From positions 25,864 through 89,863 of the forward strand of contig JACOXY010000012.1 of the NCBI GenBank assembly GCA_016182095.1: DNA of 64,000 nucleotides, written 5' to 3'. The stretch comes from Candidatus Liptonbacteria bacterium (GTDB taxonomy: Bacteria; Patescibacteriota; Minisyncoccia; UBA6257; JACOXY01). The translations under genes and the position numbers were made by a program. The notes beneath the pieces are model-generated. The model searched no databases, was not told where the DNA came from, and saw only the letters and a list, made by a program, of their open reading frames with translations. Of the stretch, positions 1-64,000 are shown piece by piece. How positions within the stretch are numbered: the stretch's first letter is position 1; each line of letters starts with the position of its first letter.

Positions 1-117
1 AGTGGTCGTGGTCAGACGTAAACAGTCTGGAAGCAGGAGTCATGCTATGGAATAAACAGGGGTCTGGCAGCGCGCTTGTTTCAGAATTATATTTGGAGGT
101 AGATTATTAACAATAAT

Positions 118-146
118 TTGACTTTTTACAAAATATATGCTATAAT
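118..146 (+). promoter_or_regulatory. sigma70-like promoter (TTGACT-17-TATAAT)
   Basis: TTGACT at 118-123, 17-bp spacer, TATAAT at 141-146; about 40 nt upstream of the ORF at 189. Confidence 0.5.
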
Positions 147-188
147 GAAGCTTGTTAAAGGTCGCCCAAATAACAATAAATATGAAAT

Positions 189-626
189 ATGACAAAAACA
201 AGATTTTTAGTTATAACGATTATTTTCACTGTTTTAGTTGGGGGATCGTTTATCGCGAAAGCTGATACGCTCACTGAAGATTACAAAGCCCGATTAATCG
301 GCCATGGAACTTGGCCACTGGGCGATATGGTTATTGCGGCCGTGCGAACAAAAAATGGCGGGGTCCAGGGAGTGTCGGTAACTCCGCAAAATTGGAATGC
401 GGCCGTAACTGAAATTGTGCCGCCAACAAGCTCTGGTTATTGGTGTGTAAATGTGGCTATATCCGAAACTCACGACCTTATTTGGTTTGTAAAAGATGTG
501 GTCAATGGAGTAGATGAAGTAGCATATACTGAAAACACCGAGCTAACCTGCGCCACCGCCCCCACACCAGCGTTTTTCACTCAGCTTACAGACGGCGATT
601 TCAAGACAGAGTTGAAAACTTTCTAA
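189..626 (+). CDS. small secreted hypothetical protein (signal peptide)
   Basis: 145-aa ORF with a hydrophobic N-terminal signal-like segment; promoter upstream and terminator downstream. Confidence 0.55.
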   Translation: MTKTRFLVITIIFTVLVGGSFIAKADTLTEDYKARLIGHGTWPLGDMVIAAVRTKNGGVQGVSVTPQNWNAAVTEIVPPTSSGYWCVNVAISETHDLIWFVKDVVNGVDEVAYTENTELTCATAPTPAFFTQLTDGDFKTELKTF

Positions 627-646
627 AAACAGTAACTATACCAAGA

Positions 647-668
647 AGGCCCCATCCGGGGCTTTTTT
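647..668 (+). terminator. rho-independent terminator
   Basis: GC hairpin gcccc-atcc-ggggc followed by a T run. Confidence 0.6.
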
Positions 669-794
669 GGTTTGTAAAAATGTCTTATACTTAATTGATT
701 ATCAGTAATTGGTGGATATTTTTTTGTAATAGTTTTGAGTTTGAAATTTGAAGTCGGTTTAGAATTTAAATTATAGTTTAGGCTTTAAAAAGCT

Positions 795-1571
795 ATGTCA
801 CTTTGGGATTATAAAGACGAAAAAGAGTTTCGCGAGAAATGCGGATATGAAATTGATGGCGCCTGGTACCCTCGCGTAACAAAAATTCTTGAAATAAAAT
901 CCAAGCCGGCCCTCTACCGGTATTACGGCGAGGCGGCAAGTTATGCCGCGGCGCAGGAATCAACCAAGAAATCGGCAGAGGAGGGCACCATGGTGCACGA
1001 GGCGGCCGAGAAGATTTTATTGGGCGAAAGTCCAGATATTCCCGAGCAGATCAAGCCCGCCATATCGGCATTTACGGACTTCTTGGAGCGCAATAACATC
1101 CAGACTTCACCGGAACTTGTGGAGCGGAGAATTTGTAGCAAGGACCACCGCTACGCCGGCACGATTGACGCCATGGCTTTGATGGACGGCAAGTTCGGCG
1201 TCTTGGATATTAAAACTTCGCAAGGCATCTACCGCGATTACAACCTGCAAACCTCCGCCTATATGGACGCGCTCACCCCAGAGTTTAAAAATCTCCAAAC
1301 GCGGTGGATTTTGCGCATTGACCAGGTTCATACTTGTCTTAAATGCGCCGCTACTATGCGCCCCAAGGGCAACCGAAATAAAATCAGGCGTCCTTGGCCC
1401 CGTCGCGGCCCAGTTTGCGTGGACGACGCGCACGAATGGGGCGAGCTAAAGGGCTTCGTAGAAGTTCAGGAATTCCCGCATTGGAAAGACGATTTCCTGG
1501 CATTTTTAGGGGCAAAGACTTTATGGCAATGGGAAAATGAAATATGGCTAAAAAAGATTGGCTATATTTAA
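795..1571 (+). CDS. PD-(D/E)xK nuclease, Cas4/RecB-like (standalone)
   Basis: Motifs GTIDAMALMDG..VLDIKTS..QTSAYMDAL (D..D.K then QxxxY) typical of the Cas4/RecB nuclease fold. One N-proximal Cys (ICSKD) plus a C-terminal CLKC...C, reminiscent of a Cas4 Fe-S cluster. Confidence 0.55.
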   Translation: MSLWDYKDEKEFREKCGYEIDGAWYPRVTKILEIKSKPALYRYYGEAASYAAAQESTKKSAEEGTMVHEAAEKILLGESPDIPEQIKPAISAFTDFLERNNIQTSPELVERRICSKDHRYAGTIDAMALMDGKFGVLDIKTSQGIYRDYNLQTSAYMDALTPEFKNLQTRWILRIDQVHTCLKCAATMRPKGNRNKIRRPWPRRGPVCVDDAHEWGELKGFVEVQEFPHWKDDFLAFLGAKTLWQWENEIWLKKIGYI

Positions 1572-1610
1572 AATATGACCGTATTAAGATGCGCGTAATC
1601 TTACTAACAT

Positions 1611-1668
1611 CACCCTTACATTCTCAAGTTTGTCAGTATGTTTTATCTATTGTGTAATAAAATAAATT
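1611..1668. repeat. about 55-bp direct repeat, copy 1, flanking the ArsR-like gene
   Basis: cacccttacattctcaagtttgt...atgtt...tgtgtaataaaa, near-identical to 1973-2032. Confidence 0.6.
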
Positions 1669-1670
1669 AT

Positions 1671-1973
1671 TTAGAGAGTCCGTAAAAACTTTAAAAAACG
1701 AACAAATTCTTTGCCGTAGGGCGAGAGAGTGTGCTCTACAAATTTATCACGATATTTTTTATTAATGAGTCCGGCTTGAAAGAGTCGCCGCGTGTGTTCC
1801 CCTATTGTTTTCTCGTTGGCTTTAAGAGTTTTTACAATATCTTCCAAAGTTATTTTTTCACGTTCAGCAATGAGAAGCAGTATTTGAATACGATAATGAT
1901 TTGATACTCCTTTCAGATGTCGCTCCATTTGTTTTGCGGTTTTTATTTTTGCCATGTTCACATTATACACCAC
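1671..1973 (-). CDS. ArsR/SmtB-family winged-helix transcriptional regulator
   Basis: HYRIQILLLI...HTRRLFQAGLI HTH signature; paralog of 42739..43005; the true start may be the internal ATG at 1956 (MAKIK). Confidence 0.65.
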   Translation of the reverse strand: MVYNVNMAKIKTAKQMERHLKGVSNHYRIQILLLIAEREKITLEDIVKTLKANEKTIGEHTRRLFQAGLINKKYRDKFVEHTLSPYGKEFVRFLKFLRTL

Positions 1974-2032
1974 ACCCTTACATTCTCAAGTTTGTAAGGA
2001 TGTTAATGTTGTGGTGTAATAAAAAAGCCACC
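1973..2032. repeat. about 55-bp direct repeat, copy 2 (operator/promoter-like), immediately upstream of the ArsR-like gene
   Basis: Same sequence as 1611-1668 with a few substitutions. Confidence 0.6.
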
Positions 2033-2178
2033 CGAAATGGATCGGGGGCTTGTCGCCTTTCGTGCTATGCTCTAGAAATCAGTAAAGTCATGGTGGTTGC
2101 AACACGCCTAGTCACGATCCTCGTAGGCATAAATAGCGTTTCCTCTGTCGCACGAGGGGCAGGCACAGTGCTCACGGA

Positions 2179-2259
2179 TTACGCACTCACACCTAGCTTC
2201 CACAATAAAAATGAGCTAATTAGAAAGAGCAGAGAAGCAACCATAAGCACAGCAAGCAT
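2179..2259 (-). CDS. possible 26-aa hydrophobic peptide (MLAVLMVASLLFLISSFLLWKLGVSA)
   Basis: Strong RBS aggaggtg 6 nt upstream of the ATG; small hairpin + T run downstream; not in the supplied ORF track (too short). Confidence 0.2.
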   Translation of the reverse strand: MLAVLMVASLLFLISSFLLWKLGVSA

Positions 2260-2588
2260 ATACACCTCCTAAAGTACGCTAAGGCAGAGAATAACATCAA
2301 TTTATTAGATTGTCAAACAACAAAAGCCCTAACAGCGGCCATCTTTTCTTTTACCAGCAATTAAATCTTCGGCAATTTTGACACTTTCTCTAAATCCTGG
2401 CCTTTTCTTTAGCAAGCTTTCCATTTCACGAAGAAATGGTTCTGGTGGAAATCCACGATCTCTTTCCCACTCTGCTTGCGTGCGAATGCGACTAACGGGA
2501 TAATTTCTTTTTCTTCCCTGCATCACCACACTTATCTTTCTTTTGCCTTGGTCTGCTTTTCGTATTTTCGCTCTTATTTCGTATTTCG

Positions 2589-3626
2589 TCAAACAAAAGT
2601 AGCGTCCTCTATCATTAAATCCAAAAGTTTCGTAAAACTTATTCCGCACGCCTTGGACGCCTGTGGCAACAAGCTTTGCTCCGTCATCCCGGGAATAGTA
2701 TTCACCTCAAGCACATAAATCTGTCCACCCGAACCGATTATCATATCGGTGCGGCTCACACCCCTTAGCCCAAGCGCTTTGTGCGCCCTAATCGCGGTAT
2801 CCTCAATTTTTTTGATTAAACGCAGCGGCATATTTTCCGGAGGCGTAACCTCCCTTGATTTACCGCTGTATTTTGCTTCAAAATCAAAAAAGTTTTTATT
2901 CAGTGGAATTATTTCTGTTGGCAAAAGAGCTTCAGCACATCCTTTTATATCCAATACTCCGCAAGTTACCTCCCTGCCTTTTATTGCCTTTTGCGCCAGA
3001 ACAGAACGGCTAACGCTGAAAGCTCCCTGAATCGCATTTTCAAGCGGAGCCAAATCGTTATTTTTGATTTCCAAAACAGAAACTCCCATGCTGGAGCCGC
3101 GATTAACCGGCTTTATTACGATGTGCTTTCCGAAAGTATTATAAATTGACTTTGAGACTTCTATCGGCTTTTTTATCCAATCTTTCCTTCTAATCTCTAA
3201 AAAATCCGGTGTCCCTAGCCCGGCCTCATCAAATTCCCGAGCCGCCAAAATTTTATTCATAGCGAGAGCCGATTGGAGAGAGCCGGAGCCGGTAAAAAAA
3301 ATACCGGCATTTTGAAGCACATGCTGGACAAAGCCATCCTCTCCATATTCTCCGTGCAAAGCCAAAAAGGCGGTATCCACTCCCCTTTTGCACAAAGTAA
3401 GGAGCGCTTCAGGCTCGGATAGAGGCGCTTCCCCTGGCCCATGGATAAGCCAAAAGCCCTTTCTATCTATCAAAATTGGCACCGCGTCATATTTTTTATA
3501 ATCCAAATGCTTTAAAACATTCAAGCCGCTTTGCACAGAAACTTCGTGTTCCGAAGAGGGGCCGCCCATCAAAACGGCGATTTTTTTTCGCGGAGCTAAC
3601 TGTTTTTTTGCCTCTCGTTTCCTCAT
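2589..3626 (-). CDS. ddl: D-alanine--D-alanine ligase
   Basis: ATP-grasp Ddl signatures (VLMGGPSSEHEVS..., EVNTIPGMT). Confidence 0.85.
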   Translation of the reverse strand: MRKREAKKQLAPRKKIAVLMGGPSSEHEVSVQSGLNVLKHLDYKKYDAVPILIDRKGFWLIHGPGEAPLSEPEALLTLCKRGVDTAFLALHGEYGEDGFVQHVLQNAGIFFTGSGSLQSALAMNKILAAREFDEAGLGTPDFLEIRRKDWIKKPIEVSKSIYNTFGKHIVIKPVNRGSSMGVSVLEIKNNDLAPLENAIQGAFSVSRSVLAQKAIKGREVTCGVLDIKGCAEALLPTEIIPLNKNFFDFEAKYSGKSREVTPPENMPLRLIKKIEDTAIRAHKALGLRGVSRTDMIIGSGGQIYVLEVNTIPGMTEQSLLPQASKACGISFTKLLDLMIEDATFV

Positions 3627-3718
3627 TATCGTTAATTATAAAACAATTTTTGACAAAGGTCTTTTTCGGGTTATACACAAAAAAGCACCGAAAAAAGCGG
3701 TGCTCATTTATAAATATT

Positions 3719-5152
3719 CTACCAGGCGTTCCAAATCGGATCTTTGTTTTCAAAACATCCAAAACAGAAATCATTTTCAGCTCCGCGGTTTCTTTTCAGC
3801 ACTCTAAGCGCCTCCTTCAGATCTTCAATAGTTGCGTAATACAGGCGATCCGCTTCAATATCTTGCCTTATCTTCTCAATATCCGGCTCCCCACCCACGG
3901 CATATTTCGCGGCTATCAGGTCATTGTCAAAATCAACGCCCTTCTTGCATGGCCCTATAATCGGCGGTGAAGCGGAAATCATCCTTACTTCTTTAGCTCC
4001 CATGGAGCGAAGCGCCCGGACAACCCGCCGCGAAGTTATTCCCCTTACAATAGAATCATCCAGGCACCAGACCACCCGGTCTTTTACCTTGTTTTTAGCA
4101 AAACTGTGCTTTGTGCGCGTGGTATATTCGCGCTTTACAGTTGTGTCCTGAGTAAAGCTTCTGCCGAAGTGACGCCGCACTATCACTCTTTCCAAAGGGA
4201 TCTCCAATGCTTTGGCAAAACCATCGGCAAAAGAGTTGGAAGAGTCGGGAACATTTGTAATCACATGTTCCAGCTTTACTTCGTGGCCGAGGCGATTCGC
4301 CACTATCCCGCCAAGTTCTTCGCGAAATTCACACACAGGGATACCAAAAATTGTTGAGTTTGGAAACGAAAAATAAATCAGTTCAAACATGCAGGCGTAA
4401 AGCCGCGGAGGTACGCCATTAATAGAGCCAGCCGGTATTTTAGAGGAAGTAATGCCGCCCTTGGATACCACAACCATTTCGCCGGGATTTATTTCTCTTA
4501 AAGTTTCACCGCCAACTGCTTCAAAAGCGGTATCCTCCGAAGCCACTAGATATCCGCCATTCATGGAACCAAGAACCAGCGGCCTGTTGCCGCTTGGGTC
4601 TCGCGCCGCCACAAGATAAGCTACTCCATTAACTTGTAAAAGCATGGTAAGCGCGTATGTTCCCCTATAACGCGAAAGACCCTGTGAAATAGCCGAGAAT
4701 GGATCACTGGATTTTGCTTCCCCGATAAACTTCAGGATTAATTCCGTATCGGATGTTGTCCCGAAAACCGTCCCCGAAACCAAAAGTCCTTGCTTCATTT
4801 GATCATAAAATGGCGTGTCGCCATTATGCGCGATATATATTGACCAATTCTCTTTATGGGCGGCAAGGGGCTGCGCATTCTCGCGCGACTGCCTGTCTCC
4901 AGAGGTGCCATAGCGCAAGTGCCCGATCCCAGCGAAAAAATCATCGCCCCTTTCTCTCTGCAAAGATTCAAAGCCAACCTTGCGGGCAAGATCGGTAACG
5001 CGATCAAGTTCTCGTTCATAAAAAATTTCATTGTTCTTGTCCGCCAAAACTACGCCCGCGCTCTGTTCCCCTCGGTATTGCATGGCATGCATCATCTGGA
5101 ATGTAACCTGGAGCGCGTTTTTTATCCCAAAAACTCCAGCCACCCCGCACAT
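3719..5152 (-). CDS. purF: amidophosphoribosyltransferase-like class-II glutamine amidotransferase
   Basis: N-terminal MCGVAGVFG (Ntn Cys). C-terminal PRTase motif VVWCLDDSIVRGITS. Start trimmed to the MCGV methionine. Confidence 0.75.
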   Translation of the reverse strand: MCGVAGVFGIKNALQVTFQMMHAMQYRGEQSAGVVLADKNNEIFYERELDRVTDLARKVGFESLQRERGDDFFAGIGHLRYGTSGDRQSRENAQPLAAHKENWSIYIAHNGDTPFYDQMKQGLLVSGTVFGTTSDTELILKFIGEAKSSDPFSAISQGLSRYRGTYALTMLLQVNGVAYLVAARDPSGNRPLVLGSMNGGYLVASEDTAFEAVGGETLREINPGEMVVVSKGGITSSKIPAGSINGVPPRLYACMFELIYFSFPNSTIFGIPVCEFREELGGIVANRLGHEVKLEHVITNVPDSSNSFADGFAKALEIPLERVIVRRHFGRSFTQDTTVKREYTTRTKHSFAKNKVKDRVVWCLDDSIVRGITSRRVVRALRSMGAKEVRMISASPPIIGPCKKGVDFDNDLIAAKYAVGGEPDIEKIRQDIEADRLYYATIEDLKEALRVLKRNRGAENDFCFGCFENKDPIWNAW

Positions 5153-5423
5153 GAATTTGTCCTTCTGTATAAAAACTATATATAAAGTAACCTTAATCCC
5201 ACACCAATTCAACTAGCACCCAAATCATTTATGCACAGGCGTAAGAAGCTTTCATTTATCCCGTCATATATAATATGAAAATACGGCAAAGTGCTTTAAA
5301 TTTAAGCTTTTGCTTGTTTTTCTTTAGGAACACCACGAAGAAAGGTCGGGTTAGGGACAATTTTCAAACAATTTTGAGATAAGTCAATTAAAGATAATTA
5401 ATAATTAAATCAATTTTTTAAAT

Positions 5424-6713
5424 ATGCAAAAAATCATATCAAGTTTTATGGCTGTGGCGGTTGTGGGAAGTATGCTCACTCCTGTCGCGAGTTTCGCGCA
5501 AGGAACGGGAACCAGCTCTACAGACACCCTGCTACAGCAGATAGCGGCTCTTCTGAAGCAGTTAAATACCCTGCAAGCACAGGTTGACGCTTTGAAAAGC
5601 GAGCAAAAAGAAGTGGCGGGCGACATAAAAGACGCCATTAAAGAATTAAGGTCTGAAATGGAGCCTGGTTCAAAAGGAGAAATGGTTGAAGTTCTGCAGG
5701 CAATGCTTGCGGCTGATCCGGAAATTTATCCGGAAGGATTAATCACCGGTTATTTTGGAATGCTTACCAAAAAAGCCGTACAAAAATTCCAGAAGAAGCA
5801 CGGTTTGGCCCAGCCAGGAAGGGTTGGTCCATTAACCCTTAAGAAGTTAAATGAACTTTTAAAGAAAAATCCTGTTGCCTTTGAAACTGCAACGTCAACC
5901 GACGGCAACCATGATAATGGCGACGATAATTCAGGGAAGGCTATCGGCAAGAAAAACCGGCTTTGCGCCGTAGTGCCTCCGGGACATTTAATAGCCCCCG
6001 GTTGGCTTAAAAAAAATGGTGAAAACCGACCGGTTATACTCGCCTGCCAGGTTTTGCCGAGAGGAATAGAAAAGAAACTAAATGCGACTTCAACTGCCAC
6101 ATCTACGCCTGATGTTACGGCACCGGTAATTTCCGGAATCAGCGCTTCAGCTTCAACGACTTCGGCAACGGTTAGCTGGACTACCAATGAAGTTGCCACA
6201 GGAAAAGTTTACTGGAGCGCCGCTTCACCGGTTGATGTAAGCGCCACAAGCACGGCTAGCACAGCGCATTTCGGAACCGGCACAAGCCACAGCGTGAATG
6301 TTGCGGGTTTAACAGCGAGCACAGTTTACTACTATGTTGTGGAATCATCTGACGCGTCCGGCAATAAAGCAAATTCAACCCAGGCTACTTTCACGACCGC
6401 GAGTTTACCGCCAGCAGATACGACCGCTCCGGTAATTTCTGGGGCATCTGTAACTGCTTCAAGCACAAACGCCGCCGCAGCCTTTACTACTAACGAAGCC
6501 GCCACCGGAAAGATTTATTATGGTACCGCAACCCCGCTTAGCTTAACGGCAACCAGCACTCTTTCTGTTACCGGCTCATCTGGAGTTACGAGCCATTCAA
6601 TCCCATTTAGCGGCTTAACCGCGAGCACAACTTACTATTATGTAATAGAAGCGAAAGATGCGGCGAGTAACACCGCAGTCTTGACTGAAAGTTCGTTTGT
6701 AACGACACAGTAA
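5424..6713 (+). CDS. secreted protein with coiled coil, peptidoglycan-binding-like domain and two FN3-like repeats
   Basis: Signal peptide; PG_binding-like segment (GYFGMLTKKAVQKFQKKHGL); two tandem ~100-aa repeats (TAPVISG...TVYYYV). Confidence 0.6.
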   Translation: MQKIISSFMAVAVVGSMLTPVASFAQGTGTSSTDTLLQQIAALLKQLNTLQAQVDALKSEQKEVAGDIKDAIKELRSEMEPGSKGEMVEVLQAMLAADPEIYPEGLITGYFGMLTKKAVQKFQKKHGLAQPGRVGPLTLKKLNELLKKNPVAFETATSTDGNHDNGDDNSGKAIGKKNRLCAVVPPGHLIAPGWLKKNGENRPVILACQVLPRGIEKKLNATSTATSTPDVTAPVISGISASASTTSATVSWTTNEVATGKVYWSAASPVDVSATSTASTAHFGTGTSHSVNVAGLTASTVYYYVVESSDASGNKANSTQATFTTASLPPADTTAPVISGASVTASSTNAAAAFTTNEAATGKIYYGTATPLSLTATSTLSVTGSSGVTSHSIPFSGLTASTTYYYVIEAKDAASNTAVLTESSFVTTQ

Positions 6714-6766
6714 ATTTTCAGAAACTAGAAGCTAGAAAGTAGAGTCTAGAATACGAGAACCAAAAA

Positions 6767-6786
6767 ACGCCGAAAGGCGTTTTTTG
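6767..6786 (+). terminator. rho-independent terminator
   Basis: acgcc-gaaa-ggcgt followed by ttttt. Confidence 0.6.
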
Positions 6787-6856
6787 GTTGCTATTTTTGA
6801 CTGTCTAAATTCAAACTAAAATCCGCCCAGAATTTTTCAAAGGGCGGAATTTTCTA

Positions 6857-7489
6857 TTATTTCTTATTTTGGCCCAAGATCTTGTGGGCAGCCGGGAAAA
6901 GGTAATTCGCGCAAAGTTCTTTGCGTTCTTTGGATCCACGCCACTCGGGAACGGTTTGGGGGGCCTTAAGTACTATCTGATAAAGCTCTTTAAATCTTGC
7001 AAGGTATTTTATACTGTCGCCATCCGTAACAAGTGATGCCAACCAATCTTCCTCGTCCAGCATGTCTTCAAGCAACTCTACAAAGCGCTTATGCTTTGTC
7101 TTCATCCTCATTAAAGCCATGAGCTTATCGTCAAAGGGATGTTCTGGCTCGTGCAGTTCGTGTTCTTCAGCCTCTGCCGAATCCATATCATCAACCAGGT
7201 CAAAATCATCTTTCATGACCTTCGCTATTAGGTGGGCATTTTTATGATCTTCGCCATCAGGAAAATTGAATTTCTGAAGAATATCCTTAAGGTCAAGCAC
7301 GGCCAAATCAAAATCATTTTGGAGCTTGGACATTATATTTTGAGCGGTTTTTTGCTCTCTTAAATATCCGCTCACAATATCAACCAAAACCTGTTTCAAT
7401 AAATCCGGGAAGTCCGAGCTCTCTCCAGAAAGTTTGTCTTTATTGGCATCTACAAATTCGGAGACTAGTTTTTGGTCGTCCACTGACAC
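6857..7489 (-). CDS. acidic hypothetical protein
   Basis: 210-aa ORF, D/E-rich; no recognisable domain. Confidence 0.45.
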   Translation of the reverse strand: MSVDDQKLVSEFVDANKDKLSGESSDFPDLLKQVLVDIVSGYLREQKTAQNIMSKLQNDFDLAVLDLKDILQKFNFPDGEDHKNAHLIAKVMKDDFDLVDDMDSAEAEEHELHEPEHPFDDKLMALMRMKTKHKRFVELLEDMLDEEDWLASLVTDGDSIKYLARFKELYQIVLKAPQTVPEWRGSKERKELCANYLFPAAHKILGQNKK

Positions 7490-7565
7490 TTCGGCCTCCC
7501 CTTTCTCACCATATGTTTTAACATATTATAGCAAAAATACAAGAAACAAGCATACATACAGGCAC

Positions 7566-7594
7566 TTGACTAACACCTACAAAGCTCCTATAAT
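7566..7594 (+). promoter_or_regulatory. sigma70-like promoter (TTGACT-17-TATAAT)
   Basis: Consensus hexamers; ggaggt SD before the ATG at 7624. Confidence 0.5.
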
Positions 7595-7623
7595 GCACTT
7601 AGATGCTTTGGTAGGAGGTAAGT

Positions 7624-7881
7624 ATGAGAAAGATTGTTATGCTTTTAGTTATTGGCATTGTAGCCGCTGTCTTTGGCACAGCGAACGCCTATCATGACCC
7701 CGAGTGCTACTACCGCTACGACTCGTATTATCGTGAATATTACCTGTATTGTCCACCTCCTTATGTTTATGTACCCCCGCCACGATATTACCGGTATGAG
7801 TATAGATCGCCATTAGACGAATTACTACATGGACTCACGCGCCATCATCACGGTCATCCCCGTCACCACCGCCACCATTAA
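7624..7881 (+). CDS. small secreted Tyr/Pro-rich peptide with His-rich C-terminus
   Basis: Signal peptide, YY/PP-rich core, C-terminal HHHGHPRHHRHH. Confidence 0.5.
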   Translation: MRKIVMLLVIGIVAAVFGTANAYHDPECYYRYDSYYREYYLYCPPPYVYVPPPRYYRYEYRSPLDELLHGLTRHHHGHPRHHRHH

Positions 7882-7930
7882 CACTAAAAATTAGGTGGAC
7901 AAAAGCGAGATATTATCTCGCTTTTTTCAT

Positions 7931-7960
7931 TTGACAAAATGGTGCTTTTTGTGCTATAAT
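7931..7960 (+). promoter_or_regulatory. sigma70-like promoter (TTGACA-18-TATAAT) driving a long structured leader
   Basis: Consensus hexamers. About 175-nt leader with nested hairpins (gtagctt...aagctac; ccacc...ggtgg) before the strong SD at 8126. Confidence 0.5.
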
Positions 7961-8091
7961 ATACTTAGCAAGCTGTGAGAGGTTCCCCTCTAGCCAGCTT
8001 ATAGAGTAGCAAAAAACGCGCAAAAAGGACCCTGCGTAGCTTCCACCTTCGTTAAAACTTCGGTGGACAAGAAAGCTACGGAGGAACAAGG

Positions 8092-8125
8092 GTCGCCTAC
8101 GCTCTACAGAGCTATGGCGGACCAA
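8092..8125. repeat. 34-bp perfect direct repeat, copy 1 (left flank of high-GC cassette 1)
   Basis: gtcgcctacgctctacagagctatggcggaccaa; identical copy at 8600-8633. Confidence 0.8.
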
Positions 8126-8136
8126 GGGAGGAAAGC

Positions 8137-8523
8137 ATGCGAACGAAGGGGATGTTGATGTTGATCGCGGTTTTGACGGTGCTCCTCTGCCTTACGGCAG
8201 TGGAGACGGTATCGGCCGGCTCGCCGGGCTGGAGCAACAGGAGCGGGGGGTTCGGCATTTCCGGCGGCGTAAGCGGTAGGAGCGTGGCGCCGTACGATGT
8301 CTATCAGCGCGGCAACTACTGCGACAACCCCAACCGCTGCCTACGGTGGCGGAGGGCGGGGAGCTACGTCGGATGCGACGGCTGGTCCGGCTCGCAGTCA
8401 GAGAATGCATACTGGCTGGACTTCGACGTCTGGCGCCAGAGATCAAGCCGCAACAGTACCGGTGCGTTGGTCATGGGTGGCGGAAGAGGGCGCGGCGGCA
8501 GAGCGACCGGCTGGCGTAGGTAG
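8137..8523 (+). CDS. high-GC small secreted Gly/Arg-rich protein (likely foreign)
   Basis: Strong SD gggaggaaagc; signal peptide; GC3-rich codon usage that contrasts with its neighbours. Confidence 0.5.
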   Translation: MRTKGMLMLIAVLTVLLCLTAVETVSAGSPGWSNRSGGFGISGGVSGRSVAPYDVYQRGNYCDNPNRCLRWRRAGSYVGCDGWSGSQSENAYWLDFDVWRQRSSRNSTGALVMGGGRGRGGRATGWRR

Positions 8524-8529
8524 AACGGC

Positions 8530-8576
8530 ATCCAGCCGCAGTTTCCCGGAAACTGCGGCTGGATCCCAACTTTTTA
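8530..8576 (+). terminator. terminator (perfect 15-bp stem)
   Basis: atccagccgcagttt-cccgg-aaactgcggctggat followed by a T run. Confidence 0.6.
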
Positions 8577-8599
8577 TATTTCTAAGTGGCTCGTTCCAA

Positions 8600-8633
8600 G
8601 TCGCCTACGCTCTACAGAGCTATGGCGGACCAA
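8600..8633. repeat. 34-bp perfect direct repeat, copy 2 (right flank of cassette 1)
   Basis: Identical to 8092-8125. Confidence 0.8.
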
Positions 8634-8721
8634 AGGTAGTGGGTCATTTAGAAATGTAAATGTATAGAGAAAGTTGTCATGAAAACTTGCGCAAAAGGGC
8701 AATAGGTGGTATTAAACTTGT

Positions 8722-10908
8722 ATGACAAATTTAATAACAATGGTAAATAGAAAAAATTATAAACTAATAGTTGTGGAGGTTTTTGCTTTGCCTTTATTGT
8801 TAACTGGTTTCGCGGTATTTGCGTCGGGCAATGATCCATCTGTTGATTTGAGTACCAATAGGTCCATAGTTAATCAGGGCGAGTCCTTCACTCTTTCCTG
8901 GACTTCATACAACACTAATTCTTGTATTGCTTCTGGCGGCTGGTCGGGCTCCAAATCTTTGTCTGGTTCGCAAATTATAACACCAGCTTTCAATAGAACT
9001 TATACCATTACCTGCTCTCATTTCGGAGTCAAACAAGCATCGGATAGCGTAACCGTAACCGTACAAACCGAACCACCGCTTTCAGTTGATCTAACCATAT
9101 CAAGCGGCGTTATCCAGCAAGGCAATTCTGCGGTGTTAAGCTGGGCCTCAACCAATGCTGATTTTTGTACGGCTTCTGACGGTTGGTCCGGCAATAAATC
9201 AATTTCCGGCTCCGAAACTGTATCACCATCACGTAATACCGGTTACACCCTAACCTGCTACAATTCACGCGGACAAGTATATGATCATGTTTCCCTTTCG
9301 GTTGTGCAGCAATCACTGCCAACAGTATCTTTGATGGCAAACCCGGAAAATGTCACGAATGGTAATTCATCTTCATTAATCTGGAATACTTCAAACGCCG
9401 ACACCTGTACGGCTTCCGGCGGATGGTCAGGCAATAAATCAACTGCCGGATCACAAACAGTTTTTCTTTCAAATAATACGACTTACACGCTTACCTGCTC
9501 TAATCCCATAGGGCAAGCGTCTGACAGTGTTACTGTATTGGTAAATCAATCGCAAGGAGTTTCTGTTTCTTTAAGCGCAAGTCCATTGAGCATAACCCAT
9601 GGTAACTCTTCAATCTTGAGCTGGAGCTCATCCAACGCAAATACTTGCACCGCTTATAGTGGATGGTCTGGCAGTAAATCTCTTTCTGGTTCACAAACAG
9701 TATTCCCGTCGGTTAATACTACTTACACTTTGACTTGCCAAAATTCTATGGAGCAGACGGATACCGAAAGCGTTACAGTGCTTGTAGATCAGGTTCAAAA
9801 TTTTCCATCGGTGTTTTTAACAGCCAACCCGACGAGTATTAACCAAGGAAATTCGTCATTTTTGGGCTGGAACGCGTCTAATGCCGATTATTGTACCGCC
9901 TCCGGCGGATGGTCCGGCAGTAAATCAATTTCCGGATCGCAGACTATAACGCCATATTTAAACACAACCTATACCCTAACCTGCTACAATTCACGCGGAC
10001 AGACATCTGACAGTGTTACCGTGTTTGTAAATCAATCGCAAGCGACCCCAACGTTAGTTTTTAGCGCTGCGCCAACGGTAATAAATAGAGGTGATACGAG
10101 CTATTTGACTTGGACTTCAAATAATACCACTTCATGCATAGCGGGTGGCGGTTGGTCAGGAACTAAAACGGTTTCCGGATCACAGGCCATAAATCCCTTG
10201 ACACAAACAAATTACGCGCTTACGTGCTTTGGGTCTCAAGGATCAGTAACTGCCGAAGCCCTGGTTGCGGTTCTCTCCCCAAGCTTAGAGCAGTCATCTC
10301 TTGGGGCTTCGTGCGGAATAAGCGATGCCAATGTTTTAACCGGCGAGGACGTTGTTTTCAGCGCTTTCCAGTCGGGCGGGAGAGCTCCTTATACCTATAC
10401 TTGGAGCGGAGCCGCGCAGGGCAGTGGAATTTCAAGAACGATGAGTTTCGGCACGGTTGGCACAAAAACAGCCACCGTGACAATAACTGACGCGGACGGT
10501 AGAATTGCTTCCGGCAGTTGTATTACCAATGTTTCAGAAAGAGCAGTAACTAAACCGGCACAACCTACCGAGGAGGTATTGGGCGAGCAAGCGCCCACCT
10601 GTGAAGTAAAAAAGGTTTTTGCTTGTTCTGATGGGGAAAACTACAATATAGATGAAAATGGAGATGCTTATGATAAGGATGGCAAGCTGATCTATAGCGG
10701 CGCCGACAACAACACCGCCACTACCACACCAGATGACACCGCCGAAAATGAGAGAAATGGCAGGGTGGCATCTCTATTCTTTAATGAAGCAGGCGGTTTA
10801 TCGGGATTGGGCTTTCTGTTAGTGTGGTACTTCTTAATACTTTTAACGATTGGATTTGCTGTTACAATGTATCGGCTAGTCAAGGGTAAATCCAGGGTTA
10901 ACTACTAG
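8722..10908 (+). CDS. large surface protein with six tandem ~88-aa repeats, a PKD-like domain and a C-terminal TM anchor
   Basis: N-terminal TM/signal; repeat unit SxLxWxSxNAxxCTASGGWSGxKSxSGSQTxxPxxNTTYTLTCxN...SDSVTV repeated six times; C-terminal hydrophobic segment plus basic tail. Confidence 0.65.
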   Translation: MTNLITMVNRKNYKLIVVEVFALPLLLTGFAVFASGNDPSVDLSTNRSIVNQGESFTLSWTSYNTNSCIASGGWSGSKSLSGSQIITPAFNRTYTITCSHFGVKQASDSVTVTVQTEPPLSVDLTISSGVIQQGNSAVLSWASTNADFCTASDGWSGNKSISGSETVSPSRNTGYTLTCYNSRGQVYDHVSLSVVQQSLPTVSLMANPENVTNGNSSSLIWNTSNADTCTASGGWSGNKSTAGSQTVFLSNNTTYTLTCSNPIGQASDSVTVLVNQSQGVSVSLSASPLSITHGNSSILSWSSSNANTCTAYSGWSGSKSLSGSQTVFPSVNTTYTLTCQNSMEQTDTESVTVLVDQVQNFPSVFLTANPTSINQGNSSFLGWNASNADYCTASGGWSGSKSISGSQTITPYLNTTYTLTCYNSRGQTSDSVTVFVNQSQATPTLVFSAAPTVINRGDTSYLTWTSNNTTSCIAGGGWSGTKTVSGSQAINPLTQTNYALTCFGSQGSVTAEALVAVLSPSLEQSSLGASCGISDANVLTGEDVVFSAFQSGGRAPYTYTWSGAAQGSGISRTMSFGTVGTKTATVTITDADGRIASGSCITNVSERAVTKPAQPTEEVLGEQAPTCEVKKVFACSDGENYNIDENGDAYDKDGKLIYSGADNNTATTTPDDTAENERNGRVASLFFNEAGGLSGLGFLLVWYFLILLTIGFAVTMYRLVKGKSRVNY

Positions 10909-10912
10909 AAAT

Positions 10913-10932
10913 CCCCCGACTTGGTCGGGGGT
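10913..10932 (+). terminator. putative terminator hairpin
   Basis: cccccgac-ttgg-tcggggg immediately after the stop codon. Confidence 0.4.
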
Positions 10933-11198
10933 TACAATGCGCAGTATATATTTAGGAACAAGCGCAGTGGCTCATGCATTTCCTGCATTTCGGACAGCGA
11001 TGTACATAACAGAAGAAGTATTCCTTTCTGCCGGCCGCTTTGCATGCAAAACACGGCTCGGAGTTGCCGGTGCATTTTTCCAAACGCACTATGCACGCAG
11101 TGGAAGTGATTATCTTTTTTATTATTCCGGCCATTCTAACGCCTCCCTTTTATGAAAACTTGAGCCGTCTGGCTTATTTATACACCTTTTTATTGCTA

Positions 11199-11227
11199 TT
11201 GTCAAGTACAGAATAGCGTGGTATACT
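11199..11227 (+). promoter_or_regulatory. promoter for RNase P RNA (TTGTCA-17-TATACT)
   Basis: Hexamers sit 7 nt upstream of the inferred P1 5' strand. Confidence 0.45.
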
Positions 11228-11234
11228 TTCATCA

Positions 11235-11886
11235 GATTGGTTGTTTAGATAGCTACTGGCCGTCCTACAGACGGCAACAAATGTTATTTGTTAAATGTTG
11301 ATTGTTGCCGCCCGCAGGGCGGCTAGAGGAAAGTCCGAGCACTTAGCCTTGTGTTTCGCTCAAGGGAATTCGAAACTCTAATTTCTAAATTCTAAACAAT
11401 ATTTAAAATTCAAATTTCTAAAACTCTAAGCGAGAGCATTCTTTTATAGATTCTCCCGTTTGGAATTTTGAGTTTGTGCTTTGGAATTTGTTTAGGATTT
11501 CGAATTTAGGATTTAGGATTTTCTCGCGCGGAGCGCGAGGCATGAGTAGCGGGTAACGCCCGTCTGGAGTAATCCTAGAGGTGCGAACAGTGACGTCTCG
11601 CCCGAAAGGCGCGGGAAGGCCCAATCCTAAGCTAGTTGGCCTAATTCCGCATAAGGATAAAAAGGCGGAAGTGAAACGGCTAAATCCTTACTTGAGTGCA
11701 AGACCGTACTCTGGATTCTGGGGGCTGGATGCTGGATGTCGGAGTTGATCCGATTTCTAGCTTCCAGTTTCTGGACTCCGGTTTGTGTCGCTTGAGCCCG
11801 AGAGTAATCGAGGGCCCAGATAAATTGCTATTGCCCCTAAACCCGCGAGGGTCGGGGAACAGAACTCGGCTTATTAACAACCAATC
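11235..11886 (+). ncRNA. rnpB: RNase P RNA (bacterial type A-like) with a large AT-rich insertion
   Basis: P4 strands GAGGAAAGTCCGAGC and ACAGAACTCGGCTTA with compensatory changes. P1 pairs gattggttgtt (11235-11245) with aacaaccaatc (11876-11886). About 150-nt low-complexity insertion at roughly 11370-11520. Confidence 0.8.
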
Positions 11887-12025
11887 TATCCGCCAGAGCT
11901 TGACGCAAAGGTGGACACAAAATCGCCCCCCAAAAAAAGGGCGATTTTGTTTTTTAGTTCCTACCGCGCATACCCTCCACCTTCGCCAAGGCTTCGGAGG
12001 GCAAGCAAACCCTAAACCACATGCC

Positions 12026-12484
12026 CTATTTATTATCCAGCGCCTTATTTACCATTCCGTCAGCTTCTTTATTTTGTTCTCTTCTTACATGAATAAACTT
12101 AACGCTTTTGAAATCAAGCCGCAGGTTCCAAATATCAATAAATAACTCCCGCAGGGCCGGCTCCTCGATTTTGTAGATTCCGTTCATTTGTTTTACCAAA
12201 AGTTCGCTATCGGCGCGAATTTCTATCTCCATTTCTTTAGCTTTCTCTTTGCCGAAAAGCTGCTTGATTTTTTTTAAGGCAAAAATAACCGCAGAGTATT
12301 CAGCGACATTATTAGTTGTATCATGAATACGCTCTCCATATTTCCTCTTTGAACCGCCGAGATTTATTACAACTCCAATAGCGGCAGGCCCGGGATTCCC
12401 GCGAGCACCACCATCAGTATGCACCACTATTTTAGTGTTTGGTGTGCCAAATAGCGCTTCTGGTTGTTTTTTATTTTTTGTCAA
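12026..12484 (-). CDS. rnhA: ribonuclease HI
   Basis: HTDGGARGNPGPAAIG and NNVAEY RNase H motifs. Confidence 0.8.
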   Translation of the reverse strand: MTKNKKQPEALFGTPNTKIVVHTDGGARGNPGPAAIGVVINLGGSKRKYGERIHDTTNNVAEYSAVIFALKKIKQLFGKEKAKEMEIEIRADSELLVKQMNGIYKIEEPALRELFIDIWNLRLDFKSVKFIHVRREQNKEADGMVNKALDNK

Positions 12485-12552
12485 TTTTTATAGAGGGTTT
12501 AGGGCATAGTGTTTAGCTTGCGCACTATACCCTATCAGCTATACCCTACACC

Positions 12553-13380
12553 CTAATTTAGGCGTTTCCAAGGCAATTTTGCGCCCGCTTTAATTTTAAA
12601 CGCCGATGCCCGCCTATGCCCTCCACCGCCAAAATGCTCGGCAAGTTTTGAGACATCGACGGAACCATCTGATCGCAGCGATATTTTTTTAGAATTCTTT
12701 TTTTGGTGCCAGATAATCGCCACGGGCTCCTTGGCGTATATAATGCTCGCAAGCTCATCTGTAAAAACTGGTGAGTTTACCGCGAGCGCCCGCTTGCCGC
12801 GAAAAATAACCAATTCCTTGTTCCGAAGTATTTCATAAATCAGGGCTTTCTGGTACTTTAAGAGAAGCTTGCCATCGGCAAAAAACTTTTTCCTGAAATT
12901 TGCTTTTTCAAATCTTTTTATGAAGGAATCTAAAATCTTTAGGTTATTGGGTAAAAGCGGCCTCGAGACCACAAATGCTTTTGCGTGCGGCATTTTTAGT
13001 TTCCACAAATCGATATCTTCCACATAGCGCAAATAGTGCGGCATGGTTTTACCGGGGTGAAAATATTCCCAGGCCAGCACAGAACCAGAGTGGTGGAGTG
13101 CGTATAGCGGCTTATGCGTTAGGGAAACCGCTTCTTTGTTTGAAATATGGTGGTCAATAGCCGTTACCCGCTTATTCATCGCTATCAACTTTTTAGTGAT
13201 GGCTTTGGGGAAGCAGTAGTCAACCAGGTAAATTTCTTTATTTTTAAGACCCGGGGGTGAGGGCGCTTGATTCACAACTGGAATATAGGTCGCGCTTGCT
13301 CCGAATTTTTTCCATGCCGCCCAAGCCGCGCCCGCTCCATCGCTACAGTCTGCGTGGTACAAAATTACAATGTTTTTCAT
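12553..13380 (-). CDS. DHH/DHHA1 phosphoesterase (NrnA-like nanoRNase/pAp phosphatase)
   Basis: DCSDGAGAA, AIDHH and C-terminal GGGH motifs; start trimmed to MKNIV. Confidence 0.7.
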   Translation of the reverse strand: MKNIVILYHADCSDGAGAAWAAWKKFGASATYIPVVNQAPSPPGLKNKEIYLVDYCFPKAITKKLIAMNKRVTAIDHHISNKEAVSLTHKPLYALHHSGSVLAWEYFHPGKTMPHYLRYVEDIDLWKLKMPHAKAFVVSRPLLPNNLKILDSFIKRFEKANFRKKFFADGKLLLKYQKALIYEILRNKELVIFRGKRALAVNSPVFTDELASIIYAKEPVAIIWHQKKNSKKISLRSDGSVDVSKLAEHFGGGGHRRASAFKIKAGAKLPWKRLN

Positions 13381-13522
13381 GGGGTTTGGGCAAAAGTAAA
13401 AAGTAAATATCAAAAATTAAAATTCTGGTTGTTTTAAAAATTAAATAATTTTTCAAACTTCATCAATTTTGCTTTTTACATTTTGATTTTTAATATTATG
13501 CTACAATCCTATCGACTATACC

Positions 13523-14611
13523 CTACTTCATAAGCGCTTCAATGCCGGGTAATTTTTTTCCGGCCAAAAATTCCAGCATTGCTCCCCCGCCAGTTGAAAC
13601 AAAGCTGATTTTTTCGTACCCCCCTGTTTGTTTTAGCGCAGTTACGGTTTCTCCTCCGCCCACAAGACTGAAAGCATTTTTGTTGGCTGCTATAGCTCTT
13701 GCTATCGCGTAAGTCCCTTTGGCGAACTCTTCTTTTTCAAATAATCCCATAGGCCCGTTCCAAACTATTGTTTTGGCGGTTTTTATGCGCTCCGCAAAAA
13801 TATTTTCTGTTTTATTCCCAATATCCAAAATTTTGTTATCACCCCACCTATAGTCTGCGGGCATCACCAGATTTTTATATTGCAGGAGTTTATCTGTCCC
13901 AGGCGGAGGATTTTTTTCAAAAACAGAATCTTTGACGTCCAGACCCTGAATTGCCGCTAAAGTATTCGCCAACGCGCCGCCAATTAAAAATTTATCGGCC
14001 CTCTTTTTAAAAAACGCGGCGATGGGAAGTTTGTCAGCCATTTTTGCGCCCCCAAGTATCATGATGAGCGGCCTTGCGGCGCTCTTCATGATTTTTGAAA
14101 GATTTTTAATTTCCGCTTCAAGTTCCAGGCCAGCGTATGATGGCAGGAATTTAGTAATAGCCGAAACCGAAGCATCAGCCCTGTGGCAAACAGCGAAAGC
14201 ATCGTTCACATAATAATCACCCAAAGAAGCCAAGTTTTTAGCGAAGGAAATGTTATTTTCTTTTTCCATTGACACAAATCTCAAGTTTTCCATCACGAAT
14301 ATTGACTTCGTATGCGCGTCTTGTATGGCTCTTTTAGCTTCAGAAAAGTTAAAATCTTGAATAAAGTTAACAGGCTTTCCCAATAAATCGCCCAAATTGT
14401 CCGAGTCTTTTTTTAGACTGAACTGCTTCTGAAATCCCAATGGGCGTCCCTTGTGGCTTAGAACAACAAGCTTGCTCGCGTGTTTTAATAAGAATTGAAG
14501 AGTGGGCAGGGCCGCCTTTATTCTCCAGTCGTCCTCGGTATTAAAATCAAGCCGGACTACAGCTGTGCCGCTTAATTTTTTTGGACTTACCTTGCTTAAA
14601 TAGGCAATCAT
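13523..14611 (-). CDS. pgk: phosphoglycerate kinase
   Basis: RLDFN, SHKGRP and C-terminal VSTGGGAMLEF signatures. Confidence 0.85.
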   Translation of the reverse strand: MIAYLSKVSPKKLSGTAVVRLDFNTEDDWRIKAALPTLQFLLKHASKLVVLSHKGRPLGFQKQFSLKKDSDNLGDLLGKPVNFIQDFNFSEAKRAIQDAHTKSIFVMENLRFVSMEKENNISFAKNLASLGDYYVNDAFAVCHRADASVSAITKFLPSYAGLELEAEIKNLSKIMKSAARPLIMILGGAKMADKLPIAAFFKKRADKFLIGGALANTLAAIQGLDVKDSVFEKNPPPGTDKLLQYKNLVMPADYRWGDNKILDIGNKTENIFAERIKTAKTIVWNGPMGLFEKEEFAKGTYAIARAIAANKNAFSLVGGGETVTALKQTGGYEKISFVSTGGGAMLEFLAGKKLPGIEALMK

Positions 14612-14717
14612 GGAGATAATTATAGCATATAAAATTATTGTTATAAACGTTGTATTCGTTAACCGTTCTATGCGTATGCGATTAGAACGTTAGAACGACT
14701 AAAGCGATAGAACTGCT

Positions 14718-16013
14718 TTGAAAAACATAGTTATCCTTGGCGCCGGCTTCGGCGGCTTAAGAGTTGCGCGAGTACTCGCGAAGAAACTCACGAAGGCCGG
14801 GCTAAATGATAAATACCGGCTAATTTTGGTTGACAGAAACCATTACCATACCTTTACGCCGCTTTTGTATGAAGCCGCAACCACCTCAAAAGAAATAGCG
14901 GATATGGTGGAGCTGCGCACTATAACAACTTTTCAGATAAAACAAATTTTAAGCGGTCTCAAAGTTGATTTTATTAACGCCGAAGTAGAGAAAATTGATA
15001 TTATTACGGGAAAAATAAATTTAAAATCCAATAAAGGACAAGAGGTATTGGCTTTTGACCATCTAGTTATAGCTCTTGGCGCCGAAGTCAATACATTTAA
15101 CATTAAAGGCGTGACAGAGCATGCTTTTTATTTAAAAACCTTCTGGGATGCGATGCGGCTAAGAGATAAGATTATTGAAAACGTTGACGATGGCAAAAAG
15201 AATTTAAAAATAATTATCGGGGGGGGCGGTTCAACCGGAGTTGAATTAGCTGCCGAAATTCAGGGCTGGATTTGCGAGCTTAAAGAGGAGTACCCCAAAG
15301 TCAGGGAGTGTGAGGCACAAGTTTCTATTGTTGAGGGCGCGGGAAGTATTTTGAGTTCGCTCCATCAAAAAATCATAAAAAGGGTTGGGGAGCGGCTCGC
15401 GCACCTTGGGGTCAACACTATAACTAACGAATTCATCTCCGAGGTAGATGCAGACAAAATTTATCTGAAAAGCGAGCGAATTTTGCCTTGCGATATCTTT
15501 ATCTGGGCTGGCGGAATTAAAGCCCCAGCAATTTTAAATCAAGCCGAGCTGCAAAAATCAAAGAATAATGCCCTGCTGGTACAGAACAAAATGCAATGCC
15601 TGTCTGCCGCGCCAGATTTAAAGTTAGGCTCTGCAATTTATGGCCTGGGCGACAGTGTCTGCTTTATAAATCCCAAAAACGGAAAACCTATCCCCTGTGT
15701 CGCGCGACCAGCCATAATTCAGGGGGGAATTATAGCGCACAATATTTTTGAAGATATCATGGTACGGGAGGGTTTAAGCGTGAAAGCTTATCACAAAACT
15801 TTTGTGCCAAGGGAGTACCCGTATATAGTCCCTGCGGGCGGCAAATGGGCGGCGGCAAAAATAGGCCCATTTATTTTTTCCGGAATCTTAGGTTGGGTAT
15901 TAAAGGGATTAGTGGAACTTAACTATTTCTTATCAATATTGCCGGTTTGGTACGCGTTTAAAATATGGTTCAAGGGATTTTATATATTCATAAAAAACGA
16001 CCGGCTTGGCTAA
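14718..16013 (+). CDS. FAD-dependent pyridine nucleotide-disulfide oxidoreductase (NDH-2-like)
   Basis: N-terminal IVILGAGFGG Rossmann motif, second GGGSTGVE motif, C-terminal hydrophobic tail. Confidence 0.65.
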   Translation: MKNIVILGAGFGGLRVARVLAKKLTKAGLNDKYRLILVDRNHYHTFTPLLYEAATTSKEIADMVELRTITTFQIKQILSGLKVDFINAEVEKIDIITGKINLKSNKGQEVLAFDHLVIALGAEVNTFNIKGVTEHAFYLKTFWDAMRLRDKIIENVDDGKKNLKIIIGGGGSTGVELAAEIQGWICELKEEYPKVRECEAQVSIVEGAGSILSSLHQKIIKRVGERLAHLGVNTITNEFISEVDADKIYLKSERILPCDIFIWAGGIKAPAILNQAELQKSKNNALLVQNKMQCLSAAPDLKLGSAIYGLGDSVCFINPKNGKPIPCVARPAIIQGGIIAHNIFEDIMVREGLSVKAYHKTFVPREYPYIVPAGGKWAAAKIGPFIFSGILGWVLKGLVELNYFLSILPVWYAFKIWFKGFYIFIKNDRLG

Positions 16014-16047
16014 AGTACAATGCGAAAACCTTTCAAAAACCCTTATT

Positions 16048-16076
16048 TTGCAAGGGGGAGGTTTTTGTGAGCTTGC
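16048..16076. repeat. imperfect direct repeat, copy 1, flanking high-GC cassette 2
   Basis: ttgcaagggggaggtttttgtgagcttgc versus ttgcaaggcaagaaggtttttgagcttg at 16713-16740. Confidence 0.55.
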
Positions 16077-16101
16077 TTTTTTTATGATTCCGTGTTATAA
16101 T
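16074..16101 (+). promoter_or_regulatory. sigma70-like promoter (TTGCTT-16/17-TATAAT) with a ~180-nt leader
   Basis: Hexamers present; leader contains the hairpin cagtttga-gtttt-caaactg before the SD ggaaggagag. Confidence 0.4.
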
Positions 16102-16279
16102 TAAGAAAGTAAATTAAATGTGAATCTCGGCAGCCATTTGGCCAGATAAAATTTAATCGCCCGAACCTTTTGTCTTACAAAAAGTTTTAGGATGAATTTT
16201 ATATCCGGCTAAACTGCTGCTGAGACGGCGGCCAGTTTGAGTTTTCAAACTGCATTCCCGAGACGGGAAGGAGAGAAAG

Positions 16280-16624
16280 ATGAGAATTGCGATCAGCAGA
16301 TCAGTAAGTTCCGCAGAAGAGATGGTGCGCGCAGCTCTTCAACATACCCCACCAGATATGAATCTGGACGGGACGTGGATGGAGAGGAACTATTGGTCCA
16401 AACCTCTGGATTTAGACGGTGACAATGACCGTGGTGTGCGCCTCACCATCTTCGTTTACCCCGGCATTCTGATCAAGGCCGAATGCGCCGTGTATTCGGA
16501 GGGTGGAAAGTATCAGACTGGAGACATAGAGATCGAGCATCGCGCAAGCGGAAAGAGATGGAAGTTCCATTGCTGGCTGAAGAATCGGAACGACAAAAAA
16601 TTCACCGTTTGCGAAATCGAGTAA
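16280..16624 (+). CDS. hypothetical protein, GC-elevated cassette gene
   Basis: 114-aa ORF with a strong SD; GC noticeably above its surroundings; terminator immediately downstream. Confidence 0.5.
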   Translation: MRIAISRSVSSAEEMVRAALQHTPPDMNLDGTWMERNYWSKPLDLDGDNDRGVRLTIFVYPGILIKAECAVYSEGGKYQTGDIEIEHRASGKRWKFHCWLKNRNDKKFTVCEIE

Positions 16625-16641
16625 AGCGGCTTCTCTAAGCC

Positions 16642-16677
16642 ATCCGGGAACGACACCACCGTTCCCGGATCTTTTTA
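16642..16677 (+). terminator. rho-independent terminator
   Basis: atccgggaac-gacaccacc-gttcccggat followed by ttttt. Confidence 0.65.
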
Positions 16678-16712
16678 TCCCCTCAATCTCTCATTATTAA
16701 AAAATCTTTATC

Positions 16713-16740
16713 TTGCAAGGCAAGAAGGTTTTTGAGCTTG
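16713..16740. repeat. imperfect direct repeat, copy 2, flanking cassette 2
   Basis: See 16048-16076. Confidence 0.55.
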
Positions 16741-16787
16741 TAATTTTATTAAAATCGTATTTTTAAATAAATACCTCTATTATTTTT

Positions 16788-16823
16788 TGTACACATTAAC
16801 TGCTATCGCTTTTATTATGTACA
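16788..16823. terminator. bidirectional terminator-like near-palindrome
   Basis: tgtacacattaactgctatcgc...ttattatgtaca, related to the perfect palindrome at 17667-17702; A/T runs on both sides. Confidence 0.5.
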
Positions 16824-16876
16824 AAAATAAAATGCGTCATTACACAAGATAATGCGGTAATTATACAAACACAACA

Positions 16877-17590
16877 CTAAACAAGATTAAAATACCGCTT
16901 AAGCTCTTGGTCGTTGTTTATATTTTTGGCAGTGATTAGATGCACATATGGCTCAATATTATAAAATCCGCAAAGAAAGTCTACTTCTTTCTTACAGTTA
17001 GTTGGAACAACAAAAACGCTTTTTTGAAGTTTATACGCGCCCATAAGGCATAATTTTTCTCTAAATGACTCTCTAACCTGCTTATGCTCTTCTGGAATAT
17101 CAAAAATTATTAGACGCCAAAAACCGTCCTTCATCCCCGGCGAAAAGCGCATTTTTCCAAAATGCTCTTGAAGTATCTTTGAAAGGCCTCGCTCGGTTAT
17201 TTTCACTTCATATGTTTTTGGAGCTTTCTTCTTTACATCAATATACCCAAGACGCTTGTAATGGCGCCGCGTGACATTAAAATCGTTTTTATTATAAAAC
17301 TGCCTGTGCCGCGTCAGCTTCCCGTAAGCGCCGAGTACATTTGGCGCTACCACCGCAACAGTAACCATCCCGCCGATGGCCAAGAGACCAAGTAGGGCGC
17401 TCCCGATAAAAATTCCACCTTCTTTAGCATAACGCACAACCATTTCTTTTTTGGCTGCCTTTTGAGTCGCTTCCCAGTCAGATTTCATATCTTCAAGTAA
17501 AACATTTTTATATTTTAATAGCGACTTTTCAAGTCGTCTCTTTCGTTTCTTTTCATTATTATTTTTAGATTCATTTTGGATAGTTTTCAT
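16877..17590 (-). CDS. membrane-anchored PaaX-like protein (winged helix + PaaX_C-like domain)
   Basis: N-terminal basic region plus one TM helix. WRLIIFDIPEEHKQVRESFREKLCLMGAYKLQKSVFVVP resembles the PaaX segment WDGKWLLLLSEG...KKQLIWQGFGALAPSLMASP. It is also Cas2-like by eye. Confidence 0.5.
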   Translation of the reverse strand: MKTIQNESKNNNEKKRKRRLEKSLLKYKNVLLEDMKSDWEATQKAAKKEMVVRYAKEGGIFIGSALLGLLAIGGMVTVAVVAPNVLGAYGKLTRHRQFYNKNDFNVTRRHYKRLGYIDVKKKAPKTYEVKITERGLSKILQEHFGKMRFSPGMKDGFWRLIIFDIPEEHKQVRESFREKLCLMGAYKLQKSVFVVPTNCKKEVDFLCGFYNIEPYVHLITAKNINNDQELKRYFNLV

Positions 17591-17666
17591 TGTGGTTTTT
17601 GTTTAAAGCCTGGAGACATTAGATAAATGTTGGATATTACATTGTGACAACAATAAAAGTAAAAAC

Positions 17667-17702
17667 TGTACATATTAACTGCTATAGCAGTTAATATGTA
17701 CA
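17667..17702. terminator. perfect 36-bp palindrome (bidirectional terminator)
   Basis: tgtacatattaactgctatagcagttaatatgtaca, flanked by T runs on both strands; lies between two minus-strand genes. Confidence 0.6.
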
Positions 17703-17812
17703 AAATATTTTTTGCTTCTTGCATAACAAGAACTCAAAGGTTCTGAAAAATTGTGCCGATAATTGTTTCAATATAGTTAGCTCTTATCATGCGCTGATTA
17801 TTACCTCGCTAA

Positions 17813-20173
17813 TTAGTCTCTCAATCTATCATAAACCCTTTGCTCTACCTCCTCTCTTGGGCGACCATATTTTAAGGAGTTCATTTCTTTGAGCTTAGCG
17901 GCATACTCCGGATTATGGATATACGTCAAAGGAATTTTTATGTTAAACGGCCTTGAAGTCCCACCGCTTATTAAAAGCCGCGTGTAGGCGTTTAAGTTAT
18001 CAATGTTTATCAAATCATTCTGGTTAAAAGTGGGCTCAAAAAGCTTGAGCAATGTTTCGGCGTCAGGCGGACCAACGCGGAAAGCAATAGATGTCCCAAC
18101 GTTGCCGAAAACGGCATCACGAATTTTCTCCGTAAGCTGGGCGACATATTGATGCGCCACAATTAAGTTTAGGCGGTATTTTCGCGCCTCGGCTAAGATA
18201 GTCGCGATTGAATCCGTCGTAAAATTCTGAAATTCGTCTATATACATGTAAAAATCGCGGCGCGCGTTCTCACCAGTCGTGTCGGCGCGTGAAAAAGCCG
18301 CCATCTGCAATTTGCCGGTTATTATCATGCCCAAAAGATTTGAGCCCAACTCCCCAATTTTCCCTTTAGAAAGATTCACTAGCAATATCTTCCCTTCATC
18401 CATCACGTCCCTAAACTTAAACACTGATTTCGGTTGGGCTATAATGGGCCGCATATAATCATTGGCGATAAAACTGTTGAACTTTGAAGTAAAGTATGGC
18501 GCCGTGTTTTCTAATGAGTACTCCCCTTTTACTTTAGACGCTTCTTTTTCCCAAAAATCTTTCACTAATGGATTTTTGCATTTCGCGACTAGGCGATTTC
18601 TAAAATCGCTATCGGTAAACACTCGCGGCACATCAACTAAGGTTGCGCCTTCCTCCGGGTCGTCCATTAAAAGAAAGAGGGCGTTTGAAGCGTAGCGCAA
18701 AAACATCGGACCACCGACTAATTTCATGTCAAAAAGCCGATCAAAAATAAGCATGAGTTCGTCCACTATAAAAGATCTTTGCTCCGGTTTTGCGGGATCA
18801 TATTCCAGCATATTCAGCCCCAATGGCCTTGCTAAATCTCCGGGATCAAAAATAATCAGGTCGTCCACGCGCTTTTCCGGAATTGCCTGGAGAAGATTTT
18901 CTATTAAATCGCCATTGGGGTCCAAGACCGCCACGCCTTTTCCGTCCTTAATATCCTTCATCGCCATATTGTAAATTATTGTGGATTTTCCGGTGCCAGT
19001 CTGGCCAACAATATAAACATGGCGGCGGCGATCCTCGTCTAATATAAAAACCGGCTTTGATTCCCCGCGAAAACTCGTCTCGCCTATAAATATGCCGCTG
19101 GTTGGAAGGTTAGTGGGCGGCGCCGCTTCTTTGGCCTTGAGCCATTTAATGCGGGGTATATTGGTGCTTCCGGTCGGCAGATGGAAAAAGCTCGCCATCT
19201 CTTCGCTATTCACGATGATTGCCTGACTGTCGTGAAATTCCCTAAAGGCAAATTGATAGGCAAGCTTGTCCACATTTCTTGGTTTAACAATTTTAAAATT
19301 ATTCCTGAAAGGCGCGCTAAATTGCGAAAATCCGGTCATGAGTCCGTCAACAATCGCATCAGCGTGCATTTTATTAGGACTTGAAGCTATAAGCCGCACA
19401 TTAACCAGGAAAAGCGGCTTGGCAATCTTCGCCTCAAAAGCTTTTACAGCGGATTCGTCTATGATTTTGGATTTTGGTTCTTTTTCATTCTTTTTCTGCG
19501 CGAATGATTTGGCTATGTCTCCAAAAGTTGGCACAGTTTTTAAAATATCTTTTAGCGGAGTTCCCTCCTTTAATCTGTTTAGGGCGTTTTGAATAGATTT
19601 TTTAGCGCTCTTCGGAGCCGGCTTAACCAATACTTGAATAGCGGCACCCTCGCCAATTTCATCCAACCTGGAAAGTCCGCCGACTATTTGGCTAAAAGAG
19701 TCCGCCTCCAGTTCCGCGTAAGTTCTAATGGGAAGAGCGTAGTTTTCCTTTTGGGCTACGTAAAGCGCGGCAACCGTGCCATGAGAATTAAAAATATTGT
19801 AATCGGAAGCTTTTTTAACTTGCGCGTCCGGCCAAATGCTCTGAATTTGCTTTGCCACCGACTCCGCTATATCTCTGTGAACTCCTATATAAAAGTGAAT
19901 ATCTTCGCCAATGTGATGCACCGCCGCCTCTAAAATAAATGGGGTTTTAAGGGAAGAGAGCGCGGAGTAAAGTTGTTCCGAGGCATTTATTTCTTCCTTG
20001 ATATTTTTTGGTTCGCCTTCTTTTTTAGAGCTTCGCGCAAGCTGTACTGAAAAAAGTTCCAGTTCCAAAGAGTGTATCAGCCGCTTATGGCGAGATTTTT
20101 TATATAGAAAATAGGCGCCCCATCCCAAAAGAGCCAAGCCAGCTATTATCAATACCAAGCGAATGTTGCCCAT
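17813..20173 (-). CDS. VirD4/TraG/TraD-like (or FtsK/HerA-like) P-loop ATPase with an N-terminal TM helix
   Basis: N-terminal TM helix; Walker A GQTGTGKST; Walker B-like IDEFQNF; large N-terminal extracytoplasmic-like domain. The family is common in CPR as T4SS-like coupling proteins. Confidence 0.6.
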   Translation of the reverse strand: MGNIRLVLIIAGLALLGWGAYFLYKKSRHKRLIHSLELELFSVQLARSSKKEGEPKNIKEEINASEQLYSALSSLKTPFILEAAVHHIGEDIHFYIGVHRDIAESVAKQIQSIWPDAQVKKASDYNIFNSHGTVAALYVAQKENYALPIRTYAELEADSFSQIVGGLSRLDEIGEGAAIQVLVKPAPKSAKKSIQNALNRLKEGTPLKDILKTVPTFGDIAKSFAQKKNEKEPKSKIIDESAVKAFEAKIAKPLFLVNVRLIASSPNKMHADAIVDGLMTGFSQFSAPFRNNFKIVKPRNVDKLAYQFAFREFHDSQAIIVNSEEMASFFHLPTGSTNIPRIKWLKAKEAAPPTNLPTSGIFIGETSFRGESKPVFILDEDRRRHVYIVGQTGTGKSTIIYNMAMKDIKDGKGVAVLDPNGDLIENLLQAIPEKRVDDLIIFDPGDLARPLGLNMLEYDPAKPEQRSFIVDELMLIFDRLFDMKLVGGPMFLRYASNALFLLMDDPEEGATLVDVPRVFTDSDFRNRLVAKCKNPLVKDFWEKEASKVKGEYSLENTAPYFTSKFNSFIANDYMRPIIAQPKSVFKFRDVMDEGKILLVNLSKGKIGELGSNLLGMIITGKLQMAAFSRADTTGENARRDFYMYIDEFQNFTTDSIATILAEARKYRLNLIVAHQYVAQLTEKIRDAVFGNVGTSIAFRVGPPDAETLLKLFEPTFNQNDLINIDNLNAYTRLLISGGTSRPFNIKIPLTYIHNPEYAAKLKEMNSLKYGRPREEVEQRVYDRLRD

Positions 20174-20286
20174 ATTCTGCCATGCGTTCTTCTGAATACA
20201 ATGAAGAATCTTTAGAGAAATTCTTCCCGTTATTCAGGATGACAACGCTATCGCCAATTTTTTATTTTTGAAATTTAATTTTAATT

Positions 20287-20703
20287 TCAACCTGAAGCGC
20301 CTTGCATCTCAAGTTGTGGCATTACCTTATCAGTAAGCGCGTCATGCAAAGCATCCACAACAAACGAACCATGCCGCCAAGCTTCGTGAACACTTTCATC
20401 TATACTTTTGGTAAGCGCCAGATGAATCAATTTTTCCACTTCTTCTTTAATCTCCTCCGGCTCCGTTTTCATGTATTCGGGGAGCATTTTATCTTCGTCA
20501 TGGTCGTTAATTGGACCCGCCTGAATCGTTGAAGCTGATTGCGAAGGCAGCCCAAACACCTGTTTTATTGACTCTTTTACAACATCACGTGGCGCGGCAT
20601 TCTCAAATTCAGCGGACTTTTTGAGTTGTTCGGCTTTTTCGCGAATGCGCTCTATATCTTCTTGGGGAAAACTTTCTGAATTTTGTGTATTGATTTCTGG
20701 CAT
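20287..20703 (-). CDS. acidic hypothetical protein
   Basis: 138-aa ORF, no recognisable motif. Confidence 0.4.
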   Translation of the reverse strand: MPEINTQNSESFPQEDIERIREKAEQLKKSAEFENAAPRDVVKESIKQVFGLPSQSASTIQAGPINDHDEDKMLPEYMKTEPEEIKEEVEKLIHLALTKSIDESVHEAWRHGSFVVDALHDALTDKVMPQLEMQGASG

Positions 20704-20802
20704 GATGATATAATTATATCATACATGAAGCTGAATTTTAAATTATCAATTTCAAATCAAATTTTAATTTAAACATTAAATTGAAACTGGAAATTTACAA
20801 AA

Positions 20803-22458
20803 ATGACTAGGTACATTTTCATTGTTGGCGGCGTAATGTCGGGCATAGGCAAGGGCGTCGCTACCGCTTCTATCGCGCGTATTTTGGAAGACCGCGGTTT
20901 CAAGTGCACCGCGGTTAAGATTGACCCCTACATCAACGTTGACGCAGGAACAATGAATCCGGTAGAGCACGGCGAGGTATATGTTACTGAAGACGGCGTG
21001 GAGACCGACCAAGATATCGGAAATTACGAACGTTTCTTGAATAAAAACATCTACCGTGATAACTACATGACAACCGGCCTAGTTTACCAAACGGTCATTA
21101 ACCGCGAGCGCAATCTGGAGTATGGCGGCAAGTGCGTGGAGGTGGTGCCGCACATTCCAGAAGAGGTGATTTCAAGAATTGAAAATGCGGGACAAAAAGC
21201 GAAAGCGGATTTTGTAATGATTGAAATCGGAGGCACCGTCGGAGAATATCAAAATCTTTTATTTTTGGAAGCCGGCAGAATGATGAAGCTTCGCCATCCG
21301 GAAGCGGTCATGTTTGTTTTAGTAAGCTATTTGCCGGTTCCAGACATGATTGGCGAAATGAAAACCAAGCCGACGCAATACGCCGTCCGCACTTTAAATG
21401 GAGCGGGCATCCAGCCGGATATCGTGCTCGCAAGAGCGGTGGTGCCGCTTGATAAGCCGCGCAAAGAGAAAATTTCAACTTTCTGCAATGTAATGCCGGA
21501 AGATATTATCTCCGCGCCGGATGTAAAAAATATTTATGAAATTCCAATTAATTTTGAAAAAGAGAATTTATCATGGCGTATTCTTAAAAAATTTGGCCTT
21601 AAACCTGGGCGAAATAATGGCAAAAAGTGGCGCTCATTTTATAATAAAACCATTTCCGCGAAAAAAATAGTCAAAATCGGAATTACCGGAAAATATTTTT
21701 CAAGCGGCAATTTTACTCTGGCAGATTCATATCTTTCGGTAATTGAGGCCATAAAGCACGCGTCAGCTCACATTGGAGTGAAGCCCGAAATTCACTGGCT
21801 CGACGCCGAGAGTTTTGAAAAAATGCCGTCACGATTAAAGAGTTTGGGCGAACATCACGGCATTATAGTTCCGGGCGGTTTTGGCTCGCGCGGAGTAGAG
21901 GGAAAAATCAAAGCCATAAAATACGCGCGCGAAAATAAAATACCTTTTCTGGGGCTCTGCTATGGCCTGCAACTTGCTATCGTTGAATTTGCAAGAAATA
22001 TGTGCGGCCTCACGGGAGCGCACACGACAGAAGTGAACCAAAGCACCAAACACCCCGTAATCCACGTCCTGCCGGAACAGGCGCAAAACGTAAAGTCACA
22101 AAAGAATTTGGGTGGGTCAATGCGCTTGGGTGCTTATCCATGTAAACTAGCCAAAGGAACTCTTGCCCATGCCGCCTATAAGCAAAATTTGATTACCGAA
22201 AGACACCGTCATAGATATGAGGTGAATAACGATTATAGGGACTCCCTAGAAGAGATGGGGCTCACAATATCAGGATTAAATCCAGAGAAAAATCTGGTAG
22301 AAATCATAGAGCTTCCGACCTCCTCCGCTAAGGGCTATGGCGGTCAAGCAAAAACACATCCGTTTTTCCTGGCGACGCAATTTCACCCGGAGTTTAAATC
22401 AAGACCACTTGATCCTCACCCATTGTTTGTACAATTTATCAAAGCGGCTATAAAATAA
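20803..22458 (+). CDS. pyrG: CTP synthase
   Basis: MTRYIFIVGGVMSGIGKG N-terminus; C-terminal GATase domain with GLCYGLQ. Confidence 0.9.
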   Translation: MTRYIFIVGGVMSGIGKGVATASIARILEDRGFKCTAVKIDPYINVDAGTMNPVEHGEVYVTEDGVETDQDIGNYERFLNKNIYRDNYMTTGLVYQTVINRERNLEYGGKCVEVVPHIPEEVISRIENAGQKAKADFVMIEIGGTVGEYQNLLFLEAGRMMKLRHPEAVMFVLVSYLPVPDMIGEMKTKPTQYAVRTLNGAGIQPDIVLARAVVPLDKPRKEKISTFCNVMPEDIISAPDVKNIYEIPINFEKENLSWRILKKFGLKPGRNNGKKWRSFYNKTISAKKIVKIGITGKYFSSGNFTLADSYLSVIEAIKHASAHIGVKPEIHWLDAESFEKMPSRLKSLGEHHGIIVPGGFGSRGVEGKIKAIKYARENKIPFLGLCYGLQLAIVEFARNMCGLTGAHTTEVNQSTKHPVIHVLPEQAQNVKSQKNLGGSMRLGAYPCKLAKGTLAHAAYKQNLITERHRHRYEVNNDYRDSLEEMGLTISGLNPEKNLVEIIELPTSSAKGYGGQAKTHPFFLATQFHPEFKSRPLDPHPLFVQFIKAAIK

Positions 22459-22505
22459 TCTACCTCATAGCGAGCTACGAGGCATTACGGACTAAAATAA
22501 ATATT

Positions 22506-22703
22506 ATGATTGAGAAATTATCAAAGGAAAAGCGGGGAAAGTATAAATATACCTATATAGATTATAAAACCAAGGAGATAGTTTTTGAGTGCGTAACTGA
22601 TAATATTCTTGAAGCCGACAAACAATATGAAGACGCGATTGGTAAAAACCCCGCAAAGCAATCTGGTGTCGGCTGTGCCATTGAACTAGCGACAGAAAAA
22701 TAA
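22506..22703 (+). CDS. small hypothetical protein
   Basis: 65-aa ORF downstream of pyrG. Confidence 0.3.
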   Translation: MIEKLSKEKRGKYKYTYIDYKTKEIVFECVTDNILEADKQYEDAIGKNPAKQSGVGCAIELATEK

Positions 22704-22730
22704 AAAATCGCTCCGGAGAAGTCGGAGCAT

Positions 22731-22919
22731 TTAAGGTTTCTTTTTTTCGCCAACTTTTTCTAAAAATTCTCTAATGGCTTTAGCGCGATCTTGGTCGCTC
22801 GGAGCAAGCCTCGTTCTTACCAGTGCATCGTAAATCAACCTGTCATTAACGCTAAAATTATTTTCCAGCAATTTTTTCATATCTTCGTTTGAGAAAAATC
22901 TATCGACTACCATCATCAC
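22731..22919 (-). CDS. small hypothetical protein
   Basis: 62-aa ORF. Confidence 0.3.
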   Translation of the reverse strand: MMMVVDRFFSNEDMKKLLENNFSVNDRLIYDALVRTRLAPSDQDRAKAIREFLEKVGEKKKP

Positions 22920-23265
22920 AAAAAACTCCTTTGTCTTTTCACTGGGGAATCCGCAGTTTTATGCTATTTCAAGTATAACACAGATTCCAAAATTTAATCC
23001 AGCAAGCCCTTTTCAATAATGATGGGTGGACTATTAAATTCTCCGGCCACCAAAAACCCTAGCGCAAAACTAGTAGTACTGACAATAAATATAATCGCAA
23101 ACCAGACAATCTCTTTTTTCAATTTTCTCTTTTTTTCTATTGTATCTTCGAAAAACATCTAACAATCCAAAATTCAAAAGGCAAAAGTCAAAATTTAAAG
23201 TAAAAAGTCTTTAAGTTTTAAAACTTTTGGATTTTGAATTATAATTTTGAATTTTGATTTTTGAC

Positions 23266-23985
23266 TTAAAATGACAAATATTTCTCCCACTTCTCATAAA
23301 GCTCCGCGGTGGCTTTGATATCTCGGATATTATATTCAACAATTTCCTTGATTTTGCCTTCGGAATAAAGTCTCTTTACGTCATCACCCGAAACCCCCTC
23401 TTCCTTTGGACTTGTAATCCCAAACGCCCTGGTCCAAAAATGGAGCGAGAACGGTTTTCTCATCGCTCCGTAAAATGTAAGCTGATCCTGCAAGTCAACA
23501 TGCATCGCGTCATAATCCTGATAAGAATTGTACCGGTTTTTTAAAAGATTCTTACTGGGGCGGATGCCGTGGATTGCCGAACGTATCATAAGGAAAGGCG
23601 CGTCCATCCCCCTCCCGTTAAATGTGATGAAGGTATTGTATTTTTTAGCAACTTCCCAGAATTTTCCTAAAATTTCTTTTTCGCCTCCCAACTCAATCTG
23701 GATTTCATCTCCCAACGCTTCCTGCATTTTTTGCTTGTTTTTGTTATCGTTGCTCCCGCTATTATTAGCAAACACCACGCCCTTTTTTGTGTCGGGATTG
23801 AAACATCCAATCACAATAACCTCTCCGGTTAGTGGCCAAAAGCCGAGCTTATCTTTCCTTTCCTCTGCCTCCGCATCATCCTTACTTACACGCGCGAAAT
23901 ACGTCTCGAGCTGCTTTCTGGAAGTCTCGTCCAGTAAGTCAAAATCCACGCCTACGGTTTCAATGTCTAAGACTAGTTTACTCAT
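23266..23985 (-). CDS. DEDDy-type 3'-5' exonuclease (RNase H-like fold, PolB-exo/YprB-like)
   Basis: LVLDIETVG (Exo I), FNGRGMDAPFL and YNIRDI (Exo III, YxxxD) motifs. Confidence 0.6.
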   Translation of the reverse strand: MSKLVLDIETVGVDFDLLDETSRKQLETYFARVSKDDAEAEERKDKLGFWPLTGEVIVIGCFNPDTKKGVVFANNSGSNDNKNKQKMQEALGDEIQIELGGEKEILGKFWEVAKKYNTFITFNGRGMDAPFLMIRSAIHGIRPSKNLLKNRYNSYQDYDAMHVDLQDQLTFYGAMRKPFSLHFWTRAFGITSPKEEGVSGDDVKRLYSEGKIKEIVEYNIRDIKATAELYEKWEKYLSF

Positions 23986-24438
23986 ACCCAGTATCAACTT
24001 CCAGCATGATTTATTTTTTATAAAAATAAATCATTATACCAGAAATTAATTTAATGTTTATTGATAGTTAATCACTATCCCATGAACTATTTTTTGCCCA
24101 CAACACTGGAAGTTGTATTACTGGGCATGAGCAAAGTATAGGCCACAAACATGATATTGCGCAAATTGCGGTTATATATTATACTTTTTAGCGTTAAGTA
24201 CTGGGGTGAAGGATGCGCTCGTTGGTCATTAATGCCCCTCGGACATGGCATCCCATCACTAAATTTCGAAAACTATAGAAATGACTCCCAGCACTATTTG
24301 TTGGCAACACTATTGCTAAAATATTGTTTTACCATAGAAGCGCCTGCGGCTTCGATATTGGTGAAATAATGTTCTACAACAAATAGGGCTGGATGCTCAT
24401 TTTTGTAGTTAAATTTTACAAGTAAAATTTAAACAAAA

Positions 24439-24717
24439 ATGGCACATACTAAAGCCGGCGGATCTACAAAGTTAGGCAGGGACTCCGCTTCAAAAAGACT
24501 GGGGGTAAAAATCAATCATGGCCAAAATGTAAAAGTTGGCCAAGTTATAGTCCGCCAAAGAGGCACCCATTACGTTCCTGGCGTGAATGTTAAACGCGCC
24601 GGAGATGATACGCTAGTAGCCCTAAAAAGTGGCGTTGTACAGTTTTATAAGAAAGTCAAAATCCACTTTGATGGCAATAAGAAAAAAATGACTTTCGTGA
24701 AAGTACTCACCAAATAA
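24439..24717 (+). CDS. rpmA: 50S ribosomal protein L27
   Basis: [24 protein letters not shown] signature. Confidence 0.9.
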
Positions 24718-24735
24718 CTTGAAAACTTGAAATAA

Positions 24736-24758
24736 AATCGCCGCCCATGGCGATTTTT
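24736..24758 (+). terminator. rho-independent terminator of rpmA
   Basis: atcgccgcc-catgg-cgat followed by ttttt. Confidence 0.6.
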
Positions 24759-24851
24759 AATTATATTAATAACAGAAATTTAACAAATAAGCACAAGTAT
24801 CCTGCGAGTTAATTCTCAAATTCTTAAGAATTTGAGAATAGATAAGACAGA

Positions 24852-24882
24852 AAAACAGCGCCCGCGTGGGCGCTTTTGAATT
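24852..24882. terminator. bidirectional terminator hairpin
   Basis: gcgccc-gcgt-gggcgc with a T run on the minus strand; just downstream of the minus-strand gene 24882..25268. Confidence 0.55.
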
Positions 24883-25268
24883 TAGTCGCATTCTTCTTCT
24901 TTGAAACCAGCCGGAACGGTTTTTTCTTGCATCACTAGACGAACGCTTCGGGTTTTCTTTAATACAATTTCCGCTCCGCAAAATGGGCAAAAGCGCATCT
25001 CTGCTTCCGCCGTGGATAATCCACTTGCTTGCGATGGCGAGAGAATGACCTTCAGCTCTCCGCGCACAATCAGATTTATTCCTGGCTTTGAGTTGTAAGC
25101 ATCGCTCTCACAATTAAAGTCACTTACCTTGTGATTGCCTGTATACCGAAAAGTTTCTTCGAAACTCTCACAGCATGGCTCCAAATTATCAAATCTTTCC
25201 CCGTAACCATAGCCACCCTGAATAGTTGCCGATTTATAACCAACAACACACTGCCGCTCGCCAGACAT
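24882..25268 (-). CDS. hypothetical protein with a C-terminal zinc ribbon
   Basis: CPFCGAEI plus upstream CC motifs. Confidence 0.45.
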   Translation of the reverse strand: MSGERQCVVGYKSATIQGGYGYGERFDNLEPCCESFEETFRYTGNHKVSDFNCESDAYNSKPGINLIVRGELKVILSPSQASGLSTAEAEMRFCPFCGAEIVLKKTRSVRLVMQEKTVPAGFKEEECD

Positions 25269-25430
25269 TTGATCTCTCTACCACCCTTCAAAAATTCTGA
25301 AGTAATAGTAGCATATTACAAGTTGATTTGCAATACTTCTGCATATACCCTACACATATTCAAAATATCTCCAAAAATCCTTATCAATAACATTGTGACA
25401 TTCGCCATAATGTCATAATGTTATTTTGCG

Positions 25431-25874
25431 TCATTTATTCTCCTCGGCGATAACGCACACCCAGATTTTTGTCTTTATGCCAAATCCTAGATCTATTTCA
25501 ACCTGGTGTTCGCCTAATGCTTTGAGCGGCTTCTCCATATCAACTTTGGAGTCTATGCCCTTTTTCTTTAGCTCTGCTTCAATTTCTTTGGCGCCAATCG
25601 CAGCAAATAACTCCCCCTTCTTGCCGGTTTTTACTTTGAATTCTAACGGCTTCTCCCCTAATTCTTTCGCAAGCGCCGCTAATTTTTCTTTTTGCTCCTT
25701 TCTTTCTTCTTCTACTTTCTGTTTTCTATTTTCTAAATTCTTAATTTCCTCCGTCGTCGCCGGTTTTGCAAGCCCGCGCGCAATCAAAAAATTCTTCGCG
25801 TAGCCGTCCGACACGTCTTTTATCTCGTTTTTCTTCCCTACTTTACGAACATCTTGCAGAAGGATTATTTTCAT
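25431..25874 (-). CDS. rplI: 50S ribosomal protein L9
   Basis: MKIILLQDVRKVGKKNEIKDVSDGYAKNFL signature. Confidence 0.85.
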   Translation of the reverse strand: MKIILLQDVRKVGKKNEIKDVSDGYAKNFLIARGLAKPATTEEIKNLENRKQKVEEERKEQKEKLAALAKELGEKPLEFKVKTGKKGELFAAIGAKEIEAELKKKGIDSKVDMEKPLKALGEHQVEIDLGFGIKTKIWVCVIAEENK

Positions 25875-27499
25875 TGCGTATTTTTTTGAAAATATGATTT
25901 AGTGTCTACCCCCTCCGTGTACTCTACCTTAAAGGAAAGCTTGTTGTCGGCTGATTTTTTTACCCATATGTTGCCTATGTTGGATGGCATGTCAGGAGCT
26001 ATGACATTAAAGCCGAATACTTTTGATAATTTTTCCGCAATACCTGTCGGTTGTCCCGTATTACACGACACTAAAATAAGCGTTGCGTCATCCTCAAAAA
26101 ACTTTTTACTTCTTTTGACTCCCCTGCCCCGTAGATCATCACTGAATAAATATGAGCGTTTAGAACCATCGCCGAATTTGATACTGTTAATCGTGCCGTG
26201 ACCGCCAATAATTGCAAAGGAGATCTTGTGTCTTTTGCCATATCTTCTGTCAAGCTCAATAAGCCGGCGCCCAATTTCTATCTTGCTCCCCGCCTCAACA
26301 GTCCTTAGGGAGTGCGTGTCTTTTAGCGCGGAATATAAATTAGCGAAAACACGCCGACCTCCATAGAAAGCACCGGTGTTATCGTCCTGCGGATATAGAA
26401 TAATGCCGTATGGCTTTTCAATGTCGTCTCGTTCTTCGTATTGCGACAGCAACATTTCTTCGGGATAGCGGCCAAAGTCTTTTATTCCGAATTCTTTCTG
26501 TAAAGCCCGCGCTGCGCCAGGACTACTTTTTTCAATTGATCTGATTGCCCAAAGATTGGCAAGGAGATAGTTGTGCAGAAATAGCCGACTATCTTCCTCC
26601 GAATAAGCCGTTTGTAGCCAGATTTTTAACAGAGAATCGGGATCGTCCAACCCGTAAAACTCCACGATCTTTTTGATCACCTTTTGAGTTGACCCTATCG
26701 GAACGCCGTCCGCTTGCCGCTTATTTATAAGCATCCGCAATGCATAACTTGCTGAGGGCAATTCCTTTGAAAAAGCTCGCACCAATAACTCCAGGGCCCC
26801 GCGTACCACCTCCTTCCCATACGAATAATCTATAAAGCGTGCAAGCAGGGATACACTGCGATCTGACAGCAAATCAACGACATTTTCGTGGTAATCCAAT
26901 GCCTGCGTGGCGCGCTCAATTTTAGCGATTTGCCCCTCCATCAACGATTTAATCAATGATTCAATTGCGGGGAAATTTTCAATAATAAAATTATCCCCAA
27001 AATCAATCCACCTTAAAATATCATCTATATCGCTCCCGTTTTCATGAGCTACCTCCTCGCGGGAAATAGCTATCATTTCCTGAATTGCTTCAAGCGCGGC
27101 TATTTTATTATGCTCCCTGCCATCAGAGTTTATTAGCTTCTCAAAAGTTGGCATGCTATCCGCAATGATGCCGCAAAAAAATTTCCGCGCCTCATGCCGA
27201 GCCACACTGGGTATCCATGCAAGAAAGCTAAGGTTCCAGAGCATCTTCTCGAACGACTCTTCTGATTGAAGACCTTCGCGAATGATCGCTTTCTCGCGCG
27301 TGATTTTTAAAAGATACTTTTCTGCTTCTTGCCGCAATGTCTGGCTACCAGCTTTTGATACTTTATTTTCAGGCGAAAGATTCTCGATACTAAAAAAATC
27401 AAAAATATCTTTATATATGTGTTCATATTTCTCCGGATCTGATTTCTGCTCTTTACGCTCTGCTGGGGTGATATTTTTTTCTAATTTCTCTCCCTCCAT
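25871..27499 (-). CDS. large helical-repeat protein with a C-terminal caspase-fold (CHAT/gingipain-like) His-Cys domain
   Basis: C-terminal ~230 aa carry AIIGGHG (His) and TLILVSCNTGQ (Cys) in the order and spacing typical of CHAT/C11/C25 peptidases; stop codon overlaps the rplI start. Confidence 0.45.
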   Translation of the reverse strand: MEGEKLEKNITPAERKEQKSDPEKYEHIYKDIFDFFSIENLSPENKVSKAGSQTLRQEAEKYLLKITREKAIIREGLQSEESFEKMLWNLSFLAWIPSVARHEARKFFCGIIADSMPTFEKLINSDGREHNKIAALEAIQEMIAISREEVAHENGSDIDDILRWIDFGDNFIIENFPAIESLIKSLMEGQIAKIERATQALDYHENVVDLLSDRSVSLLARFIDYSYGKEVVRGALELLVRAFSKELPSASYALRMLINKRQADGVPIGSTQKVIKKIVEFYGLDDPDSLLKIWLQTAYSEEDSRLFLHNYLLANLWAIRSIEKSSPGAARALQKEFGIKDFGRYPEEMLLSQYEERDDIEKPYGIILYPQDDNTGAFYGGRRVFANLYSALKDTHSLRTVEAGSKIEIGRRLIELDRRYGKRHKISFAIIGGHGTINSIKFGDGSKRSYLFSDDLRGRGVKRSKKFFEDDATLILVSCNTGQPTGIAEKLSKVFGFNVIAPDMPSNIGNIWVKKSADNKLSFKVEYTEGVDTKSYFQKNTQ

Positions 27500-27521
27500 A
27501 TCTTTTTATGGTTAGCTTTGG

Positions 27522-28775
27522 CTACATGGCACCTACAGTCGCGAGCGCCTTTTCTAACTGCGGATCTTTTCCCGCTTCTATATCTTTATCGGTTATTTTA
27601 ATCTCAATGTCCGGCGCAAGACCATTCCCCTCAATTACAACGCCGCTCGGCAACACCCAGCTTGCCACCGTGATTTTTATATTTGAGCCGTCGGTTAATT
27701 CTCTTAACGTCTGCACGGTGCCCTTGCCAAACGATTTCTCGCCAATAAGTTTTAACCCGAGTTGATCGCGCAGGGCGCCCGCCAAAATCTCCGAAGCCGA
27801 AGCCGAACCGCCATTTATTAAGACCACGGTGGGCCATTTTTTAATAACGGCGTTCCCTGGAGATTTAAAATCTTCGCCATTCTCGCCATCCCTAAACTTC
27901 TCACTAACCACAAGCGTTCCTTTATCTAACCACCAGCCGGCGATATTAACGGCCACCTCCAAGTAGCCGCCGGGGTTATTTCTCAAGTCAAGGATGATGC
28001 CGCTCGCCCCCTTTTCTTCCGCCTCAACCAGAGCTCCGTAGAATAACTCTGGCGCTTTTTCATTAAAATTATAGAGAGAGATGTGAGCAATACCGCCACT
28101 TTCTTGAGACGCACCCGTAAGACCAAGCATCTCTAATTCAATAGTTGGAATCACTATGTCGCCCCTCACAATTTTAAACTCCTTCGCCTCTCGTAAGCCT
28201 TCGCGAGCTATTAAAAGCTTAACCTCCGTACCCTTCGGCCCCCTTATTAAATTAACAGCTTCATCAACATCCAAGACGTCGGTAAAAGTATCGCCAATTT
28301 TCATAATGTAATCGTTTGGCTGAAGACCGGCCTTCTCCGCAGGAGTATTTTTAAGCGGAGCTATGACCACCAGCTCGCCATTTCTTTTGCCTATTTCCAT
28401 GCCGACACCGCCAAAACTGCCACTGATGTCTTCGCTAAATTTTTTGGCTTCCTGCGGCGGCAAATAAACAGAATGCGGATCCTTTAATGAGTTTACAAGC
28501 CCGCGTATCGCGCCATATAGAAGATCTTGGTCGGTAAGTTTCTCGCCGTGAAGGGCGTCTTTCTTCACAATCTGCCACGCCTGCCAAAAAGTGTTAAAGT
28601 CGCCCGATGTGGAAGTCGCGTTAACATTTTTAAGGTCAAGGACAACTTCCCTTGGCTCCCTTGCTCCATATCTGAATCCGTAATAAAATCCCCCGCCCGC
28701 TACCGCGGTTATTATAACCATACCCAAAATTACACCACCAATTACTCGCCAATTGATATTTAAACTTAACTTCAT
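27522..28775 (-). CDS. ctpA: carboxyl-terminal processing protease (S41, PDZ)
   Basis: PDZ segment (GLQPNDYIMKIGD); S41 motifs ILDLRNNPGGYL and GGSASASEIL. Confidence 0.8.
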   Translation of the reverse strand: MKLSLNINWRVIGGVILGMVIITAVAGGGFYYGFRYGAREPREVVLDLKNVNATSTSGDFNTFWQAWQIVKKDALHGEKLTDQDLLYGAIRGLVNSLKDPHSVYLPPQEAKKFSEDISGSFGGVGMEIGKRNGELVVIAPLKNTPAEKAGLQPNDYIMKIGDTFTDVLDVDEAVNLIRGPKGTEVKLLIAREGLREAKEFKIVRGDIVIPTIELEMLGLTGASQESGGIAHISLYNFNEKAPELFYGALVEAEEKGASGIILDLRNNPGGYLEVAVNIAGWWLDKGTLVVSEKFRDGENGEDFKSPGNAVIKKWPTVVLINGGSASASEILAGALRDQLGLKLIGEKSFGKGTVQTLRELTDGSNIKITVASWVLPSGVVIEGNGLAPDIEIKITDKDIEAGKDPQLEKALATVGAM

Positions 28776-28857
28776 ATCAAATATTAAATATTAAAAATAA
28801 AATACACATATCAAAAATTAAAATAGAAAATGGTCGCGGAGCGACACCATATTTTTT

Positions 28858-28905
28858 ATTTTTGCCTATAGCCTGTCGGCTCGGCCGTTTAAGGATATTT
28901 GATTT
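28858..28905. repeat. 48-bp intergenic repeat family, copy 1
   Basis: tttttatttttgcctatagcctgtcggctcggccgtttaaggatattt; reverse complement of 49003-49050 with 3 mismatches. Confidence 0.7.
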
Positions 28906-28951
28906 TTTATTTAATTCTAACAAAATTTACCGCAAAAATACAGATACAATT

Positions 28952-30331
28952 TTATTGTGTCGTCTCTAAAGCGCCACGTGTATAGATGTTGGAGGGCGCC
29001 CAGATCATCCAGCCATCATAGAGAAGAGTATTTTTTACCATTTCATCGACAGCTTTGATCTGGGCTTTGACTTCTTCAATATCATAGTTAGCTCCTAAAT
29101 CAAAGTCCTGCAGCCAAGGCCTTAATTTTGTATTGGCATATGAAACCTTTGTCTCGCACTGAAGCGTTGTGGAAACTGTGGCGCTACTTGTGATTTCCGC
29201 GCAAACTTTTTCCTTGGTGGTAAGTTTATCCACTGCCTTTTCCATTGAATATCTGACAACTTCATAGGGATGCGCCCCTGGATTTTCATATCCAATAAAC
29301 CCTTTGGCATAATGGGACGGATACACCATAGGCGCGATGGCGTCAAAATAGGGAGCTGCGCTTTCTAAATTTTGCCCAATGCCAAGATCGTCGTTATTCA
29401 CTGTTACAAGGCCGAATAAATCGGCAGAAATTTTTATGCCCGCGGTGCGCTCTCTTAAATATGCAAAAAATCTCGTAATCTGCGTCTGTTTAAGAACAGT
29501 TTGGCTATCGTAGTAGTTAAACTTCATGGCATTTATTATTCCATCGGAAGGAAATCTGATGTAATCAAAATTCACTTCATCAAAACCACGCTCCGCGGCG
29601 TCTTTGGCAATCTCAATATTATAATCCCACGCCTCCTTGGCCCCGGGATCAATCCAGCTTAGGCCCTTATTATCAAGCCATAAAACCCGTTTGGTAGTTG
29701 TGGCCGTTATAACCGATGTAGACGTTCCGTTTGTTTCTACAACAGCCGGAGCGGTCATGACATCTCTTTGGATCGCGAGATCCGGACGCGCTGTTGCAAG
29801 CACCGGGTCTTGGAAAACTGTTTGTCTTGCTATAACATAAATTCCCTCATCATGAAGGCGCTTGATGACGGAATTTATGGCCGGGATTCTAACTTCCTTC
29901 GCGCCATATTTTATTACATCCGGATTTTGAATATCGTAAAGAACAGCCCCTGAAAAATCCTTGATATCTATTACTATGGCGTTTAGTTCGGTTTCCTTTA
30001 TGAGCTTGATAAAATACTCCAGTTTTTTTGAAGAGCCGGCCGACCAACTGGTAGAGTAAATCGCTTTGATAACTTCCGGCGGATTTGGCAATGGCTTTTG
30101 CCGCTCAATGTCTTTATAGGCCGAGGTTCGTCCGGTTGCGCCTGCATTAGTTGTTCCAGCCGCAACAAAATCAGCCGTAGAACTCGCAAGCTGATTTTGT
30201 GTACTGAAAGCGTTTCCGGCGACAATTCCCATGGGACTCGCACGCAAATCAATCTCCTCGCCGGGAGTCAAATATAAGAACGAAACAATCCCAAAAATAG
30301 TGAGGACAGCGGCCAAGATTACCAATTTCAT
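28952..30331 (-). CDS. putative TIM-barrel glycoside-hydrolase-like protein (DUF4015/GHL-like), secreted
   Basis: N-terminal TM/signal; ELNAIVIDIKD and WLDNKGLSWIDP motifs recall the uncharacterised GH-like TIM-barrel family. Confidence 0.45.
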   Translation of the reverse strand: MKLVILAAVLTIFGIVSFLYLTPGEEIDLRASPMGIVAGNAFSTQNQLASSTADFVAAGTTNAGATGRTSAYKDIERQKPLPNPPEVIKAIYSTSWSAGSSKKLEYFIKLIKETELNAIVIDIKDFSGAVLYDIQNPDVIKYGAKEVRIPAINSVIKRLHDEGIYVIARQTVFQDPVLATARPDLAIQRDVMTAPAVVETNGTSTSVITATTTKRVLWLDNKGLSWIDPGAKEAWDYNIEIAKDAAERGFDEVNFDYIRFPSDGIINAMKFNYYDSQTVLKQTQITRFFAYLRERTAGIKISADLFGLVTVNNDDLGIGQNLESAAPYFDAIAPMVYPSHYAKGFIGYENPGAHPYEVVRYSMEKAVDKLTTKEKVCAEITSSATVSTTLQCETKVSYANTKLRPWLQDFDLGANYDIEEVKAQIKAVDEMVKNTLLYDGWMIWAPSNIYTRGALETTQ

Positions 30332-30489
30332 TATTATAATTATTACCCACTAATTGATTAAAGGAAAGAGATTGGTTAACATTAGTTTATAAGTTACGCT
30401 ATCACTTTAGTTTATAGGTTGATAAGTTTCTAACTTACAAACTTAAAGCTTTTTGCGTGGCAAAAGCGTAACTTACAAACTTAGAAACT

Positions 30490-31602
30490 ATGACCTTAGC
30501 TCTCTACCGCAAATATCGCCCTAAAATTTTAGCCGACCTCCTTGGCCAGGAGATGACCGTCCAAATTCTGCGGAACGCGGCGCGAGAAAACAGTCTGGCG
30601 CATGCTTATCTTTTTTACGGTCCACGCGGCACGGGTAAAACAACCGCCGCCCGTCTGGTTTCTAAGATAGTAAATTGCGAAACCAGAATCTTAAATAAAG
30701 AATTCCAAAAGGGCGGTGAACCGTGCAACCAGTGCCGAGTCTGCTCGGAAATAGACAGTGGCAACGGCCTGGATGTGATAGAAATTGATGCCGCCTCAAA
30801 CCGCGGCATAGACGAGATTAGAAACCTGAAGGAAGTCGCGCGCACCGCTCCCATCTCTTATCCGCGCAAAGTTTTTATAGTGGACGAGGCGCATATGCTA
30901 ACCGGTCCCGCCTTTAATGCGCTCTTAAAAACCTTGGAAGAGCCGCCGCCGCATGTAATGTTTATTTTGGCAACAACGGAATATGAAAAACTGCCGGCCA
31001 CCATTACTTCGCGCGCGCAGCGCTTTGCCTTCAAAAAACTTGATAAAGAGACGATCATGAAGAAGATCGCGGCAATCTGCAAAGCCGAGGGATTAAAATA
31101 TGAGGCGGATGCGCTGGAGTTAATCGCCGTTGCCGCCGATGGCGGCCTGCGCGATGCCGAGTCTTTATTGGATCAAGTACACTCATCCGCCCCGACAATC
31201 ACCATAAAAACGGTTGAGGAGGTCATTGGCAGAATCGGTTTCAAAAAATTGCATGAATTCGCTGAACTTCTGGTAACCAAAAATCTGCCGCTGGCAATAA
31301 AATATTTAGGTGAGCTAAACGAATCCGGAATTAATATCGTGCAGTTTGCAAAAGATCTGATTCACTATCTGCGGCGCATACTTTCCCTTAAAATGAATCC
31401 CGAACTGGAAGAGATGTTTAATAAAGAGCTGACCCGAGAAGATATCACGGACCTTAGAGAATTGGGGGCAATGGCGGAAGCGGAATTTTTTATAAAGCTT
31501 ATTAAAGCGCTAATTAGTGCCTATTCCGATATGCGCTATTCACCATTTGCGATTGTGCCATTGGAGGTTACCATTATAGAATGTCTGCAATCGCGATCAT
31601 AA
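30490..31602 (+). CDS. dnaX: DNA polymerase III subunit gamma/tau (short form)
   Basis: YRPKILADLLGQE, GPRGTGKTT, Zn module CNQCRVC, VFIVDEAHML; only 370 aa, so no tau C-terminal domains. Confidence 0.85.
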   Translation: MTLALYRKYRPKILADLLGQEMTVQILRNAARENSLAHAYLFYGPRGTGKTTAARLVSKIVNCETRILNKEFQKGGEPCNQCRVCSEIDSGNGLDVIEIDAASNRGIDEIRNLKEVARTAPISYPRKVFIVDEAHMLTGPAFNALLKTLEEPPPHVMFILATTEYEKLPATITSRAQRFAFKKLDKETIMKKIAAICKAEGLKYEADALELIAVAADGGLRDAESLLDQVHSSAPTITIKTVEEVIGRIGFKKLHEFAELLVTKNLPLAIKYLGELNESGINIVQFAKDLIHYLRRILSLKMNPELEEMFNKELTREDITDLRELGAMAEAEFFIKLIKALISAYSDMRYSPFAIVPLEVTIIECLQSRS

Positions 31603-31610
31603 AATAAAGT

Positions 31611-31874
31611 ATGTCCACACTTTCAATAATTTTTGGTTGGGTCGGCGTAGTGGCTATTTTGGGCGCTTATTACCTTGTTTCAACCGATAAAATTTCCAGC
31701 CAGTCCACCAGGTACCAAGCTATTAATTTTTTTGGCGCCATAGGAATAGCATGGAATAGCTTTAATCAGGGGGCGTGGCCCTCTGTGGCTGTTAACATTA
31801 TTTGGTCAGTTATAGCTATTGTAGCTTTGTATACAATAATAAAAGGCAACAAATCATCTCCTTCGCAAAAATAA
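31611..31874 (+). CDS. small membrane protein
   Basis: Two predicted TM helices. Confidence 0.4.
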   Translation: MSTLSIIFGWVGVVAILGAYYLVSTDKISSQSTRYQAINFFGAIGIAWNSFNQGAWPSVAVNIIWSVIAIVALYTIIKGNKSSPSQK

Positions 31875-31878
31875 ATTT

Positions 31879-32595
31879 ATGAGCATAAATAATCGCACTT
31901 CTACTACCCGGCAGGCGGTGATACTCGCGGCTGGCAAGGGCACAAGAATGCTTCCCTTTACGCAAAGTGTTCCTAAGCCGCTTATGGAACTGAAGGGCAG
32001 GCCGCTTCTGGAATACACCATGCTCGCGTTGCCGAGAGAAGTAAGCGAAATAATTTTGGTTGTGGGATACATGGGAGACCAGATTAAGAATCGCTTCGGC
32101 CGTCGTTTTCAAAATTACAATATTTTTTACGCCGAACAGAAAGAGCCGAAGGGAACTTTTAACGCTCTCGTGGCCGCATCATCAATGCTTCGCGACAACT
32201 TCTTGCTTTTGATGGCCGACGATATCTATTATCGTGACGATATAGAGAATATGGCAAGATACGAAAACGCGATTCTCGTCAAAAAATTAACCGGCAACTC
32301 CGAAAAGTTCGGGCACTGTATAGAAAAAAGCGGCCTTTTACGCGATTTGCTTGAGAAACCAAAAGGCATCCCCAATCCACTGGCCTGTTGCGGCGCCTAT
32401 AAGTTATCAAGAGAAATTTTAAATGAACCGATAATTTACGGCCCAAACGGCGAAGAAGTGCTCTCTCCAATGATTGGTACTTTCGCTAAAAAAATGCCCA
32501 TACATGTAGTAGAGGCAAAATTCTGGCATCCAATCGCGACCCCCGAAGACCTAAAAACCGCAGAACAACATTCTAACATTCGCAATAATGTTTGA
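31879..32595 (+). CDS. sugar-phosphate nucleotidyltransferase
   Basis: AVILAAGKGTRMLP NTP-transferase motif. Confidence 0.7.
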   Translation: MSINNRTSTTRQAVILAAGKGTRMLPFTQSVPKPLMELKGRPLLEYTMLALPREVSEIILVVGYMGDQIKNRFGRRFQNYNIFYAEQKEPKGTFNALVAASSMLRDNFLLLMADDIYYRDDIENMARYENAILVKKLTGNSEKFGHCIEKSGLLRDLLEKPKGIPNPLACCGAYKLSREILNEPIIYGPNGEEVLSPMIGTFAKKMPIHVVEAKFWHPIATPEDLKTAEQHSNIRNNV

Positions 32596-32710
32596 ATGTT
32601 GTAGTTAAGAATTCTAACTTTGGGCTTGTGCTCACACCGACTCATTCCGTCCAAATGAGACGGTTAAACTTGGAATTTGGCTTTTTTGTGGTTATAATGA
32701 GGTGAATTAT

Positions 32711-32781
32711 TCCGGGATCGTCTAGCGGCAGGACGTCAGGTTTTGGACCTGAAGACCGGGGTTCGAATCCCTGTCCCGGAA
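32711..32781 (+). tRNA. tRNA-Gln (anticodon UUG)
   Basis: Cloverleaf folds by hand. Acceptor TCCGGGA/TCCCGGA; anticodon stem TCAGG/CCTGA with loop TTTTGGA, hence UUG; T arm CGGGG-TTCGAAT-CCCTG. Confidence 0.7.
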
Positions 32782-32835
32782 CTGGTCTAAAATAACTACT
32801 GTGTTTAAAGAAAAATTGTCGCAATAAAAAATGAT

Positions 32836-33288
32836 ATGAGAATAATAGTTATTGCGGTGATTTTTATGATTACTCCGGCTTCTTTAACATTCGCGCAAAC
32901 GGATGATGGTATTGCTACGCCCACATTATCCGGCACGGCAAGAAATGACGCCTCATCTTTTGCGACGAGTTCCGATAACACCATAGAAAATGGCGGCACG
33001 GCTACAACTCCACGCGCGACAACATCTGAAGCGCCCATCAAGCCAATTGAAACAATTGAAAAACCAACCTCTTCGTCGCCGCCTACGCCCCCGGTTATTG
33101 TAAATCAGACGCCCACAGAAATCATTAGCCTGGCACAAAATACTAATCCAGTTGAAAGCGAAAGTATAAATCCCTTGCTTTGGGCGATGCTCGCGTCCCT
33201 CACCATACTCCCCTTCGGATATCTGGTAACACAATCATTAAAAAATAAAAAACTAAAAAAGACAAAAAAGGTGAGCGGGGGTGCTTGA
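32836..33288 (+). CDS. secreted Thr/Pro-rich protein with a C-terminal TM anchor and basic tail
   Basis: Signal peptide; low-complexity T/P/S-rich region; C-terminal LTILPFGYLV hydrophobic stretch followed by KNKKLKKTKK. Confidence 0.5.
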   Translation: MRIIVIAVIFMITPASLTFAQTDDGIATPTLSGTARNDASSFATSSDNTIENGGTATTPRATTSEAPIKPIETIEKPTSSSPPTPPVIVNQTPTEIISLAQNTNPVESESINPLLWAMLASLTILPFGYLVTQSLKNKKLKKTKKVSGGA

Positions 33289-34070
33289 ATATCAAAAAAT
33301 TAATGGATGAAAAACTAAATGAATTAACTGACTTAAAAGGAAAACTTCAAGAAATGGTGAAGGGAATGGTCAGAGAAAAAATAAGAGAATCGGCGCGAGA
33401 AACATCCGCAGGAAAAATTCTTGCCTTGATTGAAACCGCGGAAAAAGAATATGGGCGGCTAAAAAAACTCTTTGAAAAGTGCGTGCTGGAGCCAAAGACA
33501 AGCAAACAAGTAATAATAGTTCATGGATGCACCGGAGCCGACGAAAAATCAATGAACCCGCGAACAAGAACCTACAACAGGCATTGGATGCCATGGCTCA
33601 AGAAGGAACTCACGACAAAAGGCATAGATGCGGAAACTCCCCTAATGCCAAATCCCTGGGCGCCGGTTTATGAAAAATATAAAGAAGAACTTGAGAAGTA
33701 TGCGGTTGGAGAAAACACTATTTTAGTCGGGCATAGTTGCGGCTGCGCCTTTTTAGTTCGCTGGCTCGGAGAATCAAAAACAAAAATTAATAAGCTTATA
33801 TTGGTAGCTCCCTGGAAAATTCCGTACGGAAGCAATCCTGTTATAAGCAGATTTTATGAATACCCGATAGATGAGAAAATCAAGTTTAGAGTAAAGGAAG
33901 TAGTGATGTTTACGTCAGACGACGAGGAAGAAGACGGCAAAAAAAGTTTAAAAATTTTTCACGATGCGCTTGGGGGCAAGATTTTAGACCTCAAAGGACA
34001 TGGACATTATACATTTGGCGATATGGGGACCGAAGAATTTCCGGAATTACTGGAAGTGATAATGAGATAA
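33285..34070 (+). CDS. alpha/beta hydrolase (RBBP9/YdeN-like serine hydrolase)
   Basis: GHSCG nucleophile elbow; C-terminal GHGHY. Confidence 0.55.
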   Translation: MNIKKLMDEKLNELTDLKGKLQEMVKGMVREKIRESARETSAGKILALIETAEKEYGRLKKLFEKCVLEPKTSKQVIIVHGCTGADEKSMNPRTRTYNRHWMPWLKKELTTKGIDAETPLMPNPWAPVYEKYKEELEKYAVGENTILVGHSCGCAFLVRWLGESKTKINKLILVAPWKIPYGSNPVISRFYEYPIDEKIKFRVKEVVMFTSDDEEEDGKKSLKIFHDALGGKILDLKGHGHYTFGDMGTEEFPELLEVIMR

Positions 34071-34140
34071 GACAACCGCCAAAAATTGTGTGGCTCCTAA
34101 TTACTTATCTCCGCGACCGAAAATCTAAAAAGGTGTAATT

Positions 34141-34881
34141 TTAAGGCAAAAAGTATTTCCTTCCCTCGGCAAGAGTTCGGGGATATAATTTTTTTCGCTT
34201 GTTTGTGAGCGCCGTATTGAATCCTTCGTTTTCAAACGTGATGACCTCATCCATCAACTCTTTCCAAATCTCTTCCCCTTGCTTGCCCATGTCGGAGAGC
34301 GCGTCCAACACGATTTTCCGATATACATATATTTCTTTCCCCAACGAAAGTAAAAATAGCGGCGTGAGCATTTCCACATATCCGGTTTCTGCCCACATTT
34401 GTACATCTTCTTTCCTTAAAAAGCGCATAGCGATATTGCAGAGTTGGTCCGGCTTAAGGCCTTGCTCCACAATAAGCGGCACTCTAATGAGCGAACGGTA
34501 ATAAATAGTTGCCAGTTTTTTTAAAGTTTCTCCAAAATTAGGATCATTTATGGCCGGTACCGGGGTGTCCGAATAATCAAAAATTTCGTAGACTCGTCCG
34601 TTATTTATAATCTTATCAATATCAATAACAAGATACGCGTCAATATCAGATTCTCTTGCCGCGTAGCCTTTGGTAAGCGAACCAAAAATATTCAGTGAGA
34701 TTATTTCGGGGTGTTTCTCCTGCGCGCGATAAAAAATTTCCTGCAAGGCGCGCAAACGCTCTTTTATTTCGGGATTGGAGGAGAGCAAAAACCGCTTAAT
34801 TTCAAGCGAACCCCCTTGCTCCGCGGTGATCTTTCTTTCTTCTTTTGATTTGCCGATATAATTCTCGTAATTAGATTTCAT
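34141..34881 (-). CDS. Pol-beta-superfamily nucleotidyltransferase (KNTase/ANT-like size)
   Basis: IFGSLTKGYAARESDIDAYLVID (GS...DxD) motif plus a C-terminal helical domain. Confidence 0.55.
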   Translation of the reverse strand: MKSNYENYIGKSKEERKITAEQGGSLEIKRFLLSSNPEIKERLRALQEIFYRAQEKHPEIISLNIFGSLTKGYAARESDIDAYLVIDIDKIINNGRVYEIFDYSDTPVPAINDPNFGETLKKLATIYYRSLIRVPLIVEQGLKPDQLCNIAMRFLRKEDVQMWAETGYVEMLTPLFLLSLGKEIYVYRKIVLDALSDMGKQGEEIWKELMDEVITFENEGFNTALTNKRKKLYPRTLAEGRKYFLP

Positions 34882-34990
34882 TATTTTATCATTCTATATC
34901 ACTCTATAATTTTGATCAAAGCCAAATATGATCGCCAAGGTGCCCAGCTTAAAAGGTAATTTGTTATACTTAAATAAAATGTTGATGGGT

Positions 34991-36628
34991 ATGAAAAAGG
35001 CTTCTAGAAAAAATCGGGGTTTTACTCTTTTAGAATTGCTGCTTGCGTTTGCTGTTATAAGCGCATTATTTGTTATTATTGCGATTAGTTTGACATTTGC
35101 TAATGCAAAAGCAAGAAACGCGCGCCGGCTAAGCGACGCCAATCAAATTACAAGCGCCATTCAACTTTATCGCCATGAACATTCCGGGGATCCTCCCGGA
35201 GAAGATGGCGTAGAATATACAAACGGCGATCCAAATTGGATCCCCAATCTCGTCCCACAGTATATGAGAGTCGTGCCTTCCGACCCCATAGATAAAGATC
35301 AATATAAATATCACTATATTCGCAACGGCGTCAATTATGAAGTCTCGGCATTCATGGAGGCGCGCGGCAATGATGCTTCTTGCGGTGATGGCGGTCCTGG
35401 CGGTTGCGATTATTATGAAAATACTTCCGGAGAATTTTTAACTATTTATAATCCCGGCGCTTCGGGCTGGAATTTTACCTCCGGTTCAACAACCCCGCCG
35501 TTAGCAAGTAATACCTGCGCTACATTCACAGAATCGCAAAAATATTACTTTGATTTATGCGCAACAGAGGGTTATGACAATGTTTGCCTCGATAAAGCCA
35601 CAGGCGAGCATCAGGGGTGCACAAGAAATACCTACAACGACTGTACGCTATATAACACTAATAAAGACAATAACTTGCTTTGTGCAGTTTCCGGTATTTC
35701 AACTACCACTTCGGCCTTGAGCGTTCTTGCTCCATCAAACAACATAATCTGGGTTCGGGGCATGAAAGGACAAGTATTCTGGAACGAGAATACCACGCAT
35801 CCCGTCACGATCAATCTGTTAAAAGCTGGCTCGTTTTACCGCACGCTCGCCTCCAATGCGCCGGCAGTTAAATTTTCCGGATACAACTTCCAAAATCTTT
35901 ATCCAGATGCGTATTATGCGGCAGTTTCTCTCCCTGTTGATGTTTCTTTGGGCGGTGATTATCAGATAGAAGTTCTTGATTCATCCGATTCATCCATAAA
36001 AGGCATCAGTAACGGAATGTTTGCTGTTGTTCCGTTCTATGATCCGGTGACCGTACAGGGCAAATTTATTGACGCTTTTACTTTACAGCCGATAGCAGAC
36101 ACTCAAATTGTTAGCGGTTCATCGTCAGTTTATACAAATTCAGATGGCGCATTTTCTCTGTCCGCTACAACTAATGATATTTCAGAGAATGCATCGAAGT
36201 CATTGTTCTCAAGTTGGCCAGCATGCCATATTTCTCAAGGGGCGGGGTTCTTCAATTATTACACTGCGATTTACGCCTCGTTTAATCCATTTGATTTAAT
36301 GCGCAACGGAACCAATGTGCCAATCTACAGCTCAAGTATAGATTTGGGGGACATTAGGTTATGGCCAGCCGCCAATCTCATCATACATTCTGATATTCCC
36401 GTGCAATATAAGATAGGATTCCCTGATGAGCAGACATCGTTTGGCAACACAAGCTTCAATACTACGCAGAGCGGATCTAATGTATTGCCCTTAGATTATG
36501 ATATCCAAGTAAAACTTACGGATCAGTTAGGAAATGTTTATGCCGCACCAACAATCAGATTGCCGGATAATTGGGGCTGTAATTCAAAAACCTTGAATTT
36601 TTCCGTAGGAAATTTTGTGTGGCGGTAA
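34991..36628 (+). CDS. type IV pilin-like protein with a large C-terminal domain
   Basis: Prepilin N-terminal cleavage/methylation motif GFTLLELLLAFAVISALFVI after a short basic leader; start trimmed to MKKASRK. Confidence 0.7.
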   Translation: MKKASRKNRGFTLLELLLAFAVISALFVIIAISLTFANAKARNARRLSDANQITSAIQLYRHEHSGDPPGEDGVEYTNGDPNWIPNLVPQYMRVVPSDPIDKDQYKYHYIRNGVNYEVSAFMEARGNDASCGDGGPGGCDYYENTSGEFLTIYNPGASGWNFTSGSTTPPLASNTCATFTESQKYYFDLCATEGYDNVCLDKATGEHQGCTRNTYNDCTLYNTNKDNNLLCAVSGISTTTSALSVLAPSNNIIWVRGMKGQVFWNENTTHPVTINLLKAGSFYRTLASNAPAVKFSGYNFQNLYPDAYYAAVSLPVDVSLGGDYQIEVLDSSDSSIKGISNGMFAVVPFYDPVTVQGKFIDAFTLQPIADTQIVSGSSSVYTNSDGAFSLSATTNDISENASKSLFSSWPACHISQGAGFFNYYTAIYASFNPFDLMRNGTNVPIYSSSIDLGDIRLWPAANLIIHSDIPVQYKIGFPDEQTSFGNTSFNTTQSGSNVLPLDYDIQVKLTDQLGNVYAAPTIRLPDNWGCNSKTLNFSVGNFVWR

Positions 36629-36640
36629 TTTGTACACAAT

Positions 36641-37508
36641 ATGCCAAAATTTAAATATATTGTAATTGTTTTAGCCATTTTGCTCGCAACTGCTTTGATC
36701 GCGGTTGTTTTGCCAAAACTATCTTTGCGCAATCAATATGGGTCAATGAATCAAGCCGATGAAGCCGTGAGAAATTTAAAAGTAATGCTTAACCGGGGCG
36801 TCACGCAAGTTCAGTATTTGATTAACGAAACCAATTTTTTATTGGCCAATCTTGCTCGTTCAAAAATTATAGCTGGCAAAGACGCTAAGGCCTGCGGTAG
36901 TCTTTTGGCGTCATATCTAAAGCGAGACGAAAAAAAATTCACAAATTTTGTGGTTGCGGATTTATGGGGTGACATTTGGTGTTCCAGTTCTCCCATAAAT
37001 CCGCTTGAAGACCGAATCAATGTCGCGGACAGGGCATATTTTCAAAGAGTAATGAGAGAAGGGGGGGGGGGGGCGATTTTCTGCCGGCGATTCTCAAGTT
37101 GGAAGAATTAGCGGCAAAGTTATTATTGTCTTCGCCCATCCCCTCATGAATCCAGAAAATAATAAAATAGATGGTTTGGTTGCCGTAGGCCTTGATTTAA
37201 GCTGGCTTGGAAAGTGGGTTCAGAATCTTAACATGTCAAGAGATTACACGTTTACTTTGTTGGATTCGGAGGGTTTTGTTTTGGCTCGCTATCCAAACGA
37301 CGGATTCGCTGCTGAAAAAATAAACGAGTCTGAAATTTATGAAAACATCATGATGGCAAAAAGCGCGAATAAAAACGAGGCGATTTTTGAAGCCAGTGGG
37401 CTTAATGGCCAAAAGCGCCTATTTGCATTCGCCGACATTCCCAATCCCCAAGCCCCACGAACACTTTTAGATTTATATTTAGTGGTTGGCCAAGCAATAG
37501 AGGAGTAA
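36641..37508 (+). pseudogene. Cache-like extracytoplasmic sensor domain protein, split by a frameshift at a G13 homopolymer
   Basis: ORFs 36641..37111 and 37146..37508 are contiguous Cache-like sequence (ADRAYFQRVMREGG | RFSAGDSQVGRISGKVIIVFAHPLMNPENNKIDGLVAVGLDLSWL). G12 instead of G13 at 37061-37073 would fuse them. Confidence 0.55.
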
Positions 37509-37612
37509 GAAAAGTATCTAGCCTAACCAAGACCTTAATCGCTGATATCTCGCGCATATTGACAGATTGGAACACCAACTAGAAGAGAACTGCCGATAAG
37601 CGCAAGCCCCTA

Positions 37613-38368
37613 TTATTTAGTGCTGTATCTGACTTTATGATAAGCCCGATGCAAAAAGTAAAATCCAAAAACCAAAAATAATATACTCATTGTTTGTGTG
37701 ACAAAAAAGAACTTTGAGCCGGCAATAACCGTGTACCAAGCTTGCGGCGGATACTTTAAAACATTTACAATAATGAAAACATTGCGCGCGAGCCCTAAAA
37801 CAGATTCTCCGATAATCCCCAAAGATCCAAAAAACAGAAGGGTCTTTTTAATGTCTTTTTGAAAGAACAAACGAAAAACTGTTAAGACAATCAAAATGCG
37901 CATGGGAATATAAAATACGATATTACCGCCAAGCGGGAGTATATAGGTCTGGATGATACCCTTATGCCATATAAACTGATACGCAAAAAATGCCGTCGCG
38001 GCCACAAACCAAATAGCAAGAACAGTTTTTTTGCTCTTGCTTATTTTAAATCCGGACATTCTAACAACGCCCAGATAAATAAACATTAGCGCAAGAAATG
38101 TTATCGGGAATGTAAGAGCAAAAAACAAATTAAAATCAGTAACGATAATAGCTCTGCCAAGACCGATTAAAATGGCCGGCACCTGAAACCAATAGAACAG
38201 AAAGAGCGACAGCGACCAATGTATATAAGCTCGGGCATGGCGCTCGTGTCTATGTCGCCACCACCAAACCAAAAAATAAATACTGCTAATAACCCCTAAA
38301 GCAAGCGCGAGAAACGGCAGTAGAATGAAAACAATTTCCATGTAATGAAAAAAGGCGTCGCCCATCAA
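37613..38368 (-). CDS. polytopic membrane protein (about 7 TM), hypothetical
   Basis: Multiple hydrophobic helices. Confidence 0.45.
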   Translation of the reverse strand: MMGDAFFHYMEIVFILLPFLALALGVISSIYFLVWWWRHRHERHARAYIHWSLSLFLFYWFQVPAILIGLGRAIIVTDFNLFFALTFPITFLALMFIYLGVVRMSGFKISKSKKTVLAIWFVAATAFFAYQFIWHKGIIQTYILPLGGNIVFYIPMRILIVLTVFRLFFQKDIKKTLLFFGSLGIIGESVLGLARNVFIIVNVLKYPPQAWYTVIAGSKFFFVTQTMSILFLVFGFYFLHRAYHKVRYSTK

Positions 38369-38388
38369 CCAAGCACCCCATATGTTAA

Positions 38389-40794
38389 TTATAACACTTT
38401 AACCGGGTCCCATCCCTTTTTCTTTAGCAAAAGAGAATTCAACACAACCGAAACGGAACTTGTCGCCATGGCGACGGACGCGTAAATTGGATTTAAAAGC
38501 AGACCAAAAAACGGATAGAGCGCCCCCATCGCTACCGGAATTAAAATCACATTATAGGCAAATGCCCAGAAAAGATTCTGCCTGATTGTCCTCATGGTTT
38601 TTTTAGAGAGAATTATGGCGGAAACTACCGACCGCAAGTCTTTATTTATAAGAGTAATGTCCGCCGCCTCTATTGCCACGTCAGTGCCAGTGCCCATAGC
38701 AATACCCACGTCAGCGGCAGCCAAGGCCGGCGCGTCATTTATGCCGTCGCCAACCATAGCCACGACCTTACCATCTAATTGAATTTTTCTCACCTCCGCC
38801 TCTTTTTGGTCAGGAAGGACTTCGGCGAGGACTCTTTGTATGCCGGCTTTTTTTGCGATTGCTTTGGCTGTGCGCTCATTGTCGCCAGTAATCATTACCG
38901 TTTCTACTCCAAGATTCGTGAGCGCTTGAACAGCCAAACCAGCGGTATCTTTAATTGTGTCCGCGACAGCAATAGCGCCGATCACTTCTTTGCTCAGCGC
39001 CAAAAGCATTGCCGTTTTCCCCTCGCCCTGTAGTTCGTGAATTTTGTCGCGCGCTTCATTAGTTACCGCCACTTCGTGAGACTCCATAAGCCGAAAATTT
39101 CCCAAAAGCACAAGGTGCTCGGTTACTTTCCCGCTCAAACCGAACCCTGGTTCAGCTTTAAATTCTTTAATTTCCGGCTTTTCCGCATTCAACTCTCCCG
39201 CTTCTTTCTGAATTGCCGCATCAATTGGATGCGAGGACTGCCTACCCAAGAGAGCCGCGAGCCCCACCATAAATCCCTTGACGCCATGTCCTGCGATAGC
39301 TTCAAATTTTGAAACATTAAGAAGCGGGACTTTGTCTTGGGATGCCTTCTCCACAATGGTTTTGGCAAGCGGATGCTCGGAGAGATTTTCAATTGAGGCG
39401 GCAATTTGCAAGATATCCGCCTGCACCTCCGGCTCTTTGCTCTCAATAAAAGAGATTACATCGGTAACTTCCGGCTCACCGCGGGTCAAGGTCCCGGTCT
39501 TATCAAAAATCACCACGTTCACTTTATGGGCTGTTTCCAAACTTTCGGCATCCTTGATTAAAATGCCGTGCTCCGCGCCTTTGCCGGTGCCAACCATTAT
39601 TGCCGTTGGAGTCGCAAGCCCCATGGCGCAAGGACAGGCAATTATAAGCACGGCGACAGTATTCAACATCGCGAAAAGAAATGCCGGCTCCGGACCAAAA
39701 TCATACCAAACGGCAAATGTGATAAAGCCAAGCATTATTACAACCGGCACAAAATATGAAGACACCAAATCCGCGAGCCGTTGAATCGGCGCCTTGCTCC
39801 CCTGCGCTTCCTGAACTAATTTTATAATTTGAGCGAGCATGGTGTCCGAGCCAACTTTCTCTGCCCTAAAAATAAAGGTTCCGGTTTTATTAATAGTCGC
39901 CCCGATTACCGTATCCCCGCTTGCCTTAAGAACCGGAATGCTTTCTCCGGTAACCATGGATTCGTCAACCGCGGAACTGCCGTCAATAATTACTCCGTCA
40001 ACGGGAATTTTCTCTCCGGGGCGGACGCGGACAATGTCGCCAATTTCTACCTCGCTTATGGAAATATCAATTTCTTTCCCGTCACGCACAACTCGCGCTG
40101 TTTTTGCCTGCAAGCCAATAAGCTTTTTAATTGCTTCCGAGGTTCCGGCTTTGGCTTTCGCCTCAAAATACCGCCCCAAAAGGATAAGACCTATGATAAT
40201 AGTCGCGACATCAAAATAAGGGGCCGCCTCCACTCCAATTCGCTCTATTATACCCGGAAACACTGTCACAAAAGCCGAGTAACCGAAAGCAACCGTGGTG
40301 CCAATAGCAACTAACGTATCCATATTGGCGGTCCTATGCTTTAGCGCGGAGATTGACGCCTTATAAAAACCGAGGCCAGCCCAAAATTGGACGGGCGCGG
40401 CCAAGATAAGTTCCGTCCAAAAGTTTTTAAGTAATTCCGGAGCAGAATTCATTAGCCCAGGGAAACTGCCCCACAAAATAAGACCGCCTAAAAATAAACT
40501 GGCCACAACCTTGACTCTAAGAGCTTTGAGCTCTCTGTGTTTTTCTTTTTGCTCCTCATCTTCGGTTTGAATTTCTTCGCTTATCAGGGCCGCATAACCG
40601 ACATTAGCGACCGCGGAAAGCAAGTGCTCGTCCTTAACTTGCTCCGGATCATAAGTTATCGTCGCCGTTTCATTGGCCAAATTCACGCCGGCGCCCTCTA
40701 TCCCCTGAACTTTTTTAAGCGCTTGCTCGATAGTCAAAACACACGAGGCGCAATGCATGCCTTTAATTCTGAATTGTTTAGTTGTGGTAGCCAT
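38389..40794 (-). CDS. copA: copper-translocating P1B-type ATPase
   Basis: HMA GMHCASC; CPC motif; DKTGTLT; GDGINDAP. Confidence 0.9.
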
Positions 40795-40901
40795 TATAAA
40801 AAAATAAAAATTAAAAAAATTATGGCATTACTGCGCAGTAATTTATAAATTGTGAGCGAAGCGAACTCCTAAATTTTGATTTTTGCATTTTTATTTTTGA
40901 T

Positions 40902-41273
40902 TTACTTCACTACTATTTTCCCGTGAAACATATTCATGCCACAGGAAAATTTAAACTCGCCGGCTTTTTCGGGTTTTAACTCAATCGCAACTTTCTGGTT
41001 CAGGGGCAGATACTTCCTAACTCTAAAATCAGGAATTATTACCTCTTCCAGGCAGCTATTCTCGTCTCGCCGCGTAAAATTCAATGTGGTTGTTTTGCCT
41101 TTTTGAATTGAAACTGCCTGCGGAGAATATCCGCCGCTCACGACGATATCTATGCTTGAACCGCTGAAATCAGATTTAGCAACGGCCACCGCCGCCTCCT
41201 TCTTCATCAAAAAAAACCAGTAAGTTAAGGCCATCCCCAATAGAGCCGATGCGGTAACTATGATTTTGTCCAT
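40902..41273 (-). CDS. cupredoxin-like copper-binding protein
   Basis: N-terminal TM; C-terminal FSCGMNMFHGKIVV resembles a cupredoxin_1 ligand loop; adjacent to copA. Confidence 0.55.
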   Translation of the reverse strand: MDKIIVTASALLGMALTYWFFLMKKEAAVAVAKSDFSGSSIDIVVSGGYSPQAVSIQKGKTTTLNFTRRDENSCLEEVIIPDFRVRKYLPLNQKVAIELKPEKAGEFKFSCGMNMFHGKIVVK

Positions 41274-41363
41274 GTTTGTATTAACTATTTTTAATCAACG
41301 ACCCCACAAACAACGCTTGCGGTGAATCCGTAAAAAATAACCTTTAAAACACGGCGGAACATT

Positions 41364-41618
41364 CTATTTTATTATTGCCCGGTTGTGTAGCCAAGCAAAT
41401 ACGTAGGCGCTTATATAAGTGAGGATTATAACCTCAAAGAATCCGTAAATAGCTTCTGGGAAACTTATTCCGGCTTCCAGATTAACCAAATGTACCATCC
41501 AGCTAAAAAGTTGAAGCGCTAACCCGGGCACTAACGCCACCAAAAGAGCGCAGACCACATACCAAGCTCCCATAACTTCAGCGGCCGCTAAGGAAAATTT
41601 GCTTTTGTTTAATTCCAT
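41364..41618 (-). CDS. small membrane protein in the copper operon
   Basis: 84-aa ORF with two hydrophobic helices. Confidence 0.35.
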   Translation of the reverse strand: MELNKSKFSLAAAEVMGAWYVVCALLVALVPGLALQLFSWMVHLVNLEAGISFPEAIYGFFEVIILTYISAYVFAWLHNRAIIK

Positions 41619-41627
41619 AAATTTAAA

Positions 41628-41900
41628 CTATCTATTTGATAAGTTAAACACCTTAATGAGTTCCTTAATAGCCCTCTCATTTTCTTTCCTATTTTGCATC
41701 TGCTCTATAACATGAGTCCGCAGGTGATTTTCTAAAAGAAACGCGTCAAGGCTTTTAATCGACCTTTGGATTGATAGGGATTGCTCCAAAATGTCAGGGC
41801 AGTACGTCTCTTTCTCAATAGCTCTAATAAGGCCATCTAATTGACCGCGAATGATTTTTGCTCGATGAATCGCTCTTTTCTTAAGTTTTCGATCTACCAT
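41628..41900 (-). CDS. csoR: CsoR/RcnR-family metal-sensing transcriptional repressor
   Basis: IIRGQLDGLIRAIEKETYCPDILEQ...HLRTH, the W-X-Y-Z Cys/His pattern of DUF156. Confidence 0.7.
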   Translation of the reverse strand: MVDRKLKKRAIHRAKIIRGQLDGLIRAIEKETYCPDILEQSLSIQRSIKSLDAFLLENHLRTHVIEQMQNRKENERAIKELIKVFNLSNR

Positions 41901-41986
41901 ACCAATATCCTATACCCCTATATCCTATTTGTCAAATGTGTGGATAAATTTTCACTGCGGCATTTTGGCCGCATTTATAGCAAGGT

Positions 41987-42670
41987 TTATGCCTTCAAAC
42001 TTTCAACCTCTTTTTTGGCAAGCATCCTATATTTGCCAACGCCGATCCCCTTTAAGTTTATACTGCCGATTCTGACACGCCTAAGATTTTCAATGGTTAG
42101 GCGCAAGGCATCTGCCATCCGCCTTATTTGATGTTTCCTCCCCTCCTTTAATACCAGAGAAAATTTGTTTTTGCCTATTAGTTTCGCTTTAGCCGGTAAA
42201 GTGACGCCATCTTCTAATTTAATGCCCTCTTCCAGCTTTTTTGTATGCCACGGGCGAATATTTTCTCTGACTTGAACTTCGTATTCTTTTTCGATTTTGT
42301 GGTCATACCCAGTTACGGCGCGCGTAACGACGCCATCATTCGAAAGCAAAATTAATCCCTCGCTTTCCTTATCCAAACGTCCCACTGTATTTAGATTTTT
42401 AAATTCCGGTAAAAGTTCAAAAATTGTCTTGCTATCGTCATGATTTTTATCACAAACAATTCCGCGCGGCTTATTCACGGCAATGGTAATTTTTTTATTG
42501 ATTTCGTTTTTTAGAGCTTCGGCAATTTCAATCTTGTCCTTCTCCGGATCAATCTGGCGCCCTAAATCGCGCACAACCTCGCCATTCAGCTTAACAAGCC
42601 CAGCTTTCATATATTTTTCTGCCTCCCTCCGCGACAGAACTCCCTTTTGTGATAAGTATTTTTGAATCCG
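41987..42670 (-). CDS. rRNA pseudouridine synthase (RsuA/RluB family)
   Basis: S4 domain (RIQKYLSQKGVLSRREAE); catalytic GRLDKESEGLILL; start trimmed to MRIQKY. Confidence 0.75.
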   Translation of the reverse strand, partial: RIQKYLSQKGVLSRREAEKYMKAGLVKLNGEVVRDLGRQIDPEKDKIEIAEALKNEINKKITIAVNKPRGIVCDKNHDDSKTIFELLPEFKNLNTVGRLDKESEGLILLSNDGVVTRAVTGYDHKIEKEYEVQVRENIRPWHTKKLEEGIKLEDGVTLPAKAKLIGKNKFSLVLKEGRKHQIRRMADALRLTIENLRRVRIGSINLKGIGVGKYRMLAKKEVESLKA

Positions 42671-42693
42671 CATTGAGCTTATTATGCAGTTTA

Positions 42694-42727
42694 AACATTC
42701 TAACATTCTTGAGAATGTTAGAATGTT
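42694..42727. promoter_or_regulatory. 34-bp palindrome (15-bp perfect arms, 4-bp spacer) downstream of the ArsR-like gene
   Basis: aacattctaacattc-ttga-gaatgttagaatgtt. Confidence 0.6.
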
Positions 42728-42738
42728 TATTGATGAAA

Positions 42739-43005
42739 TCAAAAAGTTTTGGCGAACTTAACCATCATTTTGCCAAAAGGTGACAATGAATGCTCAACTT
42801 CCCTGCCATGATATTTCTTATAAAGAAGGCCAGCGCCAACCAAACGTCTCGTATGCTCTGATGCTGTTTTTATGTTGCAATCAAGTTCTTTAGAAATTGC
42901 CTCTAGGGTCATGCCTTCGTTGCTGGAAATTAAAAATAAAATATCAAGCCGCCTGTGATTTGCCATACCCTTGAAATATCTCTCTAACTGTTTTGATGTT
43001 TTCAT
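42739..43005 (-). CDS. ArsR/SmtB-family transcriptional regulator (paralog of 1671..1973)
   Basis: HRRLDILFLI...HTRRLVGAGLL; shares a C-terminal VEHxLSPxGK motif with the first paralog. Confidence 0.65.
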   Translation of the reverse strand: MKTSKQLERYFKGMANHRRLDILFLISSNEGMTLEAISKELDCNIKTASEHTRRLVGAGLLYKKYHGREVEHSLSPFGKMMVKFAKTF

Positions 43006-43024
43006 AACCTAAGAACTGTATCAT

Positions 43025-43058
43025 AGTTTTCCAAAACATTCTAACATTCTCAAGAATG
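43025..43058. promoter_or_regulatory. 34-bp palindrome upstream of the ArsR-like gene (putative operator)
   Basis: aacattctaacattc-tcaa-gaatgttagaatgtt; same arms as 42694-42727 with the spacer inverted. Confidence 0.6.
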
Positions 43059-43186
43059 TTAGAATGTTTTGGAATGGGTAATGAGTGGATAAGAAACCTT
43101 TTGCATTAAACTATGTCAGTAAATGGTTAATACAAGAATGTCGTAATGTTGTGGGCAAGATTTTAAGGTAAAAATCGCTCCGATGT

Positions 43187-44185
43187 CTATCCGTGTCTAA
43201 TGACTACGACATCTCCATCCTGAAATACATAATCTTTGCCTTCTAGGCGCAAAAGGCCTTTTTGTTTTGCCGCCTGCCATCCGCCGCTCGCGTGAAGCGC
43301 CTCATAGGACACCACCTCCGCGCGAATAAATTTATTTTCAAAATCGGTGTGGATTACTCCCGCGGCTTGCGGCGCGAGCGTGCCGCGTTTTATAGTCCAG
43401 GCGCGCGTTTCATCTTCGCCGGTCGTAAAGAAACTTATCAAATCTAGAATTTCATATGCCTTCTTTATAAGCGGGTTGAGATTAAAGTTGTGATCGCTTA
43501 AATCAGCGACTAAATATGAATAGCCCAATGCTTTTATCATATTTTTTAACTCGTCCGGCACATCATCCTCCTTGCCATTCAGTAAAAATAGAATTTCTTT
43601 AGCAGTTAATAGCTGAAGTTCTTTAATTTCCGGCTCATCCCTTAGATCGCGCAACATCTCACCTTTTTCAAGTTTCACCTTAGCTTTTTTCAAAATTTCT
43701 ACCGTTGCGATTGCATCCTTTTTACCGGTTTTTGCCTCTCCTTCAGCGCTTTTTAATCTTTTTTCTACCACTTCTAAGTCTTTGAGCATCAATTCTGTAT
43801 TTATGGTTTCAATGTCGCGCAAAGGGTTCACATTAGATTCAACATGAATAATCTCCCCTCCGCCAAAACATCGCACTACCTGCACTATTGCCTGCGTTTC
43901 GCGAATATGAGATAAGAATTGATTACCAAGACCTTCGCCCTTGTTCGCCCCCTTAACCAACCCGGCAATATCATAAAATTCCACAATAGCCGGAATTTTC
44001 TTTTTGGATTTTGAAAGTTCGACAAGTTTATCCACTCTCTCGTCCGGAACAGTCACTATGCCAACATTCGGATCAATAGTTGCAAACGGATAATTGGCGA
44101 TAGTGATATCAATTTTCGTAAGCGCCTTAAAAAGCGTGGATTTACCGACATTTGGGAGACCGACAATGCCAAGAGAGAGTTTCAT
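43187..44185 (-). CDS. ychF: ribosome-binding ATPase YchF
   Basis: GIVGLPNVGKSTLF; NYPFATIDPNVG; C-terminal TGS-like domain. Confidence 0.85.
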   Translation of the reverse strand: MKLSLGIVGLPNVGKSTLFKALTKIDITIANYPFATIDPNVGIVTVPDERVDKLVELSKSKKKIPAIVEFYDIAGLVKGANKGEGLGNQFLSHIRETQAIVQVVRCFGGGEIIHVESNVNPLRDIETINTELMLKDLEVVEKRLKSAEGEAKTGKKDAIATVEILKKAKVKLEKGEMLRDLRDEPEIKELQLLTAKEILFLLNGKEDDVPDELKNMIKALGYSYLVADLSDHNFNLNPLIKKAYEILDLISFFTTGEDETRAWTIKRGTLAPQAAGVIHTDFENKFIRAEVVSYEALHASGGWQAAKQKGLLRLEGKDYVFQDGDVVVIRHG

Positions 44186-44263
44186 AATGGATAAATAATA
44201 GCACAACTAAAAGAAAATTCGCCAGTGAAGGCGAATTTTCTTTTTATAGACTTTTCCAACTAA

Positions 44264-45067
44264 TCAGCTTGAGGTCGCCGTAGAAGTGCCAGTGCCGCCA
44301 TCTCCCCTAGCCGCCTTGAAGTCAGCTTTGGCTTTTTCAAAGGCCGCCTTGAAATCGGCTTGCGCTTTTTCAAAGGCCGCTTTCTTAGCTTCAATAAGCG
44401 GCTTTACTCCGTCTCTAATTTTATCTGCCGCTTTGCGATCAGCTTGGAACTTTTCCCGCGCGGCCTTAAGCGCCGCTTGCAAATTAGTCCTCACAGTAGC
44501 AGGCTTTACGCCGCCTGCGCAATCGGCCCTTGCCTTATCAAGCGCCGCTTTTACAGAGGCCTTAAAAGCACCAACAGCGCTCTTTACAGCGTCGCGTCGC
44601 GCCACTACCGCATTATCTATCCCATCTCTAAACGCATCGAGCGCCGTATTGATTGCCGCTCGGCGGGCTTCTATCGCCACCTTAAGGGCGGAGTGATAGG
44701 CATTTAGCGCCGCGCGCTCGGCTTCGCTTAAGGCTTTTTCCTGAAGCTTCACAAAGTGTTGAGCTAATCGCTCATCATGATTTTTTAGGCGTTCATCGTG
44801 ACGGGCATCGCGCTCATCACGCCTTGTGTCTAACTTAGTTTCTCGCTCATTTTTCCTTTCCGAAATAAGCGCATCTTGGCGAGAGAGATCTTCCTCTATT
44901 TTTTGGAGGCGCGCCTCCAGCGTCTCGCAAAAATTCGCGCCATCTCTTCCGCGATCAGAGGTGGTCGCATTTCTAGTTTGCGCGAAGGAAACAGCAGGTG
45001 TTACTAAACTCAACACGAGAATTGAGTTAATAACTGCCTCCGTTGATTTTTTAAAGATTTTTTTCAT
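44264..45067 (-). CDS. secreted Ala/Lys-rich coiled-coil repeat protein
   Basis: Signal peptide after MKKIFKK; repeated KAAFEKAQADFKAAFEKAKADFKAA-type heptads. Confidence 0.5.
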   Translation of the reverse strand: MKKIFKKSTEAVINSILVLSLVTPAVSFAQTRNATTSDRGRDGANFCETLEARLQKIEEDLSRQDALISERKNERETKLDTRRDERDARHDERLKNHDERLAQHFVKLQEKALSEAERAALNAYHSALKVAIEARRAAINTALDAFRDGIDNAVVARRDAVKSAVGAFKASVKAALDKARADCAGGVKPATVRTNLQAALKAAREKFQADRKAADKIRDGVKPLIEAKKAAFEKAQADFKAAFEKAKADFKAARGDGGTGTSTATSS

Positions 45068-45347
45068 CGTATGTTTTTCCCATGCCATCCAGAGCATCAC
45101 TGTCAGATTGAATAAGATCGGCATCACCATCTTCGCTTGCATACCCTTCCGCCTCAAGAACCGCGTTTTCCAAAACAACCGCGTCTAAATCATCAGCCGA
45201 ATCTACTAATAATTGAGAGGGCTGTCCGGGCGCCTGGCCCTCTTCGGGGGCGATAACCGGAGATTGCTTGAAGTAGAAAAACACCGCGAGAAGAAGCGCT
45301 ATAAGCGCGATTGATAACAAAATTTTCCAGCCAGAATTTGATTCCAT
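45051..45347 (-). CDS. small TM protein with an acidic tail
   Basis: 98-aa ORF with one TM helix and a D/E-rich C-terminus. Confidence 0.4.
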   Translation of the reverse strand: MESNSGWKILLSIALIALLLAVFFYFKQSPVIAPEEGQAPGQPSQLLVDSADDLDAVVLENAVLEAEGYASEDGDADLIQSDSDALDGMGKTYDEKNL

Positions 45348-45441
45348 GGGTTTGTAATTTTTTGCGACCTTTGGGTGTTTATTTATGATAGCATACTGTG
45401 TCAGGCAGTACAGTTATTAAAAAACGGCATATTGCCGCTTG

Positions 45442-45795
45442 TTAAAATTCTTTAACTAATTTAAACCTTGGGCCCTGGTAATCGCCTCTATTAACCCACT
45501 CGGTAAATTCCGATTCTCTTTGCCAAAATACCGCAAAGTCATCATAAAGCTTCCTATAAACAACTATTTTAGTGCCGTTATCTTTGTGCCTTGCGACACA
45601 AATAACTTCATATAATTTCCCCTTAAAATGCTCATAAATGCCGGGGCTAGCTTTTATTTCTTCAACCCAATAGGTTTGCTTATGGTCCCGCATTTCCAAT
45701 TTTGTCTGTAAAGCGGCAAGCGGTCCGGCGCTTTCCGCTGTTTTTACCAAAAACTGATTTCCGTTATCATCCTGCCGCATCAAGCGATATTTCAT
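45442..45795 (-). CDS. DUF1653-like domain protein
   Basis: YEHFKGKLYEVICVARHKDNGTKIVVYRKLYDD motif. Confidence 0.45.
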   Translation of the reverse strand: MKYRLMRQDDNGNQFLVKTAESAGPLAALQTKLEMRDHKQTYWVEEIKASPGIYEHFKGKLYEVICVARHKDNGTKIVVYRKLYDDFAVFWQRESEFTEWVNRGDYQGPRFKLVKEF

Positions 45796-45847
45796 TGTTG
45801 CCTCGTTTGGCCACGAACTGAACTAATGATAATATAATTGCAGTATT

Positions 45848-47023
45848 TTGAAAATAGGACGCGCATTGAGACAGGTAAAGATAGTTTTAACCGGAGGACC
45901 TGCGGGCGGAAAAAGCAAGGGGCTAAAACGCATAAAAGAGTGCCAGGAAATTTTAGAATTGGGGTGGGATGTGGTAACAACCCCAGAATCAGCGACCATC
46001 ATTATTCCATGCGGATTTTCTCCGCCAAAATTTCTAAAACTTCCTGATAGAAAAAAGTATTTGGAAATGCAAAAATTGATCTTTAACACTCATTTATTTT
46101 TAGAAGACTCAATAAAAGACACAGCCAAAGAAGTATTTGGAGAACTTGTTTTAATGACACACGACAGAGGAATTCCTGATATAAAATGCTACAACACGGA
46201 AGAAGAGTATCAAAATTTTTTGCATAGCCGTAAAATGTTTGAAATTGAAGCGCGAGACGGGAGATATGACGCGGTTTTTCATCTTGCGACTATCGCGGAT
46301 ACCGACCCGGAATTATACATGAAAATATATGGGGAGAATGAGGCGCGTTATGAGGACACCCCAGAAAAAGCAATCGCGGCTGATCTAAAAACACGAGCCG
46401 CCTGGCTCGGACACCCGCACTTCAGAGTAATCCCAAACAGAACCTTAGACGGAAAAATTTTGAGCTTTGAGGAAAAAATGCGATTGCTTACACTGTATGT
46501 GAAGCAAATCCTGGCAGAAAATCCTTTAGAAGTTGAGAAGAAGTTTTTTCTTCACAACCCCGTGGAACTTGCGACATTCCCCGTGCCTTTTGTAAAAATT
46601 GAAATTGAGCAGATTTATCTAAGTGGAGCGGCTCATAAAGACAGAATCAGGCGTCGCACGCAAAACGGACATTCCCTTTACTATAGAACGCGGAAAAAAT
46701 CTACAAAAACAGCAGGCGTCAAAACGGAGAAAGAACGTAAGATTGGCCATGAAGAATACGAGGGCTTAAAAGAACTGGCTGATAGACATCGCCGTCCGAT
46801 TTTGAAAGACAGGATTCACTTCTTGTGGAAAAACCAATCTTTTGAACTGGATATATATAGAAGCCCCGAGCAAATTGCCGGAATGGCAATCCTGGAAAAT
46901 GAACTGCTAAGTGAAGAGGGGTTGGCGTCGCAAAATGCGGTAGAAGTCCCCGAATGGCTTGGGAAATATGATGATGTTACCGGTAAAAAAGAATATTCAA
47001 ACAGAAGTTTGGCGAGAAAATGA
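45848..47023 (+). CDS. P-loop NTPase fused to a CYTH (triphosphate tunnel) domain
   Basis: Walker A GGPAGGKSKG at the N-terminus; C-terminal EKKFFLH...IEIEQIYL...RIRRR...YYRTRK...EKERKI matches the CYTH beta-strand signature. Confidence 0.5.
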   Translation: MKIGRALRQVKIVLTGGPAGGKSKGLKRIKECQEILELGWDVVTTPESATIIIPCGFSPPKFLKLPDRKKYLEMQKLIFNTHLFLEDSIKDTAKEVFGELVLMTHDRGIPDIKCYNTEEEYQNFLHSRKMFEIEARDGRYDAVFHLATIADTDPELYMKIYGENEARYEDTPEKAIAADLKTRAAWLGHPHFRVIPNRTLDGKILSFEEKMRLLTLYVKQILAENPLEVEKKFFLHNPVELATFPVPFVKIEIEQIYLSGAAHKDRIRRRTQNGHSLYYRTRKKSTKTAGVKTEKERKIGHEEYEGLKELADRHRRPILKDRIHFLWKNQSFELDIYRSPEQIAGMAILENELLSEEGLASQNAVEVPEWLGKYDDVTGKKEYSNRSLARK

Positions 47024-47087
47024 TTTGCTTTTTGAGTAATAATTTAGTACATTAGTTCCAGCGAGCCAGAGCTTAAGGGAGAAGAGA

Positions 47088-47462
47088 ATGGCCGTAATAG
47101 AGCGAAAAGTTACTTACATTGTGCAATACAGTTACCCCGCATGCCGTGATGACGGCGATCCCGACGGTTTTCACGATATATTCTGGCTCAAAAGTTCTAT
47201 AAAAGTAGATGCTCTTAACGATCAAGAGGCGCAACTGGCCTCTATGGGAAATGAATCTCATAGAGAGGAGGTTTGCTATCATGGAAGACGCGCAAATCCA
47301 TCGGCAATAATAAAAATAGTAGAGGAATTGACGAAGGATGGATGGGAGCGACGCACTGAATCAGAAGTTCCGCTTCCTCGTCTTGAGCAATGTCCTTGTG
47401 GCAAGAAATATTGGCCAATAAAAGGCGAGAGAAAATGCCATGAGTTGGTTCCTGTGTGCTAA
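47088..47462 (+). CDS. hypothetical Cys-rich protein
   Basis: 124-aa ORF; C-terminal CPCG...C..C pattern. Confidence 0.4.
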   Translation: MAVIERKVTYIVQYSYPACRDDGDPDGFHDIFWLKSSIKVDALNDQEAQLASMGNESHREEVCYHGRRANPSAIIKIVEELTKDGWERRTESEVPLPRLEQCPCGKKYWPIKGERKCHELVPVC

Positions 47463-47475
47463 ATCCGTTTAATAT

Positions 47476-47612
47476 AAACCCGCAATGCTTCCTACTCCAA
47501 ATAGGCCCCGCGTAGTCTGCCACGATTCGCGGGCTTTTTTATATCTAAATAAAACCTGTAATGTTTTTTACTCCAAACCGGCCCCGCGTAATCAACGCCG
47601 ATTCGCGGGGAT
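47476..47612. repeat. tandem duplication (two ~77-bp units) of the mpg 3' coding end plus its terminator
   Basis: Both units carry ..tactccaaa..ggccccgcgta.tc..c..cgattcgcggg + T run. They encode VDYAGPVWSKKHYRF and ADYAGPIWSRKHCGF respectively. Confidence 0.65.
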
Positions 47613-48268
47613 TTTTGAATTTTAAACTTTGCCCGAAGTACATCCTGCGTAGTTCGACTGCGCTCACCATAAACTTTGCCGAAGGATTTCCTTTCTTCCA
47701 CCCACAGCTCGCTTTTTTTATCTGCCTTTTTTCCATTAAACCTTTTGTCAATTTTAAAAAATTTGGTAAGTTTCCCCGGGCCCGACATCCGAAGTCCCAA
47801 ATATTGAGGTTCCCTGCTTTTTGACTTCGGATGTCGCCAAGTTGAGCTTTGCTGGCCAATTTTAGGAGATCCGACCTCTGAAACACACCCATTGGGGAAG
47901 ACTGGGGGCGGGTGGTTTCGGGTTTCCGAGGTCGGATCTCGTGGGCGATCAGATATCAAGACGCCACGGATTAAAACCGCCGCCGGATAATCTTTGGGGC
48001 CCGTCACCACATTTAGCATCCAGTGCATGCCATAGGTTAAATAAACATACCACACTCCCGCCTCGCCAAACATCACCGCGTTCCGCGCCGTTTTCCCGCG
48101 ATGCGCGTGAGACGCCTTGTCCTTAAACCCGTCGTATGCTTCAACTTCAGTTATCATCGCCGCAATTTCCTTACCCTTTATCCTGCGCACCAAAAACTTG
48201 CCTAAAAGATTTCTGGCAACAACAACGGTGGACTTTTGAAAATATGGCTTTTTAAGAATTTTTTTCAT
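47492..48268 (-). CDS. mpg: DNA-3-methyladenine glycosylase (Mpg/AAG family) with an in-frame ~60-aa GC-rich insertion
   Basis: N-terminal ARNLLGKFLV...EVEAYDG...VWYVYLTYGMHWMLNVV and C-terminal GPGKL...PRIGVDYAGPVWS. The insert between them corresponds to the hairpin-rich DNA at about 47760-47945. Confidence 0.65.
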   Translation of the reverse strand: MKKILKKPYFQKSTVVVARNLLGKFLVRRIKGKEIAAMITEVEAYDGFKDKASHAHRGKTARNAVMFGEAGVWYVYLTYGMHWMLNVVTGPKDYPAAVLIRGVLISDRPRDPTSETRNHPPPVFPNGCVSEVGSPKIGQQSSTWRHPKSKSREPQYLGLRMSGPGKLTKFFKIDKRFNGKKADKKSELWVEERKSFGKVYGERSRTTQDVLRAKFKIQKSPRIGVDYAGPVWSKKHYRFYLDIKKPANRGRLRGAYLE

Positions 48269-48668
48269 TTGACAGTTTTGGTTACTTATTTTAGCATAAC
48301 ACCAGATATCAGCAAAAAATGGCGGGTGGATGGATTTCGAAAAAGAGGCTGAAAAGATTTTTGCAATTTATGACGAAATCGCAAACGCAAGAAAAGCGCT
48401 CCATTTTCTTACAAATCCCATTATGAATTCTGCCCGCGCAGAGCTGGGGATAGTTATAACAGCCCTTCGGACTGTTTTGCTGATACTTATCAGAGATTTT
48501 CTACTCGCCTATGGTGAACCGAACACGGTATTTTTTTAAGAACCATCAAGTGCCGCAGTGTGCACGCCGAAAATTGCTACAAGGAAATAGTGGAACTTCT
48601 CACCATGGAGAATGGCGTTGAATATTGTAAACGACTGGGGCTTGTGTAATCACAAGCTCTTTTTTATT

Positions 48669-48998
48669 TTATATGGCCTCCGCAATTTCTTCCATAATCG
48701 CTTGCGGCAAAGGACTCCCCGGCTTGGTCACTCCGGGATACCGCCACGCGGAAATAATTTTCATTTTCCTTATTACTTGTTTCTTGTTACTTGTTACCTT
48801 TTCTGTCATTACCCATATCTCATGAGGCCTTGTCTTGCTCCCCGCCTGCTTCATATATGCAATCGTATCAGGCGCTATCCCCTCCTCAATACGCTTGGGC
48901 CGTGAAATCACACCACGCACCATCTGCTCGGATAATCTGTAAAAACGCATTTTATATTTGGCGTGATTGGTCCAGAAGTATTGTTGCATATAAATCAA
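48669..48998 (-). CDS. hypothetical protein (possible toxin-like small protein)
   Basis: 109-aa ORF; no confident family assignment. Confidence 0.35.
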   Translation of the reverse strand: MIYMQQYFWTNHAKYKMRFYRLSEQMVRGVISRPKRIEEGIAPDTIAYMKQAGSKTRPHEIWVMTEKVTSNKKQVIRKMKIISAWRYPGVTKPGSPLPQAIMEEIAEAI

Positions 48999-49002
48999 AA
49001 AT

Positions 49003-49050
49003 TAAATATCCTTATACGGCCGAGCCGTCAGGCTTTAGGCAAAAATAAAA
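49003..49050. repeat. 48-bp intergenic repeat family, copy 2 (inverted relative to copy 1)
   Basis: Reverse complement of 28858-28905. Confidence 0.7.
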
Positions 49051-49115
49051 ATTACGGTAGTCCTTCGACAAGCTCAGGAACTATATTCACAACCACCCAG
49101 GATTTGCACTATACC

Positions 49116-49940
49116 CTATACCCCATTGGCTATACCCTCTGTTGCAATCTTAATTATTTTTCCAAATTCCTCCGCACTTAAACTCGCGCCACCAACAAGG
49201 GCTCCATCAATATCCTTCTCGCTTAAAAACAATTCGGCATTGGAAGCTGTCACGGAGCCACCATATAGAATAAGAGGGTTTAGGCTAAAGTCCGATGGGC
49301 TCGCCCGTTTAGGGGTATGGGGTTTAGCCATTAGCAGTTCTTTGATGAAGCGAGCCATATTCGCGGAGTCCTGCGGTTTGTCGGGGACGCCGGTGCCAAT
49401 TGCCCAGATGGGCTCATAAGCAACTATAATAGGGTCTGGGGTTTGGGGTATGGGGTATAGGGTTTGAATATTTTTTAGATCCGCTTCGAGTTGGGATTTA
49501 ACATAATCTTTCGCGGCATTAAGACCTTTATCGCGAACCTCCCTGGGCTCACCAACACACAATATCACTTTTAATCCCGCAGCTTCGCAGGCGATAATTT
49601 TCTTATTTATCATCTCATCTGTCTCATGAAGTATCATCCTCCGTTCCGAATGTCCGATTATAGCGTAAGATACGCCAAGATTTCTTAGCATCTTTGGCGA
49701 TATTTCCCCCGTAAAGGCGCCAGCATCTTCCCAAAAAGCATCCTGCGCTCCAAAATGAATGCCCTCATATTCTTTTTTCAGAGCCCGGTTAATTAATTCT
49801 TCCAGGTGCGTAAAGGGCGGGGCTACCACCACGCGAGCTCCGTATTTTTCAGCAAATTTTTCCGTTGCGTCAAAAAGATCGCGGGCTTCGTCCAAAGTAA
49901 CGGGGTTCATCTTCCAATTGGCAATTAGCAGTTTCTTCAT
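49116..49940 (-). CDS. tpiA: triosephosphate isomerase
   Basis: IANWKMN; AIIGHSERR; GGASL. Confidence 0.85.
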   Translation of the reverse strand: MKKLLIANWKMNPVTLDEARDLFDATEKFAEKYGARVVVAPPFTHLEELINRALKKEYEGIHFGAQDAFWEDAGAFTGEISPKMLRNLGVSYAIIGHSERRMILHETDEMINKKIIACEAAGLKVILCVGEPREVRDKGLNAAKDYVKSQLEADLKNIQTLYPIPQTPDPIIVAYEPIWAIGTGVPDKPQDSANMARFIKELLMAKPHTPKRASPSDFSLNPLILYGGSVTASNAELFLSEKDIDGALVGGASLSAEEFGKIIKIATEGIANGV

Positions 49941-50047
49941 ATTATTTGTAAGGAGTGTGAAATATGAACAAAACTTGATTTATGTTCGCGTTTCACACTC
50001 CAATCATAACAAAAAGCCGCCTCTCTTGCGAGGCGGCGCATTGCAAC

Positions 50048-51268
50048 CTAAATCTTGCTCAAACCATACTCAACGGCCCCGATAATATCTCTGTAACTTT
50101 CGCGCCCGGGCGACACTCTAATCAACTCTTCCGGAATGCCCATTTCAGACCTCTCCTCGGGAGTAAGCGCTCCATGAGTAGTTTTTGCCGGTCGGCACAT
50201 GATAGTCTGCGGAGACCCAAGGCTGACTGCTAATTTTATAAACGTTTCCTTGGCTATAATATTCATAAAATCTTTAGTTTTAGAGCTTTCATGAAGCTCA
50301 AAAGACAGCATGCCGCCAAAACCAAAATCACCATTTGGCGTTCGCATTTGATTCCTAACAACTTCCCGATCAGGGCCACTGGCAAGACCAGGAAAGTAAA
50401 CCATTCTTATCTTGGAATGTTTATATAGAAAATTCGCCAAAATAAACGCATTGGCATTATGCACCTCCATGCGAGCCGCGAAATCGGTTACCCTGCCAGA
50501 AACCAAGCTTGAATCATGAGCCGAAGGAATGGGGCCAAAATTTTTATAAATACGAAGAAGATTTTGGAAATGCTTTGTTTTGGTAAAATCCTCCGAACAA
50601 GTTGCGCACCCCATTAAAACATCGCCCATCCCATTGATATACTTAGTAAGACTATGTACCACAATATCAACTCCGAATTCAAGGGGGCGGAGATTATAAG
50701 GCGTAGCAAAAGTATTATCAACAATCACAATGGAATTATTTAAATTTTCTTTTCTGAAATCGCGGAGATCAATAACGTCGAGGGTTGGATTTGCAACCGG
50801 TTCAATATAAACCGTGGAAGTGTTATTGCTTAGATTTTCCATCGCATCGGCCACCGACTTAATTTTCACGCATCTTGCGCTTCGTCCATACAAAGGCCAC
50901 ATATCACGGTTTAAAAGTTCATATGTACAGCCGTATAAAGTTTTGGAAGAAAGAATTTCTCTAAGAGGCGGCGTCGTCGCCAATAAACAAGAAGCAATTG
51001 CCGCCATCCCAGAAGAAAAAACCAAAGTTTCCTTGCCGCCCTCCATAACCGTTAACTGCTTTTCAAGAGTATCGTGATTGGGATTGTGATGCGGCAAGCG
51101 AGCATAAACTCCGCTTGTGCCATTATGCATTGCATCTTCAAACTCTTCGACGTCATCAAATTCGCTTGTGACAGCGCGAAAATCTGGAAGCTGGTGAGCA
51201 TTGGGCCTGTAGTTCATATCTCGCGCCGCATGATTGGCGCGCGTTGCAAAATCCTTCATTTCGTACAT
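50048..51268 (-). CDS. Cys/Met-metabolism PLP-dependent enzyme (cystathionine gamma-synthase/beta-lyase/methionine gamma-lyase family)
   Basis: VVHSLTKYINGMGD (PLP lysine) and TLVFSSGMAAIA; start trimmed to MYEMKDF, because the upstream extension is hydrophobic and probably untranslated. Confidence 0.7.
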   Translation of the reverse strand: MYEMKDFATRANHAARDMNYRPNAHQLPDFRAVTSEFDDVEEFEDAMHNGTSGVYARLPHHNPNHDTLEKQLTVMEGGKETLVFSSGMAAIASCLLATTPPLREILSSKTLYGCTYELLNRDMWPLYGRSARCVKIKSVADAMENLSNNTSTVYIEPVANPTLDVIDLRDFRKENLNNSIVIVDNTFATPYNLRPLEFGVDIVVHSLTKYINGMGDVLMGCATCSEDFTKTKHFQNLLRIYKNFGPIPSAHDSSLVSGRVTDFAARMEVHNANAFILANFLYKHSKIRMVYFPGLASGPDREVVRNQMRTPNGDFGFGGMLSFELHESSKTKDFMNIIAKETFIKLAVSLGSPQTIMCRPAKTTHGALTPEERSEMGIPEELIRVSPGRESYRDIIGAVEYGLSKI

Positions 51269-51365
51269 AAAACCACGCCTTTTCTGTGAAGTTTCTGAAG
51301 CTATTATATAAACAATTGAGCGAAATATCAAATCAGGCGCGCTATGTGATAAAATTAAAACAATT

Positions 51366-52007
51366 ATGAATACAGCCGACAGAATTAAACTTAAAAAACG
51401 AGCGTTAAATATTGTAAGGAGACTAAAAAGTCTTTTCCCGCATGCCAAAATGACGCTAAAGTACGGCAATAATTGGGAACTTTTGGTCGCGGTTATTTTA
51501 TCGGCTCAATGCACCGATAAAAAAGTGAACGAGGTAACTGCGAAACTTTTCAGCAAATATAGGTCACTGAATGATTATGCAAAAGCCAACCCACAAGAAT
51601 TTGAGCGCGACATTTACTCAACCGGATTTTACCGCGTAAAGGCAAAAAACATACTGGCTGCGGCAAAAATCGTAAAAAATAAATTCGGCGGCAAATTACC
51701 TAGCACAATGGAAGAAATGCTAACGATTCCCGGAGTCGCGCGGAAAACCGCGAATGTCGTATTGGGTAATGCCTATGGTGTAGTTCAAGGAATTGCCGTT
51801 GATACGCACGTCCGACGCCTCACCCGCCTTTGGGGCTTAACGAAACATAGTGATCCTATTAAAATTGAAAGCGATTTAATGAAAATTATTTCTAAAAAAG
51901 ATTGGTTTAAATTTACTTATTTGGTTATTGATTATGGGAGAAAATACTGTACGGCGAGAGTGAAGGATCATGGCAATTGTCCACTCGCAAAGTTTGAGAC
52001 TAAATAA
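51366..52007 (+). CDS. nth: endonuclease III family DNA glycosylase (HhH-GPD)
   Basis: HhH LTIPGVARKTANVVL and catalytic region; only two C-terminal Cys (CTARVKDHGNC), so possibly no full 4Fe-4S loop. Confidence 0.7.
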   Translation: MNTADRIKLKKRALNIVRRLKSLFPHAKMTLKYGNNWELLVAVILSAQCTDKKVNEVTAKLFSKYRSLNDYAKANPQEFERDIYSTGFYRVKAKNILAAAKIVKNKFGGKLPSTMEEMLTIPGVARKTANVVLGNAYGVVQGIAVDTHVRRLTRLWGLTKHSDPIKIESDLMKIISKKDWFKFTYLVIDYGRKYCTARVKDHGNCPLAKFETK

Positions 52008-52051
52008 AACAAAACCCCAAGGCGTACTGGCTTTGGGGTTCACTGGGCTCA

Positions 52052-52324
52052 CTAATTACAAATTCCGCAATCTCTGTGCACTTCCAGACCGATAGCTTCA
52101 TAATCAATCGGAGCAAATCCTCGCAATTTACGGTGCCAATCATTCAAAACCACATATGTGGCAACCAGAAAGAGCAGTGGATTTACGATAAAGCTAACCC
52201 AAATAAAGGTGACGCAGAAAAGTATTTCTGAATTTACAACATCGCTCCAGAACACAGCCAAAAGGCCATAAGTTAGTAAGGAAAGAACAATGAAGCCCTC
52301 GAAGAACCGATCCCGATGTATCAT
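52052..52324 (-). CDS. small membrane protein
   Basis: Three hydrophobic helices; start trimmed to MIHRDRFF. Confidence 0.35.
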   Translation of the reverse strand: MIHRDRFFEGFIVLSLLTYGLLAVFWSDVVNSEILFCVTFIWVSFIVNPLLFLVATYVVLNDWHRKLRGFAPIDYEAIGLEVHRDCGICN

Positions 52325-52447
52325 TTTTCTTATTCCATTCTCTGGTTGCAAACTACGGTAAGTGTAGCACTTAGAAATTATTGCTGTCAATATAGAAAGG
52401 GCCCGAGGAAAATTCCCCGGGCCTCGAGTTCTGACGGCCTGCTGATT

Positions 52448-52768
52448 TCAGACAGCAGGCAGGTTCACGAGCTTCGCGCGGAGAGCGCGCAGACGTCTCC
52501 GGCCAAGCCAGAGAGCGTCCGAAACGCTCTTCAGCAGATCCCGCAGTCCGTCCGGAGTCTCGGGACACACTGCCCCAGCATCGTACCCGGCCTCCGCGGC
52601 CAGGCGATCGAAGAGCTCGCGCGCCTTGATGTTGCCAACCACCAAGGGATTGAACCGTGGATCCCGCTCGGCCTGCACCAGAAACCCGTACAGAGCCGCC
52701 GCCGGATCGCGCATCTGGCTCCCGATCTCCGTCTGGATGTCCAGACGCCTCTTCTCGTTATACTTCAT
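52448..52768 (-). CDS. high-GC hypothetical protein (cassette 3, likely foreign)
   Basis: Strong SD gaggaggaaagg before the ATG; GC3-rich codons; its own TTGACA-17-TATAAT promoter and a ~110-nt hairpin-containing leader. Confidence 0.5.
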   Translation of the reverse strand: MKYNEKRRLDIQTEIGSQMRDPAAALYGFLVQAERDPRFNPLVVGNIKARELFDRLAAEAGYDAGAVCPETPDGLRDLLKSVSDALWLGRRRLRALRAKLVNLPAV

Positions 52769-52875
52769 GCCTTTCCTCCTCGCCCGTCCTAAACCAGTTT
52801 TACTGGTTGGATTAGGGCTGTTTTTTGGCTAAGTAGCACCATGCTACCTAGCATCCCAACCAGCATCCTAATTGT

Positions 52876-52904
52876 CATTATATTATAAAATTTTCATTTT
52901 GTCA
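52876..52904 (-). promoter_or_regulatory. sigma70-like promoter (TTGACA-17-TATAAT) for the high-GC gene 52448..52768
   Basis: Reverse complement reads ttgaca-aaatgaaaattttataa-tataat. Confidence 0.5.
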
Positions 52905-52907
52905 AGC

Positions 52908-52935
52908 GCAAAAAAACCAGGCTATTTCCTGGTTT
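52908..52935 (-). terminator. rho-independent terminator after the higA-like gene
   Basis: Minus strand: aaaaccagg-aaatag-cctggttttttt. Confidence 0.55.
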
Positions 52936-53203
52936 TATCGTAGTCTTTTTGCAAATTAAGCCAAAATTCGGGACTCATATTGAAGAAGTGCCCAAGACAA
53001 AGAGAGGTTTCGGAATTAACGCTCGCGTCCCCAGCGATCAAGCCATTAAGATAGGCCTCGTTTAGCCCCGTACCTTTTGCCACCGCTTCTACATCCAGAT
53101 TATTCGGCTTCATAAATTCTTCCAATAATACCTCTCCTGGATGAACCTCCAGCTTTGCGAGCTTCTTCTTGTGCCTAATTTCCTGCCGAATCCTTGGCGT
53201 CAT
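52922..53203 (-). CDS. higA: HigA-family (Xre HTH) antitoxin-like protein, orphan
   Basis: HPGEVLLEEFMKP...GLNEAYLNGLIAG...SPEFWLNLQKDYD is the HigA/VapI signature; no HigB/RelE-like partner found. Confidence 0.65.
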   Translation of the reverse strand: MTPRIRQEIRHKKKLAKLEVHPGEVLLEEFMKPNNLDVEAVAKGTGLNEAYLNGLIAGDASVNSETSLCLGHFFNMSPEFWLNLQKDYDKTRK

Positions 53204-53234
53204 TATTGCCCCCATGCGCAAACGATCTGGAGAG

Positions 53235-53264
53235 ATTATAACAAAGGGACGCCTTCTTTGTCAA
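53235..53264 (-). promoter_or_regulatory. sigma70-like promoter (TTGACA-18-TATAAT) for the higA-like gene, abutting repeat element A
   Basis: Reverse complement reads ttgaca-aagaaggcgtccctttgt-tataat. Confidence 0.5.
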
Positions 53265-53458
53265 CCAGGTAGTAGAAATGCGAGTGAAGTTTTTGAAAAA
53301 TATGGTAACACCATCGATCAAATCCACAGAGATATTATCGGTCAGTATTTATACCCGATCGATAACAATCGATAACCTCGTCAATTGAACGATCGTTTGT
53401 TATACGAGGTCTTGGAGTTGGTAGAAAGAAATGCTCGTATTTTCACTACCTGGTCAAG
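53263..53458. mobile_element. ~196-bp MITE-like element A with terminal inverted repeats
   Basis: The ends ccaggtagtagaaatgcgag / ctcgtattttcactacctgg are inverted copies. The core (~130 bp) is 95%+ identical to the reverse complement of 62259-62390. Confidence 0.6.
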
Positions 53459-53478
53459 CACACACCCAACTGCAAGCA

Positions 53479-54387
53479 CTAAACTTTCAAATACTTTCTC
53501 ATCGCCATATAGCTGGAAACTACTCCCAGTACTACTCCAAAGGCAATTTGATACAAAAGAAGCAGGAGGAGATTAGTTATAAAATATCCCCGTAAGTCAA
53601 TTTCGGGTATAAAAACGTTTATATAAGGCGACCCAAAGAAAATCGCCGGAGCGGCTATCACCAAACTTAAAACCGCGGCCAAAGCTCCATACAAAATCCC
53701 CGTGACCACATAGGGACCTCTTATAAAAGAGTTGGACGCGCCAACAAGCCGCATAATACCTATTTCTTCGCGGTCGGAAAAAATGGCAAGGCGAACAGTA
53801 TTAAAAATAACAAGGCCGGCTATTAGAGAAAGGAACAGTGTAAGGAGCGTTCCGGCTTTTTCCACGGTATCAATTACCTGCGCCAGCCGCTCTATTACGG
53901 TTTGGTTTTGGAAAAAGCTTACCTTCTCAACTATCGGCTCCAGAGTTTTGGTATTTAAATACTCGGATATAGTGGCATATTGGCTCGGATCGTGCGCTTT
54001 TATATTTAAGGCGGCGGAAAGCGGGTTTTCGCCCAATTCGGCAATGGCCTGGGTAATCGTTTCGTCTTCGGCATGATTCCCCTTAAATATTTCCAACGCC
54101 TTATCGCGCGATATGTATTCAACGCTTTTTACCTCCGACAATCCCTCTAAAGAGCGTTTTATGCGGAGAATTTCGTCCTCCGGAGCCGATGTCTTAAAGT
54201 AAACACTAATGTCAATCTTATCTTTCAAAACGGTAAGCGCGCTTGTTGTGAGATAACTAAAAACATTAACGCCTAAAAATACGATAAGTGCGATTATCAT
54301 AACCGCAACAGTCGCAACCGAAAGCAAACTGTTCCTCTTAAACTGCTGAAGGCCGTGCTTGATGATCCTGAAAATTATAGTAATCAT
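53479..54387 (-). CDS. ftsX: cell division ABC transporter permease FtsX
   Basis: Four-TM FtsX-like topology with a large loop; paired with ftsE. Confidence 0.75.
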   Translation of the reverse strand: MITIIFRIIKHGLQQFKRNSLLSVATVAVMIIALIVFLGVNVFSYLTTSALTVLKDKIDISVYFKTSAPEDEILRIKRSLEGLSEVKSVEYISRDKALEIFKGNHAEDETITQAIAELGENPLSAALNIKAHDPSQYATISEYLNTKTLEPIVEKVSFFQNQTVIERLAQVIDTVEKAGTLLTLFLSLIAGLVIFNTVRLAIFSDREEIGIMRLVGASNSFIRGPYVVTGILYGALAAVLSLVIAAPAIFFGSPYINVFIPEIDLRGYFITNLLLLLLYQIAFGVVLGVVSSYMAMRKYLKV

Positions 54388-54393
54388 ATGAAT

Positions 54394-55110
54394 TTACACT
54401 AACACAAACTTGCCCCTCTCCTCATCCCTTATAATTCTGCCGCCGTCTAATGTGATCACGCGGCGCCCTAAGTTATTCACAATTTCCTTGTCATGAGTCG
54501 CGAGAATTACCGTTGTCCCCAGTTCATTGATTTTGTGAAGCAATTTGATAATTTCCCACTTGTTGAATGGATCAAGATTGCCGGTCGGCTCATCAGCCAT
54601 TATCACCTCCGGATGGTGTATCATGGCGCGGGCTATGGCTACTCGCTGTTTTTCGCCGCCAGAAAGCTCTCTTGGGAAATTCGTCATCTTATCTTTTAAT
54701 CCTACCATCTCCAGGGCTTGCGGCGTAAGTTCTTCAATATCGGCCTGCGGATAACCTGATGCCTCAAGAGCGAAAGCGACATTTTCAAAAGCGTTGCGAT
54801 TTTGGAGCAGTCTAAAGTCCTGAAAAATTACGCCGATATGCCTTCGGAGCCCAGGCAGGGAAGACGGGGGCAGTTTATTAACTTCATAAGAACCGAAAAT
54901 AACCCTGCCTTTTGAGGGAGTTTCCTCGCCTATCAAGAGCTTCAGAACCGTAGATTTGCCGGCTCCGGACCGCCCCACTAAAGAAACAAACTCGTTTGGT
55001 TCAATCTTGAAAGTTACGTCCTGTAGGGCGTGAGACTCGCTATTTACACTGCCATTGCCGTTGTAATATTTTGAAACGTTTTGAAATGCTATCATGCCGT
55101 TTTTGCCCAA
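54394..55110 (-). CDS. ftsE: cell division ABC transporter ATP-binding protein FtsE
   Basis: GRSGAGKST; [15 protein letters not shown]; [11 protein letters not shown]. Confidence 0.8.
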
Positions 55111-55381
55111 GAGCTGGAGCGATTGGCTGCAAAACCGAGCACCCCGCCCTCTATGCTTAAAATTAAGTAACTATTTTATATTACACCATCGGACGCAGTT
55201 TAGCAATACACAAAATTAACACCCGCAGAGGGCGGGATACAGCTTTTATAGAAGCTTATAAAATTCGCTTATAAAAGCTGTAACTCGCTTTCAATAAAGA
55301 TGTCCAATGTCCGATTTCCACACAAAAAAACCAACCCGGAAAAGGTTGGCTGATGCCGTGTTAATTCAGTTTTCCGATTTT

Positions 55382-55663
55382 TCAGCTATAAGAAATCCTA
55401 TAGTGACGCTCAAATGCGCTGGCAAACACAACCACCAAGAAAGCAACACAACCCGTAATAAGAAATCCCAGGATCCAAAAGAGAATCCAAAATACAGACG
55501 AAATGGCAGGAACAACTGGAACCCAGAAAAGTGCGCCTACATCATGAAAGGTTATATAACAACGCTCGCAAGTGTCAAAAACATACCAAACCAAAACAGC
55601 AGTAAGCGCAAAAAACATCAATACACACAACGCCATAAAGCTCCAATGGAAGATATGAGCCAA
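55382..55663 (-). CDS. small membrane protein
   Basis: 93-aa hydrophobic ORF on the operon strand; preferred over the low-complexity plus-strand ORF 55307..55783. Confidence 0.35.
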   Translation of the reverse strand: MAHIFHWSFMALCVLMFFALTAVLVWYVFDTCERCYITFHDVGALFWVPVVPAISSVFWILFWILGFLITGCVAFLVVVFASAFERHYRISYS

Positions 55664-55686
55664 CTACCCAAAAGATACTCACGGTA

Positions 55687-56767
55687 TTATTTCTTGTCAA
55701 ATCTTAATTCCGCTTCTATAAATTGGTCTATATCTCCGCTTAAAACCTTCTCCGCCTGCGAGGTTTCCGCCTCCGTCCGATGATCTTTTACCATTTTATA
55801 GGGATGCAGGACATATGAGCGAATCTGACTCCCCCACTCCGGCTTTACTTTGACGCGGAGGTCGCTTAATTCTTTCGCTTCGCGCTCTTGCATTAGGGTG
55901 AATAATTTTGCCCGCAAAAGTTTCATGGCATTCTCTCTGTTTTGCGCTTGTGAGCGCTCCACTTGGCTTGCGACAGAAATGCCGGTTGGAATATGCGTAA
56001 TGCGCACCGCCGTTTCCACTTTATTTACATTCTGCCCGCCAGGTCCGCCCGCGCGAAAAAGATCAATTTTTAAGTCCTCCTGCGGAATTTGAATAGCCGC
56101 TTCCTCAACTTCCGGGAGTTCGGGTAACACCTCAACGAGCGCGAAAGAAGTATGACGTAGTTTTTTTGGCGAAAAAGGAGAAATACGCACCAGCCGATGC
56201 ACCCCTGCCTCTTTTTTTAGATAGCCGTAGGCGTGGTCGCCCTTAATTTCGAGCGTCGCGTTCCGCAGAGGGTGGCGCCCTGTTTTTGATTGAAAATCGT
56301 GGATAGCCTCGTGCACCAGGCGCGTCTTCCACCCGCGAAGAGCGCAGTATTTTTGATACATTTCGAGTAGCATCGCGGTCCAGTCCGCGGCGTCTTCCCC
56401 ACCCGCGCCAGAATAGACCGAGAGCACTGCCGATTGCGCGTCATACTTCGCTCTAAAAAGCCGCTCTATTTCCAACGCCTGAAACAGCTTTTTTGCGGCA
56501 GAATAATCCTCCTCGTTCGGGTTTTCTTTAAGTCCAGCCGCGCGCCCTTGAACATCATAAAACCTGTCCAGCAAGTTTTTTAACTGGCCATATTCTTTTG
56601 TTTTATTTTCCGCTCGCCCGCGATCTTTCCAGAGATCCGGGTCGGAAATCGCGAACTCAAGCTCTTTAAGTTTTGTGCGTTTAGTTTCTACGTCAAAGCC
56701 ACCCACCTACGCGGTGGGTATTTTCAATTAGTTCTTCTATCGCCTTTTTTAGTTCATCGTGGGTCAT
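55687..56767 (-). CDS. prfB: peptide chain release factor 2 with a programmed +1 frameshift
   Basis: Frame-0 [27 protein letters not shown] ends at CTT TGA C (56692-56698) and is preceded by the SD-like AGGTGGG. The +1 frame continues as DVETKRT...; SPF and GGQ motifs present. Confidence 0.85.
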
Positions 56768-57175
56768 AAGAATAGGTTATAGTGGATAGTTTGTAGTTTA
56801 TAGAAAAAGCTTAATACAAAAAATAAAATAAATCAAAATCTGCCTTGAGGCAGATTTTGATTTATAAATTTGCGCAAAGTTGTAAGTTACTCGTCGTCTG
56901 GGTCAGAAATTTTACGATCGCCCACAAACAAACTGCTACCCGTTGAACCGCCACCCCTCAATCCCTCCATGCCATCATTTAGATTCCCACCGCCACCCTT
57001 TGGCCAATAATACAATGATTTTCCTTTCATAATTATTGATAAAAGTTGTTATAAAACTAACGACCTTTATGTATTAATAATACTGCAAAAGCTGGACAAG
57101 CGCAACAACAACATATTGAAATTATGTGCAGGTATGATAAACTCTCACAAGTACTGCGAATAGGGAAATGGTAAG

Positions 57176-57457
57176 ATGGATCCGGTCAGTGGACTTGAGA
57201 ACAAATCGGTAGTTGCCTCTAAAGATTATCCTGATTATTTCTGGTCCGGAGAAGATTTTGAAACCACCGATGGTGAAAATCTCGAAAAGTCGCTCGTTCC
57301 TGAAGTCGCGCGGCAGACAGCAGATTCTCCAAACGGAGCCACGCCAACCACAGAAAAAAAGGACCGCCCAAGACGAAACAAACGCGCGGAAATGTTAGAA
57401 AAATTTAGGATATTAAAGGCAAGAAAAAAGAAAAGGCAAAATACGCCCGCCCAATAA
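57176..57457 (+). CDS. hypothetical protein
   Basis: 93-aa ORF. Confidence 0.35.
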   Translation: MDPVSGLENKSVVASKDYPDYFWSGEDFETTDGENLEKSLVPEVARQTADSPNGATPTTEKKDRPRRNKRAEMLEKFRILKARKKKRQNTPAQ

Positions 57458-57480
57458 GCGGGATTTTGTATTAGATTAAG

Positions 57481-58161
57481 CTATTTTTTTGCTTTCTCCT
57501 TTTTCTCTTCCTTAAACAGCACGAGGAGTCTTTCTAAATATTCATTGGCCGTTCTTCTTCCCCGCTCATCAGCCATGCTCTGAATAGCTGACTTTAATTT
57601 TTCTTCTTCAAAGCCAAGAAAGGCAACCTCGTCCGAATAAACTGTCCAGGGGCGAAACGTCTCAAGATAATAAACATTGCCATCCTTTCCTCTAGAAAAG
57701 TTAGCCACAAAAGAATCTATACAGTCGCCCAAACCAAAACCTTCAAGGCGTTTTTCCAAATCACGTGCTCCTTCTTTAAGCTCCTTGTTCAGCATGCGGT
57801 ATCCCCTATCCCAGTATTCGTCGCCTTTTTTTTGTTCTCTTCTATCAGAAGCATTAGAAAATTCCACTCCTTCCTGCAAAACACTTTGTCCCTCTGTGTG
57901 CGCGATTCGATCTGTATCTGCGGTTTGAATCTTGTCCGCAGATTCTGTTACTTGATGTATATCGGGAATATTATCGGGAAATAGCAAGTGAGCAATTTTC
58001 GTTAAATAAAACCTGCCTTTCATCTGGCGTAAAGTTTCATTTAGTCCCGGGCGCATTTCCGCGATAATTCTGCCTTCATTTTTGGGGTCCACAAAAACTC
58101 TTTTTTCACCTCCTTGCCCAAGCGGCACCAATCCTTCTGATTCAAATTTCCTGGTTCGCAT
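57481..58161 (-). CDS. hypothetical protein
   Basis: 226-aa ORF, no confident family assignment. Confidence 0.45.
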   Translation of the reverse strand: MRTRKFESEGLVPLGQGGEKRVFVDPKNEGRIIAEMRPGLNETLRQMKGRFYLTKIAHLLFPDNIPDIHQVTESADKIQTADTDRIAHTEGQSVLQEGVEFSNASDRREQKKGDEYWDRGYRMLNKELKEGARDLEKRLEGFGLGDCIDSFVANFSRGKDGNVYYLETFRPWTVYSDEVAFLGFEEEKLKSAIQSMADERGRRTANEYLERLLVLFKEEKKEKAKK

Positions 58162-58188
58162 ATTTGAATTTAATTCTAAAAAAAATTA

Positions 58189-58262
58189 TGGAGCCGAAGG
58201 CGAGAATCGAACTCGCGTCTTTCGCTTACGAAGCGATTGCTCTGCCACTGAGCTACATCGGC
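58189..58262 (-). tRNA. tRNA-Thr (anticodon CGU)
   Basis: Reverse complement gccgatgtagctcagtggcagagcaatcgcttcgtaagcgaaagacgcgagttcgattctcgccttcggctcca; T arm gcgag-ttcgatt-ctcgc; anticodon loop ttCGTaa; CCA encoded. Confidence 0.7.
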
Positions 58263-58340
58263 AAACGGCAATTTTACTTATAACCCCGGCTGACCTGTCT
58301 GCCGGCAGGCAGAGCTAAGGTGGTAATGAAATGCAATTTT

Positions 58341-58802
58341 TTAGTCTCCGGCCAAAATCCGCATTTTTTCATAAATTTCTTTTACAATTTCCGACGGATG
58401 AACTTTTTCTGGATTATACCAAATCTCCCAGGCTGTAAATCCCGTTGGGTCTTTTTCGTCCGGCCAGGGGCCGACCTGGTGGAATCCCTGATATTGTTTC
58501 ATTACAATACCAGCCACCCTGTTAAATAATCGAAACAGTTTCGGATCTTTGGTGTCTAAACCTACCATGTCGCGCTTATCCCCTTGGGCTGGCCAAACAA
58601 AAATTTTTTCCTTTGGCCGATCGTTTGGATTCTTTTCGGCATTATATGCGTTATTTTTTTCATTTTCTACAAGATGTTCAGCAATTTGATAATCTTCTGA
58701 CGTAGCCACCTCTCCCGCAACTGCTCTTAGTTTTTCAGCTTCAATTTCAGCTTCTTCTTTTGTATATCTATTTTTCTCAAAAAAGTCGTGGAATCTCCAC
58801 AT
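58341..58802 (-). CDS. hypothetical protein
   Basis: 153-aa ORF. Confidence 0.4.
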   Translation of the reverse strand: MWRFHDFFEKNRYTKEEAEIEAEKLRAVAGEVATSEDYQIAEHLVENEKNNAYNAEKNPNDRPKEKIFVWPAQGDKRDMVGLDTKDPKLFRLFNRVAGIVMKQYQGFHQVGPWPDEKDPTGFTAWEIWYNPEKVHPSEIVKEIYEKMRILAGD

Positions 58803-58816
58803 AAGTAATATTGGGG

Positions 58817-59236
58817 CTAGTTTTGAATATTCTCGCGTGGTTTGGTGAGCGTTCTAAAAAACAAAGCAAGCGCTCCAAAAGACAGACCAATATCCCTAAA
58901 TGTCACATCATCAACTCCGGAGAGTACTAATATAGAGGTTAAATTGAAAAACGTCAAAATGCTGACAACAGGCAGAAACCAGCCCAAAAGAAGCCCGGCG
59001 CCCAAAAATAAATCAAAAAATGCGTGGAGTATTAGAGCGCTCTCGCGCGGATAAAAATTCTCCACAAATTGCGGCACAAAGCCGATCCAGGCGACAGGAT
59101 TTGCAATAATACTAAAACCTGCGTAAAGCAAAACCACGCCCAAGCCTAAGCGCAAAGCCAGCATATCCCACTTGTCCAACCCCCACGTATTTAATTTATT
59201 GACGACTGGACTTAAAAGCCGAGTTAGGTGGTGCAT
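58817..59236 (-). CDS. DoxX-family membrane protein
   Basis: Four-TM DoxX-like pattern (LRLGLGVVLLYAG...). Confidence 0.5.
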   Translation of the reverse strand: MHHLTRLLSPVVNKLNTWGLDKWDMLALRLGLGVVLLYAGFSIIANPVAWIGFVPQFVENFYPRESALILHAFFDLFLGAGLLLGWFLPVVSILTFFNLTSILVLSGVDDVTFRDIGLSFGALALFFRTLTKPRENIQN

Positions 59237-59355
59237 GTTATTACAATATTAAAAATTAAATATCGAAAATAAAAATACTGGCTGTTTGAAATTTCGGAAG
59301 TGAAATTTCAAACTTCATAAATTTTGATTTTTAGTTTTTGATTTTTTATTTTGCT

Positions 59356-60105
59356 TTAAGCAATAATACCACTTATTAAACTCCCGATAAAGTACGCGAT
59401 AACTGCCGCGAGGCCACCCACAAAGAGCATTTCCAGTCCCGACCAAAACCAGTTTCTTCTTGTAATTATAGTCCTCATGGCCCCAACAGAGAAAAGCGCG
59501 ATCCCGGTCGCAATCGTGGAAATCATAAGCAAGTCGCTTAACACGAAATTCAAGACAATAAATGGCATAATAGGAAGACTGCCGGCCGCGATAAAGGAAA
59601 TAAGGGTGAGCAATGACGCCTTGATGTCACTACCATTGCCGCGAGAAAGGCGAAGTTCATACTTCATCATAAAATCAACCCAGAATTTCTCATTTTTGCT
59701 TATGAGCCGAGTCATGGCCTCCGCGTCTTCCCTGGCATATCCCCTTTCCACAAGGATACTTTTCACCTCCTCTGTTTCATATTTAGGTTTGCGCAGAATC
59801 TCGTCCTCCTCTCGTCTTTCTTCCGTTTTTATCAATGCCCGCTCCGATCGTGACCCCAAATAATTGGAAACGGCCATGGAAAACCCGTCGGCCAAGAGAT
59901 TGGCGAACCCCAAAATAATAATCGTGGCTATGGGCAGTGACGCGCCTACGACTCCGGCCACAACAGCAAAGGTCGTGATAATACCGTCATTCGCCGCGTA
60001 AATAATGTCTTTGATATAGCCAGCTATGCCCTCCGAATGATATTCGTAATGTTTGGATTTATTTATATGCATCTCTAGGTTATAATTATTATAATAATTC
60101 TCCAT
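59356..60105 (-). CDS. VIT1/CCC1-family iron/manganese transporter
   Basis: ANDGIITTFAVVAGV motif and C-terminal TM bundle; start trimmed to MENYYNN so that it does not overlap the divergent znuC-like gene. Confidence 0.6.
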   Translation of the reverse strand: MENYYNNYNLEMHINKSKHYEYHSEGIAGYIKDIIYAANDGIITTFAVVAGVVGASLPIATIIILGFANLLADGFSMAVSNYLGSRSERALIKTEERREEDEILRKPKYETEEVKSILVERGYAREDAEAMTRLISKNEKFWVDFMMKYELRLSRGNGSDIKASLLTLISFIAAGSLPIMPFIVLNFVLSDLLMISTIATGIALFSVGAMRTIITRRNWFWSGLEMLFVGGLAAVIAYFIGSLISGIIA

Positions 60106-60826
60106 GGATAAATCCAGCAATAAAAAAGTTTTGGAAGTAAAAAATCTCTTTGTGCGGTTTGGCGATGATTTGATTATTGATAATTTGAGTTTTGACGTCG
60201 CCAAAGGAGAACACCTTACCATAATCGGACCCAATGGATCGGGTAAGACCACTTTATTTAGGGCTTTAATAGACACCATTCCGCATCAAGGAGAAGTGAT
60301 TTGGGCGCTGGATACCATAATCGGTTATATACCACAGAAATTGGACATAGAAAGAAATGTGCCGCTCTCTCTTTACGATTTTCTGCAGTCAAAAAATAGT
60401 GGCCTTAAAGGGATAGGAGATGGTGAAATAAAAGATTGCTTGAAACTCGTTAATCTTCCAGAGGATATTTTGGGAAAGCCATTGGGGGCTCTGTCGGGCG
60501 GGCAATTTCAAAGAGCGCTCGTCACATTCGCCCTTATCGGAAGCCCAACAGTGCTTCTTTTTGACGAACCAACGGCAGGCATAGACCAACCAAGTGAAGA
60601 GCAGATTTATGACACATTGCACCGCCTGCAGGATGAAAGGGGCGTAACCATCATAACCATTTCACATGATTTAAGTTTGGTGCACCGCCACGCGCACAAA
60701 GTACTATGCCTGAACCGCCGGAAAATTTGCTACGGCCTGCCGGAGGAAGTTCTTGATAAACAAACCCTGTCGCGGCTTTATGGGACCGAGCATCATAAAT
60801 TCTTCCACCATATACATGACAAATAA
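60104..60826 (+). CDS. metal ABC transporter ATP-binding protein (ZnuC/MntB-like)
   Basis: GPNGSGKTT; LSGGQFQRALV; LLFDEPTAGID. Confidence 0.75.
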   Translation: MDKSSNKKVLEVKNLFVRFGDDLIIDNLSFDVAKGEHLTIIGPNGSGKTTLFRALIDTIPHQGEVIWALDTIIGYIPQKLDIERNVPLSLYDFLQSKNSGLKGIGDGEIKDCLKLVNLPEDILGKPLGALSGGQFQRALVTFALIGSPTVLLFDEPTAGIDQPSEEQIYDTLHRLQDERGVTIITISHDLSLVHRHAHKVLCLNRRKICYGLPEEVLDKQTLSRLYGTEHHKFFHHIHDK

Positions 60827-61586
60827 CGAGTTGCTAAGCATAATATTGGCTGCCATAACCGCTCTAGTCTCCGGCGTAGTCGGCTCATTCGCTCTAATGC
60901 GTAAAATGGCGCTTGCCGGAGATGCCTTGTCGCACGTAGCGCTCCCCGGAATCGGCGTGGCCCTTATTTATTCCTTGAACCCCGCGATAGGAGGAGGGTT
61001 GGCGCTTTTAGTGGGAGCTATTTTAATATGGAAAATTGAGAGGGTCACAAACTTAAATACCGAAGCAATAATAGGAGTGCTTTTTGCTGTAAGCTTGGCC
61101 GCGGGAGGACTTCTTATAGAAAGCGAGCATGAGTTGGAAGAAGCACTGTTTGGTGGAGTGGCCACCGTTACGGTAAACGAATTTATCGCGGGAGTAGCCG
61201 TGGCCGTTTTATCGCTTTGGTTTTTGCTTAGAAACCGCCACGCTTTGGTCTTGAGTCTGATATCCAAGGATTTAGCCAAAACGGCTGGAGTAAAAACAGA
61301 AACACAGCAACTTTATTTTCTTTTGATTTTTTCCATAACAGTAATTTTAGGATTGAAATTCTTGGGCGTTCTTTTAATGGGATCGCTCATCATTATCCCC
61401 GCCGCGACAGCGAGAAATGTCACTCAAACCCTAAGCGGGATGCTCGCGACCGCATCATGCACGGCTCTTATCGCAGTTCTTGGCGGATTTGCGGCTCGCG
61501 CGCTCGTGGAAACGGCTCTGGGGCCATCCATCATCAGCATTGCCGGATTAATGTTTTTCATATCGCTTTTGGCAAGGCGAGCTTAA
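60816..61586 (+). CDS. metal ABC transporter permease (ABC-3 family, ZnuB/MntC-like)
   Basis: ABC-3 TM pattern; start trimmed to MTNNELLS. Confidence 0.7.
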   Translation: MTNNELLSIILAAITALVSGVVGSFALMRKMALAGDALSHVALPGIGVALIYSLNPAIGGGLALLVGAILIWKIERVTNLNTEAIIGVLFAVSLAAGGLLIESEHELEEALFGGVATVTVNEFIAGVAVAVLSLWFLLRNRHALVLSLISKDLAKTAGVKTETQQLYFLLIFSITVILGLKFLGVLLMGSLIIIPAATARNVTQTLSGMLATASCTALIAVLGGFAARALVETALGPSIISIAGLMFFISLLARRA

Positions 61587-61650
61587 TAAAGGTGGGGTAA
61601 AAGAAGTTTTGAGCATACATAAATAAAAACCGCCCGAAGGCGGTTTTTAT

Positions 61651-62196
61651 TTATGCCTTATTTTTCAAATATTTTATCATTGTATTTACATCGCTGACCT
61701 CAAACGGGTCATCCGGACAATTATCCGAAAACCCGGGTTCAATAAAAACTTTTTCAATATTGCCGTCCACAACATACATGCTGTAACGCCACGATCTCTC
61801 ACCAAAACCAAGATTATCTTTCTTAACCATCATGCCCATCGCCCTCGTAAAATCGCCGGAGCCATCCGGTACGAGCTTTACCTTGCTGACACTTTGGTTT
61901 TTCCCCCACTGAAACATCACAAAGGCGTCATTCACCGAAAAGCAGTAAACCTCATCCACGCCCAAAGCTTTTAGCTCACCATATCCTTTTTCATAGCCGG
62001 GCAAATGGGTTGACGAGCAGGTTGGCGTAAAAGCTCCGGGAAGTGAAAACACCACCACCTTTTTACCCTTAAATAAAGCGGCGCTTTGAACATCCTGCCA
62101 TCTGAAAGGATTTTCTCCTTGAACACTTTCGTCTCTGACGCGGGTTTTTAAAGTAACATTCGGCACTTTAGCCGGCACATTTGGCATATAATCCAT
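61651..62196 (-). CDS. peroxiredoxin (Prx5-like)
   Basis: VVVFSLPGAFTPTCS peroxidatic-Cys motif; start trimmed to MDYMPNVP, because the upstream MNDRLLYEV... extension is an artifact of reading into repeat element B. Confidence 0.75.
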   Translation of the reverse strand: MDYMPNVPAKVPNVTLKTRVRDESVQGENPFRWQDVQSAALFKGKKVVVFSLPGAFTPTCSSTHLPGYEKGYGELKALGVDEVYCFSVNDAFVMFQWGKNQSVSKVKLVPDGSGDFTRAMGMMVKKDNLGFGERSWRYSMYVVDGNIEKVFIEPGFSDNCPDDPFEVSDVNTMIKYLKNKA

Positions 62197-62258
62197 AAGA
62201 TTGGCTATTTTTATTAATTCTAATAGATAGATTATAAAAAAATATTCACAAAAAATCA

Positions 62259-62445
62259 ACCAGGTAGTGAAAATGCGAGCATTTCTTTCTACCAACTCCA
62301 AGACCTCGTATAACAAACGATCGTTCAATTGACGAGGTTGACGAGGTTATTGATTGTTATTGATCGGGTATAAATACTGAACGAGAAGCAGAAATCGAAC
62401 CCGCGTCTCAACCTTGCCGGGTAGTAGAAGTGCGATTACATTTTT
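62259..62445. mobile_element. MITE-like element B, inverted copy of element A, abutting tRNA-Gly
   Basis: 62259-62390 is about 95% identical to the reverse complement of 53330-53458. A second 20-bp motif copy (ccgggtagtagaagtgcga) lies at 62417. A tRNA-3'-half-like remnant (gcgggttcgatttctgc) lies between them. Confidence 0.55.
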
Positions 62446-62518
62446 GGAGCAGGATACCGGAATCGAACCGGCACTCCAACCTTGGGAAGGTTGTGTACTG
62501 CCACTATACTAATCCTGC
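62445..62518 (-). tRNA. tRNA-Gly (anticodon CCC)
   Basis: Reverse complement gcaggattagtatagtggcagtacacaaccttcccaaggttggagtgccggttcgattccggtatcctgctcca; anticodon loop ttCCCaa; CCA encoded. Confidence 0.75.
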
Positions 62519-62582
62519 ATGAAATCACACCTTCACTAACCGGCCTGGAAAGATCGTATTCTGCCATTCCTACCACGTGAGC

Positions 62583-63044
62583 TTAACAAATATTTTTTGA
62601 GCCGCAATCCGCGATAACCTTGCCGTTTTGCCAAGAAAAATCGGACACTAAAATAATAACCCTTGCGTTACTTCTCGCAAGATGAAGCCAGTCGTCAAAG
62701 ATAACTTTTTCGGCCCGCAGATTATCGGCAAGCATTGCCCTCACTCTGCCGGGCTCTTCTATTTTTCTTATATTTTCCCCAAGCCGACCCACGGCCTCAC
62801 TATAAATTAACTCATCCTCAATCATCTGCTGAAGCGATAATTTTTTGATTTCGTTGTGGCCCACTTCTGCGTCGCCACTCAAACTGCGCAGGTTCGCCTC
62901 CAGCACTCTATTGTATCGATTTTCAGAGAGGAATTTGGAGTTCACAATAACCACAGGAAAATACCCAAACCGTATAAAGGCGAAGCCTGCGAGACCAAGA
63001 AAGATAAGCAATATAAAAGTTATAATATAGAATCGTTTGGACAA
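62583..63044 (-). CDS. membrane-anchored hypothetical protein
   Basis: N-terminal TM helix, 153 aa. Confidence 0.4.
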   Translation of the reverse strand: MSKRFYIITFILLIFLGLAGFAFIRFGYFPVVIVNSKFLSENRYNRVLEANLRSLSGDAEVGHNEIKKLSLQQMIEDELIYSEAVGRLGENIRKIEEPGRVRAMLADNLRAEKVIFDDWLHLARSNARVIILVSDFSWQNGKVIADCGSKNIC

Positions 63045-63059
63045 GGGTTTAATTCGTTA

Positions 63060-63329
63060 TTATTCCTTTGGGACAACAATTATAAGTTTTTCTCCGGGAT
63101 CTTTATAGTTCAATTGCGACCTGGCTTCTTTCTCTAAATTATCTTCGTTCTCATAATATCTTACGTCTTCCTCAATTTTTGAATTTGACAACTTTAGATC
63201 ATCAAACTGGGACTTTAGTTCAGAAAATTCTTTCTTGACAGTTCGATAATCGCGAAAAAAATTAAAGTTTTGGTATGACATTAAAACTATAAGCAGAACA
63301 AGTACCATGATAATAGCGAGACGAGCCAT
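63060..63329 (-). CDS. ftsB: septum formation initiator (FtsB/DivIC family)
   Basis: N-terminal TM, coiled coil, C-terminal ARSQLNYKDPGEKLIIV signature. Confidence 0.6.
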   Translation of the reverse strand: MARLAIIMVLVLLIVLMSYQNFNFFRDYRTVKKEFSELKSQFDDLKLSNSKIEEDVRYYENEDNLEKEARSQLNYKDPGEKLIIVVPKE

Positions 63330-63364
63330 ATTGATATGTTAGCATAAAAATCAAAAATCTAGGA

Positions 63365-64000
63365 TTACCTTTTCAGCAGTTCCTTAAATACACTCGGCTC
63401 TATTTCAACTCTGCCGGTTACCTTAAGACGTTTTTTGCCTCTTTGTTGTTTCTTCCAAAGCTTCATTTTTCTGGTTCTATCCCCGCCATAAAGATAACCG
63501 GTAACATCTTTTTTCATAGCTGGTATATCTTCTCTCGCAAGTATTCTCCCGAAAGACTGCGCCTGCAAACTTTGCGCAAATTGTTGTTTGGGAAGCAAGT
63601 CTTTTAGTCTTGTAAGCATTTGCCTTCCTTCGCGCTCGGCCTCATCTCGCCTTACTATTCTCGTTAATCCCGGCACAACTTCTCCGGCAACCAAAATTTC
63701 AAGCTTTGTCAGATCCGCCCTTTCTTCTCCGGAGAGCTCATAACTAAAAGAGGCGTATCCGGAAGAAACCGATTTTAACTTGTCGTCAAAATCACTTATT
63801 AGGTCGCTAAGCGGCAGCTTGGCAGTTACAATATTGTAATCCTGAAATGACTCGGTGCTGAAATTCTTAAGATGAAAAGTGTTTTGAAGCTGCATAATGC
63901 TCCCTAAATAAGCTACCGGTGTTACAATCTCTATTTTTACAATTGGCTCCATCGCATCATCATAATCACTGGGGAAATCTTTTGGAGTTTTTACTTCTTG
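63365..64000 (-). CDS. lepA: elongation factor 4 (LepA), C-terminal part; gene continues beyond the window edge
   Basis: LepA C-terminal domain signature ...SGYASFSYELSGEERADLTKLEILVAGEVV...KDVTGYLYGGDRTRKMKLWKKQQRGKKRLK; ORF open to the window end. Confidence 0.8.
   Translation of the reverse strand, partial: QEVKTPKDFPSDYDDAMEPIVKIEIVTPVAYLGSIMQLQNTFHLKNFSTESFQDYNIVTAKLPLSDLISDFDDKLKSVSSGYASFSYELSGEERADLTKLEILVAGEVVPGLTRIVRRDEAEREGRQMLTRLKDLLPKQQFAQSLQAQSFGRILAREDIPAMKKDVTGYLYGGDRTRKMKLWKKQQRGKKRLKVTGRVEIEPSVFKELLKR

Follow-up and report, generated by a model that had tools for sequence, protein, structure and literature searches.

The window analysed here is a 64,000-nucleotide (64-kb) stretch of the chromosome of Candidatus Liptonbacteria, a tiny, groundwater-type bacterium of the Candidate Phyla Radiation (CPR). 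Surrounded by core chromosomal genes (D-Ala-D-Ala ligase, purF-like, PGK), in a neighbourhood of housekeeping and cell-envelope genes, lies a short transcription unit with a 128-aa open reading frame (ORF), whose start as a separate unit is marked by the intrinsic terminator of the gene before it. No phage genes are seen in the 64-kb window, and no regulator gene stands next to the unit. The locus comprises the following features.

7901..7925, + strand: intrinsic terminator (11-pair stem, then a T run) belonging to the 85-aa secreted-protein gene upstream (7624-7881)
7931..7960, + strand: sigma-70-type promoter, TTGACA-18-TATAAT with an extended -10 TG, 12/12 matches
7967..8136, + strand: leader of ~170 nt with host-like GC, containing hairpin A, hairpin B and then repeat copy 1
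8092..8125, + strand: repeat copy 1, a 31-nt imperfect palindrome (8092-8122) plus CAA; stem-loop of -16.6 kcal/mol
8126..8131, + strand: Shine-Dalgarno sequence GGGAGG, 5 nt 5' of the ATG; its block, GGAGGAAAGCATG, is near-identical to that of a sister cassette
8137..8523, + strand: 128-aa ORF, putative Sec-type signal peptide followed by 101 aa of mature protein
8527..8567, + strand: GC-rich terminator hairpin with 20-nt arms, 95% complementary, followed by a U-rich tract
8573..8662, + strand: long hairpin with repeat copy 2 at its tip; 25-bp stem of 19 Watson-Crick and 6 G-U pairs, no A-C
8600..8633, + strand: repeat copy 2, a 31-nt palindrome (8600-8630) with CAA on each side (8597-8599, 8631-8633)

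The canonical promoter, leader, strong Shine-Dalgarno sequence, Gly/Arg-rich ORF with a signal peptide, terminator hairpin and perfect direct repeat described in a first-pass annotation of this DNA are all confirmed where it had placed them. The promoter is one of only three perfect TTGACA/TATAAT sites in the 64 kb, the remaining two of which precede the second high-GC cassette and its neighbour. The anatomy from the left flank to the terminator was independently supported by a Logan contig from another sample (L001), which runs from the left flank through copy 1 and the ORF to the terminator with a sequence identical to that of the window and yet differs from the window by a 46-bp indel.

The leader had been described as hairpin-rich, which holds for its single hairpins (hairpin A, 7970-8000, folded as 7968-8004, z -3.1; hairpin B, 8031-8084, folded as 8028-8090, z -4.1; copy 1, z -2.5), whereas the leader folded as a whole reaches a z of only -2.0. 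A scan of the leader and repeat with Rfam assigns no family at or above the gathering threshold; three tRNAs are the only hits in the 64-kb window that reach it, and the best sub-threshold hits in 7850-8750 (E 0.17) are chance fits to the terminator/promoter region. At the 3' end, the terminator hairpin is strongly folded (-32.3 kcal/mol, z -7.8). The long hairpin behind it folds with -38.3 kcal/mol and z -6.55 on the plus strand, against -23.3 kcal/mol and z -2.86 on the minus strand; the 25-bp stem around copy 2 is plus-strand-specific and of RNA type.

Composition and distribution of the 128-aa gene

The N-terminus of the 128-aa protein, MRTKG-MLMLIAVLTVLLCLTAV-ETVSA|GS, reads as a Sec signal peptide, and the remaining 101 residues include 21 Gly, 15 Arg, 13 Ser and 6 Trp, with 15 basic against 6 acidic residues; the gene product would therefore be secreted as a small cationic protein if the signal is read correctly. 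AlphaFold returns a pLDDT of 45.8 for this protein and of 54.5 for the 106-aa product of the sister cassette, and these models are too poor for fold searches.

The ORF lies in a GC-rich island, as had been claimed for the segment from ~8130 to 8580. In 100-nt windows from 8100 to 8549 the GC content is 0.56-0.70, compared with a window mean of 0.433, and the GC island is put at 0.64-0.70 compared with 0.43 for the whole window. The island extends from ~8092/8126 to 8567, where the terminator marks its end, and stops 33 nt short of copy 2. By codon position the GC content is 0.52/0.61/0.81 (GC1/2/3), and the three-base periodicity fits this frame only. The GC3 of 0.81 is not genome-typical, as the 57 other ORFs have a GC3 of 0.44±0.047 with a maximum of 0.58. 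Nor is it a by-product of the Gly, Arg and Ala content of the protein, since its own amino acids combined with host codon usage predict 0.52±0.04 (z 6.9). The codon choice is at the same time atypical for high-GC bacteria, with AGR in 7/16 Arg codons and TTG in 4/9 Leu codons; GGC, GCG, CGC and CCG are codons that the host favours anyway, and for Arg and Leu the ORF partly follows host usage. At 0.47-0.51, the GC3 of the window's ribosomal protein and release factor genes is ordinary. A structured non-coding RNA in place of a gene can be discounted, as the codon-position GC is that of a reading frame, the RNA of the ORF folds with a z of -0.43, which indicates no structured RNA, and there is no Rfam match.

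No homologue of the protein was found. Among 5.8 billion clusters the sole match is the protein itself, and among 1.84 billion representatives the only other match, P0004, is a Nextera-adapter artefact that contains VSYTHLDVYKRQ and is not a relative. Pfam, NCBIfam, PHROGs and PADLOC give no family match for the ORF in any frame, the other reading frames and strand show no homology in Pfam or NCBIfam, and nothing among phages, plasmids and viral contigs matches the ORF. The high-GC donor that the first-pass annotation had thought possible finds no support: no donor, high-GC or otherwise, emerges from the collections searched, and the case for horizontal transfer is one of composition and patchy distribution.

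The only syntenic relative found, by protein look-up, is distant (contig L006; anchor gene 53% identical). Its flanking genes are conserved, as is the 85-aa neighbour in the form of a homologue (E 6e-16), but the small secreted proteins encoded at this locus are others, of normal GC3, and neither a homologue of the 128-aa ORF nor this leader nor the 34-mer is present. Close relatives were also sought through the neighbouring 210-aa gene in genome and metagenome contig collections, with none found, and it is because they are missing from the collections that no empty site was found. The look of a horizontally acquired gene is borne out: given the outlying GC3, the orphan protein and its absence from the syntenic relative, a recent foreign origin of the 128-aa gene is likely, and from these we infer horizontal transfer. 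In the literature on integrons or horizontal transfer in Patescibacteria and Liptonbacteria, nothing relevant was found.

The 34-nt repeat and the sister cassette

The 34-mer, GTCGCCTACGCTCTACAGAGCTATGGCGGACCAA, occurs exactly twice in the window, at 8092-8125 and 8600-8633, on the plus strand in both cases and with 34/34 identical positions; none of 100 shuffles (0/100) matches it even when 3 mismatches are allowed. The 31-nt palindrome of copy 1 has CAAGG on each side by direct reading (8087-8091, 8123-8127) and ends just 5' of the ribosome-binding site (RBS). The left flank enters copy 1 as …GGAACAAGG, and copy 2 leaves into the right flank as AGGTAGTGGG…; between them, the sequence starts as GGGAGGAAAGC after copy 1 and ends as …CGTTCCAA before copy 2. 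The stretches that adjoin the repeats on the inside, GGGAGGAAAGC... and ...GCTCGTTCCAA, do not constitute an inverted repeat. Identity between the copies extends to 36/37 nt, and since it runs into the non-palindromic tail CAA(A/G)GG, the copies reflect copying rather than convergence. The perfect identity shows a recent event, of whatever kind.

The objection that the 34-mer might be a common dispersed repeat finds no footing in the window or in three public collections. No further copy with up to 14 mismatches exists elsewhere in the 64-kb window, and the 34-mer, its 24-nt core and a structure-preserving degenerate pattern have zero matches in genome, metagenome and viral collections. The only two 34-mers in 64 kb bracket exactly the foreign ORF, a placement that fits a link with its acquisition better than chance. 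Among the ~60 ORFs that are 99 aa or longer in the 64-kb window, no integrase, transposase (HUH-type or other), other recombinase, Cas protein or reverse transcriptase was detected. In Logan contigs from two samples, the sequence stops at position 30 of copy 1 and restarts at position 5 of copy 2.

A sister cassette with the same order of elements lies 44 kb away on the opposite strand.

52377..52905, - strand: sister cassette with promoter, leader, GAGGAGGAAAGGCATG, ORF and two terminal hairpins
52877-52905, - strand: perfect promoter, starting TTGACAAAATG, followed by a ~100-nt leader
52448-52768, - strand: 106-aa orphan ORF, GC3 0.76

Its protein is unrelated to the 128-aa protein, although both are high-GC orphans; it has no flanking direct repeat, and its context is unchanged in 6 samples. 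Alignment of the regions upstream of the two ORFs scores 115.5, with much of this total supplied by the consensus promoter and RBS; 56 other upstream regions aligned to cassette 1 give 68.9±9.1 (maximum 90). The two leaders show colinear similarity, but the leader interior scores 66 where random segments give 43.5±6.6, and its score is attained by ~10 unrelated loci of the window; nhmmer finds the similarity not significant. This modest resemblance, an outlier among upstream regions though not in the window-wide scan, is suggestive of leader homology between the cassettes. A 3' motif shared after both cassettes, ATTTCTAAGTG, is not beyond chance (20/100 shuffles).

Origin of the repeat and the gene

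We tentatively favour the view that the locus is a lineage-specific, self-contained, moron-like expression islet and that its twin stem-loops are a locally duplicated palindromic module. A consensus promoter would lead through a structured leader and a strong RBS to an orphan ORF of foreign composition and an intrinsic terminator, and the product, a cationic protein of ~101 aa rich in Gly, Arg, Ser and Trp, would be exported via Sec. The islet would be placed where the relative likewise holds variable small secreted proteins. Its ORF would have been acquired recently, most likely from an unsampled GC-rich source, and would be expressed from a resident-type promoter/leader/RBS module similar to the one before the second, unrelated high-GC orphan. 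The 34-nt repeat would then be neither a crossover scar nor a target-duplication scar bounding an insert. It would instead be a 31-nt palindromic stem-loop module, with CAA(GG) on either side, that occurs twice in one transcription unit. One copy stands just ahead of the RBS; the other occupies the loop of a 25-bp RNA stem that follows the terminator and would be older, and the pair would stem from a recent local duplication, insertion or gene conversion. Most plausibly the copies would have a role at the level of RNA, where they may define or protect the ends of the mRNA or bind one common factor.

The first-pass annotation had read the repeat as a target-site duplication or a pair of att-like sites, such that a promoterless mini-cassette of ~508 bp (RBS, ORF and terminator) would have entered a resident transcription unit at a 34-bp site within its leader, by site-specific (att-type) recombination, by Campbell-type integration of a small circle or by staggered-cut insertion, with the 34-mer duplicated at its ends. 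The bracketing of the GC island by an exact 34-nt direct repeat with two copies only in the window, a dyad symmetry like that of recombinase core sites, a unit of integron-cassette size downstream of a strong promoter, and the lack of the gene in the relative all speak for this reading, and the break of the Logan contigs right at the repeat is expected of a true repeat longer than k=31. It is weakened, however, by the long hairpin: the stem arms (8573-8598 and 8634-8662) straddle copy 2 and the proposed right junction, so that arms from insert and host would have had to form a 25-bp Watson-Crick/G-U stem that is absent from the reconstructed attP (z -0.2) and attB (z -2.2) and folds in the observed context alone. 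With the 5' arm inside the supposed insert and the 3' arm outside, the repeat copies do not behave as junctions. The final 33 nt of the supposed insert are moreover AT-rich and host-like, and the RBS block, supposedly part of it, is common to the sister cassette, which has the same architecture without the repeat. No integrase or transposase is detected in the 64 kb, terminal inverted repeats are missing, and 34 bp is beyond the known range of transposase target duplications; to our knowledge, none is nearly as long. We consider this origin unlikely. An ambiguity of assembly, in which the chromosome would carry a single 34-mer and the 508-bp segment would be a separate circle or tandem array threaded in by the assembler, draws on the same contig ends, and at k=31 the graph of an integrated copy is indeed identical to that of a circle together with an empty site. 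We find this barely credible, as a single contig of SRR12113424 runs from the left flank through copy 1 into the ORF with no branch to the right flank, a 508-bp replicon is implausible, and the analogous sister cassette is integrated without a repeat in 6 samples.

The 31-nt palindrome could itself be a very small mobile repeat, dispersed like REP/PATE or MITE elements, that landed twice at CAA(GG), moved by a transposase (e.g. HUH-type) encoded elsewhere and unconnected with the arrival of the ORF. The CAAGG on both sides of copy 1 and the CAA on both sides of copy 2 are in keeping with this, as are the position of copy 2 in the would-be loop of a pre-existing long hairpin and the leader end that results when copy 1 and one CAAGG are removed, GGAGGAA-CAAGG-GAGGAAAGCATG, which resembles that of the sister cassette; identical direct hairpins are also generally known from the ends of IS200/IS605-type elements. 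Yet there are two copies only in 64 kb, both of them here, the core is without a match in genome, metagenome and viral collections, no HUH-type or other transposase is detected in the window, and the short flanking repeats were spotted post hoc and are possibly due to chance, which makes such a mobile repeat distinctly unlikely. That the gene is native, a fast-evolving effector without horizontal transfer, whose synonymous sites, promoter, RBS and hairpins were selected for both extreme expression and mRNA stability and whose repeat copies are 5' and 3' stabiliser hairpins, appears improbable. The perfect promoter, the strong RBS with a hairpin directly in front of it and the long 3' hairpin behind a strong terminator would all concur with it, as would the same combination at the second gene and the partly host-like Arg and Leu codons in a host that prefers GGC, GCG, CGC and CCG. 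Against it, the GC3 lies 6-7 sd over the amino-acid-based expectation, whereas neither the ribosomal protein and release factor genes of the window nor the small secreted genes at the same locus of the relative depart from ordinary values, and a recent arrival better fits the orphan status and the absence from the relative. Dyad symmetry of the 31-nt element would also suit a pair of DNA operators at which one dimeric regulator loops or blocks the unit, and other palindromes in the window bracket small predicted HTH regulator genes (1608/1970 and 42693/43034). This we hold to be highly improbable, since identity into the tail indicates copying, the G-U-rich stem extension at copy 2 works in plus-strand RNA only, and no regulator gene is adjacent.

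Comparison with known systems

The genomes of CPR bacteria are tiny, and a dependence on host cells is presumed for these organisms; their gain of genes, especially of secreted effectors, is poorly documented. The window holds two very recent-looking acquisitions, small orphan genes with a composition that is not yet host-like, each behind a perfect and similar promoter/leader/RBS and one bracketed by an identical structured 34-mer. The product of the 128-aa gene is a candidate for a highly expressed, cationic, Trp/Arg/Gly-rich secreted effector. There is a small chance that these loci represent a gene-capture and expression platform of Liptonbacteria and perhaps other CPR, in which a conserved promoter-leader-RBS module takes up foreign ORFs almost exactly at the start codon and the 34-nt palindrome serves to recombine a 508-bp mini-cassette that can be excised. 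This platform would follow an integron-like logic without IntI and attC, with two instances in the window that each hold an unrelated, un-ameliorated high-GC orphan, and if the 5' module and the 34-mer did belong to a capture or mobilisation mechanism, this would be a new route of gene gain in ultra-small bacteria.

The resemblance to integron cassettes and CALIN lies in the ~500-bp unit with one orphan ORF, atypical GC, a strong external promoter (perfect, and 170 nt upstream of the ORF) and a folded element like a recombination site 3' of the ORF. Unlike an integron, the locus has a 34-nt repeat that is identical at both ends rather than a 7-bp shared core, it has its own terminator, and it consists of one cassette only, with no more cassettes following. 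The attC boxes RYYYAAC/GTTRRRY are absent on either strand at the expected ends of 8573-8662 and 8092-8125, and IntI is missing in that no Phage_integrase domain occurs among the ~60 ORFs of the 64 kb. Xer pdif modules and CIMEs likewise combine short cargo with two ~30-bp dyad-symmetric sites and no recombinase inside; pdif sites, however, are of the 11-6-11 XerC/XerD type, usually alternate in orientation and belong to plasmids, whereas both 34-mers point the same way on a chromosome, and a longer RNA-type stem encloses one of them.

REP and IS200-IS605 palindromes (PATEs) are, like the repeat described here, imperfect hairpins of 30-35 nt that lie in direct orientation in extragenic transcribed DNA, and REPs have a known stabilising effect on the mRNA upstream of them. 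Members of these families occur in many copies and are accompanied by a Y1 HUH transposase, in contrast to the two copies here, with no such enzyme detected in the window. Cas1-Cas2 duplicates a repeat of ~34-nt length, and both repeat length and hairpin would fit a CRISPR mini-array, in which repeats of 23-50 nt alternate with spacers of comparable length; a CRISPR-type duplication was rejected, as the window has no cas genes or arrays, there are two repeats only, and the 474-bp 'spacer' is a complete, correctly oriented gene. Target duplications of transposons and IS elements measure from a few to ~15 bp and go with terminal inverted repeats and a transposase.

The morons of lambdoid prophages resemble the unit in being single small genes with their own sigma-70 promoter and intrinsic terminator and with a deviant base composition, and their products are often secreted or surface-acting, as the 128-aa protein is predicted to be. 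Phage morons are not bracketed by identical 34-nt hairpins, and they lie in prophages, whereas this unit stands among core chromosomal genes in 64 kb where no phage genes are detected. If no capture mechanism is at work, the locus would still offer a clear case of a moron-like islet that is not part of a prophage.

Composition and anatomy of cassette 1

Cassette 1 is a strong and complete transcription/translation unit with a signal-peptide product. Its GC content is 0.56–0.70 in 100-nt windows across 8100–8549, versus a window mean of 0.433, and the GC-rich segment, canonical promoter, well-placed Shine-Dalgarno sequence, signal peptide, and terminator hairpin described by the first-pass annotation are all borne out.

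7931–7960, + strand: promoter, TTGACA-18-TATAAT with a TG extension (12/12 score)
8137–8523, + strand: 128-aa ORF, with GGGAGG at the right spacing upstream
8527–8567, + strand: terminator, a GC-rich hairpin with 20-nt arms and a U tract (−32.3 kcal/mol, z −7.8)

Perfect promoter sites number three in the 64-kb window, that of cassette 1 included, against a chance expectation of 0.06, and the hairpin at 8527–8567 is a convincing terminator. The N-terminus of the 128-aa protein, as read off the sequence, is composed of the n-, h-, and c-regions of a Sec signal peptide (MRTKG, MLMLIAVLTVLLCLTAV, and ETVSA|GS, respectively). The leader had been called hairpin-rich, and it does hold three hairpins (z −2.5 to −4.1 each), but in its entirety it attains just z −2.0; neither the leader nor the repeat matches an Rfam family.

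The 128-aa ORF has a foreign composition, with GC1/2/3 values of 0.52/0.61/0.81, the GC3 of the 57 other ORFs being 0.44 ± 0.047 (maximum 0.58). Because Gly, Arg, Ser, and Ala abound in the protein and the host favors GGC, GCG, and CGC, the GC3 expectation was recomputed by conditioning on the amino acids of this protein and the codon usage of the host (2000 simulations). The conditioned expectation is 0.52 ± 0.04, and the observed value (z 6.9; other window genes, −3.2 to +4.1) was reached in 0 of 2000 simulations, such that the GC3 is not genome-typical. Three-base periodicity is compatible with the 128-aa frame alone and the RNA fold is not more structured than shuffles (z −0.43), which together identify 8137–8523 as coding sequence and exclude a GC-rich structured RNA in place of a gene.

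The 128-aa protein is a true orphan, and the homology check gave it no relative. A word-indexed search of 5.8 billion clusters matched only the protein itself, and exhaustive phmmer against 1.84 billion representatives added one repeat protein, rejected as a homologue because it is an artefact carrying a Nextera adapter translation, VSYTHLDVYKRQ. No frame of the ORF matches Pfam, NCBIfam, PHROGs, or PADLOC, and phage, plasmid, and viral collections hold no protein- or DNA-level match to cassette 1. AlphaFold without an alignment was uninformative (pLDDT 45.8).

The surrounding locus and a sister cassette

The window genes are ordinary Candidate Phyla Radiation (CPR) housekeeping genes, encoding D-Ala-D-Ala ligase, a purF-like enzyme, PGK, TIM, CTP synthase, ribosomal protein L9, a release factor, and FtsEX, among others. 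Of the ~60 window ORFs, none matches an integrase, transposase, Cas protein, or reverse transcriptase in Pfam. The neighbors of cassette 1 are a secreted protein of 85 aa, rich in Tyr, Pro, and His, and, downstream, one of 728 aa made up of Ig-like repeats. The latter (gene at 8722–10908) consists of repeated units of ~80 aa, with DNA repeats at 9111, 9351, and 9837 and weak Ig/PKD-like matches; promoter prediction gave no good candidate in 8567–8740, so read-through transcription from cassette 1 may reach its gene. A neighboring 210-aa protein is HYT12_02645 of the Candidatus Liptonbacteria MAG (110,954-bp contig). The genes beside the 128-aa ORF bear HYT12 locus tags and the 128-aa protein is recorded only from a Logan assembly, not NCBI, so its gene appears uncalled in the deposited MAG annotation.

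L001, a contig from an independent Logan assembly of another sample (SRR12113424), is base-identical to the window over the left flank, the first 34-mer, the ORF, and the terminator, and differs from the window by a 46-bp indel upstream. These 46 bp are missing from the window at ~7490 and present in Logan contigs L001–L003 (alignment A1, L001 columns 811–856). They fall at the 5′ end of the neighboring gene, whose product is 233 aa in L001–L003 and 208–210 aa in the window; the MAG differs here at strain level from the populations of SRR12113420/24/30.

The sole syntenic relative found, GCA_964616565.1, is distant (anchor gene 53% identical). The flanking genes are kept there, as is a homologue of the 85-aa neighbor (E 6e-16); a homologue of the 128-aa ORF, a similar leader, and the 34-mer are all missing. 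The presence of cassette 1 is lineage-specific. At this locus the relative has four different small secreted proteins of normal GC3 (0.49–0.54), encoded consecutively at 146–2242 of contig CAZTTN010000024.1:

125 aa
210 aa, with GGQGGRGG repeats
115–122 aa, Tyr/Pro/His-rich, homologous to the window's 85-aa protein
85 aa, Arg-rich

The locus appears to be a hotspot of small secreted protein turnover. The GC3 outlier and the absence from the relative uphold the earlier proposal of horizontal acquisition, and the 128-aa gene was very probably acquired recently from a foreign source; that it is instead native and hyper-expressed, without any transfer, is decidedly improbable. The simplest reading is that the gene came recently, from a GC-rich source not yet sampled, into a locus turning over small secreted proteins. 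Two cautions attach to it: the databases searched contain no donor, and the codon choice (AGR in 7/16 Arg and TTG in 4/9 Leu codons) is not the classic one of high-GC bacteria.

The sole other strong GC island in the window, 52377–52814, belongs to a second unit, cassette 2:

52877–52905, − strand: perfect promoter, beginning TTGACAAAATG as in cassette 1
− strand: structured leader of ~100 nt
− strand: RBS block, GAGGAGGAAAGGCATG versus GGGAGGAAAGCATG in cassette 1
52448–52768, − strand: 106-aa ORF (GC3 0.76, z 6.2)
− strand: 3′ end with two terminal hairpins

The 106-aa protein, HYT12_02910, is an orphan and shows no relationship to the 128-aa protein; six samples carry it in the same context. 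The upstream modules of both cassettes align colinearly (TTGACAAAATG … TTAG.A.GCTG … CAAAAAAC … TAAAAC-loop hairpin … GGAC … GGAGGAAAG(G)CATG) with a score of 115.5; the regions upstream of 56 other genes give 68.9 ± 9.1 (maximum 90). For the interior of the leader by itself the score is 66, versus 43.5 ± 6.6 for random window segments (p ~5e-4 as a single pre-specified comparison), but about ten unrelated loci equal it in a full window scan, and nhmmer found no significant similarity between the two leaders. The alignments are no more than suggestive of a common origin of the 5′ modules. Cassette 2 lacks a flanking direct repeat, so the repeat is not needed for the promoter/leader/RBS/ORF architecture. 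Cassette 2 adjoins a HigA-like HTH gene (52922–53221), which has the window's third perfect promoter (53235–53264). That one CPR genome has two high-GC orphan genes, each preceded by a perfect expression module and the two modules similar, is the most interesting lead here and, with one distant relative for comparison, still a lead.

The 34-mer and its two contexts

The perfect 34-bp repeat previously described, GTCGCCTACGCTCTACAGAGCTATGGCGGACCAA, occurs in exactly two copies in the 64-kb window, both on the + strand, at 8092–8125 (copy 1) and 8600–8633 (copy 2), with identity continuing to 36/37 nt. The rest of the window contains no further copy with up to 14 mismatches, and 100 dinucleotide shuffles gave no match even with three mismatches. 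Two identical stem-loops lie in or beside the transcript, each with a 3×3 internal loop (GUCGCC-UAC-GCUC-UACA-GAGC-UAU-GGCG(G)AC). The flanks of copy 1 are purine-rich and pairing goes no further. Copy 2 caps a 25-bp stem, 8573–8598 paired with 8634–8662, containing 19 Watson-Crick pairs, 6 G-U pairs, no A-C pair, and one bulge. This long stem is strand-specific (−38.3 kcal/mol, z −6.55 on the + strand; −23.3 kcal/mol, z −2.86 on the − strand), and the occurrence of all six non-Watson-Crick positions as G-U on the + strand points to maintenance of an RNA element on that strand. Because the two 34-mers differ nowhere, the long stem is older than their duplication.

The 34-mer contains a 31-nt palindrome, flanked on both sides by CAAGG at copy 1 and by CAA at copy 2, a pattern read from the sequence and noticed post hoc. 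Removal of copy 1 with one CAAGG leaves GGAGGAA-CAAGG-GAGGAAAGCATG, a leader end resembling that of cassette 2, and removal of copy 2 with one CAA leaves a long hairpin with a small closing loop. These restored sites suggest copying or insertion of the palindrome itself at two places close together; taken alone, the flanking repeats are weak evidence.

Other repeats occur in the window. A family of 36-nt palindromes (AACATTCTAACATTC-N4-GAATGTTAGAATGTT and variants) is found at these sites:

1608–1643 and 1970–2005: pair
42693–42728 and 43034–43069: pair
24808, 25388, and 32566: related sites

The pairs, spaced 341–362 bp, flank two small paralogous − strand genes, by reading winged-helix/ArsR-like regulators, which are likewise small genes between direct repeats; the palindromes are probably operators of the regulators they bracket. 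The 1611/1973 pair lengthens to a 52-nt direct repeat (83% identity). Inverted repeats of ~120 nt at 53335–53454 and 62259–62387, 8.8 kb apart (86-nt core, 97% complementary), enclose FtsEX, a release factor, tRNA-Thr, VIT1, an ABC transporter, and a redoxin, with tRNA-Gly directly outside; the segment could be one that inverts, or a regulatory region could have been duplicated. An 83-nt inverted repeat (28846–28928/48976–49058) is 84% complementary, with 20 kb between its arms.

Origin of the cassette and comparison with known systems

In the reading we tentatively favor, which as a whole falls somewhat short of probable, the 128-aa ORF would have come by horizontal transfer and would be expressed from a resident-type promoter, leader, and RBS, and the mature 101-aa protein may be exported as a putative effector. 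The mature protein contains 21 Gly, 15 Arg, 13 Ser, and 6 Trp, with 15 basic versus 6 acidic residues, a composition reminiscent of antimicrobial or surface-binding peptides. The twin stem-loops may be a locally duplicated palindromic module working in RNA, copy 1 as a 5′ hairpin beside the RBS and copy 2 as a 3′ hairpin past the terminator, with candidate roles in stability, processing, or the binding of one common factor.

The first-pass annotation found the repeats to fit a target-site duplication or att-like boundaries, and an exact repeat pair does bracket the ORF; this boundary reading is upheld just in part, and the structure around copy 2 contradicts it. Insertion via the 34-mer would make the 5′ arm of the long stem (8573–8598) part of the insert and the 3′ arm host DNA, so that their 25-bp complementarity would be a coincidence between different molecules. 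Only the observed copy 2 context forms the long stem (z −5.2); the reconstructed attP (z −0.2) and attB (z −2.2) junctions and observed copy 1 (z −1.8) do not. The supposed insert ends in 33 nt that are AT-rich and resemble the host, and the RBS block immediately inside copy 1 is common to cassette 2. These observations make the att-type cassette model doubtful. A dispersed REP/MITE-like palindrome, with which the flanking CAAGG and CAA repeats would agree, is improbable, and a pair of DNA operators, set against the + strand-specific G-U pairing, highly so. An assembly-path artefact draws on the Logan contigs of two samples, which stop at copy 1 position 30 and restart at copy 2 position 5 because a k = 31 de Bruijn graph meets a 34-nt repeat; at the k-mer level an integrated cassette looks the same as an empty site accompanied by a 508-bp circle. 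In L001 the left flank leads by way of copy 1 to the ORF with no branch, which mildly favors integration, and the chance of an artefact is very remote.

Among known systems, a CRISPR-like origin of the 34-nt duplication was considered and rejected. Integron cassettes resemble cassette 1 in size, orphan content, and place behind a strong promoter, but cassette 1 has neither attC boxes nor IntI, and its repeat is 34 identical nt, not a 7-bp core. The pdif modules and CIMEs likewise have short cargo between two ~30-bp dyad sites with the recombinase absent, whereas the site architecture and context of cassette 1 are unlike theirs. REP or IS200/IS605-type ends form similar hairpins, but within the 64 kb the 34-mer has just two copies and Pfam finds no transposase, of the HUH type or any other. 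The closest in working is the phage moron, which likewise has a promoter and a terminator to itself and deviates in composition, although cassette 1 is not within a prophage; cassette 1 is a moron-like or cassette-like islet.

Follow-up and report, generated by a model that had tools for sequence, protein, structure and literature searches.

The window, the entire 64,000-nt stretch of DNA analysed here, belongs to a groundwater genome of Candidatus Liptonbacteria (Parcubacteria, CPR) and contains three small-gene cassettes, which we denoted A, B, and C, each located between housekeeping genes (Table 1). All three share a layout of a sigma-70-type promoter, a leader of 100-180 nt, a strong SD sequence, an ORF of 106-128 aa, and a terminator hairpin. 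The SD is spaced at 4-6 nt in each cassette, and the terminator directly follows the stop codon. Compared with shuffled sequences, leader folding z-scores were -1.8 for A, -4.1 for B, and -3.6 to about -3 for C.

Table 1 Positions of cassettes A, B, and C, their components, and neighbouring genes in the window
Feature	Position	Strand	Remarks
Cassette A	7931-8633	+	promoter, leader, SD, ORF, terminator hairpin
A promoter, TTGACA-N18-TATAAT with TG extension	7931-7960	+	exact consensus; 12/12 in promoter scan
A leader, ~170 nt (start placed by the -10 box); repeat copy 1 forms the last of its three hairpins	7967-8136	+	fold z = -1.8; no Rfam match
34-nt direct repeat copy 1, hairpin, ends 1 nt before SD	8092-8125	+	exact; -12.8 kcal/mol, z = -2.6
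A SD, GGGAGG	8126-8131	+	
ORF A, 128 aa, ORFan rich in Gly/Ser/Arg, N-terminus resembling a signal peptide	8137-8523	+	
A terminator-like hairpin, main stem of 16 bp with 2 further outer pairs, then T-run	8527-8567	+	-32.3 kcal/mol, z = -8.3
34-nt direct repeat copy 2, ~90 nt upstream of surface-protein gene	8600-8633	+	
Surface-protein gene, 728 aa	8722-10908		downstream of A
Cassette B	16032-16747	+	promoter, leader, SD, ORF, terminator hairpin
Upstream copy of imperfect 51-nt direct repeat, including terminator-like hairpin 16040-16056	16032-16082	+	35/51 identical to 16697-16747
B promoter, weak -35 (TTGCTT), extended -10 (TGtTATAAT)	16073-16101	+	under promoter-scan threshold
B conserved structured leader	16116-16282	+	score 90.5 bits with a covariance model that includes this leader; fold z = -4.1
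B leader P1	16126-16134 paired with 16216-24	+	long lineage-specific extension
B leader alternative hairpin	16216-16232	+	
B leader P2	16233-16252	+	
B leader P3	16255-16269	+	
B SD	16270-16275	+	
ORF B, 114 aa, HYT12_02685, Parcubacteria-only small-protein family	16280-16624	+	AlphaFold model pLDDT 69
B intrinsic terminator, 11-bp stem then T-run	16642-16670	+	
Downstream copy of imperfect direct repeat, including terminator-like hairpin 16711-16725	16697-16747	+	
Cassette C	52400-52905	-	promoter, leader, SD, ORF, terminator hairpin
C terminator-like hairpin, 10-bp stem	52400-52423	-	-20.9 kcal/mol
ORF C, 106 aa, HYT12_02910, helical throughout by prediction, one of three known family members	52448-52768	-	
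C leader, ~102 nt	52769-52870	-	no Rfam match
C SD, GAGGAGG	52775-52781	-	
C leader hairpin 2	52782-52818	-	
C leader hairpin 1, apical GCAUGGUGC common to sister-genome counterpart	52828-52852	-	
C promoter, TTGACA-N17-TATAAT	52877-52905	-	exact consensus
HigA-like HTH gene	52922-53221	-	phrog_1381, E = 6e-16
HTH gene's own consensus promoter	53235-53264	-	

An initial annotation of this DNA had proposed three GC-rich cassettes of common design, each with a consensus promoter, a 110-180-nt leader whose hairpin lies 20-40 nt before a strong SD, and a small ORF. It gave no coordinates for the third locus, and B was the sole fit within 7921-52910 (a small ORF with a 110-180-nt leader). The succession of promoter, leader, SD, small ORF, and terminator was present at all three loci, although the promoter of B is not consensus. 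With transcription starts inferred from the -10 boxes, the leaders measure ~170 nt in A, ~172 nt in B, and 102-108 nt in C, and the hairpins in all three end 0-8 nt 5' of the SD. The strength of the SDs was borne out, with C, A, and B ranking 1st, 2nd, and 6th of 70 genes by SD/anti-SD duplex energy. The three loci are not assembly artefacts: Logan assemblies from several samples reproduced C in six contigs (100% identity) and B in four, and one independent Logan contig spanned the left junction of A.

Base composition and expression signals

Against a background GC3 of 0.44 ± 0.05, A and C were extreme outliers and B a mild one. ORF A had a GC content of 0.65 and a GC3 of 0.81 (z = 7.0 against 67 other ORFs), and ORF C had values of 0.64 and 0.76 (z = 5.9). 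ORF B, with a GC content of 0.50 and a GC3 of 0.59 (z = 2.9), was no stronger an outlier than the ordinary genes at 795-1571 and 44264-45066. The description of the cassettes as GC-rich fits A and C, but B is only mildly enriched. GC3 peaked in the annotated frames of the cassette ORFs, and four to five overlapping ORFs occur in several frames at A and C.

Perfect TTGACA-N17/18-TATAAT sites occur three times in the 64 kb (0.04 expected), at A, at C, and at the HTH gene adjoining C. A consensus promoter was accordingly present at A and C but not at B, where the -35 element matches at only three of six positions, though the extended -10 element is perfect. The resident genes mostly lack an SD and have short or no leaders, many of them with a -10 box no more than 10 nt from the start codon, and the median SD/anti-SD duplex energy of the window was -0.1 kcal/mol. 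Cassettes A, B, and C are conspicuous because most resident genes lack these features, and they resemble one another because each carries classical bacterial expression signals that are rare among the resident genes. The first 11 nt of the A and C promoters are identical (TTGACAAAATG). The same start was found in the B-family promoter of another genome (L017), so it may simply be a local form of strong promoter.

Relatedness of the three cassettes

Proteins A, B, and C showed no relation to one another (E > 0.6). Alignment of the three leaders with MAFFT recovered only the promoter elements in common, the covariance model of the B leader found B-family loci only, and the leader of the C counterpart in a sister genome is ~45 nt long, so that a single leader class over A, B, and C was not upheld. 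The proposal that no leader fits a known riboswitch class agreed with our Rfam scans, which gave no credible match: a gathering-threshold scan of the window with Rfam 15 (4227 families) returned only three tRNAs, and the best matches in E-value scans of 7850-16750 and 52300-53500 were to sraA, Srn266, and FasX, with E = 1.7-2.3 and far short of the gathering threshold. No relatives of A, B, or C were found in IMG/VR or among PLSDB plasmids. No integrase, transposase, or other recombinase was detected among the ~30 Pfam-scanned ORFs of the ~70 in the window.

Cassette A

Cassette A is flanked by an exact 34-nt direct repeat (GTCGCCTACGCTCTACAGAGCTATGGCGGACCAA; 0 expected by chance), of which the window holds only two copies and IMG/VR none. 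The repeat brackets the SD, ORF, and terminator downstream of the consensus promoter, with copy 1 inside the leader. ORF A had no match in Pfam, PHROGs, or PADLOC, and only self-matches were found among 5.8 billion clusters and 1.84 billion representative proteins (the latter by full HMMER). As RNA, the ORF is not unusually structured (fold z = -0.4). Its SD spacing, signal-peptide-like N-terminus, GC3 periodicity, and terminator suggest that A is a protein-coding, homolog-free ORFan. It may encode a small secreted protein and have become fixed only recently, lying within the 5' UTR of the large surface-protein gene, and a single recombination between the two exact repeats would excise it cleanly.

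Cassette B and its leader RNA

B is a member of a Parcubacteria-restricted family that occupies varied sites, always with a strong promoter and a conserved leader. Homologs were found by full HMMER among 1.84 billion representative proteins, and their alignment contains 19 invariant columns. The relatives in named genomes are three, all from Parcubacteria-group MAGs (Parcubacteria, Kaiserbacteria, and Staskawiczbacteria). Proteins of the family are 114-130 aa long and have no assigned function. Their genomic contexts are all different, including FtsZ/NrdR, DnaB/CysRS, and positions beside tRNA-Ser or tRNA-Arg, and three of the genes follow a tRNA gene at a distance of no more than ~350 nt (L008, L021, and L014, the last with a cut tRNA 3' end). 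The identity between the two copies of the 51-nt repeat around B (35/51) exceeded the shuffle maximum of 31, and 0 of 300 shuffles reached 35. The motif GAGCTTG is common to this repeat and to the 5' edge of the B cassettes in L008 and L023.

The B-family leader, known from ~9 loci, is about 110-170 nt long, forms three or four helices, and lies directly 5' of the B-family ORF. In an alignment of nine related sequences, the window leader among them, 95% of the cells of 32 pairs were paired, and nine pairs had compensatory changes, whereas shuffling gave 3.0 ± 1.4 (0/500) and slid controls gave 1-6. The covariance model R1, built from the same nine sequences, matched only at B-family loci in the 117.6 kb searched. 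Nucleotide identity was 0.73 in the leader versus 0.68 at codon positions 1 and 2 and 0.50 at position 3. On this comparative evidence, the B leader is a conserved, covarying, previously uncatalogued structured RNA that is more conserved than the coding sequence. The proposed undescribed class of leader-regulated small genes may be retained for the B family alone, not for A, B, and C as a set.

Two look-alike hairpins with GAGAC/AGA loops occur in the B leader, one of which abuts or overlaps the SD. The alternative hairpin, 98% paired in the alignment, is mutually exclusive with P1 and is kept in L017, which has no P1. The leader would control translation through the two look-alike hairpins, one at the SD and the other competing with the long P1 stem, and a protein or ligand bound at these hairpins would gate ribosome access.

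Cassette C and its HTH neighbour

C lies second in a gene pair whose first member encodes a HigA-like HTH protein; the pair diverges rapidly and keeps the same position, between ftsEX and nth, in sister genomes. The syntenic counterpart (P0005) lies in the order FtsE-FtsX-HTH-C...Nth-Cys/Met, and identity between the sister genome and the window was 43% for C and 44% for the HTH protein, compared with 77-96% for the flanking proteins. The counterpart's short leader keeps one hairpin and lacks most of the structure of the window leader. HTH and C each have a promoter of their own, a terminator lies between the two genes, and only C is GC-rich. No repeats flank C, and ORF C had no match to a toxin or defence family in Pfam, PHROGs, or PADLOC. 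The RNA of the ORF is more stably folded than its shuffles (z = -3.4). A possible repressor of the consensus promoter of C is the HTH protein.

Origin of the cassettes

GC contents of B-family genes were 0.45-0.57, while the surrounding loci spanned 0.39-0.57, and all three members of the C family had values of 0.58-0.64 beside flanks of 0.41-0.46. Since the B family is found only in Parcubacteria and the C counterpart is equally GC-rich in the sister genome, high GC is characteristic of the B and C families themselves and is not evidence for recent import from a non-CPR host. Recent transfer from a non-CPR high-GC donor was rejected, given that A has no homolog, the named relatives of B are of the Parcubacteria group, and C is syntenic in the sister genome. 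In their NCBI names, MAGs of Liptonbacteria show GC values between 35 and 60, and exchange among CPR lineages (about 35 to 60% GC), not a non-CPR host, would be the most economical source of high GC. No donor sequence was found. If C was vertically inherited, its GC3 has not drifted down to the genome mean, which may reflect repeated replacement at the slot or selection on the mRNA, in line with the folding of its ORF.

Overall, A, B, and C are probably unrelated, self-contained accessory gene units (promoter, SD-bearing 5' UTR, small ORF, and terminator) that are neither homologous nor co-regulated. A common source for all three, for example a high-GC host, with a single mechanism of insertion, was one of two options in the initial annotation; such an origin, with direct repeats left behind by the insertion, is very unlikely. 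The near-equal composition of A and C, the shared TTGACAAAATG start, and the repeats around A (exact) and B (imperfect) speak for it, but that start also occurs in L017, and B has only 50% GC. The A repeat lies inside the leader and the B repeat outside the promoter, their sequences differ, and C has none; A has no homolog, homologs of B and C among the 1.84 billion representatives came only from CPR-type contexts, C has its syntenic counterpart, and the ~30 scanned ORFs include no integrase or transposase. We consider it extremely doubtful that one riboswitch-like or attenuator element, in variant forms, accounts for all three leaders. Their similar lengths (100-180 nt), hairpins just 5' of strong SDs, and absence from Rfam, together with the folding of two of them beyond shuffles, are set against the lack of any common sequence, the silence of the B model at A and C, and the short one-hairpin leader of the C counterpart; the A leader is no more stable than shuffles, and its SD-proximal hairpin is a copy of the flanking repeat.

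The repeats could also reflect integron-like mobilisation in which hairpin repeats serve as sites for site-specific recombination and no integrase is encoded close by, A being a promoterless ORF with its hairpin site behind a resident promoter and B being bounded by terminator-like hairpin sites. The bracketing of the SD, ORF, and terminator of A by hairpin repeats behind a consensus promoter, the hairpin in each B repeat copy, the GAGCTTG motif at other cassette edges, and the differing B-family sites, three of them downstream of tRNA genes, are consistent with it; however, the 34-nt repeat has no GTTRRRY core and occurs nowhere else in the window or IMG/VR, A is a single cassette and not an array, C has no repeats, and no IntI or recombinase was seen in the scanned ORFs, so we regard this route as unlikely. 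It is highly improbable that the GC-rich stretches are non-coding (structured RNAs, or chance ORFs in GC-rich DNA) or metagenome-assembly chimeras. GC-rich DNA yields long ORFs in several frames, as at A and C, A has no homolog, and the C ORF folds more stably than shuffles, but protein-level conservation, including invariant residues, was seen for both B and C, the annotated frames have the highest GC3, all three have a well-spaced SD and a terminator after the stop codon, A has a typical signal-peptide-like N-terminus and an ordinary ORF fold, and the junctions are covered in assemblies made independently from several samples. Beyond the preferred reading of unrelated units, a broader joint proposal, to which we give a small share of our belief, is that the B-family leader acts on a mobile small-protein gene as a CPR-specific switch of a new kind, either a riboswitch or a translational switch operated by a protein, and that A, B, and C belong to a CPR pool of "cassette" genes that keep a high-GC composition of their own and canonical SD-led signals while moving among SD-poor, leaderless-type genomes via hairpin-repeat recombination.

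Comparison with known systems

Morons are autonomous promoter-ORF-terminator units of atypical composition in lambdoid prophages. The cassettes resemble them as self-sufficient units between unrelated genes, with their own promoter and terminator and an atypical composition, but their neighbours are housekeeping genes without prophage context, they have no relatives in IMG/VR or PHROGs, and the B and C families are confined to CPR genomes. An integron gene cassette consists of a promoterless ORF and an attC hairpin, a site of about 55-140 nt with imperfect inverted repeats and a GTTRRRY core, and is inserted behind a resident promoter. A is similar in that copies of a hairpin-forming repeat enclose its SD, ORF, and terminator, and in that the unit follows a strong promoter of resident appearance and precedes another gene. 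We rejected A as an integron cassette, given its 34-nt repeat without the core, the lack of an array, its own terminator, and no integrase in ~30 ORFs.

Mobile toxin-antitoxin or defence modules often diverge far faster than their flanks. The conserved neighbour of C matches phrog_1381 ("plasmid antitoxin with HTH domain"), and the pair outpaces its flanks in divergence, as a HigA-type antitoxin might; unlike HigBA, no HigB-like gene lies beside the HTH gene, and the HTH and C promoters are separated by a terminator. Cis-regulatory leaders that gate the ribosome-binding site include ribosomal-protein leaders, the phage MS2 coat-protein operator hairpin, and translational riboswitches. Although the B leader has no Rfam match and the gene downstream is neither metabolic nor ribosomal, it resembles them as a conserved, covarying multi-helix RNA with a hairpin at the SD and two mutually exclusive helices.

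Layout and composition of the three cassettes

The initial annotation grouped three GC-rich loci by a common layout of consensus promoter, structured leader, strong SD and small ORF, and gave the third no position. By sliding GC scan and by statistics on each ORF, ORFs A and C lie far outside the background GC3 of 0.437 ± 0.054 (67 other ORFs), and ORF B is a mild outlier resembled by two ordinary genes. B was taken as the third cassette, being the only locus in range with both a small ORF and a 110-180-nt leader. Other candidates were rejected: 44264-45066, an Ala-rich secreted coiled-coil gene, begins within the end of the gene before it (45051-45347) and so has no leader; 11520-11640 belongs to the RNase P RNA; and 47900-48140 is internal to a gene named DNA-glycosylase-like by eye from its translation.

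Perfect TTGACA-N17/18-TATAAT promoters were found at A and C. The window contains three such sites against 0.04 expected, the third being that of the HTH gene beside C. In each leader, hairpins end 0-8 nt 5' of a strong SD, and a terminator-like hairpin lies 3' of each ORF. Independent Logan assemblies from several samples reproduced C on six contigs and B on four, and one contig covered the left junction of A; the cassettes are therefore not chimeras. The common layout of promoter, leader, SD and terminator thus stood, with A and C extreme in composition, but B fits less closely, being mildly enriched in GC and having a weak -35 box beside an extended and perfect -10 box.

Coordinates of the cassettes and other features in the window (leader starts inferred from -10 boxes)
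Feature	Position	Strand	Remarks
Cassette A	7931-8633	+	leader ~170 nt
ORF A	8137-8523	+	128 aa; GC 0.65, GC3 0.81, z = 7.0
Direct repeat at A	8092-8125, 8600-8633		34 nt, exact
C-DGWSGSQS motif in ORF A	8380-8400		
Neighbouring genes of A	6857-7489, 7624-7881		strong SD
Surface-protein gene	8722-10908		728 aa
Cassette B	16032-16747	+	leader 172 nt
ORF B	16280-16624	+	114 aa; GC 0.50, GC3 0.59, z = 2.9
Cassette C	52400-52905	-	leader 102-108 nt
ORF C	52448-52768	-	106 aa; GC 0.64, GC3 0.76, z = 5.9
HTH gene	52922-53221	-	upstream neighbour of C
Inverted repeat near HTH/C	53335-53454, 62259-62387		120-130 nt, 92-97% complementary
Indel polymorphism	about 7503-7509		
RNase P RNA	11243-11890	+	bacterial class A; 50.3 bits, E = 2e-13
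Hairpin insertion in RNase P RNA	about 11354-11533		AT-rich, ~180 nt
DNA-glycosylase-like ORF	47492-48268		called by eye from translation
In-frame hairpins	47790-47960	-	arms GAGATCCGACCTC and GACATCCGAAGTC
Seven palindromes	1608, 1970, 24808, 25388, 32566, 42693, 43034		36 nt; consensus AAACATTCTAACATTCTNNAGAATGTTAGAATGTTT
Tandem duplicate	47476-47549, 47552-47625		74 nt, 76% identical
Inverted repeat	28846-28928, 48976-49058		83 nt, 84% complementary

Relationships among the cassettes

Two unifying readings had been proposed for this layout, a common horizontal source and a single undescribed class of leader-regulated small genes. Neither is supported by the sequences: the three proteins are mutually dissimilar (E > 0.6), and the leaders have nothing in common but promoter elements. 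As the initial annotation had stated, no leader matches a known riboswitch class, and no Rfam family was matched by any of the three, permissive thresholds included. Proteins A, B and C had no match in Pfam, PHROGs or PADLOC and returned self-hits alone in a word-indexed search of 5.8 billion protein clusters. With the three proteins concatenated as query, full HMMER against 1.84 billion representatives matched B to four clusters (E down to 1e-12), C to two proteins (E = 2e-9 and 3e-4) and A to none. PDB profile searches gave nothing for B and a weak uL29-like match for C (E = 1e-3), which probably reflects coiled-coil composition. Plasmid BLAST with A and C yielded only chance matches of 40-50 nt; IMG/VR scans yielded none for the three proteins, the 34-mer at A or a B-leader pattern; and literature searches turned up nothing relevant. 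Leaders lacking any conserved structure, with unrelated products, had been set out in advance as the outcome that would refute the idea, and the three loci taken together show it. B alone departs from this, as its own leader, judged from its alignment, is conserved and previously uncatalogued.

The B family and its leader

Relatives of B were found in MAGs labelled Parcubacteria, Kaiserbacteria and Staskawiczbacteria and on several metagenome contigs, with none in IMG/VR. Their alignment contains 19 invariant columns, and B is therefore a real protein family. The genomic context differs at every locus (FtsZ/NrdR, DnaB/CysRS, just 3' of tRNA-Ser or tRNA-Arg), and a conserved partner gene was rejected, as the candidate was common to loci L020 and L022 only. 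In the protein model (pLDDT 69) a helix packs on a six-stranded sheet, and structural comparison gave no informative neighbour. An imperfect 51-nt direct repeat lies on either side of the window's B cassette; its copies match at 35/51 positions (at most 31 in shuffles), and both hold a terminator-like hairpin. At another B-family locus (L008, 1-10240), the homolog lies ~350 nt downstream of tRNA-Ser in a mosaic island (GC 0.45-0.61) that contains ParE/RHH toxin-antitoxin, methyltransferase, T2SSE ATPase and T4SS-pilin genes and adjoins a 39%-GC ddl gene.

An alignable leader was present in all nine aligned loci, most of which have a TTGACA promoter, unlike the window with its weak -35; the divergent L014 locus was excluded from the alignment. 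RNAalifold predicted three helices (P1, P2 and P3), with 95% of cells paired across the nine loci. Nine pairs vary on both sides; slid controls gave 1-6 such pairs, and shuffling of columns gave 3.0 ± 1.4 (0/500). A second hairpin (GCUGCC-GAGAC-GGUAGC; 98% paired) shares the 3' strand of P1 and looks like P3 (CCUG-AGA-CAGG), the helix that adjoins the SD or overlaps it; locus L017 keeps this second hairpin and has no P1. The window leader owes its length to a long extension on P1. Mean identity within the family was higher in the leader (0.73) than at codon positions 1+2 (0.68) and position 3 (0.50). The covariance model R1 of the leader matched B leaders alone in 117.6 kb, these being the same nine that built it, and did not match the L014 locus. 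We regard the B leader as a candidate cis-regulatory RNA limited to Parcubacteria and attached to a small uncharacterised protein. It may control translation in response to a ligand or a protein, and that protein could be the B product. As a concrete candidate for a new RNA element, it is open to direct experiment.

Cassette C and the origin of high GC

A sister genome has a homolog of C (P0005) within the same gene order, FtsE-FtsX-HTH-C...Nth-Cys/Met enzyme. Protein identity between the two genomes was 77-96% in the flanks, compared with 44% for HTH and 43% for C. The P0005 gene has a GC of 0.60, against about 0.43 in its flanks, a consensus promoter, a strong SD and a leader of ~45 nt, which retains a single hairpin whose apical GCAUGGUGC is common with the window C leader. 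C thus appears to be neither a recent import nor under the control of a conserved long leader. A strongly GC-skewed small gene can stay at one chromosomal position in sister genomes even as it diverges to 43% identity, and atypical composition should therefore not be taken for recent host-to-symbiont transfer. The HTH neighbour matches the 'plasmid antitoxin with HTH domain' family; toxin-like features were not demonstrable in C with Pfam, PHROGs and PADLOC.

Just upstream of the HTH/C module begins a ~9-kb segment bounded by an inverted repeat, running through ftsEX, prfB and tRNA-Thr to a redoxin gene. One arm overlies the 5' end of gene 61651-62328, and the repeat could have arisen by duplication of a gene start or could serve as a substrate for inversion.

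mRNA structure was rejected as a general cause of the high GC, as only C among the three ORFs beats shuffles. In the sequences compared, high GC goes with the gene family in both B and C. B-family genes have a GC of 0.45-0.57 whether the locus around them is at 0.39 or 0.57, and the third C-family member (L024) has a GC of 0.58. Since MAGs named Liptonbacteria cover about 35-60% GC, exchange among CPR lineages would be the most economical source, a putative one for which no donor sequence was found.

Cassette A

By the searches made here, A is an apparent ORFan, and its N-terminus is typical of a signal peptide. The hairpin-forming 34-nt repeat encloses its SD, ORF and terminator. Loss of the insert with one repeat copy would join the consensus promoter and a ~160-nt leader to the 728-aa surface-protein gene, and for this reason A probably lies inside the 5' UTR of that gene. 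An attC site was rejected for the repeat, which is too short and has no attC core, and no recombinase was found among ~30 window ORFs scanned in Pfam. Logan contigs break at the repeat and are thus silent on empty-site variants. The motif in ORF A resembles GGWSGSKS, which every Ig-like repeat of the 728-aa protein contains; relatedness through GWSGS(Q/K)S was rejected and the likeness treated as chance (BLASTP E = 0.11). The indel polymorphism lies near the 5' end of gene 6857-7489, where a Logan contig (L001, 628-667; sample SRR12113424) has ~40 bases more than the window.

Other elements in the window

The RNase P RNA scores below the Rfam gathering cutoff (50.3 bits against 100). It carries its hairpin insertion after a GAGGAAAGUCCG motif, and further insertions too. 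The two perfect GC-rich hairpins in the DNA-glycosylase-like ORF look like small palindromic elements inserted in coding sequence. The intergenic palindromes could be operator-like or REP-like elements; two copies are 94-100% identical to the reference and the others 67-81%. The tandem duplicate is a terminator-like element between convergent genes, and the 83-nt inverted repeat has 20 kb between its arms.

Expression style of the resident genes

CPR bacteria are uncultivated, and to our knowledge almost nothing is known of their gene regulation. Exact protein matches assign the window to a MAG annotated as Candidatus Liptonbacteria bacterium (locus tags HYT12_), and the Liptonbacteria lineage is part of the Patescibacteria/Parcubacteria group. 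The window (GC 43.3%) contains housekeeping genes for Ddl, PGK, TIM, CTP synthase, DnaX, release factor, FtsEX and Nth, among others. SD/anti-SD duplex energy had a median of -0.1 kcal/mol, i.e. no SD, across the 70 ORFs treated as genes, and in SD strength C ranked 1st, A 2nd and B 6th. In many resident genes no more than about 10 nt separate the best -10 box (TATAAT-like) from the start codon, a spacing that suggests that leaderless or near-leaderless mRNAs, or SD-independent initiation, may be widespread among them. A strong SD was found in only ~8 window genes, including both neighbours of A.

Two expression styles thus occur in one genome, in which most residents are SD-less with short or no leaders, and a handful of accessory genes are well equipped. 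The combination of perfect sigma-70 promoter, long structured leader and strong SD provides a simple signature by which accessory genes can be recognised in CPR genomes. The 'shared design' of A, B and C is thus the ordinary bacterial design, and it catches the eye only because most genes of the surrounding genome do without it.

Follow-up and report, generated by a model that had tools for sequence, protein, structure and literature searches.

The locus examined here raises two questions: how a small orphan gene with its own signals came to lie between conserved genes with direct repeats on either side, and what its long leader does. It lies in a 64-kb stretch of a Candidatus Liptonbacteria genome, analysed as a whole and referred to below as the window. 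An earlier note had named it the second of three high-GC mini-cassettes and had taken their common layout to suggest either one mechanism of acquisition or a family of small leader-controlled genes. We keep the name cassette 2 for the unit and take up its gene, its leader, its position and its possible origin in turn, before returning to the other two cassettes.

Cassette 2 carries a gene of a very rare protein family

The signals of the unit, all on the plus strand, are as follows.

16073..16101, +, promoter: TTGCTT at 16073-16078, a 17-nt spacer and TATAAT at 16096-16101, with TGt upstream, which makes an extended -10 element
16268-16273, +, ribosome-binding site AAGGAG, 6 nt upstream of the ATG
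16280..16624, +, open reading frame with a 114-aa product of a rare, unannotated family
16642..16678, +, intrinsic terminator listed by the terminator scan: an 11-bp stem with 7 GC pairs (16642-16670), then a T-tract

The promoter, the strong Shine-Dalgarno sequence, the reading frame (found in the ORF listing with its 114 codons) and the strong terminator behind it had all been pointed out before, and all four are present. The -35 hexamer matches the consensus at 3 of 6 positions and is weak, which explains why a generic promoter scan did not list this promoter. Extended -10 elements of the type GTGKTATAAT are enriched across the window, with 20 found and 7.2 expected. Read from these signals, cassette 2 is a predicted stand-alone transcription unit.

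The reading frame is a real gene of a very rare protein family, as judged from homologues with shared motifs, a codon-position GC content in the order GC3 > GC1 > GC2, and a confident AlphaFold2 model (pLDDT 78.6; one helix and six antiparallel strands). Among 90%-identity clusters the protein matched only itself, and the homology search that had been proposed for it returned 9 remote relatives in 1.84 billion representatives and no annotated family. These relatives are 24-41% identical to the 114-aa protein (32-41% for the 8 small proteins among them) and have in common with it an N-terminal SKSVSFAIEMVRA motif and a C-terminal WKFxC motif. The family thus far comprises about 10 unannotated clusters; a metagenome scan with a narrower family alignment gave just two further loci, and all four contigs that carry the 114-aa protein itself come from a single population. 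Comparisons of the protein by fold and by family gave no match, and Pfam and NCBIfam scans of all three cassette proteins returned nothing above noise.

The label 'high-GC' is an overstatement for cassette 2. Measured against the 44 long ORFs of the window, its GC3 is mildly raised (0.59 vs 0.45, z=2.6) and its overall GC is 0.50 (z=1.6); cassettes 1 and 3, with GC3 of 0.81 and 0.76 (z>5), are strong outliers. A phage moron is by definition a gene of shifted composition that brings its own promoter and terminator, and cassette 2 resembles one as a single gene of somewhat atypical composition (GC3 z=2.6) with its own promoter and intrinsic terminator among unrelated genes. That it is a moron or a prophage remnant is nevertheless scarcely credible. 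Its neighbours are housekeeping genes in conserved synteny, tblastn found no match in 50,697 phage records, IMG/VR holds no relative of any of the three cassette proteins, and viral contigs do not contain the leader pattern. Cassette 2 thus differs from morons in having neither phage context nor phage homologues, and in carrying a conserved structured leader.

The 5′ leader is structured and kept with the gene

The note had also described a long leader with the hairpin CAGTTTGA/TCAAACTG. The leader extends over about 170 nt (~16108-16279), and its predicted fold of -55.9 kcal/mol is more stable than that of shuffled sequences (z = -4.2). Its conserved part is made up of three hairpins in series.

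16120..16279, +, structured, family-specific 5′ leader: P1, linker GAGACGGYRGCC, P2 and P3, with P3 overlapping the ribosome-binding site
16125..16226, +, P1, a long hairpin; its base, TCTCGGCAGCCATTTGG / CTAAACTGCTGCTGAGA, corresponds by homology to the family's P1, and its apex is an insertion
16233..16252, +, P2, the hairpin noticed earlier: CAGTTTGA-gttt-TCAAACTG, 8 bp
16256..16275, +, P3: TCCCG-aga-CGGGA, with its 3′ arm entering the ribosome-binding site AAGGAGAG

The same leader could be recognised by eye in six other loci of the family (L013, L014, L018, L020, L021 and L022), and covariation was assessed on 7-8 related sequences from the roughly 10 family members. In a MAFFT alignment 95.2% of cells were paired, a value that 0 of 500 shuffles reached, and slid controls gave 38-46%. 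The 8-sequence alignment, which was fitted to the model, had 95.9% of cells paired and compensatory changes in 18 of 36 pairs (slid controls, 37-46%). RNAalifold recovered P1, P2 and P3 from the family leaders, with 13 covarying pairs. Across the family, 7 of the 8 pairs of P2 have changed on both sides (98% of cells paired), while the five pairs of P3 are formed in 97.5% of cells and covary as CCYG/CRGG. P1 forms a helix of about 22-23 bp, and the frequency of G-U pairs in it suggests that the structure forms in the RNA of the sense strand.

A covariance model of the leader, R1, matches the window's plus strand at cassette 2 alone (83.2 bits, E=1.5e-20), apart from which there is an antisense echo of the same hairpin at 25.9 bits. 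R1 also found a leader copy on which it had not been trained, ahead of the family homologue in L031 (67 bits). The leader of L014 lacks the long P1, and the L015/L030 subfamily has no recognisable leader. Rfam at its gathering threshold identified three tRNAs in the whole window and nothing else, and at E<=10 the region 15900-16900 gave merely sub-threshold, microRNA-like matches to long hairpins.

The comparison across genomes supports the idea that this small gene is leader-controlled, since the leader has stayed with the gene in 8 loci while its helices underwent compensatory changes. By its position and its compensatory pairs, it would belong to the generic class of structured cis-regulatory 5′ leaders. 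Most likely, it is a candidate cis-acting element that influences translation, the processing of the mRNA, or both. Part of the ribosome-binding site is masked by P3, and the length of P1 would suit cleavage of the RNase III type. Our preferred guess for a factor acting in trans is the encoded 114-aa protein itself, which would make the gene autoregulatory; a candidate site for its binding would be the duplicated motif YUGAGACRG.

Alternatively, the leader could be a metabolite-sensing riboswitch, in which a small ligand rather than a protein or a processing event regulates the gene. The conserved structure with its conserved unpaired linkers, GAGACGGYRGCC and GAAUCC, could be read in this way, and so could the overlap of P3 with the ribosome-binding site, which resembles translational riboswitches. 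Moreover, the motif YUGAGACRG occurs twice, so that the 5′ arm of P1 could pair in more than one way. We nonetheless regard a riboswitch as rather improbable. Three simple hairpins in series offer no multi-helix junction and no obvious pocket; an insertion of 45 nt is tolerated at the apex of P1, and L014 has hardly any P1 at all; and the downstream gene has no metabolic annotation, nor the leader an Rfam match. Closer parallels to a cis-acting element of the kind we propose are the leaders of ribosomal-protein genes and the RNase III-processed leaders of rnc and pnp. These likewise consist of a conserved series of hairpins in the 5′ UTR, the last of which overlaps the ribosome-binding site, and the ~22-bp helix of P1 fits RNase III. 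The cassette 2 leader differs from them in matching no Rfam sequence or model and in being associated with an uncharacterised gene family.

A palindromic repeat of CPR genomes is inserted in P1

Alignment A4 of the leaders contains about 45 extra columns in P1 that are occupied in the window alone, and the insertion is a copy of a repeat that recurs in other genomes of the candidate phyla radiation (CPR).

16155..16195, +, CPR-wide palindromic repeat: TCGCCCGAAC, hairpin, GTTTTAGG; inserted in the apex of P1

R2, a model of the repeat built without the window copy, matches here at 45.3 bits (E=1.7e-7). Insertion of the repeat in the tolerant apex of P1 explains why the leader is about 170 nt long here and about 110 nt elsewhere.

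Five further CPR genomes have the repeat too, as does L005. It lies beside the tmRNA genes of L008-L010 and L012 and inside the tmRNA of L009 and L010. The NDH gene of L005 contains two tandem 66-nt copies in frame, and the absence of this insertion from the window's NDH gene constitutes one presence/absence polymorphism. In the 64-kb window, R2 detects one strong and three weak copies, and the TIM gene of the window holds an in-frame copy without the hairpin. In the cassette 3 leader there is a marginal antisense match to R2 (16.7 bits, E=0.15). The 37-nt repeat of cassette 1, considered as a divergent copy, was ruled out, as R2 has no match there.

The repeat is thus dispersed and hairpin-forming, and is found in frame in protein genes as well as within RNA genes, as RPE/MITE-like elements are. 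Considered as a known self-cleaving ribozyme, it has no match in Rfam. A reading as a tmRNA promoter yielded no convincing hexamers, and a kink-turn in its internal loop was weighed by eye and dropped. We found no description of it in the literature searched, and to our knowledge it has not previously been described. The closest known kind are the Rickettsia palindromic elements and the Correia elements (PMC2229807, PMC2649163), short palindromes that likewise occur in intergenic DNA, in frame in protein genes, in tmRNA genes and in 5′ leaders, where they add a hairpin. The CPR repeat differs from these in its motifs, TCGCCCGAA and GTTTTAGGGCTAAA with variable hairpins, in its spread over several CPR lineages, and in its recurrence directly against the 5′ end of tmRNA.

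The unit occupies a variable slot between conserved genes

The genes called around the unit are DHHA1, PGK, Pyr_redox_2, PaaX_M and a DUF8128/DUF87 ATPase. They define a slot between two anchors, with a second filling beside cassette 2.

14718..16013, +, left anchor: NDH-2-like FAD oxidoreductase (Pfam Pyr_redox_2)
16782-16823 and 17667-17708, 42-nt palindromes flanking the PaaX_M gene
16877..17590, -, second filling of the slot: gene with a PaaX_M domain (Pfam, E=7.5e-20)
17813..20173, -, right anchor: DUF8128/DUF87/TrwB/TraG-like ATPase (Pfam), which resembles a type IV coupling protein

Synteny was drawn from protein homologues and contig look-ups; a genome scan with the single NDH protein found no relatives. 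L005 and L006 keep the same order (DHH, PGK, NDH, slot, ATPase), and the contents of the slot are mutually unrelated: the 114-aa and PaaX-like genes in the window, genes of 142+158 aa in L005, and genes of 170+87 aa in L006. In the presence/absence comparison that the note had called for, the corresponding slot of L005 and of L006 lacks cassette 2 and contains other genes. The PaaX_M gene is also absent from the slot in both; a slot gene of L006 was considered as a PaaX homologue, which would have shown a PaaX-type allele in a relative, and proved not to be homologous. As in minimal mobile elements, the same two flanking genes enclose different cassettes in different genomes. Two more distant NDH loci, L032 and L033, have no ATPase neighbour and were uninformative.

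Over 46 nt, the terminator behind cassette 2 has 89% identity with the one that follows the unrelated cargo of L005. It has one copy only in the window, and members of the 114-aa family in other loci carry another conserved terminator. The terminator of cassette 2 is thus a property of the slot and not of the gene family. The same holds for the promoter frame, by which we mean a terminator-like hairpin followed by a promoter: since L005 has both frame and terminator around unrelated cargo, the two belong to the slot.

A similar arrangement is found in L031 (Paceibacterota), where four unrelated ORFs have a common 32-nt terminator at 94-100% identity and related promoters, and where the array adjoins the same DUF8128/DUF87 ATPase family. 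Pfam found nothing in the cargo of L005 or L031. Such units are like integron cassettes in being small orphan ORFs that can form arrays, as in L031, with a conserved hairpin after each ORF. They differ in that each has its own promoter, in that the hairpin belongs to an ordinary terminator and not an attC site, and in the lack of a nearby integrase. For cassette 2 itself, its own extended -10 promoter led us to reject an integron gene cassette, and its 3′ hairpin, a perfect 11-bp GC-rich stem followed by a T-tract, is a terminator rather than an attC site. No integrase family occurs among the genes called around the unit or in the gene list of the L031 array.

Flanking repeats and a gene relic suggest a possible import of a related allele

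The frame is present twice in the window, on either side of cassette 2, and a short relic of the ATPase gene lies just after the terminator of the unit.

16032..16104, +, left direct repeat, frame copy A1: terminator-like hairpin 3′ of the NDH-2-like gene, then the promoter predicted to be active
16675..16694, -, relic of the 3′ end of an ATPase gene, 20 nt, reading ..ERLRG*
16697..16770, +, right direct repeat, frame copy A2: degenerate second terminator hairpin and promoter

The imperfect direct repeats reported earlier at about 29 bp are real and longer. In register, 16032-16082 and 16697-16747 match at a spacing of 665 nt; with gaps, the repeats extend to about 16032-16104 and 16697-16770, or some 74 nt at about 75% identity. 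The gapped score of 29 lies far above chance, with dinucleotide shuffles at 10.3 +/- 1.75 and 0 of 2000 reaching it. A1 is also homologous to the frame that precedes unrelated cargo in L005 (score 28 vs 10.1+/-1.75; 0 of 1000 shuffles). The similarity of A2 to the same frame is not significant, and for this reason we consider A2 the more diverged copy. The flanking repeats are thus two diverged copies of the slot's terminator-plus-promoter frame. The relic aligns to the stop and last codons of the L005 ATPase gene, which directly abut the L005 terminator, and is identical at 16 of 20 positions to the end of the window's own ATPase gene (17813-17832).

On balance, we think that cassette 2 is a small-gene module complete in itself, which is passed on by horizontal exchange with its own leader and sits in a variable slot. 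The earlier idea of acquisition was the right one, in that significant repeats bracket the unit. The duplicated frame and the 20-nt ATPase 3′-end relic suggest a one-sided import from a related allele. A segment consisting of frame, leader, ORF, terminator and ATPase 3′ end would have been imported from the allele of a related genome and joined upstream of the resident allele, itself a frame with the PaaX-like gene. The probable route is recombination with homology at one end and an illegitimate junction at the other, or a Campbell-type single crossover. The 114-aa family unit is bracketed by locus-specific repeats elsewhere too, 44 nt long in L013 and 66 nt long in L022. We found no closely related genome without the unit, so the donor and recipient alleles are hypothetical.

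One-sided homologous recombination has been proposed for similar arrays beside secretion genes (PMC5361080). The minimal mobile elements of Neisseria and the effector/immunity arrays beside the T6SS of Vibrio cholerae (PMC3082526, PMC5361080) are alike in having a slot with varying whole-gene cassettes, a new module placed beside the old one along with what is left of the 3′ end of the conserved neighbour, and a proposed one-sided homologous recombination after DNA uptake. The window differs in that short non-coding frames are among the anchors and bracket exactly the transcribed cargo, in that the cargo is orphan, in that the neighbour resembles a type IV coupling protein, and in that exchange at the slot is deduced from sequence rather than observed.

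The repeats could instead reflect a dedicated insertion mechanism, given that repeats of 44-74 nt surround the unit in three unrelated loci. One such mechanism would be a mobile element that inserts just 3′ of intrinsic terminators, with an enzyme whose widely staggered cuts leave long target-site duplications. Three independent family loci, in the window (~74 nt), L013 and L022, whose repeats each have a sequence of their own speak for it, as does the terminator hairpin directly upstream of the promoter in the repeats of the window and L022. We consider this explanation unlikely, however. There is no transposase or integrase in or beside the unit; the repeats are imperfect (~75% identity in the window, 94-95% elsewhere); and duplications of 44-74 nt far exceed those of known transposases. 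In addition, the ATPase relic and the slot-type terminator better fit import of a whole allele, and A1 resembles the frame of a relative where A2 does not. An ordinary IS or transposon insertion was rejected, because there is no transposase, the sole ORF is the 114-aa orphan, and the repeats are imperfect and ~74 nt long.

Cassettes 1, 2 and 3 have a generic layout in common

Are the other two cassettes further examples of the same family? All three do have one layout, as the note had said. In each, a terminator lies upstream of the promoter, and a small orphan ORF with a strong ribosome-binding site of the GGAGG type is followed by another terminator. The repeat geometry is not. In cassette 1, a 37-nt repeat brackets the ORF only and lies inside the transcript, and the flanks of cassette 3 have just a 15-nt match at 80%.

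That the three form one family of leader-controlled genes with a single acquisition mechanism is, in our judgement, very unlikely. In its favour are the common layout with leaders of 100-170 nt and consensus-like promoters, the identical TTGACAAAATG -35 region of cassettes 1 and 3, the borderline R2 match in the leader of cassette 3, and the array in L031, which shows that arrays of such units exist. The leaders do not form one family, however: R1 matches cassette 2 alone, at 16120-16279, and has no match at cassettes 1 and 3 even at E<=10. Nor do the genes, as the three proteins have no mutual similarity (E<=0.01) and no common Pfam/NCBIfam family. Their terminators are also unrelated, the repeat geometry differs, and the GC shift is mild in cassette 2 and extreme in the other two. 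Thus, what cassettes 1-3 have in common is generic or weak.

Accessory genes in the genomes of CPR bacteria

CPR bacteria live as episymbionts with tiny genomes, and their accessory genes are mostly orphans. One may speculate, though we hold it to be a doubtful generalisation, that Parcubacteria-type CPR bacteria possess an integrase-free cassette platform, in which frames bracket the cargo and units gather on the side of the ATPase; cassette 2 would be one such cargo, and cassettes 1 and 3 dispersed examples. Each frame would consist of a terminator and an extended -10 promoter upstream, with a common terminator downstream, and would bracket exactly the transcribed cargo. Recombination from frame to frame would then let highly expressed, often GC3-rich orphan genes swap or stack. 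The units would be placed preferentially beside the type-IV-coupling-protein-like ATPase, and their cargo could be its secreted or host-interaction substrates.

In the cassette 2 leader, a rare protein family has what may be a new cis-regulatory RNA. The palindromic repeat, found across CPR lineages, invades leaders, tmRNA genes and housekeeping proteins, much as Rickettsia palindromic elements do in reduced genomes. In the slot, unrelated small genes with predicted strong expression are set between conserved promoter and terminator frames, and its place beside a coupling-protein-like ATPase suggests that accessory genes may be traded in CPR genomes without dedicated recombinases.

Architecture of cassette 2 and its flanks

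The window comes from a metagenome-assembled genome of Candidatus Liptonbacteria (CPR/Patescibacteria), and the elements that the earlier note had listed at cassette 2 (promoter, leader, ribosome-binding site, terminator and direct repeats) were all found. The leader is ~170 nt long, and the ribosome-binding site AAGGAG lies 6 nt 5' of the ATG of ORF 16280-16624.

Features of cassette 2 and its flanks
16032-16104: left direct repeat (A1)
16073-16101: promoter-like site (TTGCTT, 17-nt spacer, TGt-TATAAT, an extended -10)
16280-16624: ORF for a 114-aa protein
16642-16670: terminator with an 11-bp GC-rich stem
16675-16694: relic of an ATPase gene end
16697-16770: right direct repeat (A2)

The flanking repeats are present but longer than first reported: a gapped alignment of ~16032-16104 with 16697-16770 scored 29, against 10.3 +/- 1.75 for dinucleotide shuffles (0/2000 reached 29). 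In each copy, a terminator-like hairpin precedes a promoter-like stretch. The GC elevation claimed for the ORF is mild, with GC at 0.50 (z = 1.6) and GC3 at 0.59 (z = 2.6) relative to 44 long ORFs.

A tiny protein family

The ORF of cassette 2 is a genuine gene, from a tiny family. Its product is identical to HYT12_02685, besides which it has no match in 90%-identity clusters. HMMER, run exhaustively against 1.84 billion representatives, returned ten proteins at E<=0.001, query included; eight of the nine relatives are 104-170 aa long, with 32-41% identity. A profile search with the family placed members in Paceibacterota genomes and gained no further ones. Conserved in the alignment are SKSVSFAIEMVRAxLRHTP, a motif of the N-terminal helix, and W-x-F-x-C at the C terminus. 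In a confident AlphaFold2 model (pLDDT 78.6), one helix packs on a six-stranded antiparallel sheet; the model matched no PDB or viral structure at E<=0.001, and the protein matched no Pfam or NCBIfam family.

A conserved structured leader

Homologues with upstream sequence at hand are stand-alone units, each running from a consensus promoter through a leader to a terminator.

Elements of the conserved leader
P1: long hairpin, first in the leader, CUCGGCAGCGAUUUGGU ... ACUAAAUCGCUGCYGAG
Linker between P1 and P2: GAGACGGYRGCC, conserved
P2: 8-bp hairpin, noted earlier as cagtttga/tcaaactg
GAAUCC: between P2 and P3
P3: short hairpin CCYG-aga-CRGG, its 3' arm extending into the Shine-Dalgarno sequence

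All three hairpins were recovered by RNAalifold. In a MAFFT alignment of the leaders, 95.2% of cells are paired and 13 pairs show two-sided changes, which 0/500 shuffles equalled; pairing fell to 38-46% when the 3' partner was shifted by 1-3 columns. A covariance model of the leader (R1) detected an untrained copy, at 67 bits, directly 5' of the homologue in a Paceibacterota locus (L031). With this copy added, compensatory change is seen in 18 of 36 leader pairs, including 7 of the 8 in P2, a count biased in favour of the model because the underlying alignment was fitted to R1. The G-U pairs in P1 argue for an RNA structure on the sense strand rather than a DNA palindrome. P1 is reduced to a stub in one family locus (L014), and in the L015/L030 subfamily no leader can be recognised. 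No family in Rfam 15 matches the leader. On these few sequences, it is a new candidate cis-regulatory RNA linked to the 114-aa family.

Cassette 2 has a promoter-like site and a terminator; between them lie a structured, conserved leader and a conserved ORF whose strong ribosome-binding site is partly paired in P3. The leader may govern translation initiation and/or transcript processing, and P1, at ~23 bp, could plausibly act as a substrate of RNase III or as a stabiliser, and would tolerate apical insertions. Because YUGAGACRG is duplicated and the linkers are conserved, the leader may also have a partner protein, perhaps the product of its own gene. The simple series of hairpins makes a ligand-sensing riboswitch less likely.

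A palindromic repeat in P1 and across CPR lineages

In the window, P1 has the same base as in the rest of the family plus ~45 extra apical nt, the core of which (16155-16195, AATCGCCCGAACCTTTTGTcttACAAAAAGTTTTAGG) is a copy of a CPR palindromic repeat; the leader is long here because this copy sits in the P1 apex. The element consists of variable hairpins linked by conserved TCGCCCGAA and GTTTTAGGGCTAAA, and a model of it (R2), trained without the window copy, scores that copy at 45 bits (E=2e-7). When species-representative genomes were scanned for its pattern, the repeat turned up in five CPR genomes (two labelled Nomurabacteria and one each Paceibacterota, Saccharibacteria and Minisyncoccia), and in four of the five it directly adjoins the GGGG at the 5' end of the tmRNA gene. 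R2 also placed copies within the tmRNA genes of two CPR loci (L009 and L010) and an in-frame, hairpin-less remnant (49268-49330, peptide KPHTPKRASPSDFSLNP) in the triosephosphate isomerase gene of the window. In L005, a relative with the same genomic slot, a copy lies just 3' of the NDH stop codon, and two tandem 66-nt repeat units within the gene, both in frame, account for an NDH of 480 aa rather than 431.

Positions of the palindromic repeat
Window: 16155-16195, 49268-49330, 11832-11860 (minus strand), 52778-52820
L005: 2649-2755, 3778-3817
L008 (CPR locus): 6232-6376, 6659-6702
L009: 368-405, 637-736
L010: 2753-2793, 3033-3071
L011 (CPR locus): 6041-6081
L012 (CPR locus): 5832-5872

The repeat has no Rfam match, and a literature search found no description of it. 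It resembles in its behaviour the Rickettsia palindromic elements, which likewise lie within protein genes and tmRNA (PMC2229807). The few sequences at hand point to a palindromic repeat that is common to several CPR lineages and new here.

Comparison with cassettes 1 and 3

The earlier note had seen one layout in cassettes 1, 2 and 3, and this is indeed common to the three; their proposed kinship did not hold. R1 matches only 16120-16279 in the window, even at E<=10, the other match being an antisense echo of the same hairpin, and the three proteins are unrelated. Nor is the arrangement of repeats shared: the cassette 1 repeat (8092-8128 and 8600-8636; 37 nt, 97% identical) frames only the ORF and its terminator, inside the transcript, with its left copy within the leader just 5' of the ribosome-binding site, and cassette 3 has no comparable repeat. 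The interpretation of the earlier note is partly right: cassette 2 is probably an acquired, leader-bearing module, but not one of a leader family common to three cassettes.

Cassettes 1 and 3 share an exact 11-mer, TTGACAAAATG, at the -35 region, with no further exact copy in the window, and their GC3 is extreme. The ORF of cassette 1 (7931-8640) lies at 8137-8523 (GC3 0.81) and encodes a protein with a signal peptide and a pI of 10.5, which has no homologues in phage or viral sets; the ORF of cassette 3 (52380-52905, minus strand) lies at 52448-52768 (GC3 0.76). A marginal antisense match of the cassette 3 leader to the CPR repeat (16.7 bits, E=0.15) is no more than suggestive.

Other repeats in the window

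A 42-nt near-perfect palindrome, TGTACATATTAACTGCTATAGCAGTTAATATGTACA, occurs on both sides (16782-16823 and 17667-17708) of a PaaX_M (Cas2-like domain) gene at 16877-17590, and may serve as an operator or bidirectional terminator, or represent insertion ends. Dispersed intergenic 36-nt palindromes (AAACATTCTAACATTCT..AGAATGTTAGAATGTTT) form a family distinct from the leader repeat (42693-42728, 43034-43069, 32566-32601, 25388-25423, 1608-1643 and 1970-2005). Inverted repeats at 53335-53454 and 62259-62387 (86 nt at 97% and an adjacent 50 nt at 92%) enclose ~8.8 kb beside tRNA-Gly (62445-62518), a segment that may be invertible or mobile. The arms of another inverted repeat, of 83 nt and 84% complementary (28846-28928 / 48976-49058), are separated by 20 kb.

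A variable slot beside a coupling-protein-like ATPase gene

The order DHH, PGK, NDH-2-like gene, slot, DUF8128/DUF87/TrwB/TraG-like ATPase and CTP synthase is common to the window, L005 and a second relative, L006, and the slot content is unrelated among the three. The NDH of L005 is 63% identical to that of the window, and the non-coding sequence flanking the cargo is alike on both sides: the upstream frame (hairpin to extended -10) scores 28 against 10.1 +/- 1.75 (0/1000 shuffles equal), and the slot terminator CCGGGAACGRCACCACCGTTCCCGG with the next 15 nt is 89% identical over 46 nt. This homology ends a few bases 3' of the -10 and restarts at the terminator stem, so the swapped segment is essentially the transcribed region. 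Members of the cassette-2 family elsewhere have a conserved 3' UTR and terminator of their own; the window gene and its leader thus lie within signals owned by the slot.

Proposed origin of the flanking repeats

The ATPase gene of L005 is convergent, and its stop codon and the terminator overlap. In the window, the 20-nt relic 3' of the cassette-2 terminator reads ..ERLRG* and matches the real ATPase gene end (17813-17832) at 16/20 positions, and the A2 frame copy begins at once after it. This order resolves the locus into frame, cassette 2, terminator and ATPase end, followed by frame, PaaX-like block and ATPase, which we infer to be two alternative fillings of one slot in tandem. Most simply, an L005-type allele would have been imported from a related genome, by homologous recombination at the NDH/frame side; on the other side the join would be illegitimate, or the product of one crossover by a circularised fragment. 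The same recombination scheme was proposed for effector/immunity arrays next to type VI secretion genes (PMC5361080). The L005 frame resembles A1, not A2, a contrast in sequence likeness that would fit an older and a younger origin.

A live rival to such an import is a dedicated mechanism of insertion at terminators that leaves long duplications, since units of the cassette-2 family in two other metagenomic contigs are flanked by locus-specific repeats: L013 (38-81 / 993-1036; 44 nt, 95%) and L022 (1743-1808 / 2503-2568; 66 nt, 94%), whose repeat holds a terminator hairpin directly 5' of the unit's promoter. No transposase, integrase or phage signal supports this rival.

A framed array in Paceibacterota

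In L031 (Candidatus Paceibacterota, GCA_041671265), small stand-alone genes form an array (1900-5400) directly 5' of a DUF8128/DUF87/TrwB ATPase gene. Four unrelated ORFs are each followed by a near-identical 32-nt terminator (94-100% identity); their GC3 is 0.35-0.81, against ~0.23-0.35 in flanking genes, and several small genes of the array have strongly raised GC3 (0.74-0.81, host ~0.30). Four related promoters run along the array, the fourth driving the leader-bearing cassette-2 homologue. L031 shows the slot principle, unrelated genes in common signals, in array form. On these few sequences, slots and arrays of framed cassettes next to a coupling-protein-like ATPase are new here.
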